Source of the DNA: an uncultured delta proteobacterium
GTDB lineage: Bacteria; Desulfobacterota; BSN033; UBA1163
DNA length: 64,000 bases
Direction: 5' to 3'
Assembly (NCBI GenBank): GCA_963827685.1
Contig: CAWHBU010000002.1
Location: forward strand, 1,024,001-1,088,000
In this document: piece after piece, positions 1 to 64,000 of the stretch
Layout: every line of letters starts with the position of its first letter
Numbering within the stretch: position 1 is the first letter of the stretch
Notes under the pieces: generated by a model
What the model was told of the DNA's origin: nothing
What the model saw: the letters and a program-made list of their open reading frames with translations, nothing else
The model's database searches: none
Made by a program: the position numbers and the translations under genes

Positions 1-390
1 CAGGGCGGGGGAATTGGAAGCGCCATGATTAAGCGCTTACGCGAAAACCTTGCTGAAGAGGTGGAAATCATTGGTTTGGGAACAAATGCGATGGCAACCG
101 GAGCGATGCTAAAAGCAGGAGCCAACAAAGGCGCATCCGGAGAGAATGCCATCGTTCAAACCGTAAAAACCGTCGATATCATCATTGGAACAACAGGCAT
201 TGTGCTGGCCAATTCGATGATGGGGGAACTGACTCCTAAAATGGCGGAAGCCATTGGTTCGTCGCCTGCATTGAAATGCCTCCTCCCTTTAAAAACGCCG
301 GAGGTGGAAATCGTTGGAGCCCCAAAAGAACCCCTCCCCCATTTGATTGACCAGCTTGTTAAACGGATTAAAGAAATCATAGGAACATGA
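1..390 (+). CDS. DUF3842 family protein (5' partial)
   Basis: Frame open from base 1 (QGGGIGSAMIKRL); GTNAMAT..MLKAGA..GASGENA and ANSMMGELTP motifs. Confidence 0.85.
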   Translation, partial: QGGGIGSAMIKRLRENLAEEVEIIGLGTNAMATGAMLKAGANKGASGENAIVQTVKTVDIIIGTTGIVLANSMMGELTPKMAEAIGSSPALKCLLPLKTPEVEIVGAPKEPLPHLIDQLVKRIKEIIGT

Positions 391-453
391 CACCCCACTT
401 CCCATCCCTCTCCCGAGGGGAAGAGGGACAGGGTGAGGGAACAGGAGGAAAAA

Positions 454-642
454 ATGTGTGAGGCCAATGCCTACTTAATAAAAGAAGGAAAGGAAGAACT
501 CATTTTGGAGGATATCTCCATCCTTCGACCGGAAAAGGACGAACTCTATCTTCAAAATATCTTTGGAGAACAAAAACGGATCAAGGCTCGGATTAAAGAG
601 ATGAACCTCATCGACCATCGTATCCTTCTTGAAGAAGGTTAA
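454..642 (+). CDS. cooT: CooT family nickel-binding protein
   Basis: MCEANAY start after AGGAGG; IFGE..K motif and C-terminal H-R-I-L-L. Confidence 0.85.
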   Translation: MCEANAYLIKEGKEELILEDISILRPEKDELYLQNIFGEQKRIKARIKEMNLIDHRILLEEG

Positions 643-745
643 TTTTAACGAAAGGCGCAACGCGTTAGGGGTTAGAGTTGAAGTATTATCTCTACCCTTT
701 GCGCCTCGCCCCTAACGACTTACGTTTCTCAACTTTTTGAAATTG

Positions 746-799
746 GCCACGAAGGTCTTTCGTTCCCGCAGAAGCGGGAAAAGTCTTCGTGGCTTTTTT
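746..799 (+). terminator. Long hairpin plus T-tract in cbiM leader (possible attenuator)
   Basis: GCCACGAAG/CTTCGTGGC and TTCCCGC/GCGGGAA stems followed by T6, 40 nt before cbiM. Confidence 0.6.
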
Positions 800-838
800 A
801 TTCCCTAATACTCCGCCACGGGACAGAAAGGAGAATAG

Positions 839-1504
839 ATGCATATACCGGATGGATTTTTAAGCCACGGCATCAACGCAGCCACCTTTGTTGTTTCTGC
901 AGGAACCTGTGCCTATGGAGTGAAACGGGTAAACCGCACCTTTGGAGAGCGAGAAGTTCCTCTGATGGGCGTGACGGCTTCCTTTATCTTTGCGGCCCAG
1001 ATGATCAACTTTCCGGTGGCCGGAGGAACGAGCGGTCACTTTCTGGGGGCCGTCTTTTCCTCGGTCCTCTTGGGCCCCTGGGCAAGCCTCCTCATTATGA
1101 CCATTGTCCTGGTTGTTCAATGCCTTGGGTTTGCCGATGGAGGATTGACTGCTATCGGATCCAATATCTTCAATATGGGTGTCATTGGAGCATTGGGAGG
1201 CTATGGTATTTTTATCTTTCTCTATACCTTGTTCCAAAAAAGTCGAAAAGGCTTTTTCACGGCCCTGGCCATTTCATCATGGTTCTCCATTGTGATGGGA
1301 GCTTCTGCAGCGGCCATCGAATTAGCGATCTCAGGGACCTCTCCCCTAAAGGTAGCTTTGCCCGCCATGGCAGGTGTCCACGCCATCATCGGCATCGGCG
1401 AGGCGATCATTACCACAACTGCTGTTTCTCTCATTTTAAAAACGAGGCCAGACCTGGTAACCGCTTATGTCAAGAAAGGAGCTCCATATGAAAAGGCGAC
1501 TTGA
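839..1504 (+). CDS. cbiM: Ni/Co ECF transporter substrate-binding component CbiM/NikM
   Basis: MHIPDGFL N-terminus, GGTSGH, multiple TM helices. Confidence 0.92.
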   Translation: MHIPDGFLSHGINAATFVVSAGTCAYGVKRVNRTFGEREVPLMGVTASFIFAAQMINFPVAGGTSGHFLGAVFSSVLLGPWASLLIMTIVLVVQCLGFADGGLTAIGSNIFNMGVIGALGGYGIFIFLYTLFQKSRKGFFTALAISSWFSIVMGASAAAIELAISGTSPLKVALPAMAGVHAIIGIGEAIITTTAVSLILKTRPDLVTAYVKKGAPYEKAT

Positions 1505-1784
1505 CGGATTTGTCTGGGTCGGATTGGGAATTGCCCTCCTCCTGGCCCTCTTCCTTTCGCCCTTTGCCTCCACTTCTCCTGATGGTCTTGAGAAGGTGGC
1601 AGCGACGGAGGGATTTTCAGAAAAGGGAGAGGGTTGGAAATTCTGGAAACATGCACCTCTCTCTGATTACACTCTTCCATGGATTAAGAGTGAAAAACTC
1701 TCAACCGCACTTTCAGGTCTGATCGGAACCCTAGCCATTTTCTTCATCACGATAGGTATTGGAAAAATGATTAAAAAACGGTAG
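1488..1784 (+). CDS. PDGLE-domain NikN-like membrane protein
   Basis: ASTSPDGLEKVA motif, two TM helices, overlaps cbiM end. Confidence 0.85.
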   Translation: MKRRLDGFVWVGLGIALLLALFLSPFASTSPDGLEKVAATEGFSEKGEGWKFWKHAPLSDYTLPWIKSEKLSTALSGLIGTLAIFFITIGIGKMIKKR

Positions 1785-1804
1785 AAGATTTTCTCTGGAG
1801 GGGA

Positions 1805-2440
1805 TTATTTAAAATTTTTCTCACCGGCTTGAATTTCAATGTCCAACATATTTTCTCGCGGGGGCAGAACGCAGACGAACTTTTCGTTATACGCGCAAGA
1901 GGGATTATAGGCCATATTGAAGTTCAAGACCATCTTATAATCTGGCAGGACCTCGGCATCGATATACCTTCCACCTTCATAAGTCTCCTTCTCGTTCGTC
2001 TTATCTTTAAAAGGGACAAAAAGAGTATCGCTCAAAATGGATTTGTAAATTTCAATGGTATATTGCTTCTCATCCCAAGTGAAACGGAATTTCCCGTAAC
2101 TCAGATATCGCTTGTTTGTACCCTTGTTTGTTAAGAAGGTGGCATAATATTTCGGGTTATTGATATTGAAAATGAAGCGCTCAATCTTACCAGAAAAGAC
2201 ATATTGGGGATTAAAAGGGTAGTATTTTAGCCCCTTAAAGTTTTTCTTGTCTTGAGGAAGAAGCGGAGAACGCTGATGGTTTTTGAAAAAGGCACCCCGT
2301 TCTTTCCTCCATTTCAGAACGCGTTGCTCTTGGAAAGCCGTTTCTTTCCGATCCTCTCCCCTCGTCGTAACAGGAATTCCTTGGAGCAGCAAAAAAAAAC
2401 CCGCGATCAATAGGATAGAAATAATCTTCTCTTTCTTCAT
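1805..2440 (-). CDS. DUF1684 family exported protein
   Basis: F.GL.YY, PFKDKTN..ETY.GGRY, FNMAYNP.CAY...F.C.LPP.EN motifs. Confidence 0.88.
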   Translation of the reverse strand: MKKEKIISILLIAGFFLLLQGIPVTTRGEDRKETAFQEQRVLKWRKERGAFFKNHQRSPLLPQDKKNFKGLKYYPFNPQYVFSGKIERFIFNINNPKYYATFLTNKGTNKRYLSYGKFRFTWDEKQYTIEIYKSILSDTLFVPFKDKTNEKETYEGGRYIDAEVLPDYKMVLNFNMAYNPSCAYNEKFVCVLPPRENMLDIEIQAGEKNFK

Positions 2441-2639
2441 CCTGTGCCATCAACCCTGTTTATCTTAACAAACAGGATGCCCAGACGCAAATCATTAGGG
2501 AGCTCTAAAAAACTATGACGCGTTCTCCTGATTACACAGATTTTCCTTGTTTTCCAATACCTCCCCCATCTGTGTAATCGGTTTTTAATCGGCGCAATCA
2601 GAGATTTCTGGCCTTTTTCAGAAATCTCCATCTATGGTC

Positions 2640-2694
2640 TTGACAGATTTAACGGCATCCAGTATATTAGCGTTATTCTTATTAAAGAATAACG
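2640..2694 (+). promoter_or_regulatory. sigma70 promoter plus ModE operator
   Basis: TTGACA-17nt-TATATT (2640-2668), then palindrome CGTTATTCTT-ATTA-AAGAATAACG (2671-2694) fitting the CGTTAT-N12-ATAACG ModE box. Confidence 0.85.
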
Positions 2695-2708
2695 ATGGAA
2701 GTGAAACC

Positions 2709-3059
2709 ATGAAGATCGGTTACAAGATCTGGCTGGATAACCATGGGAAAGCCTTTGGAGATGGTCCTTGTGAGCTTTTAAGGCGGGTTGAAAAAATGAT
2801 GTCCCTCCACCAAGCGGCCAATCAGATGGGTATGTCCTACAGCAAGGCATGGCGCTTGATCCAGACCTTGGAGGAAAGGCTTGGCTTTGCTCTTCTGGAA
2901 CGGAAAGTCGGAGGCCCATCCGGAGGAGGTTCCCGGGTCACCTCCCGGGGAAAAGCTCTCATGAGTCAATATGAGCGATTTCGGAAAGACGTAGAGAAGA
3001 GCATCGAGAAAGTCTACCATAAGCATTTTGGGTCTGCGGAGAAAAAAGGACGGAAATGA
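2709..3059 (+). CDS. modE: ModE family regulator (N-terminal wHTH only)
   Basis: FGDG..ELL, SL..AA..MGMSY.KAW, GG.SGGGS.VT; no TOBE domains. Confidence 0.88.
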   Translation: MKIGYKIWLDNHGKAFGDGPCELLRRVEKMMSLHQAANQMGMSYSKAWRLIQTLEERLGFALLERKVGGPSGGGSRVTSRGKALMSQYERFRKDVEKSIEKVYHKHFGSAEKKGRK

Positions 3060-3913
3060 AGAAGGTTCCTTTTCTGATACCGATACTTTTGGCATTCGTC
3101 GTTACTGGAAATGCCCAATCCGCATCGGGGAGAATTTTGGTTTTCGCCGGGGCTGCGAGCAAACCGGCAACAGAAGAGGGAGTGCGAATTTTTCAGGAGA
3201 GATTTGGCATACCGGTCGATGTGGTCTTCGGCGGTTCCGGATTCGTCCTCTCCCAGATGAAATTGGCAAAAAAGGGAGACCTCTACTTTCCGGGATCTTC
3301 CGACTTTATGGAGATGGCCAAAAAGGAGAGCTTAGTATTTCCTGAATCAGAAAGAATTCTTGTTTATCTCATCCCTGCGATCAATGTACAAAAAGGGAAT
3401 CCTAAAAGGATCTATTCTCTCAAAGATCTTACAAGGGGCGGCATAAGGGTTGCCATCGCCAATCCAGAAACAGTCTGCGTTGGGACTTATGCGGTGGAAA
3501 TTATCGAGAAAAATTACAACTCCGTTGAAAAAGAAAGGTTTAAGAAAAATTTAGTCAATTATACAGAAAGCTGTGAGAAAACAGCCAATGTCATCTCCCT
3601 CAAGGCAGTGGATGCTGTTTTGGGTTGGGGGGTTTTTCAATATTGGGACCCTGGCCGGATCGAGACAATCTATTTAAGGCCGGAAGAGATTCCAAGAATC
3701 GGTTACATCCCGATCGCCCTTTCAAAATTCACCCGCGACCAAGTGCTCGCTCAGAAGTTTATTGATTTCCTCTTCTCTCCTCAGGGGAAGGTGGCCTTCC
3801 GAAAATATCATTACTTGATGGATCTTAAAGAGGCACGACATTTTACCAGACCCGATACACCCGTGGGAGGGGAGTACGTTCTTCCTAATGAATGGAGGAC
3901 CATGAAGAAATGA
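3056..3913 (+). CDS. modA: Molybdate ABC transporter substrate-binding protein
   Basis: Signal peptide, FAGAAS, FGGSG, IANP; operon context. Confidence 0.88.
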   Translation: MKKVPFLIPILLAFVVTGNAQSASGRILVFAGAASKPATEEGVRIFQERFGIPVDVVFGGSGFVLSQMKLAKKGDLYFPGSSDFMEMAKKESLVFPESERILVYLIPAINVQKGNPKRIYSLKDLTRGGIRVAIANPETVCVGTYAVEIIEKNYNSVEKERFKKNLVNYTESCEKTANVISLKAVDAVLGWGVFQYWDPGRIETIYLRPEEIPRIGYIPIALSKFTRDQVLAQKFIDFLFSPQGKVAFRKYHYLMDLKEARHFTRPDTPVGGEYVLPNEWRTMKK

Positions 3914-4686
3914 GTTTTCGGTATACGATGATCGGGGCGGCAGTAGGTATCTTCATCTTCTATTTGGGACTCATCCTCTCGCTTTTCTATTTTGTGGGTG
4001 GCAAAGGATTTTGGGAAGCCTTGTCACACCCCAACACCCTATTTTCTATCCGTCTGAGCCTGATCGGTGCAACCCTGGCAACATTTTTTGCTGTGCTCAT
4101 TGGACTTCCATCAGCGTATGCTTTATCTCGCTTCAAATTTGTGGGTAAGGGAATTTTGGATACATTTTTGGAAATCCCGATGATCATTTCACCCATCGCC
4201 CTCGGCGCTGCTTTTCTCGTCTTCTTCAATACTCCCTTAGGAGAATTGATCCAAACAAAAGGCATCTTTTTTGTTTTCGAAGTCCCAGGCATTATCTTAG
4301 CCCAATTTGCCACGATTGCAGGTCTGACAACGCGATTGATGAAGGCCTCTCTGGATGAAATCTCTCCGAGGTACGAAGCAGTAGCTCGATCCCTCGGATC
4401 ATCCCCATGGCAGACCTTCTACCGCGTTACCCTTCCCCTTTCATTCAGGGGACTCCTCGCTTCCGTCATCCTTTCTTGGGCAAAAGCCTTTGGAGAATTT
4501 GGAGCCACGGTCACCCTTGCAGGGGCAATGCCAGGAAAGACGGAAACGATGCCCATTGCCATTTTTACTTCTTTAGCTTCTGCCAATATTGACAAGGCTA
4601 TCGTCTTGATACTCATCTTAGTAGCCTTTGGCCTCTTAATTCTTTACAGTGTCCGATTGACCGGCAAAAGGTACCGCTATGATTAA
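3910..4686 (+). CDS. modB: Molybdate ABC transporter permease
   Basis: EAVARSLG loop, AFGEFGAT, TETMPIAI. Confidence 0.9.
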   Translation: MSFRYTMIGAAVGIFIFYLGLILSLFYFVGGKGFWEALSHPNTLFSIRLSLIGATLATFFAVLIGLPSAYALSRFKFVGKGILDTFLEIPMIISPIALGAAFLVFFNTPLGELIQTKGIFFVFEVPGIILAQFATIAGLTTRLMKASLDEISPRYEAVARSLGSSPWQTFYRVTLPLSFRGLLASVILSWAKAFGEFGATVTLAGAMPGKTETMPIAIFTSLASANIDKAIVLILILVAFGLLILYSVRLTGKRYRYD

Positions 4687-5774
4687 GATTGAAGGCCTCA
4701 CCCTTCTTTTCGAAATCGTTCAAGATAATGAATCTCAATATCCAAATTGAAGAAGGGGGATTCCATTTCCTCCTTGGCCCAACAGGGAGTGGAAAAACCC
4801 TACTCCTCGAATCCATCATGGGACTGCGCAGACCCAAGACGGGCAGGATCTGGATTGGAGATAAGGAAGTTCAGGGCCTACCGCCAGAGCGCAGAGGAAT
4901 CTCTTATGTTCCGCAAGATCTGGCCCTCTTTCCCCATCTCAAGGTAAGAGAGAACATCCTTTTTGGAATCAGGGCAAGAAATCTGGACACAAAGATCTAT
5001 GAAGAATATGTCCATGCCCTCGTAGGAGTGATGAAGATCGATCACCTTCTCGAACGATACCCTGCCCATCTCAGTGGAGGGGAAAAGAAACGCGTGGCCC
5101 TTCTTAGGGCATTGGCACCCAAACCGAATCTCCTTCTTCTTGATGAACCTCTCTCTGGCCTCGATCCATCCATCAAAATCGATATTCAGCATCTTCTAAA
5201 AAATCTCCATTCCTCCTTTCACACGACAACTCTCTGTGTCACCCATGATTTTGAAGAGGCATACTTTTTAGGTGACGAAATGACCATCTTTATTGATGGG
5301 AAGGTGGAGCAGGTTGGAAAACGAGACGATGTTTTTTTAAGACCTAAATCTATTAAGGTGGCTCAATTTTTGGGTGCAAAAAACCTTTACAGGGCAAAGG
5401 TTTTGAAGAGTGAGACATCATCACAGCGATTGATCCTTGGAGTCAACGGCCTTCAATTTTCTGTTCCAATGAGTTTGTATCAAGATAAGATGGAGGTGGG
5501 AAAAGAAGTCGATTTGTTCATCCGACCCGAAGAGGTGATGTTACTCCGCGAGGAGAAACTTGTGAAGGACTCCTTAAAACAAAATATTCTCGAAGGGAAG
5601 ATACAAGATATCAGCGTAAGAGAGAGATATCACACGATTTACTTTCAAACGACGGAAGGAAAGATCCTTTTTGAGATTTCAATCCCCAACTATGCTTTTC
5701 GAAACTTAAATCTCTCGATCGGGAAAATGGCTAGAATCGCCCTCCGAGAAGAATCCCTCTGGGTAATGGTCTAA
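4679..5774 (+). CDS. modC: Molybdate ABC ATPase with TOBE domain (one extra base near 4707-4710)
   Basis: GPTGSGKT, LSGGE, LLLDEP; natural start MIKIEGLTL at 4679 joins the ORF if one T is removed. Confidence 0.85.
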
Positions 5775-5855
5775 ATTCACCTCATGGCCTCATTCTCTTC
5801 CTGAGAGGAGGGTAAGGTCCTTATAAAACTTCATCCCCCGTTTTTCGGCGTAGGG

Positions 5856-5997
5856 TGTGCACAGGTTTGTTACATATTGTGCACAAATGCCCTTTCTCGC
5901 AGATCCATCGGTTGCTATCCAGAATTAAAATGAAGACAAATGCGGCCACGGCTAAACAAATTGGAACAACATGTGTTTTCTCCGGCACCAGTATTGC
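5856..5997 (+). promoter_or_regulatory. sigma54 promoter with upstream activator-like sites
   Basis: GGCAC-CAGTA-TTGC at 5984-5997; two TGTGCACA palindromes at 5856 and 5878. Confidence 0.65.
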
Positions 5998-6038
5998 CTG
6001 CCATAGGAATTTAAAGGTTAATGCGTAGGGGGAAAGCC

Positions 6039-6428
6039 ATGGACATCCCGATGGAGCCAAAAACATTCGGCCTTCTGGCCGCCATCCTGTTTTTCCTTAT
6101 CTCTCTTCTTATCAATCTGCTTCAACGCCGTTATGCAAAAACCCGCTTGGGTCGTATGCTCAGAAAGGAAGAGTCTATCATCAATTTCCTTGAGGGAATA
6201 CATAGAAATCTTGGTAAACTGGAAGTCACTTGTACCCTTGAGGTGCAAGGGGCAAGCTCCCCCCAGGAAGTGGGAAAAACAATCCACCTGGTAAGGAATG
6301 AGATTCAATCGACCATTGCTAACATGGAGGAACATCTTCGTTCTTTTCGTCAGTACAGACGAAAAGAAAAAGCACGTGAAAAACGGAAAAAAGTGTTGGA
6401 GAAATCATATCAAAGATCGTCCGGATGA
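6039..6428 (+). CDS. Hypothetical protein, N-terminal TM plus coiled coil
   Basis: ORF with GGGGG RBS downstream of a sigma54 motif. Confidence 0.6.
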   Translation: MDIPMEPKTFGLLAAILFFLISLLINLLQRRYAKTRLGRMLRKEESIINFLEGIHRNLGKLEVTCTLEVQGASSPQEVGKTIHLVRNEIQSTIANMEEHLRSFRQYRRKEKAREKRKKVLEKSYQRSSG

Positions 6429-6542
6429 TGAGCCACGCGAGAAATGTGATGGTGCTCTATCGCAACGCAACCCTGGGAGCCGTTGCCGGTCGTTCCCGCA
6501 CCGTTTCCATCAGGGAAGTAGGCTTTCTAAGAAAGACTATCC

Positions 6543-7205
6543 TTATTTCTCTTCGCCTTCAATTCGAATCTCGATACGTTGAGACGTTTCGCACCCTTTC
6601 AGGGAGGAAAGCATCCCTTTGAGGGTCTTGGTTAGAAAATCTCTGACGAAAGGGGTCATGGGAATTGGTCTTCCATCCACCCTCAGGAGAATCTCTTTTT
6701 CTTTCTTTAATTTGAGAAACTTCTTCTCAATAAAGTTGGAAAGCCCTCTCATATCTTCAAGGTGAAAGCAGGGAACTCCAACAGTGAATCTTCGGTTCGA
6801 AACGATAGCGACGAGGTTATCTTTCTTCGTACAGAGAAGTTTTTTATGTTTCTCCTTCCGAAAAACCTCAATCTTAGGCTGAACGTCCCTTTTATATCCT
6901 TCTGAGAGGATAAGGTCCACATCCTGAATCCATCTTCCCCGGATTTCATCCAGGGTTAAATCCCTTTCCACATCCCGAATCAAAGCGATCTTTTGGGGGG
7001 ACGAGATGACGACAGTGTGTGCCCCTGCTTGCTTGTGCCGCCAACTATCTTTCCCCTCCCGATCCACTTCAAATCCATGCATGTCATGCTTGACCGTTGC
7101 AACCCGATAACCTCGCCGGGTCAACTCGGGGACTAATTTTTCAATCAGCGTGGTCTTTCCACTATCCGATTTTCCAACAATTGAAATGATGGGAATCATG
7201 CGCAC
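6543..7205 (-). CDS. mobB: Molybdopterin-guanine dinucleotide biosynthesis protein MobB
   Basis: G.SDSGKTT, KHD.H.F..D..GKDS.RH..AGA, EGYK. Confidence 0.92.
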   Translation of the reverse strand: MRMIPIISIVGKSDSGKTTLIEKLVPELTRRGYRVATVKHDMHGFEVDREGKDSWRHKQAGAHTVVISSPQKIALIRDVERDLTLDEIRGRWIQDVDLILSEGYKRDVQPKIEVFRKEKHKKLLCTKKDNLVAIVSNRRFTVGVPCFHLEDMRGLSNFIEKKFLKLKKEKEILLRVDGRPIPMTPFVRDFLTKTLKGMLSSLKGCETSQRIEIRIEGEEK

Positions 7206-7307
7206 TCCGTGCGAGTTTTGAGTTCGGAGTTTTTTGAATTCAATGACTTTTTGTCATGATTATTTTTAATAATTCACTCCGAACTAATTACTTCGAACTC
7301 CGAACTT

Positions 7308-8522
7308 TTAAAAATTACGGTCTAACAACTGAACCTTTACCTTCTCCCCTGCCCTCACAATCTCCTGATCTTCAGAGATGACGATCAAGCCATTTGCCCT
7401 TACCATGGATCTTAAAATTCCAGACCCCTGCTCTCCAGTGGTGGTAACAACGTATTGATTCTTCTCAAAAGAGACAGACCCTCTAATGAAATAGCGGCTT
7501 CCGGCCATCTTCTTAATCTCCTCTTTTAAAATGGCCTCAACCAGGGGCCGAAAAATCTGACGACAGCCCATCATCTTCAGAAGAGAGGGTCTCACAAATT
7601 GTTCAAAAGAAATCATGGATGAGACGGGATTTCCCGGAAGGCCAAACACTGGTTTTCCTCCGATCGTTCCAAAAGCCAGAGGCTGTCCCGGCCTCATGGC
7701 TACTTTCCAGAAAACCATCTCCATACCCAAATGCTTCATGACATCTTTAACGAAATCATAGTCACCCACGGAAACCCCTGCAGAGGAGATCAGGACATCT
7801 GCTCGGATCCCCTGACGAAGTTTTTCTTCGATCTCCTCTTTCCGGTCCTTGGCAATACCCAATTGAAGGGGGATCGCTCCGCAATCCTTAACCTGGGCCC
7901 CTAACGTGTAAGAATTACTTGAAATGATTTTGACCTCATCCAAATCCCCATCCACATCGACTAATTCGTCTCCTGTGCAGAGAATGGCGACCACCGGTCT
8001 CTGAGAAACAGAGACAAAAGAGCGTCCAACGGAAGCAAGCATCCCTACCTCTGCCGGACGGATCGTATCCCCCTTGAAAATCACACGATCTCCTTGCTTC
8101 ACATCCTCCCCAGACTTCCGGATGTTTTCCCCAAGAGCAGCAGCCTTGAGAATCAAGGCAAATCCATCTTCTTTCTTTGACTCTTCAACAGGAATGACCG
8201 TATCTGCCCCTTTCGGAATGGGAGCCCCTGTCATAATACGGATGGCCTTTCCTTTCTCGAGTGTCTTTGTTGATATAAAACCTGCAGGAAGATCTTCGAT
8301 CACCTCTAACCGGATAGGATGATCTTCGGAGGCGTTCTGGATATCTTCCGACCTCACTGCATACCCGTCCATGGCTGAATTATCCAGAGGTGGGATGTTT
8401 CTTTTGGCGTAGATATCTTCCGCGATCACCCTTCCTAAGGAATCCAAGAGAGAGACCTTTTCGAATCCTAAAGGACGAATGTGAGAAAGAATTTTATCTA
8501 AGGCTTCATCTACCGGAATCAT
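7308..8522 (-). CDS. moeA: Molybdopterin molybdotransferase
   Basis: SAMDGYA, IMTGAP, TGDEL, GVSVGDYD, GLPGNPVS. Confidence 0.95.
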   Translation of the reverse strand: MIPVDEALDKILSHIRPLGFEKVSLLDSLGRVIAEDIYAKRNIPPLDNSAMDGYAVRSEDIQNASEDHPIRLEVIEDLPAGFISTKTLEKGKAIRIMTGAPIPKGADTVIPVEESKKEDGFALILKAAALGENIRKSGEDVKQGDRVIFKGDTIRPAEVGMLASVGRSFVSVSQRPVVAILCTGDELVDVDGDLDEVKIISSNSYTLGAQVKDCGAIPLQLGIAKDRKEEIEEKLRQGIRADVLISSAGVSVGDYDFVKDVMKHLGMEMVFWKVAMRPGQPLAFGTIGGKPVFGLPGNPVSSMISFEQFVRPSLLKMMGCRQIFRPLVEAILKEEIKKMAGSRYFIRGSVSFEKNQYVVTTTGEQGSGILRSMVRANGLIVISEDQEIVRAGEKVKVQLLDRNF

Positions 8523-8955
8523 ACAGCGAATATAACATAAAACTGACTTCAAGGAAATTCAAAGGCTGAAGAAGAATTTTCGTACGCCTCAGAGTTCTTT
8601 CATCCTTTCTATTTTGAATAATGTTATCTTGTATGGCGAAGAGGGGGACTTATTAGAGGATCGAGGCTTTTCGAAAACACAGTGGGCTGCTTGGTTGGTT
8701 AAGAAGAATATGCATTTTACGCTTCGATCAAAACCCATTAAGGGAATTATTTATTCAATACATGATTGAGAGCCACCCGCAGACTCCCCCTAGGACTTGG
8801 AGAGCGACTCTCTTGTGGACATATGGGAAATAAGTTAGAAAAATAAAATATGGGTAAAAATTATCCAAAAATCTCTTTTTGCATATGATCGGACTTAGAA
8901 TAGAAAGATAAATATTAAAAAATAATTTAATCTCAATTAGTTAAGGAGGTCAATA

Positions 8956-9786
8956 ATGATAGTTGCAGGAATAGATGTAGGCGGGAAGAACGTTCATATC
9001 GTCATCAAGAAAGATGGCCAAATTCTCGGAAAAGTTGCGGGTCCTACGGGAATTAAAAAGGCGGAGACTGTGGAACAACTCTATGGCGAGGTCCTGAAGA
9101 AGGCTGGCATTACCCGGAAGGATGTGGAGCGAGTGGTCGCCACAGGGAGTGCGGCTAAACGAGTTGCCTTTGCAAACGGTTTCATCCCCGATGCGGCGGC
9201 GGATGCCCGCGGGGTCAATAAACTGATCCCCTCAGCAAGGACCGTCATCGATGTGGGGGCCGAAGAAGGCAGGGCTATCAAAGTCGGCGCTGACGGAAAA
9301 GTTTTGGACTTTGCTATCAACGGGAAATGCGCAGCCGGTACAGGCACCTTTGTTGAGGCCATGTCCAGGGCGCTTGAGGTTTCCGTGGATGAGATGTCCA
9401 AGATCACTCTTCAATCCACCCAAACCCTTTCGACCAATGCTCAATGTGCGGTCTTCGGGGAATCCGAGGTGGTCTCACTCATTCATCAAAAGACACCCAA
9501 ACCAGATATTGCCCGGGCAGTGATGAATGCCATTGCCGGGAGAATTGCTTCCGTCGCACGTATTGTGGGACTGGAGAAGGATGTGGTGATGGTCGGCGGC
9601 TTGGCAAGAAATGCAGGGTTCGTTGACTCTCTTAAAAAGAGTATTGAAATGAACGTCCTGGTGCCGAAGGACCCTGATTACATGGGGGCTCTTGGTGCTG
9701 CCGAAGCGGCAGCCGCTGGAGTCTTTGCGGAAGAAGTCAAAACAAAGGTCCTGGAAAAAGAGACCGTCTCAGAAGGAAAAGCCTAA
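8956..9786 (+). CDS. bzdP: Acyl-CoA reductase/dehydratase activase, BzdP-like
   Basis: GIDVG, DVGAEE, KCAAGTG, CAVFGESE (ASKHA fold); adjacent to bzdQ. Confidence 0.75.
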   Translation: MIVAGIDVGGKNVHIVIKKDGQILGKVAGPTGIKKAETVEQLYGEVLKKAGITRKDVERVVATGSAAKRVAFANGFIPDAAADARGVNKLIPSARTVIDVGAEEGRAIKVGADGKVLDFAINGKCAAGTGTFVEAMSRALEVSVDEMSKITLQSTQTLSTNAQCAVFGESEVVSLIHQKTPKPDIARAVMNAIAGRIASVARIVGLEKDVVMVGGLARNAGFVDSLKKSIEMNVLVPKDPDYMGALGAAEAAAAGVFAEEVKTKVLEKETVSEGKA

Positions 9787-9801
9787 TCGCTTAAGATAAA
9801 G

Positions 9802-10746
9802 GTGGAGAAAATGGCAGAGGAAGCAAAAACCCAAGAGTTCTGGAGATGGCCTGAAACCAATTGGGTCAACCCGGATATGGATTGGAAAAAAGGCAAGGTG
9901 ATCACGGCTGGAGTGGATGTGGGCTCGGTGAGCACTCAAGCTGTCATTATGGTGAATGGCGAACTTTACGCCTACGGTAACACGCGAACCGGTTCAGACA
10001 GTCCAAACAGTGCCAGAAAAGGCATGGGCTTTGCGTTGGAAAGAAGCGATTTGAAGATTGAGAATATCGATTACTGTATTGGAACAGGCTACGGAAGGGT
10101 CAACGTTCCCATGGCCCAGCAGTCCATTACTGAGATCTCCTGCCATGCCCGGGGAGCTAACTTCATGTACGGCCCGGAAGTCAGAACCGTCATGGACATG
10201 GGGGGACAGGACTGCAAAGCCATCAAAGTGGATGATCGGGGAAAGGTCCTCAATTTTATGATGAATGACAAGTGTGCAGCTGGAACTGGCCGAGGGATGG
10301 AAGTTTTTGCTGACTTGATCAGGGTCCCTGTCTGGGAGATCGGAACCCGCTCCTTCAAGATCCAGAAAGAGCCTCCAATGATTAGCAGTACGTGTGTCGT
10401 ATTTGCCAAGAGTGAGGTCGTCGGCTTATTGGAGTCGGGAATGCCTGAAAACGACATCATGGCTGCCTACTGCTCTGCGATGGCCCATCGCATCATGGAA
10501 CTACTGAACCGCCTGGGTGTGAAGGAAAAGTTTGTCATCACCGGTGGAATCGCCAAGAACGAAGGTGTCGTCAAGAGACTGGAAAAGGAATTGGGTATTA
10601 AAACCGCTGAGCGTGTTTGGAACAAAAAAGAGTATATTGATCGCGGTCATCCCTTTGACACACAGCTCGCTGGCGCTATCGGAGCAGCCCTGTTCGGAAA
10701 TGCTCTGTTGAAGATGGGCAAAGCCAAGAGTGCAAGAAAAGCCTAA
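9802..10746 (+). CDS. bzdQ: Benzoyl-CoA reductase bzd-type subunit Q (ATP-binding)
   Basis: FWRWPE N-terminus, GVDVGSVS, TGYGR, EISCH, NDKCAAGTG. Confidence 0.82.
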   Translation: MEKMAEEAKTQEFWRWPETNWVNPDMDWKKGKVITAGVDVGSVSTQAVIMVNGELYAYGNTRTGSDSPNSARKGMGFALERSDLKIENIDYCIGTGYGRVNVPMAQQSITEISCHARGANFMYGPEVRTVMDMGGQDCKAIKVDDRGKVLNFMMNDKCAAGTGRGMEVFADLIRVPVWEIGTRSFKIQKEPPMISSTCVVFAKSEVVGLLESGMPENDIMAAYCSAMAHRIMELLNRLGVKEKFVITGGIAKNEGVVKRLEKELGIKTAERVWNKKEYIDRGHPFDTQLAGAIGAALFGNALLKMGKAKSARKA

Positions 10747-10810
10747 ACGGATTGCGGAATGCGGAATGTGGATTGCGGAGTGAATAAAGCAAAAGAAAAG
10801 GAAATAACAC

Positions 10811-11125
10811 ATGATAGCCAATTATGGTTTTAAGGATGGGTCTGGCGACTGGTATGTCACCATCGACACGGACAAGTGCAATGGTTGCGGCAAATGTCCC
10901 GAAGTCTGTCCAGCAAAGATCCTTGAAGTGGGGCCGGATGAGATTGACATCTTCCGTGAAGAACCCGTGGCATTTGTGAAGCATGAGGAGCGAAAAAAAG
11001 TCAGGTATGGCTGCGCTCCTTGCCGCCCCGGTTATGGTACAGAACCAGCGCCCTGTGTCGGAGTCTGCGAGCCAAAAGCCATCTCTCATTCAGAAGGATG
11101 GAAGGTCTTATACGGCCATAAGTGA
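10811..11125 (+). CDS. 2[4Fe-4S] ferredoxin, BzdM-like
   Basis: MIANYGFKDGSG, CxxCxxCxxxC and CxxC..CxxxC. Confidence 0.8.
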   Translation: MIANYGFKDGSGDWYVTIDTDKCNGCGKCPEVCPAKILEVGPDEIDIFREEPVAFVKHEERKKVRYGCAPCRPGYGTEPAPCVGVCEPKAISHSEGWKVLYGHK

Positions 11126-11287
11126 TTTCTTTCCTGTTCATGGGATGATGCAAGCTTACCGCTCTATTCCCGGAGTGTGAAAACCACTCTTGAAGTAGAG
11201 CGGTAATTTTGTATGAGTTAAGAATTTTGAGATTTGAGGTTTGAATTTTATAATTAGTTATATCTATTTATTGAAAGGTCTTCATCG

Positions 11288-11446
11288 ATGCTGTCACAAG
11301 AAAAGAAGACTGAGTTTGAACCAAGGATCGTTGCTTTTCTCTGCAACTGGTGCTCCTATCGAGGCGCTGACCTGGCGGGTACCTCACGATTCATTGAGCA
11401 CGGAAAGATGCCCAAAACCAATCAGGAGATGGAAGACCTGTTTTAA
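11288..11446 (+). pseudogene. mvhD: Truncated hydrogenase iron-sulfur subunit (MvhD family)
   Basis: Translates FEPRIVAFLCNWCSYRGADLAGTSR, then an unrelated tail and TAA after 52 aa. Confidence 0.8.
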
Positions 11447-11576
11447 ACAAATTGCGGATTGGGGATTGCGGAATTCGGAATAATAAAATTTAAATCAATG
11501 TAGCGCCCTCATTTATTGAGGGCGAATTCAAGAGCTTTCGTCGGCAATAAATGCCGACGCTACATAAGGTACCTTT

Positions 11577-11745
11577 TCTCCCTCTCCCTTTACGCCTGCC
11601 TGCGCGAAGCCGCTTCGGCGAAGGCAGGGGAGAGGGTTGGGGTGAGGGTGAATAAGGTTCTAAGAAATGAGTCGAGAAGAAGAATTGAAAAAAGAAGGCC
11701 CCTCTTTTCCCCTCTCCCTTGATGGGAGAGGACAGGGGTGAGGGT
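11577..11745. repeat. Two REP-like CCCTCTCCC/GGGAGAGG palindromes, the first with a nested insert
   Basis: Same family at about 405-439 and 44070-44100; GCCTGCCTGCGCGAAGCCGCTTCGGCGAAGGCA sits in the loop of the first. Confidence 0.7.
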
Positions 11746-11760
11746 GATAAGGTTCATAAG

Positions 11761-11994
11761 GTGACCAGGGAACAAGAACTTAATAAGGAAGGTTGGGAAA
11801 AACGATTTACCATCGATGAACCCCGCCTATCGGAGATGGTAGAGCAATATAAGGAGCTCGGATTTGAAGTTCTCCTCGAACCCGTGGATACCTCCTCTGA
11901 AGAATGCACGACTTGTATCACCGCTTTCCATGATCGTTACAAAACCATCTACACCCGCCAAAAGGGCAATAGCAAACTTCCGAAAGAACAGTGA
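11761..11994 (+). CDS. Small hypothetical protein with CxxC
   Basis: GWEKRF..DEPRLSE.VE.Y.ELGFEV.LEP..CxxC..TIYTR; GTG start. Confidence 0.7.
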   Translation: MTREQELNKEGWEKRFTIDEPRLSEMVEQYKELGFEVLLEPVDTSSEECTTCITAFHDRYKTIYTRQKGNSKLPKEQ

Positions 11995-12057
11995 TAAAAA
12001 CACAACCTTACAGACAGTAAGAAACTCGGCTCCCCATTTTCTCGGGTTTTTCCCCTC

Positions 12058-12196
12058 TTGACCCATTCGGCGGCTTCAAGACTCTCCTTTGAACCCCGGG
12101 TAAGAAGCCGCTCAGGGTCAACCCTGAGCTCCTCCGCCTGAGATCGGGTCAAAGGCAAGCCTGGGGGCTTTCAGGCCGGGGAGTCGAAGGGTTGAC
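12058..12196. repeat. REP-like palindromic element between convergent genes
   Basis: GCTCAGGG/CCCTGAGC stems and GTCGAAGGG end; related CCTGAGCCTGTCGAAGG near 15660. Confidence 0.55.
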
Positions 12197-12204
12197 ATCC
12201 CGGT

Positions 12205-12723
12205 TCAAAGACCTTGTTTTTTGAAGTCTCTTGAAAGGTCGACATAAAAGTTGGCTCCGGAAATAATCCTCTCTATCTCTTTTCTGTTTACGGTCCTCTT
12301 TATTCTGGCAGGCACTCCTACTACCAAAGACCTCGAAGGAATTTTAAAATTATCCTTCACCATTGAATGAGCACCAATCATACAGTCGTCACCAATTTCT
12401 GCAAAAATACCCAGGGTGGTATTCATTCCAATAAGAACATTATTACCGATTCTGGCACAATGGATGACGGAACCGTGACCCACTGTCACATTATTCCCAA
12501 TGATGACGTCCGCCACCCCTGCATGGATGACACAATTATCCTGAATACTGCAATTGCACCCAATTTTAATTCGGAATCGATCAGCTCTCAAAACTGCTCC
12601 AGGCCAAATACTGGAATTTCTCCCAATTTCTATATCGCCAATGACATAAGCATTCTCGCTGACAAAAACAGAGGGATCAATTCTCGGCTTTCTCTTCCCC
12701 AAACTCTTAATCATAGTTGTCAT
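12205..12723 (-). CDS. Gamma carbonic anhydrase family protein
   Basis: Hexapeptide repeats, LRAD, QDN..IH, GH...H. Confidence 0.9.
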   Translation of the reverse strand: MTTMIKSLGKRKPRIDPSVFVSENAYVIGDIEIGRNSSIWPGAVLRADRFRIKIGCNCSIQDNCVIHAGVADVIIGNNVTVGHGSVIHCARIGNNVLIGMNTTLGIFAEIGDDCMIGAHSMVKDNFKIPSRSLVVGVPARIKRTVNRKEIERIISGANFYVDLSRDFKKQGL

Positions 12724-12748
12724 CTGCTCCTACGGTTGGGAAAAATGT

Positions 12749-13537
12749 TCACGCTCTTTCGTCTATGATGGCGATGGGTCTGACCCAGCCCGCACTGGCC
12801 TTCTTGATGTTGATAGGAAAACAGCAGACCGTAAACCCATGAGGTCTCCCGATCGCTGATAAGTTCGCTAACTTCTCCATATGACAATATCCAATCTCAA
12901 TTCCCGCAAAGTGGGCCTCCCAGATGACCCTTGGGTCCCCGGTCTCCTTAAATTCTTTGGCCAGGAAGGGCAAGGGCCTGTCCCAACTCCATGCATCAAT
13001 GCCCACCACCTTCACCCCCTTCTCCGTAAGGAACAGGGTGCTTTCACGATCCATCCCAGCGCCTTTGGTTAAATACGCAGGTGTGCCCCAGGCAGCATCA
13101 GCCCCGGTCTGGATCAAAACGATGTCGAACGGATGGATTTTATAATTAATTCGTTTTAATTCCTTTTCTATATCCCCCGCCGTAATCCTTTCACCATCGG
13201 CCTTATGGCGAAAATCGAGGAGCACCCCGTTGCTAAAACACCAATCAAGAGGGATTTGGTCGATGGTTAACGAAGGTTTTCCCTTGTCCATGGTTGGGTG
13301 ATAATGATAGGGAGCATCCAAATGTGTACCTGAATGAGTCGTCAACGTCAGAAACTCTACGGCCCAACCCAGACCGCCGGGTAACTGTTCAGCCGTTACT
13401 CCCGGGAAGAAATCCTTCATTCGTTCAGCACCCTGGATGTGATCGGCATATTCGATTTTTGGAATCATCATTGCAGGATCACTTGGGAGTCCCGATTCAA
13501 TGGGCAAACTCAAATCGACAAACTTTTTCCGTTTCAT
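12749..13537 (-). CDS. Cyclase family (kynurenine formamidase-like) metal hydrolase
   Basis: HSGTHLDAPYH motif, GIDAWSWD, HMEKL. Confidence 0.9.
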   Translation of the reverse strand: MKRKKFVDLSLPIESGLPSDPAMMIPKIEYADHIQGAERMKDFFPGVTAEQLPGGLGWAVEFLTLTTHSGTHLDAPYHYHPTMDKGKPSLTIDQIPLDWCFSNGVLLDFRHKADGERITAGDIEKELKRINYKIHPFDIVLIQTGADAAWGTPAYLTKGAGMDRESTLFLTEKGVKVVGIDAWSWDRPLPFLAKEFKETGDPRVIWEAHFAGIEIGYCHMEKLANLSAIGRPHGFTVCCFPINIKKASAGWVRPIAIIDERA

Positions 13538-13665
13538 AGATTGCCCTTTCCTTTTGCGAGCGATTTGGCGTTTTTGCCGACCAGGGTCCTAAACGAATCA
13601 TTTTGCCAAATCTGTAAGAATGAATTCGGACCTTCATCACAGATGGCATCTTGAACAATTTTCTA

Positions 13666-14370
13666 TTACTCTAAACGCATCTTTCCCTTTATGGCAGGCT
13701 CCCCATCCACTACCATTCCATCTCGAAGGTGGATGGCGCGGGAAGAAAAGGCCGCATTTTCAGGATTATGAGTGACCATGACAATCGTCTGTCCTTCTTC
13801 ATTAAGAGACTTAAAAAGTTCCATAATTTCTTTCCCTGTCTTAGAATCCAGATTGCCGGTGGGTTCGTCGGCAAGAAGGATCGGCGGTGAATTCACTAAC
13901 GCTCTGCCAATAGCCACCCTCTCTTGTTCTCCTCCTGACAGTTGATCTGGGAGCCTCTTCCCCTTCCCTTTCAATCCCATCTTCTCCAGTATCTCCTCCG
14001 CCATATTCGACTGCTCTCGATTCGATTTCTCCGTGATAGAAAGAGGGAGCATCACATTTTCAATCACCGTCAGATAGGGAATCAGCTGAAAGGATTGGAA
14101 GATGAAACCAAGATATTCTCTTCTGAAATCGGCGAGCTTCTCCATCTGGAGTTTAAATATTGGAATTTCGTCCACCACCACCTCCCCTCGGCTGGGGTGG
14201 TTGAGTCCGCCCAAAATAGTAAGGAGGGTGGATTTCCCTGAGCCGGATGGTCCCATGACAGAGACAAATTCACCCTTCTCAATATTCAGATCCACACCCA
14301 CGAGAGCAGGCACATGCTCTTCTCCGCTCTCATAGGTGTTCGATAAATTCTTAATCTCGATCAAACTCAT
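13666..14370 (-). CDS. ABC ATPase, LolD/MacB type
   Basis: GPSGSGKST, LSGGE, ADEPTGNLD. Confidence 0.92.
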   Translation of the reverse strand: MSLIEIKNLSNTYESGEEHVPALVGVDLNIEKGEFVSVMGPSGSGKSTLLTILGGLNHPSRGEVVVDEIPIFKLQMEKLADFRREYLGFIFQSFQLIPYLTVIENVMLPLSITEKSNREQSNMAEEILEKMGLKGKGKRLPDQLSGGEQERVAIGRALVNSPPILLADEPTGNLDSKTGKEIMELFKSLNEEGQTIVMVTHNPENAAFSSRAIHLRDGMVVDGEPAIKGKMRLE

Positions 14371-14452
14371 GTTCGTGTCTTCACACGAAGGATGAGGTTG
14401 AGGTTAAGGAAAAGCATTAAACAACCTTAACCTTGACCTTAACCTTTCGCAC

Positions 14453-15613
14453 TTATAGCGCTCTTAGCGCTGCGGTGGGATCCATCTTTGAGGCGTGAAT
14501 AGCCGGGTAGATGCTGGAAAGGATTCCCATTGTCACAGAGAGAAAAACGACGCCCACCGCTAAGACAGGATCGACAACTATCCCGCCTCCTTTTATCCCC
14601 GTGACGATGGGACCGAGGAGATGAGAAACTCCAAGTCCCAGGAGGTATCCTGTCACTCCTCCAATCAATCCAACCACAAAGGCTTCCAAAAAAATGATCC
14701 GGATGATATGCGATTTTCGAAATCCTATGGCACGGAAGATACCAATCTCCCTCTTTCGCTCGTTCACCGAGGCCGTCGTATTGGTGAACACGATCAGGCC
14801 TCCGATCAGAAGGACGATGATAGATATGCCCACAGAGAACTTCTTAAAGTGGTCTAAGGCCTCCATTTTGGTCTGAAGGGTCTGTTTGATCGCCGTCACT
14901 TTCGCATGGGGCAATACTTTAGATATCTGACTGACGATCTCTTCAATCGGGCATGAAATGCAAAAGGTAGAGACTTCAATCAGACTCAAAGCCCCGGGTT
15001 TCTTCAGCGCCTCTTGCACGAAAGGCAGGTCACCGAAAATGAGAAAATCATCCTGGGAGCCGGTCTCATCCAGAATTCCCGCAATTCTTACAGTCTTTCC
15101 GTTGATCGTTAAATTGTCACCAGTACTTTTGAAGAGTCTCACAGCAACTTCGTTTCCAAGGAGGACTTCGTCTCGACTCTTAGGGATCGCACCATGGACT
15201 TTCCACCATTTCTTGAGTCTAACCTCTTCCTGGAAAAGAACACCGGTAAGAAGAATCTTTCTCCCTTCGATCTCTACCACTCCAATCAATTTGGGAGAGA
15301 TGGTGCTGATGTTTTCCCGAACTTCGATCTGTCGAATCTTTGGAATGTCTGAGTCTTTTAGCGTTTGAGTATCGACCGAAACTCCACCCATATTCAGACC
15401 GCCGTAAGAGAGGGAGAGGTCATCCGATCGAGGAATGACGAGGATATTGGCTCCAAACTCGTCAAGCTTGTTTGAGATATCTTCGTTCATCATCCGGGTA
15501 ATGGAGATAAGAGTCACGACCGTTGTCATGCCCATGGTGAGACCCAGAATGAGAAAGAGGACTTTACTCTTACGCCTCCGCAGATTATTGATAGAGATGT
15601 CTCTAAGTCTCAC
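14453..15613 (-). CDS. FtsX/MacB-type ABC permease with CxxC
   Basis: ER.REIGIFRAIG, large periplasmic domain containing FCISCP. Confidence 0.88.
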   Translation of the reverse strand: MRLRDISINNLRRRKSKVLFLILGLTMGMTTVVTLISITRMMNEDISNKLDEFGANILVIPRSDDLSLSYGGLNMGGVSVDTQTLKDSDIPKIRQIEVRENISTISPKLIGVVEIEGRKILLTGVLFQEEVRLKKWWKVHGAIPKSRDEVLLGNEVAVRLFKSTGDNLTINGKTVRIAGILDETGSQDDFLIFGDLPFVQEALKKPGALSLIEVSTFCISCPIEEIVSQISKVLPHAKVTAIKQTLQTKMEALDHFKKFSVGISIIVLLIGGLIVFTNTTASVNERKREIGIFRAIGFRKSHIIRIIFLEAFVVGLIGGVTGYLLGLGVSHLLGPIVTGIKGGGIVVDPVLAVGVVFLSVTMGILSSIYPAIHASKMDPTAALRAL

Positions 15614-15696
15614 ACTTCACCATGATGACTTGTGCTTCCCCATTGACCCGCGAAGCCATCCTGAGCCTGTCGAAGGATAGGTGCCAAGTCCAACTT

Positions 15697-16674
15697 CTAT
15701 GCTCTCAATTTAAACCCGAGATCCCTGATCATTGTCAAATCATCCTCCGCATTCCGACCAGGGGTTGTGAGATAATTTCCTACAATCAGACCGTTCGCAC
15801 CGGCGAGAAGGGCAAGGGACTGCAAATCTCTAAGATTTGCCTCCCTTCCGCCTGCGATCTTGATCGTCCCTTTTGGTAGAATGAGACGAAATATTGAAAT
15901 GGTCTTGATGACCTCCATGGGAGGAATGAATTCTGAATGTTCCAACGGAGTTCCTGGTCTGGGATTAAGAATATTGAAGGGAATGCAGTCGATCCCAAGT
16001 TGCTTAAGGGAGAAGGCAAGTTCCAATCGTTGTTGAGGTGATTCTCCCAGGCCAACGATTCCGCCACAACAGATAGAGAATCCCTGTTTTTTCAAAACTT
16101 CAATGGTCTTAACGCGATCCCCAAAGGAGTGGGTCGAACATATTTGAGGGAAATGGCTCTCCGCCGTTTCCACATTATGGTTATATCGGGTGACTCCAAC
16201 CTTTCTTAAGGATGCTGCCCTTTCTTCACTCAACGTTCCCAAAGAGCAATCGAGGTCAAGGGTTGTTTCATTGTGTATGCGATCGAGGGCCCTCAGAATC
16301 GTCTCAAACTCTTTGTCATTTAGCTCCCGGCCGCTTGTGATGAGACAGAAACGGCCTGTCCCTCTCGCCTGTGCCTCCTTAGCCTCTTCTACTATTCGCT
16401 TCACATCCATAAGGGAATAAACCGGGGCTTCCGTTTTGTAGTGAGCCGACTGGGCGCAGAAAGCACAGTCCTCAGGACATCTTCCTGATTTGGCATTGAG
16501 GAGCGAACAAACATCAATCTCGTTCCCGTTGAACTCCTCTCTCACACGATTGGCCACTGCAGCAAGATCTAAGACGTCAGGCCCCTTTGCCGCTAACAAG
16601 GGGAGCACATCCTTCATGCTCAGGTTCTTTCCTTCAAGAACCTTGTCTCCAACCTTCCGAATTTCTTTTCTCAT
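15697..16674 (-). CDS. bioB: Biotin synthase
   Basis: KSGRCPEDCAFCAQS, YNHNVET, CCGGIVG, GNYLTT. Confidence 0.95.
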   Translation of the reverse strand: MRKEIRKVGDKVLEGKNLSMKDVLPLLAAKGPDVLDLAAVANRVREEFNGNEIDVCSLLNAKSGRCPEDCAFCAQSAHYKTEAPVYSLMDVKRIVEEAKEAQARGTGRFCLITSGRELNDKEFETILRALDRIHNETTLDLDCSLGTLSEERAASLRKVGVTRYNHNVETAESHFPQICSTHSFGDRVKTIEVLKKQGFSICCGGIVGLGESPQQRLELAFSLKQLGIDCIPFNILNPRPGTPLEHSEFIPPMEVIKTISIFRLILPKGTIKIAGGREANLRDLQSLALLAGANGLIVGNYLTTPGRNAEDDLTMIRDLGFKLRA

Positions 16675-17471
16675 TGTCGCTCCCTTAGCCCTTTCAGTAT
16701 TTTCTCATGTCTTGGACAGAATTCATATTGACCACCTAACTGGGAATGGAGGACCTCTTCCTGCCAGTGGCTATTGAAGAGGCGACAATCTCGATCCTCA
16801 CAAAAAGGGTCTCCAGTGAGATGAAATAAAAGAGCCTGCATCGCGTACCCTTTCAAGACTTCTGTCGTCCTCAAATCGCCATGGTCAAGAAATCTCCCTT
16901 GATACTCTTCCTTTAACCACTCTACTGGTGTACCCAACTGCTTTTTCAGATAGAATTCTTTGGGTTTGGCAGGGGCTTCTACAAGCCCGGTGATGGAAAT
17001 CATGCTGGGAAAACCATAAAGGCTAACCCTCGCATGATATCTACCATCATCCCGATCCCACGTTCCAAAGAGTTGATTGGTGAAAAGGAGTATACAATGT
17101 TTAGGATCCAGTCCCCCTTTCATGACCAGGTCTAAAATAATTTTCTGATATAAGACTCCCTCATACAGAATGCCAAAACTTTTCCAACCGGGGTCGCTGA
17201 TCCTCCGTTTTTCGTAATCGACTTCAGCTTGAAAAAGAGGCCCCGAAGCAAATCCTTTCCCAGGATCTCTCACTCTGATACCAGCGAATTCCTTTGATGC
17301 TTCCTCTATTCTCTTCTTGGAAAATCCTTTACAGATATTCCCTCGAATGCGGAAGGGAATGAAAGTTTTTTCTTCGAGGTATTTCCCCAATTGGGTGATA
17401 TCCAGGCTATTCAAATCCCCTTCTTCATAAAGGTCGATGGCTTCAGGAATCGGTTGAATGAAATCGTTCAC
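16671..17471 (-). CDS. DUF6775 archaemetzincin-like putative metallopeptidase
   Basis: [24 protein letters not shown]....CRLFN.HWQEE..FC..H. Confidence 0.75.
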
Positions 17472-18265
17472 TTCTTCTTCATTTTCTCAAGAATAACCTG
17501 GGCCCCTTTCCGTCCCGAAAGCAACATTGCTCCAAAGGTAGGTCCCATCCTTGGCAGACCATAGGTCGTTGCCACAGCCATCCCTGTCACGACCAGACCA
17601 GGATGGGCCTCGCCAGTATGCTCCACCACCAGATCCTCGGACTGTTCCACCCACATGGCACCGAAGCCAGCGGTTTTTAGAATCCCTCTCTCCTCCAGCT
17701 TCTTCACCACACAGGCATCATGGCCAGTGGAGTCCACCACAAATTTAGATTCTAAAGCAATGGGGTCCACACACGTAATCTCGCGAGGAAGAGCGTTAAC
17801 AGGTGTCCAGTTCACCACGGCACCGCAGACGCGATTTCCTTCCCTCAGGACCACATCATCAAAGATGGTCATATTAGCGAACTTCACTCCAGCGTCACAG
17901 GCTGCGGCGATTAGTTTTGAACAGGCATGAGGGCCATCGGCCACATAGAGGCCTTTCACCGCCTTCTCATAGGGAATGCCCAATTCTTCTAATACCTTTT
18001 GTCCTGGTTCCCGGACGGTCACCTTATTCATCAGATAGCCTCCAATCCAGAAGCCTCCTCCGATGTAATTGTTCCGTTCTACAATCAAGGTCTTCACCCC
18101 TTTTGAGGCAATGTCCCTTCCAACCATCAACCCGCTGGGTCCTCCTCCGATAATGAGGCAATCGCTCTCCACATATTCAATGAACTGCCGAGCAAAGCCA
18201 GCAACAATGGCCCGGGTGACTTCCTTTTCACTCACCGGCGTAAAAATTCTTTTTTTCTCGACCAT
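17468..18265 (-). CDS. thi4: Thiazole synthase Thi4 (Cys-type)
   Basis: [35 protein letters not shown]. Confidence 0.93.
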
Positions 18266-18309
18266 CTCCCTTATCCTCCAATCATAGAATAGTCAAACTA
18301 CTGAGCTCA

Positions 18310-18960
18310 TTAAGCTCTTGGCTTCCAATTGAGAACAACTTTCTCTTCGATCAGGACTCGGTCTTTCTCAACCGTACTCGGAATCACTTCAGGTGGGTAA
18401 TTCATACAGCCCCCCTTAATCCCTTTCAGGGTCTCTAAATTCCACTCGGTGGCGCATGCATTGCATACGATGGCTTTATCCTGAATGTGAAAACGAGTTG
18501 ATCGACACGGCTCACACATGCTGATGGCGGTTACCACTCTTCCAGCTAAGGTGACATAGGCAAGGAGGGGAACCTTCACCCCATGACCCTCATATTCAAA
18601 CCGAACCATCTTTTTCTCTTTTACTACATCGATGGGGATGGAGATTTTTCCATTTTCGACCTTTGCCTCAATATCGGTCATCGAAATCGTCTGGCCTGAA
18701 TAGTCCACCCTCTCCATCACCTTCTGCTGAGCGGCTATCTTTGGATTGGCTATCGTTTTCCCCTGGATGATCCAGAAAGCAACTCCTCCTGCTGCAAAAG
18801 CGACAATGATTAATGTGATCCACATCCAAGGCGACTTCTTCTTGCCCAAAACCTTATCTCTCTTATCCTTTAATGAAGAATTGGAAAGGAGAAACCCACA
18901 TTTCTTACAGAAATGGTTCAGATCATCATTCTTTGTTCGACATTCCGGACATACCTTCAT
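18310..18960 (-). CDS. Zinc-ribbon plus DUF2318 membrane-anchored metal/Fe-S protein
   Basis: CPEC..FCKKC, TM, CEPC..CNAC..W..GGC..YP. Confidence 0.78.
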   Translation of the reverse strand: MKVCPECRTKNDDLNHFCKKCGFLLSNSSLKDKRDKVLGKKKSPWMWITLIIVAFAAGGVAFWIIQGKTIANPKIAAQQKVMERVDYSGQTISMTDIEAKVENGKISIPIDVVKEKKMVRFEYEGHGVKVPLLAYVTLAGRVVTAISMCEPCRSTRFHIQDKAIVCNACATEWNLETLKGIKGGCMNYPPEVIPSTVEKDRVLIEEKVVLNWKPRA

Positions 18961-19007
18961 CCAACCATCCTTCCTCTCTCCCCCCTGAACCTTACATGGT
19001 TCAGGGC

Positions 19008-20013
19008 TCACTCATTGATCATCAGTCTCTCAATTTCTCTTCTCGAAACGGATGAAGCAGACAGAGACCGATGGTGATCTTCCCCAACACCTTTATAGGT
19101 TACTTCTGCATTCCCTAAATCCTTTGTCTTACTATAATGAGCCGTGATGGCTGCCGCTTTCTCAATATCTCCCTGATCAAGCTTCCCCCTGATGAGAGAA
19201 AGGGGCCCTGGAAAATTGGAAACCTTTAATAAAATGTCCCTCTCCTGAGCGAAGGTCTCGATCTTTTGATTCTCCTCCTCATTCCTCCCAACCACTAATT
19301 TAACTCCGTCGGAGAACCGAAAATGTCTCCCCATCTTAAGAAGGTGAACATCGTTGAGGGAAAAATCAGGTTTGTGAAGCATCAAGTCTTTCATACGCTT
19401 TGCAAACCCAGGATCTGTAAGAAGGCAACCTCCTGCAGGGCATGGGTAGTCATGAATGCCGTAATGCCCTGCCAGCTCGATCTGCGGCTTTCTTGAACGG
19501 CCCTGAAACTTCAGCAGCTTTTCCCGATCCACCCATCCTTCTTTCTCCGGGATCGTGGCGGGAAGGCCCATGGCAGAGAGAGGTCGTAAAATAAAACCCT
19601 CGAGCCCCGCTTCCTTTTCAATCAGCCGCATCGCATCTTTTCTTTGGGACATAGGTCTTTGTCCCAACACTTCACCCGTGACGATGAAAGCGGCTCCTGA
19701 CTCTTCCATGTAGGCCTTTGCCCTCTTCAGCATGAAGATCCGGCAATCGATGCACGGATTCATATTTCTTCCATAGCCATGTCTGGGATGCTTCACGACA
19801 CTAAGGTACTCTTCGGAAACGTTGAATACCCTCAAAGGAATGCCCAAGGTGTCAACGGCCTTCTGAGAAGCCAGACAGGTGGCTCCCCGATTGGTGCAGG
19901 TGCAAAATACCGTCATAAAATTGAGGGCCTCTAATTCAACCCCTTGCTCTATGACGACCTTGGCTGCGAGTGTACTATCGAGCCCCTCCGGATAGGAGAG
20001 CGATCGCCTTCAT
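19008..20013 (-). CDS. ThiI/MnmA-like PP-loop tRNA sulfurtransferase (one extra base at 19983-19986)
   Basis: MKAIALLSGG-LDS restored by removing one base; NPCIDCR, TGEVLGQRPMSQ, PAGGCLLT. Confidence 0.82.
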
Positions 20014-20828
20014 CCTAAAACCTCATTCATCGATCCAGAACGAAAACCTTGAAGATCCAATGTAATATAGCGATAACCAATCTCTCTCAAACGACTCACC
20101 ACTTTTTCTCTCAATGAACCATTCATCAAACGTGCCATTTCTTCGTTGAGGATTTCGATTCTTGCCAGGCTTCCATAATGACGCACGCGAACCTGTTTGA
20201 ATCCCAGGCCAAATAAAAAATCCTCTGCTTCGTCAACCATTCTCAACCCCTGCTCAGTAATTTCCTCTCCATAAGGAAATCGCGAGGCGAGGCAAGCGAA
20301 GGAAGGTTTATCCCAAGTGGGAAGCCCTAACTCTTTGGATAATTCCCTCACCTCTATCTTGGCAAACAATGCTTCTTTGAGCGGGCTTCTGATTCCCAAC
20401 TCCTGAATCGCCATCCTTCCGGGTCTATGGTCCTTGTCGTCGTCTAAGGTGGAACCTTCGACAATAAAAGGGATCGCTTCTTCTTTGGCTACTTCCAGTA
20501 ATTCTCTGAAGAGCTTCTCTTTACAATAGTAGCATCGGTTGGGAGGATTTTCAGAGAATCCGGGAATCTCCAACTCATTCGATTCGATCAAGCGGTGTCT
20601 GGCTCCCAAAGTCTGGATCAGTTTCTTGACTCCCGCTAATTCCCTTTCAGGATAAAGGGGAGAGAGTGCCGTGACAGCAAATACATTTTTATCCCCAAGG
20701 GTATCTTGAGCTACTTTGAGGAGGAGTGTACTATCCACCCCTCCTGAAAAGGCCACCAGAACCTTCCCCATGGATTGAAATATTTCCCTTAATCTTTGAG
20801 CCTTAGTTTTTAACTCTAAACTCATCAC
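20010..20828 (-). CDS. larE: ATP-dependent sulfur transferase LarE
   Basis: SGGVDS, RCYYCK, RPG, ACLASRFPYG, GFRSGSMN. Confidence 0.92.
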   Translation of the reverse strand: MMSLELKTKAQRLREIFQSMGKVLVAFSGGVDSTLLLKVAQDTLGDKNVFAVTALSPLYPERELAGVKKLIQTLGARHRLIESNELEIPGFSENPPNRCYYCKEKLFRELLEVAKEEAIPFIVEGSTLDDDKDHRPGRMAIQELGIRSPLKEALFAKIEVRELSKELGLPTWDKPSFACLASRFPYGEEITEQGLRMVDEAEDFLFGLGFKQVRVRHYGSLARIEILNEEMARLMNGSLREKVVSRLREIGYRYITLDLQGFRSGSMNEVLG

Positions 20829-20947
20829 TCTTTCATTCCGTGTCCCTGCCTACCGGCAGGCAGGCGTGTCGCGTGTTACGTTACCGTATTATATTTTTTC
20901 ACTTATAACTCATAACTCCTAACTCACCAGTTGCATAAAAAAAGTTC

Positions 20948-21187
20948 TAAAAGGTAGTTGGGTGTCCTGGGCCGGCAAAAAACATAATAATAACCCTACC
21001 TCTCCGGGAGGTAACCCGTCCATTGGACGGGATACCTCATAACCTTTACAGCGGAACCTTTTAAGTTTTCGCTACTTCGTTTCCAGACACACTTCAAAGG
21101 TTACCTGAGGTGACATCGCATGTTCCCCATAAAACATAGCAAAGAACCGCTTGGTAAAGGTTTGGAAACACACTCAACTACCTTTTA
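20948..21187. ncRNA. Unassigned ~240-nt structured element (ncRNA or MITE)
   Basis: 18-bp terminal inverted repeat with one mismatch enclosing several nested stems. Confidence 0.5.
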
Positions 21188-21201
21188 ATACAACAAATGG
21201 A

Positions 21202-22284
21202 TTAACTCAAAACTTCTTTGATCCATCCTCCACCGAGCACTGTTTCTCCGTCATAAAAAACAGCGGCCTGCCCAGGGGTGATGGCCTTCTGAGGGGATTC
21301 AAACTTCACTTCCAATTCACCTTCTCCTTTTGGAGAAAGGCTGGCCTCCGAACCAGGATGATTATACCTGATCTTCACCTGTGTGTGATGGGAAGGAACC
21401 ATTTTCTGTGGCATAATCCAGTTGACAGAATCAACGAGGAATGTATCACCATAGACTTCTTCTTCTCCTCCAACAACAATCACATTCTTTTCTCGATCGA
21501 TCCCAATCACATAGAGAGGCTTTCCTTTTGCCAGGCGGAGCCCCCTTCGTTGTCCAATGGTGTAGAAAGGGATTCCTTTATGTTTTCCCAAGACATTCCC
21601 CTTCCTATCCACAATGGGACCCGGTCCAAAGGACTTCTCTAACCTCTCGGATAAAAAGAAATGATAAGACGATTCCTGAATAAAACAGACCTCCTGACTT
21701 TCGGGTTTATCATGGACTCGAAGACCCCGTTGAAGCGCCTTCTTCCTCACTTCCTCTTTTCGAAGTTCCCCCAATGGAAAAAGAGTATGGCGTAATTGGT
21801 CTTGAGTTAAAGAGAAGAGGACGTAGGATTGATCTTTCTTCCGATCCACCCCTTTTTTTAAAAGATAACGCTCAATCCTTTCATCGAAATCCAATCTGGC
21901 ATAATGACCTGTGGCAATAAAATCGGCCTCCAGTTCCAACGCCTTCTCTAAAAAAGAACCAAACTTTACTTTCTCATTACAGAGGACGCAAGGATTGGGC
22001 GTTTTCCCCTTAGCGTATTCTTCACAAAAATATTGGACGACTTCTTTTTCAAACTCCTCCCTGAGCTGGAAAACATAAAAAGGAATCTCAAGTTGAAGAG
22101 CAACCCGTCTGGCATCCTCGATATCGGCGAGACCGCAACATCGGGCCGGCCCTCCTTGGGCCTTATCCGTCATTCCGATGCACATCGTTGCTCCAATGAC
22201 TTCATAACCCTCCTCCTTGAGAAGCCAGGCAGTCGTGCTCGAATCAACCCCGCCACTCATGGCAACAACTACCCTTTGACTCAT
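21202..22284 (-). CDS. mnmA: tRNA 2-thiouridylase
   Basis: SGGVDS, TPNPCVLCN, ATGHY, KDQSY, ESQEVCF, TPGQ. Confidence 0.95.
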   Translation of the reverse strand: MSQRVVVAMSGGVDSSTTAWLLKEEGYEVIGATMCIGMTDKAQGGPARCCGLADIEDARRVALQLEIPFYVFQLREEFEKEVVQYFCEEYAKGKTPNPCVLCNEKVKFGSFLEKALELEADFIATGHYARLDFDERIERYLLKKGVDRKKDQSYVLFSLTQDQLRHTLFPLGELRKEEVRKKALQRGLRVHDKPESQEVCFIQESSYHFFLSERLEKSFGPGPIVDRKGNVLGKHKGIPFYTIGQRRGLRLAKGKPLYVIGIDREKNVIVVGGEEEVYGDTFLVDSVNWIMPQKMVPSHHTQVKIRYNHPGSEASLSPKGEGELEVKFESPQKAITPGQAAVFYDGETVLGGGWIKEVLS

Positions 22285-22487
22285 CTCCGCTTCACCCTTT
22301 TAGGGTATCGTTGGCATTCCTGCCTACTGGCAGGAAGGCATTGCCGACAATATCTCAATTCGCCCCCATCAATGAGGGCGCTGCAATGTTTATCAGGTGC
22401 AAAAATAATAATGGTTTATGAATTTTATATCGGTTAACGAGAATCTCTTCGCTTGGACCCTTGAATTCTAGGCCCCTTGACCCCTTA

Positions 22488-22895
22488 TCAAAAGAGGATT
22501 TCCATAGCCTGATAAGGACAGACCGGAATGCACAGTTCGCAGGCGATGCACTTGTCCCGTTTAAAGGAGACCTCCATATTCGTCCTTTGGACATCCAGTG
22601 CCTTCGTGGGACAGACACTGATGCAGGCCGTGCAATGGGTACAACGATCCTCATGCCATTTGACATCCTGAGCCAAAGACTGGGTCTCCACACCTATCTC
22701 ACTGAGATATTTAAGCCCTGCCTCCATCCCGGCCCTCTTCCCTGTAAGCTCTAATACGAGTCTTCCCTCCTCCTTGGGGGTAATCCGGGCTCTCATAATA
22801 TTGACGATCAAATCATAATCCTTCACTAATTTAGAGATGACGGGCTGATCGACGAGATGGGAAGGATAATTGAGAACAATTCTTTTTTTCTGCAT
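22488..22895 (-). CDS. NIL domain plus 2[4Fe-4S] protein (MA1822-like)
   Basis: NIM.ARI NIL domain; two CxxCxxCxxxCP. Confidence 0.88.
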   Translation of the reverse strand: MQKKRIVLNYPSHLVDQPVISKLVKDYDLIVNIMRARITPKEEGRLVLELTGKRAGMEAGLKYLSEIGVETQSLAQDVKWHEDRCTHCTACISVCPTKALDVQRTNMEVSFKRDKCIACELCIPVCPYQAMEILF

Positions 22896-23047
22896 GGTTC
22901 ACCCCTTTTGAAATTCAAATTCCAAATTCCAATACCCAAATCCCAAATAATTTCCAATCACCCAGATTCCAAATAACCAAACCAATTATTTCGGTCATTG
23001 GAGCTTTGGTAACTATTTGATTATTGGTGCTTGGAATTTAGTGCTTC

Positions 23048-24259
23048 TCATGTTTTTTTAATAGGTCGCTCTTTTAAGGTTTTAAAAACGATCCCGGAAT
23101 CGGCAGAAGGGAGAGGTTCAACGGGTTGGGTCAAAAAGAACTTACCCGCTTCGATCCACTCCTTCAAGGTCTGAGCGACCTCTCTGGCTTTCAGATAGCT
23201 GGAAAGGCCAGCGGTGGGAATCTCTTTTCCTTGAACCGTAATTCTCCCGCTTTTCAGTTGCTTGTAATTCACCTCCCCGATGCTTCCGGGAATACATTGA
23301 GGATAGGAATCGCTATAGTCCACCACTTGAGCCACGATTTCCTCATCCCGAACAGCAGTATACCGAAGGATCTCCTCATTTAAGACGGGAATGGGAACTC
23401 CAATTCCTACGGTGAGGGTTACCCCATACCCAGTATAGGAAGTCCCTCTCAGCCACTTTGAACTCATCATCTTGAGATCACCCTTTACGGCAAGGGTTCC
23501 AGCGGTCATTTTTGGAATACCGCCCTCCGTTCGTTTCACATCGGGATTATGCTGAGTTCCATTTCCCACGACATACCCTATCCCTCCACCCAAAAAGATT
23601 CGAGTACCCATACCTATGGTTTTGTAAAAAGGATCATTCATGAGGGGACTCAGCTGTCCAGCGTTGCAGTAGTTAGCATTAGCCATCTTGGGCTGAAGAA
23701 CCCCCATATAGGTATAGATCACTCGATCTGAAAGGTTGACGGCAACATTATAGTTCTGGTAGGCATTTCTTATGTTGAAAAGAACTGCCTCGTTCATATC
23801 CTTGAGGGAGATATAAGTCTCCAAGGTTTTTCGGGGATAGCAATCCGTTCCATAAGCTGTTGCAGTGAGTCTCACATCCTTCCCCGCAACCAGTTCCTCA
23901 ATTACATAAGCTCCCCCATAAGCGAACTTTCCCGGATAGATTTTGTTTCTCGGATCATCATCTGGCATTGCAGTCGCTCCCAAGAACAAATCCACTGCTG
24001 CAAGACCTGTATAGACCGGGACATCATTGAGATAGGTCTTTCCTCCTCCCAGTTTGATCCGGGGCTTTGTGTGTCCCACATTGAAATAGGCCCCCGAAGA
24101 ACACATTGGACCAAAGGTACCTGTGGTGACGACATCCACTTCACGAGCTGCCTTTTTTATTCCCTTTCCTGCAGCATAATCGATAATCTCCTCGGCCGTT
24201 AACACAACCGCCTTCCCTTTCTTAATCTTCTCATTTATTTCCTCAATGGTTTTGGCCAT
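23048..24259 (-). CDS. L-aspartate semialdehyde sulfurtransferase (DUF39/MA1821-like)
   Basis: DVVTTGTFGPMCSSG, GTDCYP, RNAYQNY, GQLSPL.NDP. Confidence 0.9.
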   Translation of the reverse strand: MAKTIEEINEKIKKGKAVVLTAEEIIDYAAGKGIKKAAREVDVVTTGTFGPMCSSGAYFNVGHTKPRIKLGGGKTYLNDVPVYTGLAAVDLFLGATAMPDDDPRNKIYPGKFAYGGAYVIEELVAGKDVRLTATAYGTDCYPRKTLETYISLKDMNEAVLFNIRNAYQNYNVAVNLSDRVIYTYMGVLQPKMANANYCNAGQLSPLMNDPFYKTIGMGTRIFLGGGIGYVVGNGTQHNPDVKRTEGGIPKMTAGTLAVKGDLKMMSSKWLRGTSYTGYGVTLTVGIGVPIPVLNEEILRYTAVRDEEIVAQVVDYSDSYPQCIPGSIGEVNYKQLKSGRITVQGKEIPTAGLSSYLKAREVAQTLKEWIEAGKFFLTQPVEPLPSADSGIVFKTLKERPIKKT

Positions 24260-24426
24260 ATTTCCCCTCCCAGAAATCTAATAAATTAGATTTACCCCGT
24301 TAGAAATAATGCCCCGCTGGAGTTTCTAACGGGGTTTACTTTTGGACTTTGGACTTTAAACTTTGAACTTTCAATGGTTCCCCTTTTTCGGATTTCGTGC
24401 TTCCTATTTCGAATTTGAATGAACTA

Positions 24427-25359
24427 TCATTTTATTCCGTTAAAAAGCCAAGTGCTGATATATCGTTCTCCCGTATCGGGTAGGATGACGACAATCATCT
24501 TCCCTTCACTCTCCGGCCTCTTCGCTACCTCAATGGCCGCCCATGCCGCTGCACCGGAAGAGATTCCTGCCAATACTCCCTCTTCTTTGGCCAGCCTCCT
24601 TGCCAACCATCCGGCATCCTCATTCGATACTTTAATCACCTCATCGACCAAATCCATTCGAAGCACTTCTGGAACAAAGCCTGCACCGATGCCCTGTATC
24701 TTATGGGGTCCGGGTCTCCCTCCGGAAAGAACCGGAGAATCCTCTGGTTCTACGGCCATGGTTTTAAATCCTGGTTTTCTTTTCTTGATGACCTCAGAAA
24801 TTCCGCTAATCGTTCCCCCTGTTCCCACCCCCGCCACTAAAACATCAACTTGCCCATCGGTATCTTCCCAGATTTCCAAAGCAGTGGTCTTTCTGTGGAT
24901 TTCGGGATTAGCAGGATTCTTAAACTGTTGTGGAATAAAATATCGGGCATCCCTTGAGGCCATCTCCTCCGCTATCTTCACCGCGCCTGTCATCCCTTCG
25001 CTCCCAGGCGTCAGAATCACCTCTGCTCCAAACATCCTAAGAAGATGAATTCGTTCAGCAGACATGGTGTCCGGCATCGTCAGAACCAAGGGATAACCCT
25101 TTGCCGCGCAGATAAATGCCAAAGCGATCCCTGTATTTCCGCTGGTGGGTTCCAAAATAACCGTATCTTCCTTGATCAAACCTGCCTTCTCAGCCGTCTC
25201 AATCATTGAATAACCGATACGGTCTTTAACGCTCCCACAGGGATTAAAAGACTCAAGCTTCGCTATGACCTGTCCTTTACACCCCATGGTGACTCGATTC
25301 AATCTCAATAAAGGTGTATGTCCTATCAATTCAGAAATGAAGTTGGCTATTTTTGCCAT
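24427..25359 (-). CDS. cysK: Cysteine synthase A
   Basis: SVKDR, PTSGNTG, GTGGT, HKIQGIG, PDTGERY. Confidence 0.95.
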
Positions 25360-25494
25360 TTCTACTCCAAGAAATCCGAAATTCGAATTTAGACGCTTTG
25401 ATTTAGGAATTGAGGAATTTGGGAATTTAATTCCAAAATCCCTAAATTCGTAATCCCTTGATTCATTTCAATTTCGTGCTTCGTCTTTGAACTT

Positions 25495-25935
25495 TTAAAT
25501 TTGGTACGAAGAATCGCTTCTTTCTTTTTCCTTTCTTCGACTAACCATATCTTCTAAAGTAAACGAATTAAAAATTTTAGAGATGGCATCCGAGACTTCC
25601 TTCCAAATATCTCGAGTGACACACGACTGGACTCTCTGACAGGCCTTTGAATCATGCAAACATTCGATCAAATTGAGCGGACCCTCCAAAGTTTCAACCA
25701 CATCGTATAAACAGATTTCAGAAGGAGGTTTGGCTAATGAATACCCACCTTTGGACCCACGAATCGATTTCACCAAACCAGCCGCGCGAAGCGGATTGAT
25801 GACTTGTTCAAGGTATTTTAGAGAGATATCTTCTTTCTTGGCTATCTCCTTTAATTCAATAGGCCCCTCTCCGTAATGAGAGGCAAGCTCTAACATTGCC
25901 CTTGCCCCGTATCTGATTTTCGTTGATATTTTCAT
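25495..25935 (-). CDS. Rrf2 family regulator (IscR/CymR-like, three Cys)
   Basis: S.RG.KGGY.L; IECLHDSKACQRVQSC. Confidence 0.9.
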   Translation of the reverse strand: MKISTKIRYGARAMLELASHYGEGPIELKEIAKKEDISLKYLEQVINPLRAAGLVKSIRGSKGGYSLAKPPSEICLYDVVETLEGPLNLIECLHDSKACQRVQSCVTRDIWKEVSDAISKIFNSFTLEDMVSRRKEKERSDSSYQI

Positions 25936-25944
25936 GAGTTATGA

Positions 25945-26003
25945 AATCATACTTTTTCTATCGGAATTAGATTTTCTTAACCTAAGACCTAGGTGTTTGT
26001 CAA
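25945..26003 (-). promoter_or_regulatory. Candidate promoter and Rrf2 operator
   Basis: TTGACA at 26003-25998; imperfect palindrome AATTCCGATAGAAAAAGTATGATT just before the start codon. Confidence 0.45.
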
Positions 26004-26181
26004 GAAAACCTTTCACCTTATTAATTAATATCAGGAGTCCTCAGTCGTGTTTGAAGTCAAATTGTTTCTTGCTTAGAATCGAATAAATACCGGAGCAAAG
26101 ACTCTTAAAAATGCTAATTATAGTATGTAGAACTAAAATTATCATATTATTATACTGATTTGGATTTTAGATACTTTTCTT

Positions 26182-26403
26182 ATGAATTCAAAAGATCCAA
26201 TAATAATAAAGTTTGGAAAAACAGTGAGAGATGCAAGGTTAAAAAGAAACCTTTCGCAAGAAAAACTGGGCGAACTGGCAGGTCTTCATAGAACCTATAT
26301 TGGTATGGTAGAAAGAGCCGAAAAAAATATCACCCTGAAAAATATTCAAAAGATTGCTAAGGCACTTAGTTTAAGAATCAGCTCACTTTTTAAGGATTTA
26401 TAA
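26182..26403 (+). CDS. R-M controller (C) protein, XRE HTH
   Basis: SQEKL..LAGLHRTYI..VER.EKN.TL; directly upstream of the endonuclease. Confidence 0.85.
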   Translation: MNSKDPIIIKFGKTVRDARLKRNLSQEKLGELAGLHRTYIGMVERAEKNITLKNIQKIAKALSLRISSLFKDL

Positions 26404-26408
26404 TTTAC

Positions 26409-27200
26409 ATGAATATTCAACAGGTGTTAAAAAATATCAAAAATGAATTTGAAACAGCCATAAGGACATCAAGCTTTGCCGGTAATCGATACTTGAATGG
26501 CAATAAAGCAAAAGAAGCTCTTATTAGATCACAAAGGCTTATCAACTATCTTCACAACATAATTAAGAATGAATTTATGAAATGCGGAGTTAATCCTAAT
26601 AAGTTATATCCTCGGTTAAATTTAACAAAGCCTGAAATTTCAATTGAAGGTTTTTTGAAAAGGAAAAATCAAGACATATGCATTGTTCCAAATGATGGAA
26701 TAATAAAAACCCAATCTGGAATGGAAAAGGTACTCACAGTAAACGTTCGAAGCCAATTAAGTAGTTTAAAAAAGAATATTGACACACTTTATGAAAGAAC
26801 TTTTGCTGAGGCTTTAAATTTACATCTGAAATACCAGAAACAATGTTTGGGAGAAGTTTATTTGATCCCCACTCATGAGTATGATGATAAAGCAATGGTT
26901 GATAATCGTATTTTATTTAAAAATGTCTCCAATATTTCTGATTATTTGAAAATGTTTCAAGCAATCAATAACAGAATTGATTATAAAAAAGATGCGTATA
27001 AATATGAAAGAGTTTGCTTGTTAATAGTTGATTTTAGGCAGGCATCACCCATATTATACTCAAATATCAAAGACCTTATAAACGATCGGTTAGTCCCCAA
27101 AAATATTAAATTCACCTTAGATTATTTGACATTCAGTAATTTTGCAAATGATATGCTTTCTATTTATTCTAAAAGGTTTAATATCCATGATATTTATTAA
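26409..27200 (+). CDS. Putative type II restriction endonuclease
   Basis: Between C gene and convergent MTase; QD..NVRSQ variant nuclease motif; AT-rich. Confidence 0.72.
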   Translation: MNIQQVLKNIKNEFETAIRTSSFAGNRYLNGNKAKEALIRSQRLINYLHNIIKNEFMKCGVNPNKLYPRLNLTKPEISIEGFLKRKNQDICIVPNDGIIKTQSGMEKVLTVNVRSQLSSLKKNIDTLYERTFAEALNLHLKYQKQCLGEVYLIPTHEYDDKAMVDNRILFKNVSNISDYLKMFQAINNRIDYKKDAYKYERVCLLIVDFRQASPILYSNIKDLINDRLVPKNIKFTLDYLTFSNFANDMLSIYSKRFNIHDIY

Positions 27201-29047
27201 ATTCTTATTTTATATTTCTTTATGAGAAACTTATCAATCTCGCCTTTATCGTTTACTTTTTTTAAATATTCTATTTCTTCATGTGAAATATTCGGGACCC
27301 CAAAAAGTTCAATAAAATTTTTCTGATAGCACGGATACCCACCTTCAATTGAAACACTTGTCCTAGCAATGTAGTATTCCATTACTTTTGAATTTAGTAT
27401 TTTTGAAATTAAATCTAAATTTAACCACTTATTAGAAAACAAGTCTTTTTCTTCTTTCAGATAGATTGCATATCCATTACAAAAAAGTGCTTCTGGATTT
27501 TTCTCATATAAGAATCTTGGCTTTGAACTAAAAGTTGGGGTTAATAATTTTTGACCCAAGAAATTAAGCCCCTGGGTTCTTCCATAGGCATACCAGTTTG
27601 GGTTGTCAATTTTACCTTTATCTCTATTTGACAACTCTTCTTTCGCAGCCAGCAAATATTTGTAGCATTCCTGATACTTAGATTTAAGCTCTTCTTCAGA
27701 TATTATCTCAACTTTGCCATCAGTTTTCTTGTAAGGATAAATTATGCGTCTAGTATTATTACCTAAGTCTTTTTGTGTTTTAAAATCTGATATTTTTGCA
27801 ATTGGTTTAGTAACTTCCGCCTCGATCAAATATATTTTACCATTATAATATTTTTTATAATATCCATCCTCGTAAGTTGTGCCTTCTATAAAATATAAGG
27901 AATCCTTTAACGTTGCTATTCCAACCCGGATATCGAACATATTTCCAAGCTTAATGCCCGTGTTTTCAATTTTTTTAATATTTTCCTGCTCCCCTATCCT
28001 TAGAAGTCTCCATTTCTTATTATTCAAAGCTGAGAAATAAATAGTTGAATAAGTTAATTTGTTTAAATCAGCTAGCGCTTCCAAATTCTCTATTCTTTCA
28101 TACAAGAAATTGTCTTTCTTCACTTTATTTAATAAAGTAATGCAGGTATAAGTCTGCACATCAAATACCTTTAAGTAATCGAAGTCTATTATTTTGTACA
28201 AATATTTGTTTTGAGCTAAAAATTCCCTTAAATGAAAGCCAGCCAAGGAAGTAAAGTAGTTATTGGGGGTTATGTAAGCTAGATTCCCGTCACTTTTTAA
28301 AATCTTAGTGCCTAATTCGAAGAATGCAAAATAGAGGTTATAATTACCTTTTTTTAAAGTTAGCCAATTTTCATATAATTTTTTTCTTAATTTATTGGGT
28401 AAATCCTGAAACTTTACGTAAGGCGGGTTTCCAATTACGATATCAAATCCTCCTTTTGTAAATATTTCGGGAAATAATATTTTCCAGTCGGTTTCTAGAC
28501 TGTCATTTTGCTGTATATTGAAAGAAATATCTTTAACATCTTCATTCTTCTCCAAAGCTAGCAAAGTTAAGAGAACCTTAGCTCTTCGCACACTGTAATC
28601 AGCTATGTCTACCCCATATAGATTATTTTCGATTATTTTTACCATCCTTCCCCCGAAATCTGAATAGATTTTATTTGCTGCTTCAATTAGGAAGGCACCA
28701 CATCCACAACTAGGGTCACAAATATTTAAACTCTTAGATTTTACTGTTTCATTAACAATAAACCTGGTTATTGAATGCGGGGTAAAAAAAGATCCGTTAA
28801 TCTTTTTGTCTTCATCTGCAATAAGCAACTCAAAAACCTTAACTAAATCGTAAATATTAATTTTTTTAAAATAACTTGAAATAACTTTTTCAATCTCGAT
28901 AATCCTCTCATTCCGGGTTTTAATAAATGAGTTAATTAGCAGGTTATTCTCCACAACGATAGCATTTTTGGTAACATAATAAATAACAAAGGCTGTTTCG
29001 ATATCTCTTGCGATAAATTTATCTTTTAGTTCTTCTATAATTCTCAT
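27197..29047 (-). CDS. N6-adenine DNA methyltransferase (gamma class, TaqI/Eco57I-like)
   Basis: GSFFTP, DPSCGCGAFL, GNPPY, C-terminal TRD. Confidence 0.92.
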   Translation of the reverse strand: MRIIEELKDKFIARDIETAFVIYYVTKNAIVVENNLLINSFIKTRNERIIEIEKVISSYFKKINIYDLVKVFELLIADEDKKINGSFFTPHSITRFIVNETVKSKSLNICDPSCGCGAFLIEAANKIYSDFGGRMVKIIENNLYGVDIADYSVRRAKVLLTLLALEKNEDVKDISFNIQQNDSLETDWKILFPEIFTKGGFDIVIGNPPYVKFQDLPNKLRKKLYENWLTLKKGNYNLYFAFFELGTKILKSDGNLAYITPNNYFTSLAGFHLREFLAQNKYLYKIIDFDYLKVFDVQTYTCITLLNKVKKDNFLYERIENLEALADLNKLTYSTIYFSALNNKKWRLLRIGEQENIKKIENTGIKLGNMFDIRVGIATLKDSLYFIEGTTYEDGYYKKYYNGKIYLIEAEVTKPIAKISDFKTQKDLGNNTRRIIYPYKKTDGKVEIISEEELKSKYQECYKYLLAAKEELSNRDKGKIDNPNWYAYGRTQGLNFLGQKLLTPTFSSKPRFLYEKNPEALFCNGYAIYLKEEKDLFSNKWLNLDLISKILNSKVMEYYIARTSVSIEGGYPCYQKNFIELFGVPNISHEEIEYLKKVNDKGEIDKFLIKKYKIRI

Positions 29048-29260
29048 AAATTATCCTTTGCTAACTTTTGTATACATCATTTACCTAATCTTTTCAATCT
29101 TTAATTGTTGTTTAATGTAATTCGGACGTAAATTCCAAACTCCTCTGAATAATAATTTGGGTCATCAAATATACTACCTATACGGAGATTAACATTATAC
29201 TTTGCCACAATCACCAACTTATTTACATTAAGATTCACCGAAAACCCTTTGCCTTTCTTC

Positions 29261-30651
29261 TTAACGAATCTCTATTCTTAGCACCTTTTTAGTCTTTTCA
29301 GTAACCTTTACCCGTTCATCGATTCTGTATCCGACGATCCATGTAATCATCTCTCCTGAAATGAGCAGAGGGATTTTCGGTCTTTCAAACCTTGGAACCT
29401 TATGGTCGATAAAGAACTCTTTCAATTTTTGGGTTCCCTTTGCTCCCAATGGATGAAATCGATCGCCCGGTCTGAAATTCCTTATCTTCAATGGAAATTG
29501 AAGACTCCCATAATCCATAAGAGCTCTGTCGGGAGGTCCATTGTAATTTTTGAATTTATCCCGATCCGTCTCCTCAATCACCACCTCTCTTCCGATTTCT
29601 TCGATAAAGGTACGGCCTGGGGAAATGAGTTCAACCTCAAAAGGCAGAAATGGCTTTGCCTCTCCCTTCGTCAATAAAACCATATCATACCGTTTCTCAA
29701 CCCAGATCCCACGGGGGAGCTCTAAAAGGAAACTTGGAGAAGGCTGGCGCAACTGCTGATAAATTTTGTGAATATCTGACCACTCTCCTTCCTCCATGAT
29801 CCTTCCCCAGTCATAAATTCTCCCTAATAGCATCTTGAGGACTCTCCACTGAATAGCCTGAGGAAGGGATTGGTATTCCGAGAATTTGAAAGAAAGGATA
29901 TCCCCCTCCTCCTGGACGACCTTTTGATATGCCGCCCTTGCTCCCTTTTCTAAATAATCATTTTCCTCCCTGAGAATGTGAGACGTCCTCAGGAGGATCT
30001 CTTTGAAATTGGGCTGATACTCTCTCTCCATCAAGGGTATCAGAGCCAGGCGTATTCTATTCCGAAGGTAGTCATGCCTTAGATTCGATGAATCCATTAG
30101 AAAGGGAATCTTTTTTTCTATGGCGAAGGAATGGATTTCCTCTCTCCATACTTCAAGAAGAGGCCGAATCACTCTTCCTTCCCGAATTGGAAGCATTCCT
30201 TTTAACCCCTGTAACCCAGACCCCCTGATCAGTCTCAAGAGGACGGTCTCCACCTGATCATCTGCATGGTGACCGAGTACAATCTTCTGGGCATGGTGCT
30301 TTTGGAGGAGGTCATAAAAGAAATGGAAACGAATCCTTCTGGCTGCATCCTGTGGAGAGAGCCCCCCAGTTTTTGAAATTCCTTCACATTGAATTGCCCA
30401 TATTCAAAGGGTAAACCGAACCGTGCCGCCTCCTTCCGAACCAGGTCGGCTTCTTTTTCTGACTCCTCGGGTCGGAGGCCATGATTGACATGAGCGACAA
30501 TGAGAGAAAGGTCGAACGCTTCGCGGAAGGCATTTAATAAATGGAGGAGGACCATTGAATCCACCCCTGCGGAGACACCCACAATCAACCGATCGCCTCT
30601 TTCTAATAGATGGTAGCGGTCAATGGCCCTTTTGACTTGGTTGAACAACAT
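29261..30651 (-). CDS. tilS: tRNA(Ile)-lysidine synthase, split by one missing base at 30362-30367
   Basis: SAGVDS, HVNHGLR in ORF1; GHHADDQVET, RPLL, RNRIR after frame correction. Confidence 0.9.
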
Positions 30652-30660
30652 ACCCCACTC

Positions 30661-31146
30661 TTACATCTTCTTATCTCCTAACGGACCGACTTGAATTTCT
30701 ACCACCGTCGTGCCGGTCCATTTTTCAAGAATCTTGATCGTGCAGGTCTTATTGGGTTTTGAGAAATTGAGAATGGACTCTTTCCCCTTAAAACTGTTCA
30801 CCAGTTTCCAATTATCTTTTTCCATATGGTAGTTAAAAAAATCAATTAAGGAGTCTACATCGAGACGCCATTTTGTAAAGACCAAAACACCTGCTTTAAA
30901 TCCGGGGGTCTCATAGATAAAGGATTTATTGGGCTTATAATTTAATTCGCTTGGAACAAGGAGATCATCAAAATAATACTTACCCATCCCCTCCCCTTCT
31001 GCCTTTGCCTCTCCCGCCGCTCCTCCTGCAGGCTGACCCTGTTGGCGCTCTTTAACCGTTGTCGAACAGCCCGTCCATGCCAAACTCAAAAGGATCGGCA
31101 ATAACAAAGCAATCATAGATTTCTTTTCAAAAATCTTTCGTCGCAT
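30661..31146 (-). CDS. Hypothetical lipoprotein
   Basis: Lipobox-like WTGC after a signal peptide; RBS GGAGG. Confidence 0.75.
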   Translation of the reverse strand: MRRKIFEKKSMIALLLPILLSLAWTGCSTTVKERQQGQPAGGAAGEAKAEGEGMGKYYFDDLLVPSELNYKPNKSFIYETPGFKAGVLVFTKWRLDVDSLIDFFNYHMEKDNWKLVNSFKGKESILNFSKPNKTCTIKILEKWTGTTVVEIQVGPLGDKKM

Positions 31147-31290
31147 GGTTTTCCTCCTTCAGGATGAAATAAGAGATGATAAAATTTTTTTACCACTACC
31201 CGGTGAGAAAAGCAAGAGGAAATAAAAAAAGGCCCGCATCGCGGGCCATTGAAGCAGGTCGCCCTGAAAGCCCAAAATCAATCAGTCCAA

Positions 31291-31875
31291 TCAGTGCATC
31301 GCCCCTGAACCGTTGTACCCCCCTTCGCCAGGATAAAAAAGATCGATCATGACATAACCCAACCTTGGGAGATCCCCTTGATCGAAAGGGGCAGATAGTT
31401 TGTACGCATACTGTTCCGGCGTCACCTCGAAAGTAAACGGGAAAACAACTTCGTTACTTTCATTCCCGGCCTTGTCGAATACTGAAACCCTCAAGGCAAT
31501 TCGTGTCCACTCCGGCAGGTACGACGCTCTTGAACTGAAGGTATTCCATTGGATATACCCCTTAAAATGCTTTTGATACTGTGGTTCAAGATAGATCCAA
31601 TCGGTCGGGTAAAGACCATAGCCCACCTCATCTACCACCGAGGCAATCCTCAGCATCTGCCCATCTAGATCTTCTGCCTCGATATAGATCTTCCAGATAT
31701 AACCATAATATCCCTTCTCCACTGCAAAAGCGTGGGTAATAATTGGGGCAGGAGTCCCTGGTCTGGGTTGCATCTCTCCAACATAAGGGAACAGTTGGGT
31801 CCATCCTTGGGAAGGCATAAAAAGGACTAATGTCAACAATAGGCTAACAACATAAAGAGTTTTTCTTGTATTCAT
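31291..31875 (-). CDS. Hypothetical exported protein with Ig-like motif
   Basis: Signal peptide; V.DKAGNESN. Confidence 0.65.
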   Translation of the reverse strand: MNTRKTLYVVSLLLTLVLFMPSQGWTQLFPYVGEMQPRPGTPAPIITHAFAVEKGYYGYIWKIYIEAEDLDGQMLRIASVVDEVGYGLYPTDWIYLEPQYQKHFKGYIQWNTFSSRASYLPEWTRIALRVSVFDKAGNESNEVVFPFTFEVTPEQYAYKLSAPFDQGDLPRLGYVMIDLFYPGEGGYNGSGAMH

Positions 31876-32051
31876 GAACTGCACCTCCCTTCATTATATT
31901 AAATATAATATCGAGGAGCATAAATATCAAGGCAGTTAAGAATGGGGGATGGGCTGCGTTAGGCGTCTTGCGCCGATGAGAAATGATAATAATATCAGTC
32001 AATAAGGGGTATATTGGGGTTTATTTCTTCTGGATGAGTGAAGGCCTTCGT

Positions 32052-33227
32052 TTACCTTTTTGACAATGATATGGCCTCTTTTCTCGCTTCTTCAAAGATC
32101 TCTTTAAGAGGAACTCCTTTTTCTAACGCCAATTTCTTACAATCTTCATACTCCGGGGAAAGGTTGACGACTTTCCCTTCCCATCTGGCCAATTTGAAAC
32201 GGATTTTTCCATACTTTGTTTGACGAGGTATGATTTCTCTGTCGGTCTTTGCCCTCTCCTCTTCATGCCACCTCAGACCAATAGTCGTTGTCTCTCTTAA
32301 AAGAAATTTTGTGACAGAAGCCAGTTTTTCAGAGGGGCAAATCACGGTGAGCAGATGGCCTGGCCGATTCTTCTTCATCAGAATGGGAGTGACAAATACT
32401 TCCAGAACTTCCATGGCCAAAAGTCTTTCCATCACATAGTCATAGAATTGAGGGTTCATGTCATCAATGTTCGTTTCGATGACTACGACCCGCTCTCTTC
32501 CAGAAGTCGATTCCGAGGTCCCGATGATCAGCCTCAGGAGATTGGGATGGGGAAGGTCGTCTCGGCCAGCCCCATGCCCGATTCGCTCTACGTTGATCGG
32601 AGGCATTGGGCCAAATTCAGATCCCAACGCGGTGAGGATTGCCGCTCCAGTGGGAGTGAAAAGTTCTCTCTCCACTCCTGATGAATAGATCGGTTTTCCT
32701 TCCATCAATGCAAGTGTGGCAGGGGCAGGAACGGGAAGGATTCCATGCTCGCATTTTACAAACCCTGCTCCCACATTCACCTTGGAAACATAAATCTTTT
32801 CAATCCCCAACTGTCGAATACCCCATACCGATCCAACAATGTCGACAATGGAATCCAGTCCACCCACTTCATGAAAGTGGATCTCCTCCATTGGCCTTCG
32901 GTGGATCTTTCCCTCCACCGAAGCAATCCGCTTGAAAATTTCCCTGCTCTTCTCCTTTACGTCGGTCTCTACACCACTTCTTTCAATGATCCTTAGGATC
33001 TCTTTCAAATTGCGATGGGATCTTTTCTCCTCTCTCCCTTCTACGATGACTTGGGTTGCAGCGAGACCTGCCTTTAAGACCTTCCCAGTTCTTAAATGGA
33101 TCGTTGGGATTCGAAGTTTTCTCAACTCTTCCCTCAATCGTTGAGGGCTCAATCCGGCATCGATCAGCGAGCCGAGAATCATATCCCCACTGGCTCCGGA
33201 AAAGCAATCAAAATAGGCGATTCGCAT
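32052..33227 (-). CDS. larC: Nickel pincer cofactor nickel insertase
   Basis: DCFSGASGDM, HFHEVG..DSI.DI, PAPAT, TPTGAA, MKK.RPG, PEYEDC. Confidence 0.95.
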   Translation of the reverse strand: MRIAYFDCFSGASGDMILGSLIDAGLSPQRLREELRKLRIPTIHLRTGKVLKAGLAATQVIVEGREEKRSHRNLKEILRIIERSGVETDVKEKSREIFKRIASVEGKIHRRPMEEIHFHEVGGLDSIVDIVGSVWGIRQLGIEKIYVSKVNVGAGFVKCEHGILPVPAPATLALMEGKPIYSSGVERELFTPTGAAILTALGSEFGPMPPINVERIGHGAGRDDLPHPNLLRLIIGTSESTSGRERVVVIETNIDDMNPQFYDYVMERLLAMEVLEVFVTPILMKKNRPGHLLTVICPSEKLASVTKFLLRETTTIGLRWHEEERAKTDREIIPRQTKYGKIRFKLARWEGKVVNLSPEYEDCKKLALEKGVPLKEIFEEARKEAISLSKR

Positions 33228-33323
33228 AACCGCTCTCCCTGTCTCCCTATCTCCTTACCTGTCTATCTCCCCATCTCCTTATCGCCGTTTTTCCTTATAT
33301 CTTTCTATTAACCCGCCATCCCC

Positions 33324-36300
33324 TTATCTGCCCATCCGATCTGTCGGTTCTGTTAAAAATTCATACGCTGTCAGATAGACGAGTTTGGTCACATCTGCGA
33401 GCTTCTCAAAATCGATGGATTCCGGATGATTGCAGGGGGTATGCATCTTTTTGTAATCCGACGCAAAAAAGTCTAATGTTGGAATCCCCTTTTGATGGAA
33501 GGGGTAATGATCACTCCCGAACTCGAAGGAATATTGATCAATATTTCTTCCTTCTTTGATTCCTAAAGGCTCCAAAAATCTCCGGCTTATCTGTGCAAGA
33601 GAGGGTTGCATTGAACTTCCGATCAAAAAGACTTCTTTTTCATCCGTTGCCCCACCAATCGTATCCAAAGAGAACATGGCCTTTACCTGTGTCAGGGGAA
33701 CAAAGGGCCGATTGACAAAGTGACGGGATCCCCACAATCCCCACTCCTCTCCTCCAATGAAGAGCAAAATAACGCTTCTCTTCAAATCTGTATTTCTCTT
33801 CATCAGAGACCTTCCTATTTCTAAGAGGGCTGATACCCCTGATGCATTATCATCGGCTCCTGGATAGGTCACTCCACTCTTTTCATCTTTTCCCAGGTGA
33901 TCATAGTGCGCGCCCAATAGCAGAAACTCCTTTTGCTTATTTGGATCATGGCCCTCAATCATCCCTCCAATATTAACATCCTTAAACCGCCTTACCGTAA
34001 ACCGAAGGTTGATTTCAAAGGAAACATCCTTCTGATCGAAAATGTCCTTCGTCCACCCTTTTTCTACTTGGGTATAGGGAACGAAAAAGATTGGGATATG
34101 AATTGAGAAATCCGGTTCCTTGGCTCCTGCCGCCACTTTCGAAGCCTCGATCAAACGTGAGACACTTGTGCCTTCCCTTTCCCTTTTACTGAGCTTTTCA
34201 TTCAATTTCGGAGGAAAATAGGAGGGGTAAGTGAGATAAGGTGCCAAATAATCTAAATCCTCTTCCCTCATAAGGAAAAGAATAGCTTTGGCTCCTCTCC
34301 GTTGAAGTTCTTTTATCTTTTTTAAGAGCTGCTCATAGCGAAACTCTTCAGTGAGATCCAGAAAAATCACTGCACCTTTATCAGAGAGTTTGTCCATTTC
34401 ATCGATTTTTCTTTCACCCGTTAGTATAAAAGGACCTTCCCATTTTCCTTTTTTAGAAAACCGAAAGGGGATGGCCCTAATTTTCTCTTCTCTGTTGGAT
34501 GCCTTTAAAATTAACGTGGACTCCTTTATATCCTTTACGGTAATGGAGAAAGGTTGAGTAACAGGGGTCAACCCCATCCCTTCCAACTGCTTGATCAGGT
34601 AGGCCTGGGCTTTTTGATAACCTGGGGTTCCTGGAAATCGTCCAGCCAATTCAGATGAGGACAGATAGGAAACATGTTCCCTCAATCTCTGTGGATCAAT
34701 TTTAACGAAATCATCTTTGGATAGGAAGTTATAGAAGAGAAAGGAGCTTCTTGGAGGAAAATTTCCCCTCTCTTTTGGCTTTCCATTCTTAAAAAGAAGG
34801 TAACTATCCCAGCTATAGAAGAAGATGTACCGGGCTCGGGAAAGAGCACTGGCAGACCGTCCAAAGTAAACGGTCACCCACTTCCCAGGATGAAGCGGGT
34901 TGGGAAAGGTAAGAAGGAGGGATTCATCTCCTTCATCTACCCTTTCTCCCTTTATAAAAAATGAATCCTCTTTGTGATCAATGGGCTTTGGAAGATGTGA
35001 AATGAATTTAGAAAGGATTGGAGTCTTCCAGCTTTCACCTAAAAGCATCACTGAGGAATTTCTGAGTTTCTCTTCTGTCACCTCTTTGGCGGATAGAATC
35101 TCTCCGCCCTTTCGCTCTTTGACCATTCTGGCCAGTTCTAAATAGATTTTTCGACTCTCCTCATCGCCTTGATCTGAGACAATGAAGATCTTCTCACGGT
35201 CTTCCAGCAAGGCATTCAATCCGGGGACGATTTCTTCCGGGTATAACCTTCGAAAGAGATGATCATCAGGGTCCAAATTGACCTTCAGTGGCATTCTGGA
35301 AACTTCCACGGAAAAAGAGCTTCTTCTCTTTGAAACGTCCAAAATAAAGCGCTTCTTCCCCAAACCCTCATCGATTTCAATGAGAAGAGGAAGCTGGTAT
35401 ACATCCCCTTCCTGGACCACCTCCCCTGAGACGACGTAACCGTTTGAGGCAGTCTGAAATTTAACATTTTCCAGCTTTAGTTGAGGCCCGCCAGGACGAT
35501 CTAACCATTGAGAAAAGAAGTGATTCAATTGCATACCGCTCACTTCTTTAAAGATACTCTTAATATCCTCCCAGCTTGCCTGTTTGCCCCCGTATTGCAT
35601 TGCAAATTGTCTCAGGGCGGCGAAGAAGAGGTCCTTTCCAACGATCCTCCGGAGCATATGAAAGACCATGGAACCTTTCCCATAGCCGATCTGTGCGTCT
35701 AACTCCGTCTCTTTACCTTCGAACTTCCGAAGGGGGTAATCTTTTGAAAGAGGTACGTCAATGGCATATTTCTGCATCACATTCTGCCGATATTTGCGAG
35801 AAACCTCCTTTCCGATCTTCAACTCCTTATAGTAGTAATTGGCACAATAAGTGGTTAAGGCCTCCACCCAATTGCCTGTTCCGGGCTTCTCACTGACATA
35901 ATGCCCCCACCAGGAATGGACGATCTCATGATCCAGGGCACCCGGTCTGAGAAATTCTTTCCCCTGCCGGATCGCTTCCGGCGCGAGCAGGGTGAGGGTA
36001 GGAATCCCATAGCCGCTTGAGAAGAAGTTCTGGACAATATCAAACTTCTTGAAAGGGTACGGACCCAACAGGTCTGAGTAGATCTTTAGATATTCTTCGG
36101 CACTATTTAGAAATGCCTCTGAAAACCGGTCATCCTCGTGAAAAAAATAAGTGGAGATTTTGATGCCATTTACCTTCCGTGTTTTAACAGAATATTTCCC
36201 GGCTACGAGCGTGAGGCTTTCAGCCGGCAATTGATTCACCCACTTGCTTCTCCAGGTACCGTCTTTGAGATTTTCGGATACCAGTTCACCCTGGGTGACG

Positions 36301-36857
36301 ATTCGAAATGGGTCCGGAATGGTTGCCTCTATCTGGAATGTAGCCATTGAATCGGGCCTGTCAGGATACCAGTGTGTATCCGATGACAAATAGACCCCTT
36401 CCGAGCCAATGAGTCCAGAGGTCTTATCTCCTCTCACAAATTGAAGCTCTTTTTCTTTAACAATCGCATTATAGATGGGACCTTCATAAGAAACGGAGAG
36501 AAGCACAGGTTCTTCCACCTTTTCAAGAGAGATATCTAATCGATTGGCGTGTGGTGAAAAATTGGCCTCAGACCAATGGAGGGACTCTCCTGTCCTTTGG
36601 TCAACGATCCGGGTGATTTTCAGTTGAGGATGAAGGAGAAACGAAAGGGTTTGGAGCCTTCCCCCTCTTATATCTATTTCAAGCCGGTCTTCTGCTTTGA
36701 GGAGGTGTCGGGAGGGATCGATCTGGATGATCAGGTGATGGGATTGGATATTAAAATCAAAATGGGGGGATGAAGCAAATGCTTCCTCAGCCGCCCAAAG
36801 GATGGTCGCCAGACAAAATAAAAGAAAGAATGTTTTTTCCAGGCTCTTTCCATTCAT
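33324..36857 (-). CDS. Exported M1 aminopeptidase fused to PA/M28 peptidase
   Basis: HEIVHSWWG..W.E and YGKG (M1); AHYDH, GADDNASG, GEE.G, SDH (M28). Confidence 0.85.
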   Translation of the reverse strand: MNGKSLEKTFFLLFCLATILWAAEEAFASSPHFDFNIQSHHLIIQIDPSRHLLKAEDRLEIDIRGGRLQTLSFLLHPQLKITRIVDQRTGESLHWSEANFSPHANRLDISLEKVEEPVLLSVSYEGPIYNAIVKEKELQFVRGDKTSGLIGSEGVYLSSDTHWYPDRPDSMATFQIEATIPDPFRIVTQGELVSENLKDGTWRSKWVNQLPAESLTLVAGKYSVKTRKVNGIKISTYFFHEDDRFSEAFLNSAEEYLKIYSDLLGPYPFKKFDIVQNFFSSGYGIPTLTLLAPEAIRQGKEFLRPGALDHEIVHSWWGHYVSEKPGTGNWVEALTTYCANYYYKELKIGKEVSRKYRQNVMQKYAIDVPLSKDYPLRKFEGKETELDAQIGYGKGSMVFHMLRRIVGKDLFFAALRQFAMQYGGKQASWEDIKSIFKEVSGMQLNHFFSQWLDRPGGPQLKLENVKFQTASNGYVVSGEVVQEGDVYQLPLLIEIDEGLGKKRFILDVSKRRSSFSVEVSRMPLKVNLDPDDHLFRRLYPEEIVPGLNALLEDREKIFIVSDQGDEESRKIYLELARMVKERKGGEILSAKEVTEEKLRNSSVMLLGESWKTPILSKFISHLPKPIDHKEDSFFIKGERVDEGDESLLLTFPNPLHPGKWVTVYFGRSASALSRARYIFFYSWDSYLLFKNGKPKERGNFPPRSSFLFYNFLSKDDFVKIDPQRLREHVSYLSSSELAGRFPGTPGYQKAQAYLIKQLEGMGLTPVTQPFSITVKDIKESTLILKASNREEKIRAIPFRFSKKGKWEGPFILTGERKIDEMDKLSDKGAVIFLDLTEEFRYEQLLKKIKELQRRGAKAILFLMREEDLDYLAPYLTYPSYFPPKLNEKLSKREREGTSVSRLIEASKVAAGAKEPDFSIHIPIFFVPYTQVEKGWTKDIFDQKDVSFEINLRFTVRRFKDVNIGGMIEGHDPNKQKEFLLLGAHYDHLGKDEKSGVTYPGADDNASGVSALLEIGRSLMKRNTDLKRSVILLFIGGEEWGLWGSRHFVNRPFVPLTQVKAMFSLDTIGGATDEKEVFLIGSSMQPSLAQISRRFLEPLGIKEGRNIDQYSFEFGSDHYPFHQKGIPTLDFFASDYKKMHTPCNHPESIDFEKLADVTKLVYLTAYEFLTEPTDRMGR

Positions 36858-36974
36858 TGAAAAGAATCATAACACAACCCGCATAAAAAAGGCATTTTCC
36901 ATCGATCTTTTTAACAACATAGCTCCCCTCCCCTTTATCCTTACCTGCGGCAGGCAGGAATTGAGGGGAAGAGA

Positions 36975-37181
36975 CCCAAATTCCGATTTAGAGAACGAGA
37001 CCCTTTTCCCATTCTGTCATTGCGAGCACCTAAGGTGCGTGCCTGCACGCCGAAGTGCTTGCCTTTGTTGAAGCAGATATGTGCAGCCAAACGTTCCGGC
37101 ACGCAGGCGTGGCAATCTCATGGAAAAGGCGAGATTGCTTCGTTCCACTCGCAATGACAATTCCCTAAATTGGGATTTTGG
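36975..37181. repeat. Triply nested palindromic repeat
   Basis: Outer IR 36975-36995/37161-37181; TGTCATTGCGAG..CTCGCAATGACA element (37015-37159); inner insert between two GCGTG copies 70 nt apart. Confidence 0.7.
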
Positions 37182-37194
37182 TTCCACAAAAATA

Positions 37195-37222
37195 TTGACA
37201 ATTGATTGGGATTCAGTAAAAT
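37195..37222 (+). promoter_or_regulatory. sigma70 promoter of tRNA
   Basis: TTGACA-16nt-TAAAAT. Confidence 0.7.
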
Positions 37223-37232
37223 TTAGTAGTCT

Positions 37233-37309
37233 GGCGGTGTAGCTCAGTCGGTCAGAGCATGCGGCTCATATCCGCAGTGTCCGGGGTTCAAATCCCTGCA
37301 CCGCCACCA
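37233..37309 (+). tRNA. tRNA-Met(CAT), elongator type
   Basis: Full cloverleaf GGCGGTG/CACCGCC, anticodon loop CTCATAT, GGTTCAAATCC, encoded CCA. Confidence 0.95.
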
Positions 37310-37318
37310 AATTTCTTT

Positions 37319-37647
37319 TTAGTCAAATCTCACGACCAAGAACCCCATCGCCTTATCGGATCTTGCATCGTTAAGATACCACTTGGCTAACGCACTCGTA
37401 TCAAAGTAGATGACTTCGTTCATTGCCGATCTCTATCCTCACGGATAACCTTTTCGCTCCCCTTCCGCATGACAGGCATTCTTCTTCGAAGATCTCAATA
37501 CGATGGAATGGGCCTCTTCTTCCCGATTTGTGTTAAACGAGCAATGGCCTCTCCCAGGCGAGTGATGGTAACCTTACCGTCAATTTCCAGCAAACGGTCA
37601 AGGTGTGATAAGGATTGACGCATTTCCTTTATAGTAAGCTTTTTCAC
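37319..37647 (-). pseudogene. Decayed Phd-type antitoxin plus truncated VapC PIN toxin
   Basis: Antitoxin MKKLTIKEMRQSLS..VTITR.GEAIA with internal TGA; coupled MNEVIYFDTSALAKWY ends after 34 aa beside the tRNA. Confidence 0.75.
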
Positions 37648-37890
37648 TCCTCAACGTCCTTCTTATTATTGATGAGTACCCCCCATCGGGAAAATGGAAC
37701 TTGAACTGTTAATGACTGGAAATTTAAATGCCTTGTAACCGTTTGTTTATACATTATTTATTGAGAACCGTTCCCAGACTCGGTCCTACAAATCAATAAA
37801 TACCTAAAAGGACCCTCTTTTTTGCATCAGACTTATTCCAAACCCCATTTTAGAAGCTCAAAGGGAATTTAAGGCGATCAAAAATTTTTC

Positions 37891-37919
37891 TTGACAATCC
37901 TTTTTAAACTTTCTATAAT
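37891..37919 (+). promoter_or_regulatory. Consensus sigma70 promoter
   Basis: TTGACA-17nt-TATAAT followed by TTCACCA direct repeats. Confidence 0.8.
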
Positions 37920-37963
37920 TCTTCACCAGATTTCACCATAATTAGTCACAACGGTGCACTAAT

Positions 37964-38173
37964 ATGGTAAACCAAAGATTGAGGCAACGGATTACCATAA
38001 GTCTTGATAAGGAGGCACTGGAAACCATCTCATCCATTGCTTCCGAAAATGACGTTTCAATAGCCCGTGTCATCCGATATGCGGTGGATAACTTGCTGAA
38101 AGAATGGAAAGAAGGCCGTCCAGATCAACTTCAACTTATTCTCCCTATGGGGAGAAAAAGGAGGTTGCAGTGA
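37964..38173 (+). CDS. Ribbon-helix-helix (CopG) protein
   Basis: RITISLD..L..IA..VSIA.VIR.AV. Confidence 0.8.
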   Translation: MVNQRLRQRITISLDKEALETISSIASENDVSIARVIRYAVDNLLKEWKEGRPDQLQLILPMGRKRRLQ

Positions 38174-38174
38174 C

Positions 38175-38783
38175 ATGACAAATTTAATGGGAGGTTTTGA
38201 GAGAAATGCTCTCACCATAGAAGTGGAGCAGAAAAAACAGGAGGTTCCCAAAAAAGAGCAGGTGACAGCAACAGACCAGAAACATCTTGAAATGGCATCT
38301 GAATGGTTAAGGAGGAAAACAAAGGGAAGCCGATTTTATCCCTCAAGCGGTTTGGGGAAACGTGAAATTTTCGCAAACAGGGAGGCGATAGCAAGGGATT
38401 GGCAACATCTTGAATTGGTATATGAATGGTTAAGGATCAGAGGAAAAATTATGCCATTGATTCTTAAACGACGAATTTGGTGGGAACCCGTTGCCGAAGC
38501 TGCCAGCTATGTGGTGTACGTAAGCAAAGATAGAACAATTTTTGAGCCTACTAAATTCTTGCGGGAGGCTACTCATGGGATGATCTCTAAGGAAGTCACT
38601 GGGAAAATAGAGTTGATCATCCCAGATGAGTGGCCTGAGTTCCCCATAGAACCGGGAAGTTACCATATCGGGATTACTGTTCGAGACTGCGTGGGGAATG
38701 AAAGTGATCCTTTCTTATTGGTGGGGCAATTCAAATTCTTTGCCCCCCTTGCACCAGCAAAGGGTGGGATCCAGACTCTTTAG
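38175..38783 (+). CDS. Hypothetical protein with C-terminal FN3/Ig-like region
   Basis: W.PV..A.SY.VY..Y.IGITV.D.VGNESD. Confidence 0.55.
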   Translation: MTNLMGGFERNALTIEVEQKKQEVPKKEQVTATDQKHLEMASEWLRRKTKGSRFYPSSGLGKREIFANREAIARDWQHLELVYEWLRIRGKIMPLILKRRIWWEPVAEAASYVVYVSKDRTIFEPTKFLREATHGMISKEVTGKIELIIPDEWPEFPIEPGSYHIGITVRDCVGNESDPFLLVGQFKFFAPLAPAKGGIQTL

Positions 38784-38944
38784 TTGAAATAATTCATCAC
38801 ACGGGTAATACAATTGTCGAAGAGCAAAGGCAGGGTCCAAAATGGCTCTGCCTTTTTTATTATTACGTATAGCTACCAGCAATCGTCAACATTCAGGATC
38901 ATGCGCGCCCCCTTTTACAATCTATCAGACCAATTGATAGAGAC

Positions 38945-39042
38945 CCCTAGTGGCCGATGTGAAGCTCTTGATCGAGCTTCCGGAGAGGAATATTAATTCA
39001 TATTGTGTCCCTTCCAGGACCACAGGCCGGCCAAATCCCTGC
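38945..39042 (+). repeat. tRNA-Met-derived repeat, copy A
   Basis: Degenerate tRNA segment, 71-nt insert (38961-39031), then CAAATCCCTGC. Confidence 0.85.
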
Positions 39043-39203
39043 CCCTCATCTCCTCATCTTCATTTTAATGGAAATGGCCAAATTTCTCTATGGATGACAC
39101 TAAATTTCAAAGCCAAAGGCTAACTCTTTATCTTTATTTTGGCTTGACAATCATTTGATTATTTATTAAGAATGTATTACATTAATAGCAAATCGAGGAT
39201 ATC

Positions 39204-39479
39204 TTGAAAATAGAAAAAATCTCGTGGGATCAGGAAACATTTGATCATATTTCTAATCACCTGGTTTCGCCGGAAGAGGTTGAAGAGGTATTGTTTAATG
39301 ATGTAGACACAGCACTTATGATGCGGGGAAAAGAAGGCAAATATCTTGCTTATGGAAAAACTCATGGGGGACGGCTGTTATTCATCGTGTGGGCCTTAAA
39401 ATATAAAAAGACAAAAATCATTACTGCCAGAGACATGACCGAAAAGGAAAAACGATTTTATAGAAGGAGGAAAGAATGA
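39204..39479 (+). CDS. brnT: BrnT family toxin
   Basis: ISWD..HI..H.V..EEVEEV, G.T..GR.LFIV, IITAR. Confidence 0.85.
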   Translation: MKIEKISWDQETFDHISNHLVSPEEVEEVLFNDVDTALMMRGKEGKYLAYGKTHGGRLLFIVWALKYKKTKIITARDMTEKEKRFYRRRKE

Positions 39480-39730
39480 AAGTGCCGAAATTTAAGAGTT
39501 TAAAGGAAGAAAGGGAATTTTGGGATACCCATAATTCAATGGATTATCACGATGACTTCAAGACAACCAAAAATGTGGTTTTTGTTCGACCCAAGAAAGA
39601 AGTCATTTCATTACGTCTGGAGCCTAAGTTCATAAGGAGGTTAAGAGAGCTTGCTGATAAAGAAGGCCTACCTCCTACTACCTATGCCAGGATGTTAATT
39701 GTTAAGAGTATTCAGGCCCGTACAAAATAA
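39476..39730 (+). CDS. BrnA/CopG family antitoxin
   Basis: P.FKS..EEREFWDTH, ISLRL; ATGA-coupled; TGTATTACA operator-like palindrome at 39173. Confidence 0.85.
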   Translation: MKVPKFKSLKEEREFWDTHNSMDYHDDFKTTKNVVFVRPKKEVISLRLEPKFIRRLRELADKEGLPPTTYARMLIVKSIQARTK

Positions 39731-39887
39731 ACTCGCTTATAAATCCAGAAACGCACAAAAATTTCCTCCGGTTTTGACAAAACTGCACTCCAGATAATAG
39801 AAATTTTAAAATTAAAGATATTATTAAAATTTGCATTTTTGTTGAGAATTCGGCAGTTACTCAGTTAAAAGTTGCAGATTTGGTCCT

Positions 39888-39902
39888 TGGCACATGTTAT
39901 GC
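39888..39902 (+). promoter_or_regulatory. sigma54 promoter
   Basis: TGGCAC-ATGTT-ATGC. Confidence 0.6.
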
Positions 39903-40009
39903 ACTAAAATCCTGAAAAACAAACCAACTTGGTGTCAAAATAGCGGCCTTAGTGGAAAAAGATATGCTACTCACTACTGCTCAGTGCGCACATGGAAAGG
40001 GGGAAACTA

Positions 40010-40519
40010 ATGAGAAAAACTAACGTGGGATCGGCGGTATTAATCGTGTTTCTTATGGCTATACTAACTGCAGGATGTGCCACAAGTGCTTACAAAGATG
40101 TTTATAAAGATGAAAATAGTCCTAATGTGAAAACCTTTAATGTATTGCCCGATGACTGCTATGTCGCAACGAAAAGGGCAGTATTAAGCCAAAATTTCAG
40201 GATTGAAAGAGAAGACTTGCAGGCAAGGTCATTTACAGCAGCAAGATATTTTGAGCATGGTAAAGATAGTACCGTTGTTACTGTCAATTCAAATGTCATC
40301 GCTGCAGGTAAAGACAAGTCCACCGTTTATGCCAGTGCTACCCAGCATGTAGAAAAAGTTAGAGTAAAAACTGACAGGACACTCCTTGGGATCGTCCCGG
40401 CTGGAAGTGAAGCTACGAAGGTGAAACAAGAGGAAAGGACAATTGAGGACAAGGATTTCTATAACAAACTTTTTGCAGCCATAGAAAAAGAGCTTAATAC
40501 TGTTGGAACAGGTAGATAA
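40010..40519 (+). CDS. DUF2242-like lipoprotein
   Basis: LTAGC lipobox; RAVLSQ, TI.D.DFY..LF. Confidence 0.7.
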   Translation: MRKTNVGSAVLIVFLMAILTAGCATSAYKDVYKDENSPNVKTFNVLPDDCYVATKRAVLSQNFRIEREDLQARSFTAARYFEHGKDSTVVTVNSNVIAAGKDKSTVYASATQHVEKVRVKTDRTLLGIVPAGSEATKVKQEERTIEDKDFYNKLFAAIEKELNTVGTGR

Positions 40520-40577
40520 AAAAAATAAGGCTGTTCAATATCAGGCAATGTTTCTTAGGATACTGGATTCGGGCAGG

Positions 40578-40730
40578 GCTTCCGGAGAGGAAGCGTCGTT
40601 TATATTGTGTCCCTTCCAGGGCCACAGGCCGGCCAAATCCCTGCACCACCACCAATTTTTTTTGTTTCCTGGTTTGTATGTATAACCCCCGCGACTAAAC
40701 TTCGGTTATTTTCCATCAGACACGTTCTTA
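40578..40730 (+). repeat. tRNA-Met-derived repeat, copy B (insert 5'-truncated)
   Basis: Insert, CAAATCCCTGCACCACCACCA, and a ~75-nt tail shared with copy C. Confidence 0.88.
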
Positions 40731-40903
40731 CTCACAAAAAAACATAATAATTCAAGATATAGCCCCCTTTGTCTACGTTATAACTGTATCAGAAAAAACT
40801 CCTCATTGAATTGTTGTTATTCCGTTGAGCTTGAAAAGGGCAAGCGTACACCTTAACTGGGTATCCACTTTTTTGTGGTAAAGATCAATCCCAGCACAGT
40901 GGC

Positions 40904-42064
40904 TCAAATATTTAATCCCCTTCCTTTCAGTAACTGACGTGCTATGAATAGCTTCTCTACTTCCTTAGTCCCCTCATAGATTTCTACAATTTTAGCATCC
41001 CTATAAAAACGACTGATATCGTACTCGGCTAAATATCCATATCCTCCATGCAACTGCAAGGCCTCGTTGACGACCTTTACCCCGACTTCGCCAGCATACC
41101 ATTTAGCCATGGAGATGAGGGCAGGTTCAAACTGACCTTTATCTAAACTCCATGCTGCTTTGTATACTAAATTCCTTGCAGCTTCTGTCAAGGTCGCCAT
41201 CTCAGCCAATTTACCCTGTACCATCTGAAAGGATGAGAGGGGTTGCCCGAATTGCTTACGTTTCTTCACATGCTTTAACGCCAACTCCAGGGCCCCCTGA
41301 GCAATCCCCACACCTTGGGCAGCAGTGCCAGGCCTTGAACGATTAAAAAATTCCATGATGCAATTAAATCCTTTTCCCTCCTCCCCGACGAGATTCTCCT
41401 CAGGGACCCATACGTCGCTAAAGCTTATCTCTGCTGTGTCATGTGCCCGGATTCCCAGCTTTCCCTTCAATTTATTCCTTTCCAAGCCGGGTCGATCGGC
41501 TTCGATAATAATCACACTGTGCCTCTCATTGGGTGAGGCCGCATCGGGGTTACTCAGACAAAGGGTCACCATCATATTCGCAATATCTCCATTGGATATA
41601 AACATCTTTGATCCATTGATAAGATATCCATTCCCTTTCTTATCGGCTTTGGTGGAGACGGATAAGACATCACTGCCAGCATCAGGCTCCGTCACCGCAA
41701 CCGCACTGATCAACTCTCCTTTACATATAGGGGGAAGGTATTTCCTCTTCTGTTCTTCTGATCCCTTAAGGAGTATCATTTCACTTCCGAAGCATGTACA
41801 CATAAGCTGCCCACCCAGACCCGGGTCAACTCTCCAAAACTCCTCCATAATGATGGCATTCTCTAAAAATCCGAACCCTCCTCCTCCGTATTTTTCATCT
41901 ATAAAAATTCCGATGAATCCCAGTTTTGAGGCTTTCCTTAATAGTTCAAGATTAAAAGTTTCCTCCAGATCACATTCCTTGGCGATATTTGGAAACTCTC
42001 CCTCTGCAAACTCCCTCGCCGCCTTTCTTATATCCCGTTGGGCCGGCGTTAAACTAAAGTCCAT
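40904..42064 (-). CDS. Acyl-CoA dehydrogenase
   Basis: TEPDAGSD, NGSKMFISN, R.QFG, LHGGYGY, IYEGT. Confidence 0.95.
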   Translation of the reverse strand: MDFSLTPAQRDIRKAAREFAEGEFPNIAKECDLEETFNLELLRKASKLGFIGIFIDEKYGGGGFGFLENAIIMEEFWRVDPGLGGQLMCTCFGSEMILLKGSEEQKRKYLPPICKGELISAVAVTEPDAGSDVLSVSTKADKKGNGYLINGSKMFISNGDIANMMVTLCLSNPDAASPNERHSVIIIEADRPGLERNKLKGKLGIRAHDTAEISFSDVWVPEENLVGEEGKGFNCIMEFFNRSRPGTAAQGVGIAQGALELALKHVKKRKQFGQPLSSFQMVQGKLAEMATLTEAARNLVYKAAWSLDKGQFEPALISMAKWYAGEVGVKVVNEALQLHGGYGYLAEYDISRFYRDAKIVEIYEGTKEVEKLFIARQLLKGRGLNI

Positions 42065-42115
42065 TTTTCCCTCCCATGAACCTCATGAAGATTATAAGAC
42101 ATTATCTCCGGCAGC

Positions 42116-43186
42116 CTATTTTTTAGTCCCTTCCCGATGGAGGTTCGCCTGACAAACTCTACAGTTTTTTCTTGTCGCGACATTGATGATCTTGCATCTT
42201 GGACATATGATTTCCAGCTTATCCCTGACCCATCGGGTAATGCCTTCGGGCATATAGAGAATCATCACGATAATAATGGCCGTAAAGAGAGCCATTCTTA
42301 TTTCAGGAACGATGACCAATAATTGCGTTGAAAGAAAGTAAAGCAGATAAGCCCCTATGACTGGACCGTAAATCGTCCCGGCCCCACCAAAGACCGTCCA
42401 TATTAATGGATAGATCGAAAAAATGAACTCCAGGGTTGTGGGACCTACCACCTTCATGGTGTGAGCATACAGCCCACCGGAAATTCCAGCAAAGAAACCG
42501 CTTAAGGCAAAGGCGAGTATTTTATATTTGACGGTGTTAATCCCCGTTGTCCGGGCTGAAATTTCATCTTCCCTGATAGCGCAGAAGATAATTCCAGTTC
42601 TAAGTATACGACTTTTTGTATCGGTCAGCTTCCACATAATGGCAACAGAAATCAACATAATCACGAGGCAAAAAAGATAAAGAAATATTGGGGAATCTGA
42701 AATACCCGGTAAGCCAAAGAGCCCCAATTCACCTCCAGTAAATTGAGGAAAAAGGAAGACAACTCCTTGCAGAATGACAGGCACAGCTAAGGTCACAATC
42801 GCGAGATAGGGGCCCCTTAGCCGAAGCGCAGGAATGGCTACAATGACCCCGATGATGACTCCGGCAATAGCACCCATCGGTATGGTCAACGAAACTGGCA
42901 AACCCACTTTTGAACTCAGGATCGCAGACGTATAAGCACTGACTCCGAAAAAAGCACCGTGGCCCAAGTTAAGTTGTCCGGAAAAAAATAATAGGTCCCA
43001 ACTGGCGGCTAAAAGAGCAAATATGGAAGAAAATACAAGTAGGTTCTTTAGATACGGACTGATGTTTAAAAAGCCCAGTAATAGAAGAAAAATAATTCCT
43101 ATGGACCCAATCGCCCTACCCGGGATCACCAATATTTCTTCTTCAAGTATTTTATAAAGACGCCAGAGATAATAGCGCATCTTCAC
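42116..43186 (-). CDS. HAAT ABC permease LivM-like with C-terminal zinc ribbon
   Basis: GQLNLGH, LRG.YLAI.T, AIREDE, CPRC..CRVC. Confidence 0.88.
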   Translation of the reverse strand: MKMRYYLWRLYKILEEEILVIPGRAIGSIGIIFLLLLGFLNISPYLKNLLVFSSIFALLAASWDLLFFSGQLNLGHGAFFGVSAYTSAILSSKVGLPVSLTIPMGAIAGVIIGVIVAIPALRLRGPYLAIVTLAVPVILQGVVFLFPQFTGGELGLFGLPGISDSPIFLYLFCLVIMLISVAIMWKLTDTKSRILRTGIIFCAIREDEISARTTGINTVKYKILAFALSGFFAGISGGLYAHTMKVVGPTTLEFIFSIYPLIWTVFGGAGTIYGPVIGAYLLYFLSTQLLVIVPEIRMALFTAIIIVMILYMPEGITRWVRDKLEIICPRCKIINVATRKNCRVCQANLHREGTKK

Positions 43187-44052
43187 AACCTTTCCTCTTC
43201 AAAGAACGCTCCAAACATTCCTTCGGGTTTTTTCGATAGCACAATCACCATCACCAACAAGGCAATCGCATTCTTGATGAAAGCTCCCATGGGGAGCCAG
43301 TTGACCACGGCCACTTCAGAAAACGCCAGGAGATAAGCTGCAATAAAACTTCCTTTCAGGCTACCCAACCCTCCTAGGACGACGATAGCCAATACCATGA
43401 TCATGGGATGTACCCACATCAAGGGCTCAACCACATAGATCGGGGAGACCAGAATGCTCGATATCGTTACAAACCCAATCCCTATACACATGGCGATCAG
43501 AGACAGCTTTTTTTCATTGATTCCCATGACATTGACTATTTCCCTGTCTTGAGAGGTTGCCCGAATGGCTATCCCCACTCTGGATCTTGACAAGAAGAGC
43601 CACAAACTAAGAATGAGAGCGATGCTCACACCGAATGCGAGAAAGTGCTGATTTAAAACCCTAACCTCTAAGAGTTCTTGATATCCTGAAATGAAAGGGG
43701 GAACCCGACGAAAATCCGTCCCAAAGATAGAAATGATGCATTCTTCAAAGAAGAAAGCTGAAGCGATGCTGATGAGAATCACCACTGTCTCATGGGAACG
43801 GATGGGTTCAAGAACAAATTTGTAGGTCGCCACCCCTATGAAGGAGGCGACCCCAATGGCGAGGATCGCTGAAATAAAGATGTTGAGGTGAACGAGGGAG
43901 CAAAAGACATAGAAAAAGTAGGCCGCTAACATATAAAAAGAGGTGTAGGCCAAATTGACGATTCTCGCCGCCCCCCAGATAAGAGAGAAGCCGAGAGCCA
44001 AAACGGCATAAACCGTTCCAAGAACAATTGAAATGATCAGAACCTGGATCAT
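43183..44052 (-). CDS. HAAT ABC permease LivH-like
   Basis: ALGFSLIWG, G.AIRA.SQD, LGGLGS. Confidence 0.88.
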   Translation of the reverse strand: MIQVLIISIVLGTVYAVLALGFSLIWGAARIVNLAYTSFYMLAAYFFYVFCSLVHLNIFISAILAIGVASFIGVATYKFVLEPIRSHETVVILISIASAFFFEECIISIFGTDFRRVPPFISGYQELLEVRVLNQHFLAFGVSIALILSLWLFLSRSRVGIAIRATSQDREIVNVMGINEKKLSLIAMCIGIGFVTISSILVSPIYVVEPLMWVHPMIMVLAIVVLGGLGSLKGSFIAAYLLAFSEVAVVNWLPMGAFIKNAIALLVMVIVLSKKPEGMFGAFFEEERL

Positions 44053-44113
44053 CTATTTTCCTTTCAACCCCTCCCTCTCTCCCTTACGGGCAGAGGGAGG
44101 GATGTAAGGAGTC

Positions 44114-45406
44114 TCATTTCTTTTTCTTCCAATAGTCTACTACCCATGGTGGCAATAAATACTTTTCAGACCCTTCATACTTCACGCCCTGCCACTCGTA
44201 GGGCCAGACAACCACAACCTTTCCCGGACCGCGCCATTGATTGACCACCCAGGTGTTATATCCGGGACCGAATCTCAGATCATGAGGAAATTGGTGATCT
44301 CGAGGATAAAAGACCATCCTGCCGTAAGCTCCTTTATAATCTGTCTTTTCAAGCTCGGTGACCACTTTGTCGGAGTCGATGGTGCCTGCCCGCTCAATCG
44401 CTTCTTTCAATACATAGACCGCATCGTAGGTGACACTTACATAACCGGGAAAATCATCAAATGCCTTCAGATAGGCATTCCAAAAGGGCATCGTCTTTTC
44501 GCTCAACTTTGCAGGACCGATACCGATCATCGTCGAACTGTAATTACCATACCCACCTGTCGCGTCCCAGAAGGTTTTCACACAGGCAATGGCAGCTCCT
44601 CCAACCAAAGCAGCCGGAATTTTAAGCTCACCCCATTGCTTCCCAAGAACAGATCCCATCGTGCCGGAGACTGATTGGAAGATAATCTGAGCTCCGCTCG
44701 CCTTGATCGCCGAAAGTTCAGCCGTCACATCGCTGGCTGTTGCAGAAGGTCTCCAAGCTCCGACCACTTCGAGGCCCATTCCTGGGGCCTTCGTTTCGAC
44801 CGCCTTTACAATCGGATCGGCCCACATAAGTTTATCAGCCAAGATGGCCACCTTCGGCTTTGCAATCCCTATCTGTTCTTTTACGATCTTGGCAACATCC
44901 TCCAGATGAGCGAAAAGGACTTGCCCCTGGGCAATAGAGTTGATGGTCATTCTAAAAGTATATTTGTACTTGTCATAATCCTTTGCAACCCGAGCCAAGA
45001 GATCCGGATGAACGGCACCGCATAGAACGAAGATTTTCTTGTACTTCATCGCCACATCCTGCATGGCAAGCGCTGATTCTGACCTCTGTGTGCCGATGAA
45101 AAAATGAACTTCATCCGCCGCTCTTTCCACTGCGACGACCGCATCGGAAACACTGGCGATCTCGTTTGTATCCACCCTGATGAGCTTGATTGGCACCTTG
45201 GCGCCTCCCAAAGTCACCCCGCCGGCTTTATTGATCTCTTCCTGTGCTATGGAAGCTCCCCGCCAATGATCCCGTCCAAACACAGCTTTCATAGGCCCTG
45301 CAACTCCAATCCTGACCTCTTTGACAGCTTGCTGTGCCAGCCCCCCGCCTGCCAAAAAAGAAAGCAAACACAGACTCACCACACCTACGATCATTCCCTT
45401 TCTCAT
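44114..45406 (-). CDS. HAAT ABC substrate-binding protein
   Basis: Signal peptide, IN.AGG, YDAVY, LEKTDY.G. Confidence 0.88.
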   Translation of the reverse strand: MRKGMIVGVVSLCLLSFLAGGGLAQQAVKEVRIGVAGPMKAVFGRDHWRGASIAQEEINKAGGVTLGGAKVPIKLIRVDTNEIASVSDAVVAVERAADEVHFFIGTQRSESALAMQDVAMKYKKIFVLCGAVHPDLLARVAKDYDKYKYTFRMTINSIAQGQVLFAHLEDVAKIVKEQIGIAKPKVAILADKLMWADPIVKAVETKAPGMGLEVVGAWRPSATASDVTAELSAIKASGAQIIFQSVSGTMGSVLGKQWGELKIPAALVGGAAIACVKTFWDATGGYGNYSSTMIGIGPAKLSEKTMPFWNAYLKAFDDFPGYVSVTYDAVYVLKEAIERAGTIDSDKVVTELEKTDYKGAYGRMVFYPRDHQFPHDLRFGPGYNTWVVNQWRGPGKVVVVWPYEWQGVKYEGSEKYLLPPWVVDYWKKKK

Positions 45407-45546
45407 CGTAAAGCCCTCCTTTCCTTCAAAGTTTTCTTACTCACAGAATAGCCCCATTTTAAAGATGATTGACCCCTCCCTTCTCCTCAACCTTCAGGCC
45501 GGAGGAGATCGCACTGTATTTTTGTGGCTCCTCGGCGCCATCCGAG

Positions 45547-46302
45547 CTATAAACCCAGGTAGGTCTTCCTGATCCGCTCATCGTCTTGTAGTGCTTCAGA
45601 TGTTCCTTCGAAGACGACCTTCCCTTGGGAAAGCACGTAATTTCTTTGAGCTAAAGCAAGTGCAAGACTCACATCCTGTTCCACTAAAATGATCGTCACC
45701 CCAGTCTGATAAACATCCTTAATACGCTTAAATACTTCATCTTTTATCATAGGGGCGAGCCCAAGAGAGGGTTCGTCGATCAATAGAAGCTTGGGCTCGG
45801 ACATCAATGCCCTTCCGATAGCCAGCATGGTTCGCTCTCCCCCGGAGAGGGTACCGGACATTTGTCTTTTTCTCTCTTCTAATATTGGAAAGAGTTTGAA
45901 AACTGCTTCTAATCTTTGCCTTATTTTTTCTCTTTCTTTAATCAAAAAAGCCCCCGTTATTAAATTATCAAAGACGGTCAATTCCCGAAATGGCCTTCCC
46001 CCTTCTGGACAGAGAATTAACCCTTTTTCTGCTCTCTGATGAGCTGGCACGGAATTGATCGGCTCCCCTTCAAAGACGATCTCGCCTTCGATAATAATAT
46101 TAGAGACTTCTTTCCTCATTCCCCTCTTCATCTCTCTTTCCCAGCTCATCAGTCCGCATATGGTTCGAAGAAGAGTCGTTTTTCCAGCACCGTTTGGGCC
46201 TACAATACTGAGGAGCTCCCCTGTATGAACCCCTAAACTTACCCCATCTAATACCACCGCAGTATCATAGGCAACGGTGACATTCTTTGCCTCAAGGAGC
46301 AT
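45547..46302 (-). CDS. HAAT ABC ATPase LivF-like
   Basis: GPNGAGKT, LSGGE, DEPSLGLAP, VEQ. Confidence 0.92.
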   Translation of the reverse strand: MLLEAKNVTVAYDTAVVLDGVSLGVHTGELLSIVGPNGAGKTTLLRTICGLMSWEREMKRGMRKEVSNIIIEGEIVFEGEPINSVPAHQRAEKGLILCPEGGRPFRELTVFDNLITGAFLIKEREKIRQRLEAVFKLFPILEERKRQMSGTLSGGERTMLAIGRALMSEPKLLLIDEPSLGLAPMIKDEVFKRIKDVYQTGVTIILVEQDVSLALALAQRNYVLSQGKVVFEGTSEALQDDERIRKTYLGL

Positions 46303-47071
46303 TTCTATCTCCTCTTGATCGGTGCCCTATATAAATTTCAATGACCTTTGGGTTGTGTACGATTTCCTGAGGCGTGTCTTCGGCAATCAGTTCACCGTAG
46401 TTTAGCACAATCACGCGGTCGACTATTTTCATCAGCTCCGATAACTTGTGTTCCACGATCAACATCGCCGGGCCTTCGCTATGTAATCGACCAAACCTCC
46501 CGCCCTTGTGCAACCTTTTTAGGGACTTCGCCATCAGATCCGTTTCATAGGGGTTCAAACCCCCGAATGGTTCATCGAGTATGAGCAACTCGGGTTCAGT
46601 AGCAAGGGCCCGTGCAATTTCAAGGCGCGTAAGATCTCCGTGAGAGAGAATGGAAGCTTTTTCCTTGGCCAGATCTGAAATTCCACAAAACTCCAGCGCA
46701 TCCATTGCCATACTTTCTACTCTTTTTACCCATTCCCCTCCCTTTCTTCCTGAGCCAAGGCACCCGATCATCGCATTGGCAATAATAGGCAACTCCCGAA
46801 ATGGCCTTACGACCTGATGGGTCATGGCTATCCCTTTTTTTACGATATCCCAGGGTGGATGGCCTATAATCTCCTCGCCATTGAACCGAATTGTCCCAGA
46901 ATCAGCTTTTAACATGCCTATGATAAGGCGCACCAAAGTCGTTTTTCCCGAACCATTTGGACCAATCAGCCCTACCATTTCATTTCTTCCCATGCTAAAG
47001 TTAAGTTTTTTGACTGCCATCAGGCCACCAAAAGACTTCGTTAAGTTCTCAATCTCGAGAAAAGATGCCAT
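46292..47071 (-). CDS. HAAT ABC ATPase LivG-like
   Basis: FGGL.A, GPNGSGKT, LDEP, VEH. Confidence 0.92.
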   Translation of the reverse strand: MASFLEIENLTKSFGGLMAVKKLNFSMGRNEMVGLIGPNGSGKTTLVRLIIGMLKADSGTIRFNGEEIIGHPPWDIVKKGIAMTHQVVRPFRELPIIANAMIGCLGSGRKGGEWVKRVESMAMDALEFCGISDLAKEKASILSHGDLTRLEIARALATEPELLILDEPFGGLNPYETDLMAKSLKRLHKGGRFGRLHSEGPAMLIVEHKLSELMKIVDRVIVLNYGELIAEDTPQEIVHNPKVIEIYIGHRSRGDRNAP

Positions 47072-47072
47072 T

Positions 47073-48830
47073 TTAGCCTTCCCTCTCCTCCCTTAACTCC
47101 CTTCGCGATACTTTTCCGACATCCGTCCTCGGGATCTCTCCTCGAAACTCTATAATCTTCGGAACCTTGTAATGAGCCAATTTTTCTTGGCAGTGACTGA
47201 CAATTTCCTCTTCCGACATTTTCCCTCTTGCATCAGCCTCTAATACGATCACCGCTTTAATGTTTGCACCGACCTTCGGGTCAGGAACCCCTATGACCGC
47301 AGCTTCCTTTATCTTAGGATGGGTTTTTAGAACCTCTTCTATTTCTCGGGCAAAGATGGAATACCCCTTGTATTTGATCAAATCTCTTTTTCTATCGTAG
47401 AAATGAACATAACCCTCATTATCCATTCGGACTAAGTCACCTGTCATAAGCCACTTTTCTCCCGCGATTTCCAGAAAAATTTTTCCTGTTTCTTCCGGCC
47501 TGTTCCAATAACCCTTCATCACCTGGGGACCCCTTACCACCAGTTCACCTATTTCTCCGAGCGGAACCATTTCTGCCGTGTCAGGATGGACAATGGCTAC
47601 CACCGTGTTAGGCAATGGAACTCCGAAGGAACCCATCTTAGGCCTTCCAACCGGGCTAACGCAGATTCCTGAAGAGGTCTCGGTTTGCCCATAACCTTCG
47701 TGGATAAAAGTACCTGTCCGCCTCTCCCAAATCTTAGCTGTATCTTCAAGAAGCGAGTCAGCACCAGAAACGAGGAACTTGAGTCGTTTCCAGTCCACTC
47801 TACCCGTCCTGTCATAATCTTTAAGAAGTTCGAATAAACCCGGTACACCCATAAAAAATGTTGCGTCATATCCTCCGACACTGCTTAAAACGTCATCGAT
47901 GTCAGGGGTGGTTAATATGACGAGTGTATATCCTCGAACAATACCACTGATTAAAAGTACCACCTGGCCGTAGATATGGTAAAAGGGCAAAAAGGCGATC
48001 ACAGTCTCTTTTCCTTCTTCGAGATTCTTCCCCTTTTCAAAGCTGTAGGAATAGAAAGTTTGGTTGATGGCTTGCATCGCAAAAATATTAAAATGAGTTA
48101 GCATCGCACCCTTTGGAGGGCCTGTCGTCCCACCCGTATAGGGGAGTGCAGCTAAGTCTTCCTTTGGATTAATCTCGATCTTTGGTGGATTCGGTTGACT
48201 TTTTTTAATCAAATCCTGAAACCAGTGAATATTCTTACCCTCTTGAATCTTAATCTTTGGAACCTCCATTTTTTGGTATACAGCTTTCAAAATGCTTTTT
48301 CCAAAAACCTTCTTTAGGCTTGGTAAGTACTCATCGATACTTGTTAAAATAATTCTTTTTAATCCCACGTTCGTTTTCTCAACAAAGTGATGGAGTATAT
48401 CCAGGCAAATGATCGTTTCGGCGTGGCTGTCTTCAAGCTGGTGTTTCACCTCCGGGGTAACATAGACCGGACTGATGGGTGTCAGGATAGCTCCTATTCT
48501 AAGAGCTCCGAAATAGGCTATAACGAATTGGGGACAGTTCAATAGAAACAAGGCTACGGTATCTCCTTTTCTGATTCCCAAATCATAGAGACCCGTGGCA
48601 AATCTATCAACTTGATCCTTTAATTCCAAATAGCTTATTTTTTTGCCATAAAAGATTAAGGCGGGTTTATTTTTCCATTTCTCTACCGCTCTATCAAAAG
48701 CTTGAATTAACGAGATGTTGGGGATGTCGATTTCGTGAGGGAGCCCCTCAGGATAAAATTTAAGCCAAGGTTTATTGAGATATAAATTTTCCCTCTCCTT
48801 TTCCGTTCCAACCTTACTTTCCATAAACAA
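47073..48830 (-). CDS. Acyl-CoA ligase (long-chain FadD-like)
   Basis: YTGGTTGPPKG, EGYGQTE, TGD, YKVP, GK. Confidence 0.93.
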   Translation of the reverse strand: MFMESKVGTEKERENLYLNKPWLKFYPEGLPHEIDIPNISLIQAFDRAVEKWKNKPALIFYGKKISYLELKDQVDRFATGLYDLGIRKGDTVALFLLNCPQFVIAYFGALRIGAILTPISPVYVTPEVKHQLEDSHAETIICLDILHHFVEKTNVGLKRIILTSIDEYLPSLKKVFGKSILKAVYQKMEVPKIKIQEGKNIHWFQDLIKKSQPNPPKIEINPKEDLAALPYTGGTTGPPKGAMLTHFNIFAMQAINQTFYSYSFEKGKNLEEGKETVIAFLPFYHIYGQVVLLISGIVRGYTLVILTTPDIDDVLSSVGGYDATFFMGVPGLFELLKDYDRTGRVDWKRLKFLVSGADSLLEDTAKIWERRTGTFIHEGYGQTETSSGICVSPVGRPKMGSFGVPLPNTVVAIVHPDTAEMVPLGEIGELVVRGPQVMKGYWNRPEETGKIFLEIAGEKWLMTGDLVRMDNEGYVHFYDRKRDLIKYKGYSIFAREIEEVLKTHPKIKEAAVIGVPDPKVGANIKAVIVLEADARGKMSEEEIVSHCQEKLAHYKVPKIIEFRGEIPRTDVGKVSRRELREEREG

Positions 48831-48857
48831 TCCCCTTTCGCGGAATTAGAAGTTTGT

Positions 48858-50348
48858 TTAGATTTTTGGCGGAAACTCCGGCAACTGGCTGTATAGTCCA
48901 TCCTCTGTCCCATCCTTAATCCTTGCTGCTCGCTTCGCGGCTGCTCTATATTTTTCAAAGTCAGCCAGCGCATAGATGGAAAGCCTCTGTGCGGCCAGGG
49001 ATCCTTCGGCATGAAGCGTCAGAACATCTTCATAGGAAGAAGTGAGTTCTCTGATTAGCTTAATTAGCCGGAGTCTATATTCTGTCGGTATGCCTGCCTT
49101 CCCTCCAAGGTACTTATCGATGAGGTCGTGAATCTCAGGATTGAGGTAATCTTTCGAAGAAGGGGCTGTGGCGACAATGCCTCCGGCGATATCCTGAAGA
49201 TACTTCGTCGCCTGATGCCAGTTATCCGCGAAGAAAAGCTTTGCAATATTTGCGTACATAGGATTTGGATAAACCAACTTTGAATCATGTTCAGAAACAC
49301 AGTGTTCGCAAGCCGCCCTGCCCATCACTTCGGTTGCCTCCGCATAGAGAACGAGCCAAGCCAGCTTATCCTGGATATGTGAGACTTTCTCAACGCCATT
49401 ATATTCGGCCATCAATGCGGCAGCGCCAGCAACCAGCTCAAGTTCCACGGCCTTATAGGTCTCAGCACTAAGGCGGTGAAAATTGCCAAACATGTAGGCG
49501 ATGTCACCGGCAAATGGCCACTCGCCTTTCATAAAGACCCGCTCATTGGGGATAAAGACGTCATCAAAGATAACCATGGCATCGTTCAGATAGATACTCG
49601 CGGTAATGGGATTATCGAAAAAATTGCCCGATTCTTTGATCTCGGGTTCAGCAGAGATCAGGGTAAGACCTTTTGCATTGGCCTGCACGGCAAACGAAAC
49701 AGCATAGGCCTTATCATCTTCACGCATTGCCCGACATGGCAAGATGATGATCTCGTTGGCCAGCGGCGCCTCACTGATATGCGCTTTGGCCCCTCGGACG
49801 ACTATGCCATCCTTACGCTCCTCCACAATCCTTACGTAGTAGTCTTGGTGGGGTTGCTGCTTTGAGGGACGCAGACTTCTATCTCCTTTGACATCGGTCA
49901 TCCCCAAAGCAATGGAGGCATCGGTTTTAAGAAGGTACTTTCGATAGGCCTCCACTCGCCCGGCATAATTTGTCCCATGTTCCTTATCGATGCGTTGGGT
50001 GACCACCGTGACAGCATTCAGTCCGTCTTTGCCGACAAATTTAGCTCCGGACGGCTTTCCATAGCAAACCCTTGCCCAGAGCTTAACGATTTCCCTCAAC
50101 CTCAGCAGGTCCTCAACACTCGTTTGCGGCATAAAGACAAAACTGCCTAACTCCCCCTCTTCCGTCTTCTCGGTGACAAGGCGCTGGTAGCGTGGATCCT
50201 GCTGCAGCACATAATCCATCGCCATCCAGTCTATACAAATCCTCAAGATTGGGTGCTGCGTCACATCCTTCACCCTCTCCCCCAGACAATAGACCGCTCG
50301 ACCATCCTTCAGACTTTCTACATATTGTTGCGGTGTTCTAATAGCCAT
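48858..50348 (-). CDS. 4-hydroxybutyryl-CoA dehydratase/HpaB family flavoprotein, atypical
   Basis: TDVKGDRSLRP, GAKAHI, FDDVFIP.ERVF, H..GS; Fe-S Cys positions altered. Confidence 0.85.
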   Translation of the reverse strand: MAIRTPQQYVESLKDGRAVYCLGERVKDVTQHPILRICIDWMAMDYVLQQDPRYQRLVTEKTEEGELGSFVFMPQTSVEDLLRLREIVKLWARVCYGKPSGAKFVGKDGLNAVTVVTQRIDKEHGTNYAGRVEAYRKYLLKTDASIALGMTDVKGDRSLRPSKQQPHQDYYVRIVEERKDGIVVRGAKAHISEAPLANEIIILPCRAMREDDKAYAVSFAVQANAKGLTLISAEPEIKESGNFFDNPITASIYLNDAMVIFDDVFIPNERVFMKGEWPFAGDIAYMFGNFHRLSAETYKAVELELVAGAAALMAEYNGVEKVSHIQDKLAWLVLYAEATEVMGRAACEHCVSEHDSKLVYPNPMYANIAKLFFADNWHQATKYLQDIAGGIVATAPSSKDYLNPEIHDLIDKYLGGKAGIPTEYRLRLIKLIRELTSSYEDVLTLHAEGSLAAQRLSIYALADFEKYRAAAKRAARIKDGTEDGLYSQLPEFPPKI

Positions 50349-50433
50349 CCAAGTCCCTTTCGTATTCGGCCATGCCGAGTTAACATTTCCCGATTCAGTG
50401 GGCCACTGTCCCTACCGTCCCTTTGCGACCTTC

Positions 50434-51885
50434 TTACCGGCCAATATACTTTAGCGCATTCTCCCCAGCAATGCGCCCCGAGTTGAGTGCAAAACCGCTG
50501 CTAGCCCCGGACGCGATGACGTCATAGCTATCACCGTACAAGCCGCCCGCGTCATTGCCAACGGCATACAGGCCAGGTATCACCTTGTCGTTCCTGTCGA
50601 GGACTTCCGTCTTCTCATTGATCTTGATGCCGCCAAGCGTGCCCAGAAAGTTCATATAGCACTTGAAGGCATAGAACCTGGGGGTCTTGACCGGACGGAG
50701 ATACTCTGGATCTTTCGCAAACTGATCGTCGTGTCCTTTTTCACAGAACCTGTTGTACTCTTCTACGGTCTTTTTGAAAATAGCGCAGTCAATGCGCATT
50801 TTGTTCGCCAGTTCATCGAGGGTGTCGGCCACAAATATGAAGGGGCTCTTTTTCTCGACAGCAGCCTTAATCTTAGTATCCAGGTCCGTCAGAGGTGTTC
50901 TCGGCGGCACATACATGCCGACACCGATACCCCCGTTTTCTGCCAACTGGATCTTTGTTTCCTCATCGAATATCCTGAAGACATAGCCTCCCTTCTGCTT
51001 CGACATGGCGTTCCCGGCATAAGCGATGTTCTCGACGATCGTCTCGTCACAGAACCGGACTCCATCCTGGTTCACCCAGAGCGTGGGCTGACCCACGGCT
51101 CCCCAGATATGGCTGCGGGCTCCGATTTTGGGCGGCGAGCCGATGTTAAGGTGGATAACGCCGACCCCCTCCTCTGCAGCTCCCGCTTCCCAGGCCATCT
51201 GGATGCCCTCACCCGTTTTGTTGTATCTGCCTAAAGGGAAAAGGTTTACCTCAAGGTCGAAGCCCGAGTATTTCTTGATCCACTCCTTGTTGTTTGGGTA
51301 GCCGCCCGTGGCGATGATGACCACTTTAGCCTGCACCTTGATCTGTTTACCCGTTTTATCCTCGACAACAGCCCCCGTGACTGGTCCGTTTCCTTCACGC
51401 AGGAGATGCTTAACGGTAGTCTCGTACCGAACTTCGACGCCTTTCTTGACCGCATTGGCCACAAGGACGTTGATCGCGACTCCGCCCAACCCCTTGAACA
51501 GGTGCCATGTCCTGGGGCCTCCCAACAATACCCCTCTTGGCTCGGTGAATTCAACGCCCTGCTTCTCCAACCAGTCAATGGTGCTGGCTGATTTATCGAC
51601 GAAGGCCCGTACAAGAGCAGCATTAGCCTTCCAGTGACTGTATTCCATGATACCCCTAAAGGCTTCATCCCGCGTCACCTTGATGTTTGTCTTCCGTTGC
51701 ATATCGCTATCGGCTGCAAAGGTACCTTCCACGAATAGGAAGCTGCCTCCTGCAAACGGCATCTTCTCAAAGATAACAACCTTGGCTCCGCCCACAGCAA
51801 GGGTCAGGGCGGCTGCAAGACCCGAACCCCCGGCGCCCGCGACGATCACATCCTTCGTTTCTGGGAACAAATCCCGATTTTTCAT
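50434..51885 (-). CDS. FAD-dependent oxidoreductase (flavocytochrome c/FAD_binding_2 family)
   Basis: GAGGSG, ATGG, G.RF.DE, TLGGI.IN, GLYA.G. Confidence 0.9.
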   Translation of the reverse strand: MKNRDLFPETKDVIVAGAGGSGLAAALTLAVGGAKVVIFEKMPFAGGSFLFVEGTFAADSDMQRKTNIKVTRDEAFRGIMEYSHWKANAALVRAFVDKSASTIDWLEKQGVEFTEPRGVLLGGPRTWHLFKGLGGVAINVLVANAVKKGVEVRYETTVKHLLREGNGPVTGAVVEDKTGKQIKVQAKVVIIATGGYPNNKEWIKKYSGFDLEVNLFPLGRYNKTGEGIQMAWEAGAAEEGVGVIHLNIGSPPKIGARSHIWGAVGQPTLWVNQDGVRFCDETIVENIAYAGNAMSKQKGGYVFRIFDEETKIQLAENGGIGVGMYVPPRTPLTDLDTKIKAAVEKKSPFIFVADTLDELANKMRIDCAIFKKTVEEYNRFCEKGHDDQFAKDPEYLRPVKTPRFYAFKCYMNFLGTLGGIKINEKTEVLDRNDKVIPGLYAVGNDAGGLYGDSYDVIASGASSGFALNSGRIAGENALKYIGR

Positions 51886-52062
51886 TTTACCCTTTTTCTA
51901 CTCTCCATTTCTTGGTTCATTTTAGACCCCTTGTTGTCATACACACCCCCATCTCTCTAATGGCGATCGTCCTGTCCTTATACCCGCAATGATGCCTACT
52001 GCGCACTAGCACCGCCATCCAGAATCACACCCGGCCATGCCGAGCAGATATTTCCCGGATAG

Positions 52063-52731
52063 TCACTCCATGACGCCCAATCCTCTTAAGATAAAGTCAA
52101 CTGACGAATCGACATTCTTCCTTGTCGGTCTATCCCTCAAGGTCCAACCCCTCAAAGACAGAAAGACCACGAGGTAAGCAATCAAACTTGCCAAAAAATC
52201 TAAATCACCTTTAACTGATTTTGGTTTCTTTATCTCCCTCAATAAGGTGCGCCAGAAGCCAATCACATTGTTGTAATCCATTTCCAGAACGATCCGTAAG
52301 TGCTTCTTGTCCAGATACTTGCTTTCTGTATAAATAAATTGGATTAGTTTTCTATTTTCAATGATAAATTGTAAGTTACAATGGAGAGCCTTAATCAACT
52401 TTTGCAGGGGATCTTCGATTTGTTCCAAGTTAGACTTTTTTAAGTATTCGTACCAGACCTTCTGCATGTGTCTATGTACCAAATACAACACGTCATCTTT
52501 CGAAGAGATATAATGATAGAGCTGCCCCATGGACATGCCGCAAGATTTTGCTATCTCGCGGATAGTCGTCGGATGGTATCCCTTTCTGAAAAATGTTCTA
52601 CAGGCCCCGTCCACGATTTGCCGATGCTTACTTTCAACCAGTGGAACATTCTTAGTAGAAACCCTAATCAGATGATTCGGAAAAACCTCACTCTGATTTG
52701 CAGTAGTTGATTCCTTCTTAGTGCTCGTCAT
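52063..52731 (-). CDS. TetR family regulator
   Basis: F..KGY..TTIREIA..GMS.G.LY.Y..SK. Confidence 0.92.
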   Translation of the reverse strand: MTSTKKESTTANQSEVFPNHLIRVSTKNVPLVESKHRQIVDGACRTFFRKGYHPTTIREIAKSCGMSMGQLYHYISSKDDVLYLVHRHMQKVWYEYLKKSNLEQIEDPLQKLIKALHCNLQFIIENRKLIQFIYTESKYLDKKHLRIVLEMDYNNVIGFWRTLLREIKKPKSVKGDLDFLASLIAYLVVFLSLRGWTLRDRPTRKNVDSSVDFILRGLGVME

Positions 52732-52762
52732 GGTCCCCTAAATGCGTCGCAAAATAAATATA

Positions 52763-52810
52763 GAGCAAGCGCTCGATTTACCTTCTATCTAAAACAAAAT
52801 ATTTTGTCAA
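52763..52810 (-). promoter_or_regulatory. tetR promoter and candidate operator
   Basis: TTGACA-17nt-TAGAAG; GAGC-N4-GCTC palindrome downstream. Confidence 0.5.
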
Positions 52811-53070
52811 GTATTTTCTTACCGCGACTACAAAAAATTTGGAAAGGCTATATTTCCATATAGTTATATGCCGAAAGGAGAGGTCAGTCTGACATTGTCC
52901 TGCCAAGGCAAGTTTCTCGTTTCAATGAAGAGAGGGGGATGAATCACCTAAAATTTTTTTATGTAGACGCCGCCTGATAATATCCGATTTGTCCCAGGTA
53001 AAAATGTCCGCTTGGGCCTAAGGGCAGAGAACTCTTCGTTGAGATAAGGAAGTCTCAAAGCGGGTTCAAA

Positions 53071-53260
53071 CTCATATCCGCAGTGTCCGGGGTGAAGCTC
53101 TTGATCGAGCTTCCGGAGAGGAAGCGTCGTTTATATTGTGTCCCTTCCAGGACCACAGGCCAGCCAAATCCCTGCACCGCTACCAAATTTCTTTTTTCCT
53201 GGTTTGTATGTAAAACCCCTGCCCCTAAACTTCGGGCGATTTTCATCCGAGACGTTCTTA
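53071..53260 (+). repeat. tRNA-Met-derived repeat, copy C (attR-like)
   Basis: 23 nt identical to tRNA 37265-37287, 71-nt insert, CAAATCCCTGCACCGCTACCA-AATTTCTTTTT, tail shared with copy B. Confidence 0.92.
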
Positions 53261-53775
53261 TGGCCCCTTTCCTTTCTTCTTTTCATAAGCACTTGCAACT
53301 ACTTTTATCCCGTTGAGATATGGCACTATTGACAAGCCCAAGGAACCACTGGCTCGCCTTTGCTCCCATGAGCATGAGTACCTCCAAATCAATGGATCTA
53401 TAAACGCCTGAATGACGATTCCCCCCTTGAAACACGCTCCGCTAAGGGAACCCCCCATCAGATACGTGAGTGCCTTCGTTTATCTCTGCCTCCTCCCGTA
53501 AAGGAAGGGGCACTCGCGTTCTCTCTTCGCGCCCTTCCCCCTATCAGCGTCTTTATCTCTTTGAATTTGTCCAACACCACCTTGCTCCCTCTGCTTCAAT
53601 CAGGGCTAAAATTCTGATCTCACCTTACCTTTACTTCTCCCTTACCTCTTATCCAAACTCACCATTGACAGCTCCCCTACAAGCATGTACAGTACTTCCT
53701 GAAGTAAATTTTGAGAGCTTGGTACAAAAGGTGTAGACTTCAACTAGAAATCGTTTTGGAAGGGAGACGACCCAC

Positions 53776-54285
53776 ATGAAATCATTGTCGGTTAAGTTGG
53801 GAGTTGTCCTCGTAGTTATCGGATTCCCTATTCTCTGCTATGGGGCGAACATGATCGCGAGGATCGGGGAATACCATCTTGGTCAAGACATCAAAACTGT
53901 TCGCGGTTTGGTAGAGTTTACGCCCGAAGAGTACGCGGCCCTATGGTCGTTTCAAGGCGGGGTTGGTTTGCCAGGTGAACAGGTTTTCAATGCTCCGAAA
54001 GTAACCTTCAATCGGCATCTCTGGGATCTGGTTGTCGGCACCCTTAACGGGAGGATCTATAAATTGGCACTTCAGTACATCAGTAGCGACCGAGCGGAAG
54101 CCCGCAGCATATTTGAGGAAACGTTGAAGTTTGTTAAGTCACAGATGGGCGCACCCGCAGAACAAACAAAGACACCCAAGCGGTACCTATGGGACTCCAC
54201 GGATGGGAACGTGGTCCTAGCTGAGCGGGAGGCGATGGCCTCCTGGTGTATAAACCTCTTACTTACATCACGTGCTGTCAAATAG
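53776..54285 (+). CDS. Hypothetical exported protein
   Basis: Signal peptide, RBS, TTGACA-17nt-TACAGT promoter at 53665-53693. Confidence 0.7.
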   Translation: MKSLSVKLGVVLVVIGFPILCYGANMIARIGEYHLGQDIKTVRGLVEFTPEEYAALWSFQGGVGLPGEQVFNAPKVTFNRHLWDLVVGTLNGRIYKLALQYISSDRAEARSIFEETLKFVKSQMGAPAEQTKTPKRYLWDSTDGNVVLAEREAMASWCINLLLTSRAVK

Positions 54286-54365
54286 TTAAATTCCAGAAAC
54301 AGCAACAATATGTGGATGAAAGGCACACCGCAAACGGTGTAAAGCTACAGAACCAGGAGGATAAT

Positions 54366-54602
54366 ATGAGAAATTCGTTTGAACTCCTATTTCTTAAACC
54401 CCCAAAGGGAGCGCTTGCTGGCCCACCGATTGCTTACATATATGTTAAGACACATACGAGCGATGAAAAAGGGAACCATATTTTTATAACACGTCGTTGT
54501 GATTCTTCTTGGGAACTGGGCCTGGAGATCAATCGCCTTAAACATGAACTCGATGTTATAAGAAAAAAAGCTAAACAGAAATTTGCGAAAGCTGACAAAT
54601 GA
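54366..54602 (+). CDS. Small hypothetical protein
   Basis: AGGAGG RBS before ATG. Confidence 0.6.
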   Translation: MRNSFELLFLKPPKGALAGPPIAYIYVKTHTSDEKGNHIFITRRCDSSWELGLEINRLKHELDVIRKKAKQKFAKADK

Positions 54603-54931
54603 TACTCCATCGACTGCGGCTAACATAGCACAAAAAACCTCCATCGAAACCCTAACGCGCTTCTTTTTGTGCAACACATGATATCCCTATTTCTACTCCT
54701 AATCCTTAACTTTCTTTTTTTATGAAATCTCTTAGTTGTAAGTATAACATTTTTTTTCGCCTATAGTATTGCTAGGCCCCCGTGTTACCTAAACGGGGGC
54801 TACTCTGCTCTTCCTTTTTCTCTAAAATTCCTCATTGCTGCATTCCAACAAAAGGTTTATGATTTATTTCGGAATGTTTAAGAGACCTTTAACATAATTC
54901 AGCAGAAGAATAGTGGGGAGCATAAACTCTC

Positions 54932-55798
54932 ATGAACCAGGTCAAACCAAAACCCATGCCTAAGCGCGAAGAAGAAAATGCTATATTCAAAGCTTTCCTC
55001 CAAGAGAGACCTGGATTTGCAGGCGAACCCCTCAAAAAATGGGAACAGCCGAAGGACGAGAAGGAATTCCCTGATGTCAAGTGCATTACAATAACTGGAC
55101 GAAGAATCGGAGTAGAATTGTCCAAATGGCTCAATGAGGCGCAGGTTCGCGACGCAAAAAAGATCGAACGAATTCACGGCTCTATTCGTTCAGCGGTGGG
55201 TTACCAAGGTGATAACACGACAAAGAACATCTATTACCTGCTTTTATCCCCGAAATCAAATGCGTGTGTCAAGCCAAATGATGAGGATCCATTGCGTAAA
55301 GAATTGTTCCGCTGTATCGAGGAAGTAGATGCCCGCTGGCTAAGCGAACCCTTATGGCATAACCCACCAGGTTACCGCGCCACATCTGATAAATTGTCAA
55401 TCTTCCCTATACTGCAAAAGTATCTTGATTCAATATTGTTCGTTCCGCGGAAGAGGCATACAGGGTGGCCGAATATACGGCTTGTCGAAGAGACATGGCC
55501 GCATGGACAAAACTGGATTCTCTTTCGAAATCGTAGCGGTTCCTACTCCGTTGACGACATGCTCCAACCCCTCATTGACTCGATAGCTCGAAAAAAGAAG
55601 CGGTACAGCCGTATCGGAACCGGGTTTGACAGTCTCTATCTCATCGTTTATTACAACAACTTAGCGGCAATTTGCAACACCCCAATCGAAACACCAGACT
55701 CCGAAAGTCTTAAGTTGCATTTTATTGAACATGGCCCTCAGCCCTTTAAGCAAATATTTATTTTTGTTGCTCCTGGTTCGGTCTTGACAGTTGTATAG
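54932..55798 (+). CDS. Hypothetical protein, possible PD-(D/E)xK nuclease fold
   Basis: FPDV..RIGVELSKW. Confidence 0.55.
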   Translation: MNQVKPKPMPKREEENAIFKAFLQERPGFAGEPLKKWEQPKDEKEFPDVKCITITGRRIGVELSKWLNEAQVRDAKKIERIHGSIRSAVGYQGDNTTKNIYYLLLSPKSNACVKPNDEDPLRKELFRCIEEVDARWLSEPLWHNPPGYRATSDKLSIFPILQKYLDSILFVPRKRHTGWPNIRLVEETWPHGQNWILFRNRSGSYSVDDMLQPLIDSIARKKKRYSRIGTGFDSLYLIVYYNNLAAICNTPIETPDSESLKLHFIEHGPQPFKQIFIFVAPGSVLTVV

Positions 55799-56260
55799 TG
55801 AAGAATTTCCATAGATATATTCCTCACTACTTGGGTACTATAATTTAGTGGACACTTCCCAGTGCCCAGCTTCGTCACTTTTGGGGAGCCAGACATTCCA
55901 CCTCAAACCCAATGCCCCATCATCTCTTCGACATCAACAACAAGGTAGTCAAGTTAAGAAGGAAGAGCAAGTCTGAGTGTATATACCAGGACGAGTGAGT
56001 TTGATCTCTCTCTTAAGAGGAAAGTAGTTTTTGACTCCGGGAACTCACGGCCTACCGGGTGATCTTGAATCATCTCCCTCGTTCGGAGGAATGATCGTTC
56101 CGACTGCTGGGAGCGTTAGCATCCGGCGGCGTCGGTCCGCTCTTCCCTCCGCCGCCCGCCCGTGCCTTTTGATCTGTGTGCCGGTGGGGACACCCTCTCC
56201 CCACAGATACACTTTTTACCTGGTCAATTCTCGCTCTCACGAGTCAAAGGAGTTAAGCTT

Positions 56261-56310
56261 CACCGGCTCTCATGTCGGTAACACGGGTTCGAACCCCGTT
56301 GGGACCACCA
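56261..56310 (+). pseudogene. tRNA-Glu(CTC)-like 3' fragment
   Basis: CCGGC-TCTCAT-GTCGG (6-nt loop), ACGGGTTCGAACCCCGT, TGGGACCACCA, then hairpin plus T-run. Confidence 0.7.
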
Positions 56311-56420
56311 ATTATGCAGCCAAAAGCTCAGATTAGGGCTTTTTCTACGGTAGAATTTTTTCTTATTTAGGTAAAATCAGCGAACAGTAACAATGCAAGA
56401 CCTGGCCCCCCAGATCCCCC

Positions 56421-57116
56421 TTAAACTGGTGAGTACCATTTTCGCTCCGACATTTTTCGCAGTTTTTCTGCGGCAGGCGTATTATATAAAAACTCCACAC
56501 TCAGTGACACATCTGCAAGAAGCTGTATCGTAATAAGCTCTCCTCTAGTTGGATTTTCAACAATTGTGACAACTTGACGTTGCGTAATTTGTTGGGGACC
56601 ACCTTCTTCCGGTAAGGGGGACTGACCAGTTGTGAGAACTTGACGTTGCGTAATTTGTTGGGGACCACCTTCTTCCGGTAAGAGGGACTGACCAGTAACA
56701 GAAGGTGATGGTGCTGGGTTCACCGGAGTGGCTGCTTCACGTAGATTAGTTTTCTGCTTTGACCGTTCCATAATTAAAGAATCAATATAATTTGCTTTCG
56801 AGTAAAATGCACTAATCACATCTATCTCTGTTTCTGTTAAATCTTTAACAAAAAAATGTATATTGTTGTTCCAGCTATTTGTTGGTAATAGCTTGGATGC
56901 CAAGGAATAAGTCTGAGCATTTCTAAAGTTCCTAATTTGCTGTTCCGCATATCTAATTTCTTGCAATATTAATCTAGCAGCATCTCTCTTTCTGTCCTTC
57001 TTCTGCCTAAGGTAAATATAAATAGCTGAAAAACCTACAACAAACGTCACTAATCCTAAATTATCATTTAAGAATTTTAAAATCATCTTGATCCAAGTCA
57101 TACCAATTATTTCCAA
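56421..57116 (-). CDS. Hypothetical membrane-anchored protein with 22-aa tandem repeat
   Basis: N-terminal TM; 66-nt tandem duplication 56564-56696. Confidence 0.7.
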   Translation of the reverse strand: MEIIGMTWIKMILKFLNDNLGLVTFVVGFSAIYIYLRQKKDRKRDAARLILQEIRYAEQQIRNFRNAQTYSLASKLLPTNSWNNNIHFFVKDLTETEIDVISAFYSKANYIDSLIMERSKQKTNLREAATPVNPAPSPSVTGQSLLPEEGGPQQITQRQVLTTGQSPLPEEGGPQQITQRQVVTIVENPTRGELITIQLLADVSLSVEFLYNTPAAEKLRKMSERKWYSPV

Positions 57117-58132
57117 CCTTGACCAATAATCCTAAACGCTACCTGTTCCTGTGGAACTTGAACCGGTCCATGTGGTGTCTGTTGCACCACATTCACTTGC
57201 TGTTTCCGATATTCAGCAGAAATCTCATAAAAATTTGACATTTGTCCACTTTCAATAAAAGCGATTTTGTAATCCTTCACAGTTAGTACTGCATTTGACC
57301 CGATTTCGTTTTGCGGATTCCAAATTTTTCCGAATTCTAATTCTTTGTTGTATTCCTCATATAGGTCAGTCATTCCTTTTGAAAGAACGTCATTCGCGTC
57401 CACAACCGTTTCGACACCTAAATCTTCTTTTGCTTCTTTCCTTCCGATGTAATACTGATGGGAATACAGCCTTTCAGTAAAATAATCAACGATCTTCACA
57501 ATTTCATCTTCCTTGAGTTGTATTTTGTGGCTCTTAAGGAGTCGTTTCGCGAGGATACGGATAAGGTTGTGAATACGATTTACGTTTCCAAGTGATAATG
57601 GATGGATTTGTGGGTTGGATTCAATAAATTTTGCGAATATATGTGAAAGCTCTTCATCGCCTTTAATTCCAAATTTATTTTTTGCTAAGTCGAAATATGC
57701 CATCACGTCTTCGACACTTATTGGAATTCTATTTTGCGGATTCGTGGGATCAGGAGGGTTAAATACATTAGCGGCTGCAGGATCAATGGGTGAAAGCTCA
57801 GATAGGTTGCTCATCACAATTTCGTCGGCACCAAGTGCAATCATGCTTGCAGCACTGTGGGCTTTGTAAGGAACTAGCACCGAGAACTTGTCGCAATAAT
57901 CACGGATCATCGAGACCAGTCTCCACGGGACCATTGTGTCCCCTCCCGCACTATAGAGTAAGAAATCGATATTTTTTGTTTTCCCGATAGTCTGGAGCTG
58001 CTTGTTTATTAGAGGTATCACGTCCATTGCAATCCGTGCGCTAAGTGGCCCCTGTCGATCACTTGTCAAGTAGGTGATTATTCGTGACTGCCGTAAGCCT
58101 TCAATTTGTTGTATTAGTTGTTTTCTATCCAT
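57107..58132 (-). CDS. SDH family Clp-fold serine protease
   Basis: S.GGD, AHSAASMIALGADEIVM, LSPIDP, YSH. Confidence 0.85.
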   Translation of the reverse strand: MDRKQLIQQIEGLRQSRIITYLTSDRQGPLSARIAMDVIPLINKQLQTIGKTKNIDFLLYSAGGDTMVPWRLVSMIRDYCDKFSVLVPYKAHSAASMIALGADEIVMSNLSELSPIDPAAANVFNPPDPTNPQNRIPISVEDVMAYFDLAKNKFGIKGDEELSHIFAKFIESNPQIHPLSLGNVNRIHNLIRILAKRLLKSHKIQLKEDEIVKIVDYFTERLYSHQYYIGRKEAKEDLGVETVVDANDVLSKGMTDLYEEYNKELEFGKIWNPQNEIGSNAVLTVKDYKIAFIESGQMSNFYEISAEYRKQQVNVVQQTPHGPVQVPQEQVAFRIIGQGWK

Positions 58133-58446
58133 CTTTCCTCCTTTTTACTTATCTCCCGCTTTTTCAATGATAAAAACTTGCTTTGCCCTGAGTTAAATAT
58201 ATGAAAAACAACGGTAATATGTCAAGAAAAATTGCCGCCCATGATTACCAATTTAAATCAAGTATGTTTCCCTAAAATGGTAGGCTCCGAACTTCAGCAA
58301 GAAGTCAACACTCAACTGGAACCAAATACCCCTCCATAGCCCACTCTCAACCTTACCAAACCAATATCGAATATGTAATAACCCCCACCCATGTACCTTT
58401 GGATAGCATCCTCTAAACTTTCTAGCCCTCACCCCTTCTGGGCGAG

Positions 58447-58569
58447 GTTGTTGATTAAGTCGAATGACCATTTTATTCTCTTCCCTTTCTCCTTCGACTA
58501 ACTCCGCCTCCCCTCATTATCAACTTGTGTTAGAACCTACATCCCCTGATTTCCCTATTTCGTGCGCCC
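58447..58569. repeat. 123-bp dispersed repeat, copy 1
   Basis: Aligns colinearly with 63329-63451. Confidence 0.8.
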
Positions 58570-59408
58570 CGCCCTTGCCTTTTGATCTATATGCTTGTAG
58601 GGACATCCTCTGCCCAGGACTAGATTTCTTTCCTAGTCAATTCTCGCCTTCACCTACTTATCTTCCCATCAGGTGAGTAAAGTTTACTGAAGATTTACGA
58701 TTGAAATAAACAAACAAGGCAGAGCCGAATTGGCCCTGCCTTGTTTTCAGAAAATGGAAGACTACTAACCTATTTTTTCTCTTCCAAAAATCAAGATAAT
58801 TCTCTCTGCAGTGTTTGCTACCCTCAAAGCCCAAGCTTTCCCAATTCTTTGTTTGAGCCAATAATAGAGGGATAGGTTTTTGTTAATCAGGAAATTCCTC
58901 ATTCATATCTCCGCTGAATAATGAATACAAATTACTTTCTAACTTTCTGAGACAAAACCTAAAAAAAATAGTATAGACCATTTCTGTTTCTACCCTATTC
59001 AAAGAAATTTAAGCAGGAATTTACGTTTTTAATTTCCTCCTGAGTCCGACGAGGCTAAGCAGACCAGAGCCCAGATGGCTATAAATACAAAAAATCGGTC
59101 TTTTGTCAAGCGAAAAATAGATTTATGAAAATTATCTTTTGTAGTGAGTCTTAGGAGAGGTATTGGTATAGGTTGAGACAAAGATTATTGATTTCAATTT
59201 GAAAGGCTATACCGTGGGACAAGAATGAACAATCAATGTTTCAGGAAGGAAGAGTTAGAAAAAGCGATTGTTTCTCCCACTTCCAAAGTTCCACTCTAAG
59301 GTGGCACTGGAAGGTAACGAATATTGATAAAAATGTGCAGATTTCGCAACTTCTTTTCTGAGGTGACTACAAAATTGTAAAGAAAAAATACTGCATTTGC
59401 ATTAAAGC

Positions 59409-59810
59409 CTATTTACAGGGGCCGATGCGTTTGCCTTTCATCGTGCTCTTCATCGTCATAGTTTGTCCGCCGGTCTTCACGGTCGTTTCGATAACGCCGT
59501 CCATGGTGGTACCTGCATAAGTAACTTTACCCGTACTCGTACTCATTCCCTCCCTGCAGACCACTGTCCACGTGACAGTGTTGCCCTGGGTCTTCATGTC
59601 CTTGATCGTGCATCCCGACTGAGCCGTTTGAGGCACAGCTTTTTCCTTGGTTAAACAGGTAGTGTGGGTGAAGGATTTTGCAGGCATGCCAGGCATATCG
59701 ACCGTGCTTGTAATCTCCCAGAGACCATCCTCCATGTTCGGTGCTGCAAATGAAATCCCTGTAAAAAAGACGAACACTACTGCAACGATGATCCAGATGC
59801 TTCTCTTCAT
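59409..59810 (-). CDS. DUF3617 family exported protein
   Basis: GLWEIT, three internal Cys and terminal GKRIGPC. Confidence 0.85.
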   Translation of the reverse strand: MKRSIWIIVAVVFVFFTGISFAAPNMEDGLWEITSTVDMPGMPAKSFTHTTCLTKEKAVPQTAQSGCTIKDMKTQGNTVTWTVVCREGMSTSTGKVTYAGTTMDGVIETTVKTGGQTMTMKSTMKGKRIGPCK

Positions 59811-60171
59811 AGCGCACTCCTTTTGATAAGAATTGGCTTTTAGGATGAATTAACAATATAAAAGAAGGGAGTTCTATGTCAAGAATAAAAATATCTCCGA
59901 TGATTACCAGTCAAGTATGAGGAAGTCTATCTTCATGATTACTCCATGGTCTCGGAGGCACGGAACGGCCTGGCAAGGCATTTTCTTTTTTACAACGGGG
60001 AGAGGCTGCATACCTCTTTGGGAAATCGAACTCCTTAATGAGGTCTATTTCAAGCAACCGATCCCTCTAAATCCGGGGCAGGCTTCTCAAACCATGCACC
60101 AAATACAACCCACTTTTTTGTCTTGACAATGGGGAGGGGTTCATAATACATTCTCAATAAGGAGGAGTAAG

Positions 60172-60861
60172 ATGAAAAAGTTCGGTGTAATGTTGGCTAT
60201 AGTGATGGCGCTTTTTATTGTCCCCTGTTTAGCTCAGGCTCGGCTGGTGATCCCTCTTCCGCCACCTATTCCATTCTTAGCACCACCTCCGATGGTAGTC
60301 CTGCCTGAAACTGAGGTATACGTTGCGCCTGATTGCGATCAAGACCTCTATTTCTATCAAGGTTTCTGGTGGAGACCTTGGGGTGGTCGATGGTATCGAT
60401 CATTAAACTATGATTCAGGATGGGAGTTTTACAATGGTGTGCCAGGATGGTATGGTGGAGTGTATCCCCACTGGAGAGAAAACTACCGCAACCACATGTG
60501 GGGAGGCCAGAGATGGGATTATCGTCCAATGCCTTATGATCGCGTCAGAAGCAATTGGAAAAGCTGGCAAAGCAGTGGCCATTGGAGGAATGAACAGAAT
60601 CGAGGCACTACTGGCAGCTACCGTAAGGGAGCGGAGACCCGTCGGGACTTCCGAGGCTTTGGACAGGAAACAAAGGGCCTAAAGGCTTCAGGAGTTCCTC
60701 GACAAAGCCTTGATCTTAGTAAGAATAAAAGTGCCTTTGCAGGCGTGGAACGAGGAAGCAATGTTCGAATGCAGAGCAACCGTGGTCTCCAAAGCCGCCA
60801 GAGCATGTCTTCAAAAGGGGGAGGCGGTGCGGGTAAGGGCAATGTTGGCCGTCCCCGTTAA
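60172..60861 (+). CDS. Exported Pro/Trp/Gly-rich protein
   Basis: Signal peptide, PPP.P..P.TEVYV.P..LYFY.G.WW..W.GRWY; Gly/Arg tail. Confidence 0.7.
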   Translation: MKKFGVMLAIVMALFIVPCLAQARLVIPLPPPIPFLAPPPMVVLPETEVYVAPDCDQDLYFYQGFWWRPWGGRWYRSLNYDSGWEFYNGVPGWYGGVYPHWRENYRNHMWGGQRWDYRPMPYDRVRSNWKSWQSSGHWRNEQNRGTTGSYRKGAETRRDFRGFGQETKGLKASGVPRQSLDLSKNKSAFAGVERGSNVRMQSNRGLQSRQSMSSKGGGGAGKGNVGRPR

Positions 60862-60909
60862 GGGTTGAGCAAACGATTTAAACATCATAGTTCGATGGAG
60901 GAAAAAGCG

Positions 60910-61872
60910 ATGTTTATCAATACATGGGATCAAAAGAAGCGTTCGATGTGCCGTTTTGGTTTTGCAATCATAGCGGCAGCGATGATGTTAGCTGGATTTT
61001 ATCAGAGTGGTTTTGCAGCAGAGGCTAAGCAAAAAAGTTTCAAATCTCCTGAAGAGGCCGTTAAAGCGCTGGTTGGTGCGGTGAAGGGAAATGATACAAA
61101 GGAATTACTGACGATCCTTGGTCCTGCAGGGAAAGAGCTTATTTTTTCTGGTGATGAGGTTGCCGATAAAGCAGGGAGAGATCGTTTTGTTAAGGCTTAT
61201 GAGGAAATGAACAAACTGGTGAGTGAGAATGACAAGAAAGTCATCCTCCATGTGGGAAATGAAGAATGGCCTTATCCACTTCCTGTTGTTAAGAAGGGTG
61301 AAAACTGGTTCTTCGATACAAAGGCAGGGAAGGAAGAGATCCTCAACCGCAGAATCGGCCGCAACGAACTCAATGCCATCCAGGTGTGTCTGGCCTATGT
61401 GGATGCACAGCGTGAATACATACTGAAGGACCGGGATGAAGACAAGTTACTGGAATACGCCCAGAGGTTTATCAGTAGAAAAGGGGAAAAGAATGGCCTT
61501 TACTGGGAGGCGAAAGAGGGAGAAGAACAAAGTCCTCTTGGTCCCTTAATCGCCAAGGCTGCCAAGGAGGGATACACTGGAAAGGAGCCCGGTGGAAAAC
61601 GAAACCCTTATCATGGATATTACTATAGGATTCTGAAGTCCCAGGGAAAGAATGCACCAGGAGGGGAATACGATTATGTAGCGAATGGCAAGATGATTGG
61701 CGGATTTGCCCTGGTTGCCTACCCTGCGGAATACGGTGACTCCGGAGTGATGACCTTTATCGTGAACCAGGATGGTGTGGTATACGAAAAGCATCTGGGT
61801 AAAGATACTGAGAAAATTGCAACGGCCATGAAGAAATTCGATCCAGACAAAACCTGGAAGAAAGTGGAATAA
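60910..61872 (+). CDS. DUF2950 family protein
   Basis: RRIGRNEL.AI, GLYW, SPLGPL, PYHGY.Y.IL, GGFALVAYPAEYG.SGVMTF. Confidence 0.92.
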   Translation: MFINTWDQKKRSMCRFGFAIIAAAMMLAGFYQSGFAAEAKQKSFKSPEEAVKALVGAVKGNDTKELLTILGPAGKELIFSGDEVADKAGRDRFVKAYEEMNKLVSENDKKVILHVGNEEWPYPLPVVKKGENWFFDTKAGKEEILNRRIGRNELNAIQVCLAYVDAQREYILKDRDEDKLLEYAQRFISRKGEKNGLYWEAKEGEEQSPLGPLIAKAAKEGYTGKEPGGKRNPYHGYYYRILKSQGKNAPGGEYDYVANGKMIGGFALVAYPAEYGDSGVMTFIVNQDGVVYEKHLGKDTEKIATAMKKFDPDKTWKKVE

Positions 61873-62225
61873 TCCTTTCAGAGAGTATTGTCTGCAATAT
61901 GCCGATTTTTCAATTTAGAATGGGGAAGGTTTTCCCCATTTTTTTTATCCATCCATCCTCTTTTCCGATTTAATTTTTCCTTATTGATTTCCATTAGCTA
62001 TTGTATTGCCTGACGAGATTCAAAAACAAGGATTACAGGAAGGAGTCCTCTTTTTGCAAATCCCGCTGGTCAAAAAAGCGTTAAGGCTTTCACCACAAGT
62101 CTTCACTCCGAGATAACTTTGAAAGCACCGATTACGGGGTGATCTTCAAGGCTGCAAAAATCGCCAGAAGCGGTAATAAGAACCTTACCCTTCACATAAT
62201 TCGTGGTGATTACCCATCAAGGGAG

Positions 62226-62741
62226 TTATTTGGGAGCGATACGTTCTTTTATGGGGAGACCCATTTCCTTAGTCCGGCCAAAAAGGTCGATATAAAGGAC
62301 CTTGGGTAGTCCGGCCGATTTTTCTTCGGATTTTATGTAGATTTTTTCAAGGATACTCTCCCTACCGTTGATGGAAACCATAGCTTTAAAAGAATCGTTC
62401 ATTCTTTCGACAACAATCTCCAAACCCTTAAGACCAGCCAGAATGACCTTGAACCGGTTCTTGTCGAGCTTCTCTTGACGAACAATTCCGTAAGCATACT
62501 CCCTCTCAATCAGATTAAGTTCCTCACGCCTGCCGTTTTCCAAAATCCAGTAAACATTAATGGGGCTTGGATCAGGAAGATCACTATTCTCTGATAGGCG
62601 GATGTCATACTGAACAAGGTTCTTGTTTTTACTCCGCTCAATAAAGAAAAGATGACTGGCTTTTTCCTCGGAAACAGCAAAAATCGACTGGGGGAAAAGG
62701 CTCAGGATTACTAACAATAAGACAATAACGAATGATCTCAT
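62226..62741 (-). CDS. DUF4833 family protein
   Basis: LFFIERSKN.N.V.YD, YW, L..IE..AYG. Confidence 0.8.
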   Translation of the reverse strand: MRSFVIVLLLVILSLFPQSIFAVSEEKASHLFFIERSKNKNLVQYDIRLSENSDLPDPSPINVYWILENGRREELNLIEREYAYGIVRQEKLDKNRFKVILAGLKGLEIVVERMNDSFKAMVSINGRESILEKIYIKSEEKSAGLPKVLYIDLFGRTKEMGLPIKERIAPK

Positions 62742-62989
62742 ACAATCCTCCTCCCAGTTTTCGCCCGATAAGGAATTATTTTCTTAGCTCTCTGCTTTTG
62801 GCACTTGCAACAGATTCAACCCGCAATCAATATTCCGATCCAGCCAAACCTCCATAGCTCTTGACACTAACGTTGAAGGCCCCTATCCGGATGGTCTGAT
62901 GCGGTCTTCTCTCCATCCAGACTCTTGCGGTATAAATTAAAAACCGGATTACCTGCTTAAGAAAGCCACGGTGATCCGGTTCGTCTATC

Positions 62990-63064
62990 CTCGGCAACCC
63001 GGCTATCCCATCGGGACCCGTGGCTTTCCGTCCCACGATTACTCGTGGTTTGGCTTTATCGGTA
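62990..63064 (-). ncRNA. c-di-GMP-I (GEMM) riboswitch
   Basis: AAAGCCAAACCACGAGTAATCGTGGGACGGAAAGCCACGGGTC..GATAGCCGGGTTGCCG; downstream CCGTGGCTTTC anti-stem. Confidence 0.9.
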
Positions 63065-63101
63065 GTCTCTTTTTAAGAAAATTGTCTTAAGTCAGCTATC
63101 A

Positions 63102-63116
63102 GCAATTTCAATGCCA
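63102..63116 (-). promoter_or_regulatory. sigma54 promoter for the riboswitch leader
   Basis: TGGCAT-TGAAA-TTGC. Confidence 0.75.
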
Positions 63117-63328
63117 ATGGACCTCTATCGCGGCAACCACTTGATTGTTAAAAGAATCATTAACGAATTAAGCTTAAATGAAAATAAAGGAAGTGACACT
63201 TCTTGTTACAGGGAGAAAAAAATTTGGTGATTACTCTCTAAGAGAATGGGGGGACATCCTATATTGCCCCTGTCAAGAGGGAAAAACAAAAAAATTCATC
63301 TTTTATAAAAACAGCAAGTTAGAAAGCC

Positions 63329-63451
63329 GTTGTTGATTAAGTTGAATAACCACTTTATCCTCTTCCCTTCTTCCTCCAACTCACTCCGCCTCCTCTCATT
63401 GTCAAGTTGTTTTAGAACCTGCATCCCCTAATCTCCCTATCTCGCGCGCCC
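63329..63451. repeat. 123-bp dispersed repeat, copy 2
   Basis: Aligns colinearly with 58447-58569. Confidence 0.8.
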
Positions 63452-63601
63452 AACCAAAAAGTTATTTAGGGGGATAAGATCGCTCCCGAAAGGCGGTCAC
63501 CTCTACCCCAGAGCAAATGTGCATAATTAAACGCAAAGATATCCGCTTGATTTCTTTAGACGCTATGACTATCTTTAAATCAGGAAACGGGGAATATTGA
63601 A

Positions 63602-63916
63602 ATGAAGGTGTTTAAAAGAATTTTTATCTTCACACTTATTGCTCTATGGGTAATGCTGGAGGCAAATGCATTGTTTTCACAGCAACACTATTCTACATTT
63701 ATAGGCACCGTAGTGGGAATTCAGGGAGGTTTTAGAAAGTGGTTAGATGTGAAAAGTAATAGGGACGAATTAATTGTCAATTTCAGGATTGGGAGAGATA
63801 CAATCTATACTCCCCGTAGATACCCTTATCCCGGGGAGAAGGTGAAGGTGGAATATTTACCAAACCGAGGGGTTGATGTAGCTTACAGAGTCACTGTCTT
63901 AGGAGGGCCAGAGTAA
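63602..63916 (+). CDS. Hypothetical exported OB-fold-like protein
   Basis: Signal peptide; G.VV..T.Y..GEKVKVEY. Confidence 0.65.
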   Translation: MKVFKRIFIFTLIALWVMLEANALFSQQHYSTFIGTVVGIQGGFRKWLDVKSNRDELIVNFRIGRDTIYTPRRYPYPGEKVKVEYLPNRGVDVAYRVTVLGGPE

Positions 63917-64000
63917 GAAGGCTCAAAGAAAAAGAGAGGAGATGAGAAGAGATGGAAAAAAAGAGGACCATCTGTCTATTTTTGTTTGCTGTTCTTATTC

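Follow-up and report, generated by a model that had tools for sequence, protein, structure and literature searches.

MITEs are often, though not obligatorily, accompanied by a related autonomous IS, and as a rule it is their termini that are conserved and their interior that varies. A REPIN consists of two short REP units as a doublet, is associated with an IS200-like Y1 enzyme, and is not known to have a target duplication; nor is peel-and-paste transposition known to leave one. In the attC sites of integrons, structure is conserved over sequence, one strand is active as a fold, and the orientation relative to replication matters. To our knowledge, the IS110/IS1111 family makes neither terminal inverted repeats (TIRs) nor regular target duplications. 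We know of no described bacterial transposon family that unites the reading of a folded strand, an 8-bp duplication, and a fixed polarity toward the replication fork.

The Delihas reviews (PMC2229807, PMC3184786) concern bacterial MITEs that fold as long imperfect palindromes, such as ERIC/RU-1, Correia, and RUP. For the IS200 family, PMC5027513 describes peel-and-paste transposition, in which one strand is integrated into a specific single-stranded DNA target; it and section 12 of PMC3971601 give orientation toward the G-rich strand as the behavior of IS200. Replication-linked orientation bias is reported in that part of PMC3971601 for several IS families, DDE types included.

The element analyzed here lies in a window of 64,000 nt, the whole stretch of DNA under study, to which all window positions refer. 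The window belongs to a draft genome, G000 (5.23 Mb in 14 contigs; 94.5% complete, 8% contamination). Two minus-strand genes, mnmA and larE, are separated there by a gap of 373 nt, and a copy of a mobile repeat sits inside the gap. On the gene strand, the upstream neighbor of the repeat is mnmA (21202..22284; tRNA 2-thiouridine synthase; Pfam PF03054; NCBIfam NF001138, 446 bits), and the downstream neighbor is larE (20010..20828; sacrificial sulfur transferase; NCBIfam TIGR00268, 332 bits against a cut-off of 150). MnmA and LarE are part of a minus-strand sulfur-transfer cluster at 18310-24259 that also encodes HcyBio (23048-24259) and two further proteins, a ThiI/NFACT-R_2 protein (19008-19916) and an FtrD-like Fe-S membrane protein (18310-19011). 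The spacer contains, in addition, a GC-rich palindrome of about 23 nt at 20842-20866, of the CCTGCC...GGCAGG type, with about 50 occurrences in G000. A different hairpin of this kind is found in the mnmA-larE spacer of a relative, G010.

The whole mobile element is 275 nt long and extends from 20927 to 21201 on the plus strand, as defined by an alignment of 16 copies, by comparison with empty sites, and by a covariance-model match at 21039-21167. The first-pass annotation had drawn its limits at 20948-21187, which falls short on both sides, as the unit comprises 20927-21201 and, in addition, direct repeats of 8 bp. Comparison of filled and empty sites identifies the latter as a target-site duplication, with a left copy, CTAACTCA, at 20919..20926 and a right copy, TTAACTCA, at 21202..21209 (plus strand). 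The two octamers differ by one substitution, and the empty sites of relatives hold the octamer once. Bases 21202-21204 of the right octamer are the mnmA stop codon (TAA, minus strand). That is, the insertion took place right at the gene end.

The window copy is a long-form member of subfamily A, and its folded strand is the plus strand of the window, on which all of its parts are given here. The 16-copy alignment defines a left TIR with an A-run (20927..20947), in which GTTGCAT (20930-36) pairs, in the window copy, with ATACAAC (21188-94). The outer arm, P1, is the closing stem; its 5' strand (20948..20965) and 3' strand (21170..21187) are supported by the window fold and the family consensus, and they form 17 Watson-Crick pairs and one G.T pair on the plus strand. 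An accessory insert of 70 nt (20971..21040) is missing from the common short form. It includes a hairpin (21008-21038) that differs in the orthologous copy of another relative, G009. The P2 helix, whose 3' strand comes from the consensus structure, joins AACCTTTAC (21041..21049) to GTAAAGGTT (21154..21162), and it is a covarying helix corresponding to columns 43-52/185-194 of a 100-copy alignment, A1. P3 pairs GCGG (21051..21054), nearly invariant in the A1 consensus, with CCGC (21147..21150; consensus structure). Enclosed by P3 is a variable interior (21055..21146) that has, according to the window fold and the alignment, local hairpins at 21100-21114 and 21120-21137, the second of which exposes a semi-conserved CCCATAA loop. 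The TGGAA that lies 3' of the P2 3' strand is part of a conserved purine-rich internal loop.

Much of the structure in the first-pass annotation can be recognized in this layout. The closing stem and the hairpin at 21008-21038 are present as described. A pairing of TAACCTTT with AAAGGTTA had also been proposed; it is not the conserved one, as the family pairs AACCTTTAC with GTAAAGGTT. A further pairing, ACCTC..GGG/CCTGAGGT, is absent from both the minimum-energy fold and the consensus. The motif AAAACATA does occur twice, at about 20980 and about 21132, as had been noticed, and it is not a conserved feature, for its first copy lies in the insert that most family members lack. The minus-strand T-run exists too, as the A-run at 20937-43, and was read as preceding larE; it is not specific to larE but belongs to the conserved left end of the family.

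The plus strand of the region folds at -88.2 kcal/mol (z -7.0) and the minus strand at -91.2 kcal/mol (z -4.9); neither value was reached by any of 200 shuffles. No ORF is found inside the 275-nt copy, and coding potential of the repeat was dropped because copies differ by frame-breaking indels. A scan in and around the window copy found no sigma-70-like promoter. Scanning of the copy for terminator-like sites returned a single one, inside the accessory insert, against a shuffle mean of 0.8.

At the gathering threshold, an Rfam scan of the whole window returned just a tRNA and a c-di-GMP-I-GGC riboswitch aptamer (62989-63063, minus strand; 70.8 bits against a gathering score of 59), both located elsewhere than the repeat. 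From 20700 to 21350 there is no Rfam 15 match to any known family at E <= 10, the TPP, SAM, cobalamin, Moco, 6S, and ribozyme families included; the known-family match that would have counted against the first-pass annotation did not appear. Rfam scans of 20 other copies found nothing recurrent in the core. Matches to Whalefall-1 occur below threshold (L177 69-125, L165, and L180 89-150, minus strand; 16-20 bits against a gathering score of 37), and they map to small GC-rich repeats next to some copies, outside the core; the Whalefall-1 motif may be related to these flanking repeats, or the matches may be due to chance. A partial cobalamin riboswitch match of 27.4 bits, cut by the sequence end, adjoins another copy (L178 405-475; contig C1:343707-343777 of G000). 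The literature on MITEs in Syntrophaceae yielded no paper, and among the titles listed by broader searches none deals with the repeat.

The element is far from confined to the sulfur cluster. With a 256-nt window query, blastn finds 21 places in G000, where copies are 68-87% identical to the window copy. Iterated nhmmer searches give 52 matches; a covariance model finds 53 loci with 56 matches in all, of which three are weak echoes on the opposite strand. All G000 copies lie in short intergenic gaps. Most copies are about 200 nt long and lack window positions 20971-21040, the accessory insert being limited to a minority; contigs with other copies, when aligned to the window, jump exactly from 20970 to 21041. 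Copies also vary by indels of 1-2 nt and by inserts. In several of them, a 34-nt hairpin related to the palindrome at 20842-20866 is inserted between P2 and P3. Sixteen full-length copies define a conserved unit with a left end of GTTGCAT plus an A-run and a right end of ATGCAAC, the two ends being mutually complementary. The weaker nhmmer matches represent other subfamilies, with outer arms unrelated in sequence and a core (P2, P3, and the purine-rich loop) common to all. The 275-nt window copy is one of many copies of a dispersed, non-coding mobile repeat.

By the covariance model, 52 of the 54 genomes of f1, the taxonomic family to which the window belongs, contain the repeat, and all 21 genera of f1 are represented; positive genomes have from 4 to at least 41 matches each (56 in G010), and the f1 total exceeds 1,600. 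The same model finds no copy in either of two sister families, represented by 8 and 5 genomes. Across an even sampling of the phylum, three of four f1 genomes were positive, and one weak, minimal copy was found among 147 others. A pattern scan of a public species collection matched at least 114 stretches, of which 79 were confirmed by nhmmer. Among the matches listed, 66 of 80 titles are of MAGs labeled Syntrophaceae, Syntrophorhabdus, Desulfobacterales, Thermodesulfobacteriota, or delta-proteobacterium, and the other 14 titles have other labels, with just one short contig among them confirmed by nhmmer. A contig of 2.3 kb titled as an Anaerolineales MAG (L076) holds a typical copy (nhmmer E 5e-40); its presence in a bin of an unrelated phylum is probably a binning error rather than transfer. 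Plasmid and phage collections gave no match to the repeat.

That the repeat has moved is seen by comparing filled with empty sites. The adjacency of mnmA and larE is retained in 16 of 16 genomes examined (G000-G015); the repeat occupies the spacer in two, G000 and G009, and the site is empty in the other 14. Spacer lengths are 373 nt in G000, about 345 nt in G009, and about 11-140 nt in the 14 others. The G009 copy is 83% identical to that of G000, with flanks that are 86% identical. On the gene strand, the duplicated octamer at mnmA-larE is TGAGTTAA, which is single in the empty sites of relatives. Two further filled/empty pairs were obtained by querying G000 with copies of relatives: in one, TTAACCCA is exact on both sides, and in the other, the octamers are GGCTTAAA and GACTTAAT. 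The duplication is therefore 8 bp in three of three clean comparisons, other candidate pairs being too diverged to read. In a metagenome contig from a relative of about 89% identity, position 20830 is joined to 21212 with 13 other letters between. The 8-bp duplications and the TTAA-containing targets suggest, at the sequence level, staggered cuts of the DDE type. As for movement within G000, the 68-87% identity to the window copy is not evidence of recent transposition. The genome has other small repeats as well. At about position 446900 of contig C6, a palindromic repeat of about 50 nt (C-rich run ... G-rich run) is present where a relative has an empty site, and several small hairpin repeats colonize the intergenic spacers of G000.

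Alignment A1 comprises 100 short-form copies from G000, relatives, and public MAGs. Its consensus contains P1 (12 + 2 pairs), P2 (10 bp), and P3 (4 bp, GCGG/CCGC, nearly invariant). P1 and P2 are separated by a purine-rich loop that is symmetric and has GGA in each strand; P2 and P3 are separated by a 1x3 internal loop. Standard pairs fill 93.6% of 2,788 cells (28 pairs, 100 copies), versus 77.5% in 500 shuffles, none of which is as high. Double-change cells number 565, versus 186 in shuffles, and compensatory changes are seen at 23 of the 28 pairs. The shuffle control overstates significance, as the sequences are related; the control in which partner columns are slid by 1-3 positions does not have that weakness, and it gives 39-48% pairing. 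More generally, the mutual relatedness of copies and genomes overstates p-values, and the assemblies are drafts. The long outer arms differ in sequence between subfamilies, with their complementarity kept. Between the P3 strands lies an interior of about 105 nt, with local hairpins and the semi-conserved CCCATAA motif, for which no common structure was found across subfamilies.

The fold is specific to one strand. An A.C cell corresponds to a G.U pair on the opposite strand, and in the 28 consensus pairs there are 209 G.U cells versus 54 A.C cells; self-alignments of whole arms in 142 copies give 234 versus 81. Plus-strand mismatches between purines (AG 149, GA 137, GG 104) far outnumber those between pyrimidines (CC 27, TT 25, TC 23, CT 9). 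At the same locus, the covariance model scores about 142 bits on the plus strand versus 38 on the minus strand. The G.U excess might have been a by-product of the replication strand on which most copies lie; this was ruled out, since the G.U:A.C ratio is equal in both orientations (150:53 in the majority, 43:15 in the minority; Fisher p = 1.0). It follows that the fold belongs to the repeat's own plus strand. The repeat departs from the usual MITE pattern in having an internal, strand-specific, covarying core, diverging ends, and replication polarity.

That polarity was measured against both genes and replication. Among 132 copies with context, which are not fully independent as some loci are orthologous, 58 are antisense and 17 sense to co-directional genes, 24 are flanked by convergent or divergent gene pairs, and 33 are unscorable. 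The 99 scored copies sit at unrelated loci and do not keep to the sense-oriented 5' leader of any one class of genes, whereas a riboswitch or leader attenuator would do so. With respect to replication, the direction of which was deduced from GC skew in draft assemblies, the plus strand of the repeat lies in G000 on the locally C-rich strand in 38 cases, on the G-rich strand in 8, and is ambiguous in one. The bias is shared by subfamily A (15:3) and the others (23:5), and in G010, an assembly of two contigs, the C-rich:G-rich counts are 38:12 with 6 ambiguous. Where neighboring genes are on the C-rich strand, the repeat is there too in six of seven cases. Long ORFs are distributed 1054 on the G-rich versus 536 on the C-rich strand, which identifies the G-rich strand as the leading strand. 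As a control, 16 of the 17 scorable copies of a resident IS200-like element have their tnpA gene on the G-rich strand, and the bias of the repeat is nearly as strong as that of this element. The window copy has the majority orientation, with a local skew of -0.064. The replication strand is a better predictor of the orientation of the repeat than the neighboring genes are.

The gene or element that moves the repeat was sought in several ways. No recombinase gene adjoins the repeat at the roughly 150 copies examined, and the ORFs flanking the 52 nhmmer matches in G000 have no shared protein family. Within 1.5 kb of public-locus copies there are 681 ORFs, among which no neighbor gene is recurrent, the largest common cluster being an ABC ATPase at five loci. 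A search of G000 for pairs of terminal repeats gave no real inverted pair of repeat-like ends 0.5-4 kb apart; a search for end motifs plus duplication gave 179 long pairs, read as chance, and one artefact formed by two inverted IS copies. Five partial-match sites were retrieved from relatives, of which one, read fully, is an ordinary gene-less copy and four, scanned for matches to the repeat, gave only partial ones. Neither G000 nor the partial-match sites in relatives provided an autonomous IS with the same ends. The absence of an adjacent gene is compatible with a single host-resident enzyme that would act in trans.

Resident IS elements were considered as parents. The IS200-like element of G000 is about 650 bp long, encodes a 155-aa Y1 transposase with HUH and Tyr motifs, and is present in 18 identical copies. 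One of these interrupts a repeat copy on contig C1 (C1:347800-348760, L005), and 17 lie elsewhere. The element was rejected as a parent and is considered a passenger, as its ends are unrelated to those of the repeat and 17 of its 18 copies are outside the repeat. G000 also has four groups of DDE_Tnp_1 IS (L155-L164; 33 matches), one of which is about 1.33 kb long with 7-8-bp duplications. Two of the groups have ends of the ..CTGTTG..AAA type and appear to lie inside another repeated palindrome. The four groups were likewise rejected, as their ends differ from those of the repeat.

Of the ways in which the element might be understood, the one closest to its immediate setting is that of a cis-acting attenuator or terminator, either for control of larE or as a boundary between mnmA and larE, as the first-pass annotation suggested. 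The gene-strand transcript would indeed form a rod of -91.2 kcal/mol, with seven consecutive U residues after it immediately ahead of larE. We nevertheless consider this reading very improbable: the repeat occurs at 53 unrelated intergenic loci in G000 in both orientations, the spacer copy is absent from 14 of 16 relatives that retain the gene pair, the U-run is part of the family's consensus end, and the sole scored terminator-like site is in the accessory insert, at shuffle expectation (1 versus 0.8). The element is not a private switch of the sulfur cluster. Another suggestion, that of a non-autonomous remnant like IS110/IS1111, was right in that the repeat is a non-autonomous mobile element, and the repeat, which is structured, non-coding, about 200 nt long, and interrupted by internal loops, could also be the guide ("bridge" or "seek") RNA of such an element. 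The affiliation itself is just as hard to credit as an attenuator, as TIRs and a regular 8-bp duplication are present, no recombinase gene, DEDD or other, adjoins any copy examined, and Rfam gives no match. A single-stranded DNA recombination element akin to IS200/IS605 derivatives, REPINs, or attC sites, in which a HUH or tyrosine enzyme would cut and rejoin the folded plus strand, accounts for more: the strand-specific fold, the arms conserved in structure over sequence, and the strong replication-linked bias, of about the magnitude seen in the resident IS200-like element. It remains improbable, given that all three filled/empty comparisons show clean 8-bp duplications in place of insertion without duplication, that the ends are unlike those of the resident Y1 element, that the copies are not in arrays, and that the strand which folds well lies on the template of the leading strand, contrary to what is seen in the IS200 family.

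A further reading takes the core as a functional structured ncRNA. Each copy would be transcribed from the plus strand and would act in trans or as antisense, the latter also put forward in the first-pass annotation; the paired GGA loop might, for example, serve as a protein-binding site, and the arms would be the vehicle of the RNA. In favor of this reading are the covariation on one strand, rich in G.U pairs whichever way a copy is oriented, and the large excess of purine-purine over pyrimidine-pyrimidine mismatches on the plus strand; the conserved unpaired motifs, the conservation of the core while the arms drift, and the retention of the repeat in 52 of 54 f1 genomes fit as well. Set against this, the scan in and around the window copy gave no sigma-70-like promoter, the interior between the P3 strands is without common structure, and orientation tracks replication, not neighboring genes. 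Furthermore, 58 of the 75 copies between co-directional genes are antisense, so that read-through yields the other strand. On balance, we regard the ncRNA reading as rather unlikely.

The account that we favor is that the mnmA-larE element is a copy of a family-wide, non-autonomous, structured MITE and not a dedicated regulator of sulfur genes; we think this very probable. The repeat is short and non-coding, has TIRs and a fixed 8-bp duplication with empty sites, and exists in many dispersed copies. Its insertion at the mnmA stop codon most probably dates to a common ancestor of G000 and one close relative. Copies would be moved in trans by a DDE-type transposase, possibly host-resident, that makes 8-bp staggered cuts; insertion would be coupled to the replication fork, and the strand-specific fold would be needed in a single-stranded state. 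Fork-coupled insertion by a trans-acting enzyme is the most likely mechanism. The fold itself could well be read as folded DNA during mobilization; a more tentative idea is that it acts as RNA, and it may otherwise do nothing but keep the ends alike. At mnmA-larE, the effect is likely only incidental: a longer spacer, with a rod and a U-run in the operon transcript. Several observations count against the structured-MITE account. The autonomous partner was not found among the IS groups of G000, in the end-pair searches, or at the partial-match sites; the conserved interior with variable termini reverses the usual MITE pattern; and the 68-87% identity of G000 copies to the window copy does not show recent movement. 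It can also be imagined, although we think it unlikely, that the core is the functional unit of a new system, either an ncRNA class spread on self-complementary mobile arms or a module for folded-strand recognition by a host-resident enzyme with 8-bp duplication and fixed fork polarity.

For annotation, the finding removes a false lead, as the mnmA-larE spacer does not contain a sulfur-sensing riboswitch, and one covariance model can mask similar "orphan structures" in f1 genomes. For the biology of mobile DNA, the more than 1,600 copies in 53 genomes are a natural data set: a gene-less repeat with an internal strand-specific fold, diverging ends, and replication polarity despite target duplication. 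Two questions become testable: which features other than its ends a MITE requires, and how orientation is set by insertion coupled to the fork.

The comparison with known systems can now be drawn. Integron attC sites resemble the repeat in keeping structure over sequence, in having one folded strand, and in their replication-linked orientation, but the repeat is not in cassette arrays, has no integrase context, has a target duplication, and is much larger. With IS200/IS605 transposons (PMC5027513, PMC3971601), the repeat shares strand-specific folding, there of the ends, and a marked orientation bias relative to the replication fork, whereas the bias of the repeat is opposite in sense, it has a target duplication and no Y1 gene, and the ends of the resident IS200-like element are unrelated to its own. 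The REPIN-RAYT system (compare PMC3116915) is similar in that hairpin-forming intergenic repeats are present in tens of copies through a bacterial lineage with no adjacent gene; unlike REPINs, the repeat is 200-330 nt long, with a complex core and 8-bp duplications. There is also a likeness to ERIC/RU-1, Correia, RUP, and similar MITEs (PMC2229807, PMC3184786): like them, the repeat is small, gene-less, multi-copy, and intergenic in both orientations, with TIRs, a target duplication, a rod fold, and longer forms produced by inserts at fixed internal sites. Unlike those MITEs, it is restricted to one family of Thermodesulfobacteriota-labeled genomes and has no known parent IS; its best-conserved part is the internal core, with arms and ends that vary by subfamily, and its fold is strand-specific and covarying, with a strong replication-linked orientation bias.

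Follow-up and report, generated by a model that had tools for sequence, protein, structure and literature searches.

Tandem genomic islands at tRNA and tmRNA genes are known, among them "cis-mobilizable" units without an integrase. In Dehalococcoides, such islands lie downstream of ssrA and are bounded by direct repeats of the 3' end of the gene; some of them lack integration modules, and an integrase gene overlaps attL (PMC3146451). We analyzed a window of 64,000 nucleotides (C2:1024001-1088000, where C2 is a contig of the genome studied here, G000; other G numbers denote related genomes, and L numbers denote metagenome contigs) in which a tRNA-Met gene is followed by displaced copies of its own 3' part. 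Williams is said to have distinguished sublocation classes of integration within tRNA genes. Cargo, often toxin-antitoxin (TA) pairs, is bounded by short sites in IMEX elements and pdif modules and is moved by the host Xer recombinase acting in trans. MITEs, REP/BIME sequences, and palindrome-associated elements of the IS200/IS605 group are high copy, intergenic, orientation neutral, and hairpin rich. The region described here is probably the proximal part of a tRNA-Met hotspot, a decayed and reshuffled tandem array of islands in which the displaced tRNA halves contain an inserted dispersed repeat.

The tRNA-Met(CAT) gene at 37233-37309 on the plus strand, called by both ARAGORN and Rfam, is intact and without insert, and it is alone in its sequence type among the three CAT-anticodon tRNAs of the assembly. 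The core that it has in common with the displaced copies (repeat families D17 and D4) begins in the anticodon loop and ends 11 nt beyond the CCA (37265-37320, plus strand); this block is the attL-side core. Copy C (53062-53196, plus strand) starts with a 9-nt remnant of a conserved left arm (from 53062). Its positions 53071-53093, from the anticodon loop to the T stem, are identical to 37265-37287 of the tRNA gene (23/23), 71 nt at 53094-53164 stand in for the single T at 37288 in the T loop, and 53165-53196 match 37289-37320, the 3' part of the T loop to the CCA plus 11 nt, with 97% identity. Copy A (38949-39045, plus strand) is a degenerate tRNA 3' half with a complete insert at about 38961-39031; it is 89% identical to copy C over 97 nt, with the more degenerate tRNA-like flanks. 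Copy B (40573-40665, plus strand) consists of a 5'-truncated insert, the 3' part of the T loop, and the acceptor 3' strand; its region 40578-40730 is 88% identical to C over 153 nt, and the similarity begins within the first hairpin of the insert. A search of the whole genome added a fourth copy, D, which lies inverted on the minus strand at G000:C2:1124297-1124408, about 36 kb past the window end. A covariance model, R1, built from 60 tRNA-linked inserts only, recognized copies C, A, and B with E values of 7.6e-25, 8.3e-24, and 5.0e-16, and BLAST of copy C against the whole genome returned B, A, and D with E values of 1.7e-49, 1.3e-29, and 1.3e-26; the resemblance to copy C is therefore not due to chance. 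Past the tRNA end, copies B and C have a further stretch of about 73 nt in common (repeat family D3). Flank F1 after copy B (40658-40756, plus strand; about 100 nt) also lies directly after the genuine tRNA in G009 and after copies in G003, L074, and L107, and its 82% identical counterpart after copy C, F1' (53188-53260, plus strand), is shorter than its allele in L074. An earlier, sequence-only reading of this DNA had described three same-orientation repeats of the tRNA-Met 3' part, with a 71-nt insert replacing one T of the T loop in A and C and a 5'-truncated insert in B, and had copy C start at the anticodon loop and match 11 nt beyond the CCA; the alignments and the genome BLAST bear out this description.

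The repeats separate three blocks that are unrelated by gene and domain annotation, as that reading had also claimed. Module 1 (37321-38948) contains a vapC (PIN) remnant, an RHH protein (37964-38173), and a 202-aa protein (38175-38783) without any Pfam family. The vapC remnant, on the minus strand, is internally deleted and abuts the tRNA end; its identification comes from its own sequence and from an intact PIN gene at the equivalent position in L114. Module 2 (39046-40577, plus strand) encodes a BrnT toxin (39204-39479), a CopG-type antitoxin (39476-39730), and a DUF2242 protein (39992-40519). Module 3 (40904-52731, minus strand) is a 12-kb catabolic and transport cluster of 12 genes, including five for a branched-chain (LIV)-type ABC transporter (two permeases, a periplasmic binding protein, and two ATPases) and others for an acyl-CoA dehydrogenase, an AMP-dependent ligase, an HpaB-like enzyme, an FAD-binding protein, and a TetR regulator. 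About 30 kb more of variable DNA to the right of copy C has no bounding copy. The smallest islets between a tRNA and a copy contain TA genes: 7 of 10 ORFs scanned in five small islets (tRNA-to-copy islets in L108, L114, and L129, one in G019, and the two-copy unit of L094) match TA-type families, namely, HicA/HicB, PIN plus Phd, AbiEii-like, Phd, and PIN. The smallest modules are TA pairs, which is what one would expect of survivors of decay.

The tRNA-Met locus is a hotspot of integration. G004, G009, G010, and G012 retain the upstream peptidase gene in synteny but differ on the downstream side. In G009, the tRNA is followed directly by the flank of copies B and C, and the gene found 1.5 kb past the tRNA has its match at G000:C2:1107955-1108791, 46.6 kb past the tRNA of G000. 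In G004, a displaced half that lacks the insert is followed by a start resembling that of module 1 and, after it, by an insert-bearing copy; in G010, an insert-bearing copy heads a duplicated segment. The content and order of modules vary between relatives and also between near-identical metagenome strains. The order in G003 is module 2, x, module 1, and contig L094, whose module 1 is 95% identical to the one described here, carries the end of module 3, a copy resembling C, a TA module, module 1, and a copy resembling A. Cargo between the repeats thus varies, a point on which the sequence-only reading had made its case depend. The search for excision joints covered assembled contigs only, in which no circle or excision product emerged, and B/C joints fall inside the repeat; one candidate joint, linking 40756 to 53313 across 36 nt (30-nt side), is similar to the allele of G009.

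Two different tyrosine integrases adjoin the syntenic tRNA-Met in relatives, which agrees with the earlier proposal of displaced 3' fragments at the site of a tRNA-targeting integrase. The 398-aa integrase of G004 ends 15 nt from the tRNA, and the gene for a different, 393-aa integrase in G013 and G014 overlaps the tRNA 3' half up to the anticodon. The window itself contains no integrase, as had been stated (no PF00589 match); the genome has 19 PF00589 matches, the nearest at C2:714331, and no match to PF00239 anywhere. In L085, the 3' end of a G004-type integrase gene lies about 100 nt after an insert-bearing copy, an arrangement that suggests that the att of some elements itself contains the insert.

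The insert-bearing half is carried by 57 metagenome contigs and by 8 of the 55 genomes in the family, and given right-hand modules are seen after genuine tRNAs or after insert-bearing copies. In two comparisons, one of L093 with L098, L101, and L129 and one of L120/L130 with L090, the insert and the right flank are shared and the left sides diverge from the anticodon loop outward. Across 17 contigs, the divergence of the left arm (about 145 to 150 nt) is uncorrelated with that of the insert (Mantel r = -0.014; permutation p = 0.51). The insert-bearing half mostly goes along with its right flank, the resident side. Since it stays with the resident flank and is uncorrelated with the left arm, it behaves as a target-side remnant and not as a site carried by each incoming cassette; serial cassette capture, as first proposed, does not fit these clearest comparisons, in which it is the left partner that changes. 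In the "module 1" left-junction class (copies A and D, G003_c, and L094), the insert keeps its left side next to four different right flanks, and recombination therefore also took place 3' of the insert.

By homology, the 71-nt insert belongs, as a short form, to a hairpin-rich, dispersed intergenic repeat family with about 60 copies per genome, which argues against the dedicated "modified tRNA-like site" of the sequence-only reading. Searched against G000, R1 ranked the four tRNA-linked copies first, followed by 44 dispersed copies at E<0.01, of which 25 reach E<1e-5; each of the 44 covers model positions 1 to 75. An independent nhmmer profile from 28 dispersed copies gave 73 matches at E<=1e-3, 58 of which had E<1e-15; 54 of 58 copies of the dispersed family are intergenic, and five congeners have dozens of copies each. 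Other GC-rich hairpins are nested in the loops of the dispersed repeat. The edges of 45 dispersed copies have T at -1 in 41, G at -2 in 30, and a 3' end of YCA(A/G) in 43; in the tRNA-linked copies, the edge positions are the tRNA's own G53-T54 and C56-A58. The GT and YCAA at which the repeat ends jointly read like a T loop in sequence. The repeat ends themselves (GAAGCT... and ...CCGGYCAA) show no terminal inverted repeat or duplication, with empty sites not alignable. They are unrelated to the ends of the 21 IS200 copies of the genome; TnpB was not found in the genome, and none of four divergent Y1 transposase genes adjoins repeat copies. The 71-nt short form was not found outside the tRNA context, nor was the long form found inside it.

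The hotspot reading starts from demonstrated facts: the insert is homologous to the dispersed family, the locus is a hotspot, modules vary in content and order, and linkage follows the pattern given above. A single origin of the insertion, the position of the crossover, and the recombination routes are what we infer. Tyrosine integrases targeting tRNA-Met would recombine at or near the anticodon loop, and each incoming element would bring a fresh 3' half and push the old half outward as a distal repeat. The integrases would since have been lost in G000, with TA pairs and one self-regulated catabolic and transport cluster surviving. A single insertion event would have placed the dispersed repeat in the T loop of a half that was displaced and nonessential, and this half then stayed as the resident distal repeat while the elements to its left were swapped. 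This half may have been multiplied and shuffled by recombination between copies, either integrase mediated or RecA mediated over 100 to 190 nt of shared sequence, and segments imported from other strains may also have spread it. Simple serial integration into an insert-free tRNA, however, cannot give three to four insert-bearing halves in one array, because every such integration, as G004 illustrates, ought to push out a half that lacks the insert; further steps therefore have to be assumed, whether recombination between copies, imported segments, or an insert in the elements' own att. Compensatory changes in hairpin 3 of the insert would not obviously be kept by a dead insertion. We also count against this reading the layout in L085, the linkage in the "module 1" class, the confinement of the 71-nt form to the tRNA context, and the unbounded 30 kb.

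It is possible, if unlikely, that the insert acts as an excision lock, a repeat targeting T-loop-like GT|YCAA sites having landed in a displaced half and so blocked clean excision of the islands. Excision at the anticodon loop would then rebuild the single-copy tRNA-Met with a broken T loop, and the hotspot would be a one-way trap that gains cargo and cannot cleanly lose any. Such a lock would explain why the insert-bearing half has been kept, spread, and structurally conserved across many lineages. In a bolder variant, the folded insert would be recognized by a trans-acting recombinase.

Somewhat less likely again is that the insert and the dispersed family are transcribed functional RNAs, the tRNA-linked form being either a small RNA derived from the tRNA or a signal for processing or termination at the edges of islands. 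Hairpin 3 has compensatory changes in 5 of 8 pairs (30 cells, compared with 11.4 ± 2.6 in shuffles, none of 500 being as high), but template switching in quasi-palindromes can mimic compensated DNA hairpins without any RNA function, hairpin 1 is invariant, and hairpin 2, with pairing in 73.6% of cells, has no double change. A near-invariant G-U pair in candidate hairpin 2 (53 of 55 distinct rows) and the makeup of the dispersed copies, a conserved core with variable-length peripheral hairpins in the loops of hairpins 1 and 3, speak for an RNA. The plus strand also folds slightly better than the minus strand (plus in 38 of 59 and minus in 21 of 59; mean difference, -1.06 kcal/mol); against an RNA, the MFE z-score of copy C is only -1.45. 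Also in favor, the family is absent from Rfam (no match at E<=1 for three dispersed copies and none at the gathering score for the window copies). Orientation relative to the downstream ORF is random, however, with 26 of 58 copies in the same and 32 in the opposite direction.

We give still less credence to a cassette system, in which the tRNA half and hairpin unit with its left arm of about 150 nt would be a dedicated site present on each cassette and a recombinase acting in trans would capture and reorder cassettes beside tRNA-Met in an attC-like manner. The unit, including the conserved left arm, is discrete (about 275 nt, with sharp borders) and is associated with very diverse cargo on the 57 metagenome contigs, and compensatory change keeps a hairpin within it. 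Module order is permuted between close strains, and small units with single TA pairs recall chromosomal integrons. The insert is nonetheless homologous to a repeat at about 58 unrelated intergenic sites, left arm and insert are not coinherited, and two clear cases have the insert moving together with the resident right flank. The breakpoints of truncated copies are scattered (B, G010_a, G010_b, G010_d, G010_e, and G003_b are each cut elsewhere) and do not fall at a single crossover site. The likeness to a cassette array seen by the sequence-only reading also weakens on inspection of the modules, which range from 0.7 to 12.5 kb, lie on both strands, and include one with its own regulator, the smallest being TA pairs. 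Its recombinase in trans is matched in part: none is linked to the copies in G000, and integrases are not enriched among 85 right-side and 84 left-side ORFs, but no co-occurrence with the repeat emerged, since the sole integrase family checked is present in 2 of the 8 copy-bearing genomes.

It is very improbable that the insert is native to a functional tRNA-Met gene, removed as a T-loop intron or tolerated as an expansion. It does lie exactly within the T loop, between two intact T-stem strands in copy C and in most metagenome copies, but the tRNA 5' half is absent upstream of all 57 metagenome copies and of all 15 insert-bearing copies or pieces in genomes. Every genuine tRNA-Met seen (in G000, G009, G010, G012, G013, G014, and G019 and on L108, L114, L125, and L129) lacks the insert, and about 58 sites other than tRNAs carry the same element. 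Mis-joins or duplicated contig ends in this metagenome-assembled genome (14 contigs; 7.98% estimated contamination), by which the earlier reading could have been refuted, can practically be discounted, because the copies differ pairwise by 11 to 30% and have distinct flanks and because the same junctions recur in eight genomes and in independent assemblies (TetR-C-flank in L074, block 1 plus an A-like copy in L094, and a 2,089-nt contig of run X1 that spans 37281-39367).

Integron arrays share with this locus the serial unrelated cargo, TA cargo, a hairpin repeat at unit borders, and units without a recombinase. They differ in having IntI and attI beside the array and in their repeat, which here is a tRNA fragment plus a dispersed repeat and not attC, as judged by its makeup. 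Integron cassettes are mostly single promoterless ORFs in the same orientation, in contrast to units of up to 12.5 kb here, one of them a 12-gene minus-strand unit with a TetR regulator, and the linkage places the repeat here on the resident side. Xer modules (IMEX and pdif) are alike in their TA-rich cargo bounded by short sites, but the sites here are tRNA derived and in direct orientation, and inspection by eye recognized no dif-like site in the copies. The dispersed repeat is like MITEs, REP/BIME sequences, and IS200/IS605-group palindromes in its copy number, intergenic placement, lack of orientation bias, and hairpins; no parent element with a transposase sharing the repeat ends was found. 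It differs from them in that its apparent target, GT|YCAA, matches a tRNA T loop and that one lineage is fixed inside a tRNA half. Features of tRNA islands are present in the direct repeats of the 3' part at distal borders (A, B, and C) and in presence/absence polymorphism with conserved flanks; an integrase next to the tRNA is present in G004, G013, and G014 and absent in G000. The Dehalococcoides ssrA islands likewise have an essential small-RNA gene as the anchor, tandem islands ended by direct repeats of its 3' part, some islands without integration genes, and strain-specific content, and their integrase overlapping att is paralleled in some relatives (G013 type). Unlike in those islands, G000 is without any linked integrase, the repeats run from the anticodon loop to the 3' end with the T loop broken by a 71-nt member of a dispersed repeat family, and the insert-bearing half is widespread across the metagenome contigs and multiplied within arrays.

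The tRNA-Met(CAT) gene at 37233-37309 on the plus strand, called by both ARAGORN and Rfam, is followed in the window by three direct copies of its 3' part, found with a repeat finder and by direct reading. In copy C, positions 53071-53093 are identical to tRNA positions 37265-37287 (23/23), an insert of 71 bases (53094-53164) stands in place of a single T of the tRNA (37288), and 53165-53196 matches 37289-37320, reaching 11 nt past the CCA. In copy A (38949-39045), the insert is complete and the tRNA parts on either side of it are more degenerate; the similarity of copy B (40578-40730) sets in within the first hairpin of the insert, and about 73 nt further downstream is common to B and C. A BLAST search of the whole assembly (G000) with copy C returned B (E = 1.7e-49), A (E = 1.3e-29), and an additional copy, D (E = 1.3e-26), which lies inverted on the minus strand of the same contig (G000:C2:1124297-1124408), about 36 kb past the window end and about 47 kb beyond copy C. 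These E values are far from chance, and the direct repeats with a shared T-loop insert described in the sequence-only reading are real, as are its 5' truncation in B and the match past the CCA in C. Copies D and A have the same class of left junction, a hint that an inversion took place or that the array has a second end. Three of the 49 tRNAs in the assembly have a CAT anticodon, and since the tRNA-Met of the window is the sole one of its sequence type, it is probably indispensable, though the assembly is 94.5% complete.

Pfam bears out all three cargo blocks: module 1 between the tRNA and A (vapC remnant and RHH), module 2 between A and B (brnTA and DUF2242), and module 3 between B and C (the 12-kb catabolic cluster). 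The earlier statement that no integrase is present holds, with no tyrosine recombinase gene found within the window and no serine recombinase gene in the whole assembly. A 202-aa open reading frame (ORF) of module 1, unassigned to a family by Pfam, contains two 79-nt direct repeats (38235-38313 and 38358-38436; 71% identical, 123 nt apart) and has a 74%-identical relative at L060 10521-10862. Elsewhere in the window, 3 kb at 26001-29000 have about 30% G+C, compared with 41 to 54% otherwise, and may be another foreign insert, and a c-di-GMP-I-GGC riboswitch aptamer lies at 62989-63063 on the minus strand (Rfam RF03167; 70.8 bits).

Comparison with related genomes of the same family marks the tRNA-Met locus as a hotspot of integration. 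An M1/M28 peptidase gene precedes the tRNA in syntenic position in G004, G009, G010, and G012, and what follows the tRNA is different in each. In G004, a 398-aa tyrosine integrase gene ends 15 nt from the tRNA, and its array runs from an insert-free displaced half through a module-1-like start to an insert-bearing copy, the outcome expected from a new integration into a G000-like array. A distinct 393-aa integrase gene in G013 and G014 overlaps the tRNA 3' half as far as the anticodon; the last ~14 codons of this ORF (L062 13478-14659 in G013; L066 in G014) are the complement of the tRNA-Met 3' half, and its stop codon overlaps the complement of the anticodon. The ~100-nt flank found after B and C in G000 comes directly after the tRNA in G009. 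G009 also has, 1.5 kb farther along, a gene whose G000 match (G000:C2:1107955-1108791) is 46.6 kb away from the tRNA there, so the variable zone exceeds the span proposed in the sequence-only reading. No bounding copy was found in the ~30 kb of this zone beyond C. A stretch of ~350 nt at 55851-56240, which recurs in the tRNA-Met arrays of G010 (L050 12237-12581) and G004 (L052 and L064) and on L074, may be another shared module or repeat.

The cargo between repeats varies and its order is not identical in relatives, a check that the sequence-only reading had set: the order is module 2, a segment x, and module 1 in G003, L094 runs from the end of module 3 through a C-like copy, a toxin-antitoxin pair, and module 1 (95% identity to G000) to an A-like copy, and G010 contains a duplicated segment with an insert-bearing copy at its head. 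Such reordering equally fits recombination between the 100- to 190-nt repeats themselves. The ORFs within 1.5 kb of the metagenome copies are highly diverse (85 on the right and 84 on the left), with few recurring clusters, and none of the 25 families listed on either side is Phage_integrase. Toxin-antitoxin units make up the smallest islets, namely HicA/HicB (L108), PIN with Phd (L114), an AbiEii-like unit (L129), and PIN (G019), and the two-copy unit L094 has Phd toxin-antitoxin cargo; the cargo of modules 1 and 2 in the window is in keeping with this. The end points of the truncated copies (B, four copies in G010 [G010_a, _b, _d, and _e], and G003_b) are scattered, which argues for decay rather than a fixed crossover site.

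The insert-bearing half is found in 8 of 55 family genomes, in three genera, and on 57 metagenome contigs. An intron of the tRNA-Met gene would place the insert in an intact gene, and is excluded as far as these data go: neither any of the 57 metagenome copies nor any of the 15 insert-bearing copies or pieces in genomes has a tRNA 5' half upstream, and all genuine tRNA-Met genes seen are free of the insert. Also rejected was a gene whose start would be the complement of the CAT anticodon, since the complete ORFs there are only 3 to 38 aa long.

The copy has, at its anticodon-loop end, a conserved arm of ~140 to 160 nt on at least 17 contigs; this arm is A/T-rich, with GGTA-type repeated motifs, and outward of it the sequences diverge; on the other side, conservation ends a few bases past the CCA. 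This succession of arm, core, and resident sequence is the layout of an attR. Copy C retains just 9 nt of the arm. The insert and right flank are shared between L093 and L098/L101/L129, and between L120/L130 and L090, with left sides that differ from the anticodon loop outward in both comparisons. Divergence of the arm is uncorrelated with that of the insert (Mantel r = -0.014, p = 0.51; 17 contigs), and the same right-hand modules are found both after genuine tRNAs and after insert-bearing copies. By these observations, the insert belongs to the resident (target) side for arm-bearing elements, and crossover is frequent at the anticodon loop or close to it. Two observations run counter to this: in the module 1 junction class (A, D, G003_c, and L094), the insert is linked to the left side and is followed by four different right flanks, and on L085 the 3' end of a G004-type integrase gene stands ~100 nt past the insert-bearing copy. 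Exchange has therefore also taken place 3' of the insert, and some elements may carry the insert in their own att.

BLAST with copy C also gave weak matches to a 40-nt piece elsewhere in G000. On reading these sites, the skeleton of the insert was found to recur, with added GC-rich hairpins placed in its loops: a GAAGCU/GCUUC stem is followed by CCGG, by a conserved AU-rich stretch with UUGUG at its end, by a second stem, and by CCGGYCAA. A search with a loose regular expression gave 40 matches, ~35 of which are copies of this dispersed repeat, and a profile of 28 dispersed copies gave 73 hits in G000 at E <= 1e-3, of which 58 were full length at E < 1e-15. To avoid bias, a covariance model was trained on 60 tRNA-linked inserts alone (49 distinct metagenome copies and 11 from genomes, with six duplicates and two contig-end copies left out). 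The top-ranked hits of this model in G000 are A, B, C, and D (E = 7.6e-25 to 5.0e-16), and dispersed copies come next: 44 have E < 0.01, among which 25 have E < 1e-5, and all 75 model positions are aligned in each. To judge from these end-to-end matches of a tRNA-only model, the insert is a minimal member of the dispersed family.

The dispersed repeat is 105 to 160 nt long in G000, with other GC-rich hairpins nested in its two stem-loops, and 54 of the 58 copies are intergenic on a crude map of ORFs of >= 120 aa; examples on the contig of the window lie at G000:C2:1111147-1111302 and 1120835-1120947. Five congeners have dozens of copies each, and among the matches listed the repeat is on >113 contigs of metagenome-assembled genomes titled Thermodesulfobacteriota, Deltaproteobacteria, Syntrophaceae, or Syntrophorhabdus. 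Neither repeat nor insert has an Rfam match. A 5'-untranslated-region or riboswitch role was rejected: several copies stand directly upstream of start codons, but orientation relative to the next ORF is random overall (26 same, 32 opposite; n = 58). IS200 was rejected as the parent, since the ends of the 21 IS200 copies of G000 are unrelated, and TnpB was not found in this genome. The 21 IS200-type Y1 transposase genes are near-identical (18 in 163-aa and 3 in 144-aa frames; e.g., C2:1100268-1100630), and four divergent Y1 transposase genes (169 to 333 aa) might be of REP-associated types.

Within the insert, hairpin 3 is maintained: in a 60-row alignment, 5 of its 8 pairs have changed on both sides, and 30 cells show double changes against 11.4 +/- 2.6 in shuffles (0 of 500 as high); slid controls were far lower. 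Hairpin 1 is 98% paired with zero covariation, and hairpin 2 is weak. Minimum folding energies slightly favor the tRNA-sense strand in what is a weak comparison, and copy C alone has a folding z of -1.45. The hairpin may be kept as RNA, as single-stranded DNA, or via templated correction of a quasi-palindrome.

The ends of the repeat suggest why it may stand in a T loop. In the 45 of 58 dispersed copies whose ends were located by script (13 were dropped), base -1 is T in 41 and base -2 is G in 30, and the 3' end is YCA(A/G) in 43. In the tRNA-linked copies, these positions are the tRNA's own G53-T54 and C56-A58, and there is no duplication. We infer that GT and YCAA are target bases of the repeat, which would make the universal T-loop sequence a natural target. 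At two dispersed-repeat loci compared with congeners, different small repeats occupy the site in each genome; the spot orthologous to G000:C3:799636 holds another small hairpin repeat in each congener (L273 in G005, L269 in G012, L274 in G010, and L268 in G004), so such intergenic spots act as repeat sinks.

A recombinase that co-occurs with the insert-bearing copies, as the sequence-only reading had envisaged, did not emerge from the integrase searches. The G004-type integrase (E <= 1e-40) occurs in 5 of 55 family genomes and in only two of the eight copy-bearing ones, G004 (100%) and G010 (35%), and so does not track the copies; the search for the G013-type integrase covered G000 and the loci compared. 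G000 has three identical loci (C1:55906-57265, C2:701576-702935, and C4:735416-736775), each with tyrosine recombinase genes of 394 and 297 aa side by side, which look like a multi-recombinase mobile element. In assembled contigs (Logan) of public runs, a 2089-nt contig of run X1 bears out the path from the tRNA through module 1 and A to module 2, and G009-like and L074-like alleles are also present. The excised circle expected at B/C was not seen in these contigs, nor was a clean deletion: the joints 40580>53115, 53102>40596, and 53251>40724 are inside the B/C repeat or come from an allele such as that of L074, in which the flank after the copy (F1) is fuller. The insert-bearing pattern had no match on viral contigs, and copy C had none in plasmids or phages.

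Integration at this tRNA site has been serial, the cargo varies and is reordered, and any recombinase acts from outside the region. To this extent the proposed serial capture by a recombinase in trans stands; the dedicated cassette site is not supported, and the best explanation of the "modified tRNA-like site" is a displaced tRNA half in which a dispersed repeat has lodged. The boldest reading, and an unlikely one, is that the insert acts as an excision lock, by which the hotspot becomes a one-way trap; if the insert did block clean excision, this would be a simple way for mobile DNA to be fixed and cargo to build up at a hotspot.

It is well established that islands can stand in tandem at tRNA genes. 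In the literature searched, which did not extend to repeat lists in supplementary tables, we found no description of the dispersed repeat or of a repeat-interrupted att half. Undescribed there are a displaced tRNA half broken exactly in the T loop by a dispersed-repeat member, a composite here conserved over three genera and 57 environmental contigs; a repeat family with ~60 copies per genome in Syntrophaceae-like Thermodesulfobacteriota, not in Rfam, whose ends mimic the T loop; and the reordering of whole modules among near-identical strains without a linked recombinase. The likeness to a cassette array fails against the integron, whose IntI and attI are both missing at this locus, and the units here are heterogeneous multi-gene blocks on both strands. 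The closest published case found is the ssrA array of Dehalococcoides (PMC3146451), where tandem islands downstream of an essential small-RNA gene are each ended by a direct repeat of the gene's 3' end, an integrase gene overlaps attL, and some islands without integration modules are discussed as cis-mobilizable. The tRNA-Met locus works alike and differs in that the linked integrase is wholly missing in G000, in that the displaced halves have a repeat-interrupted T loop, and in that this composite is widely spread and multiplied.
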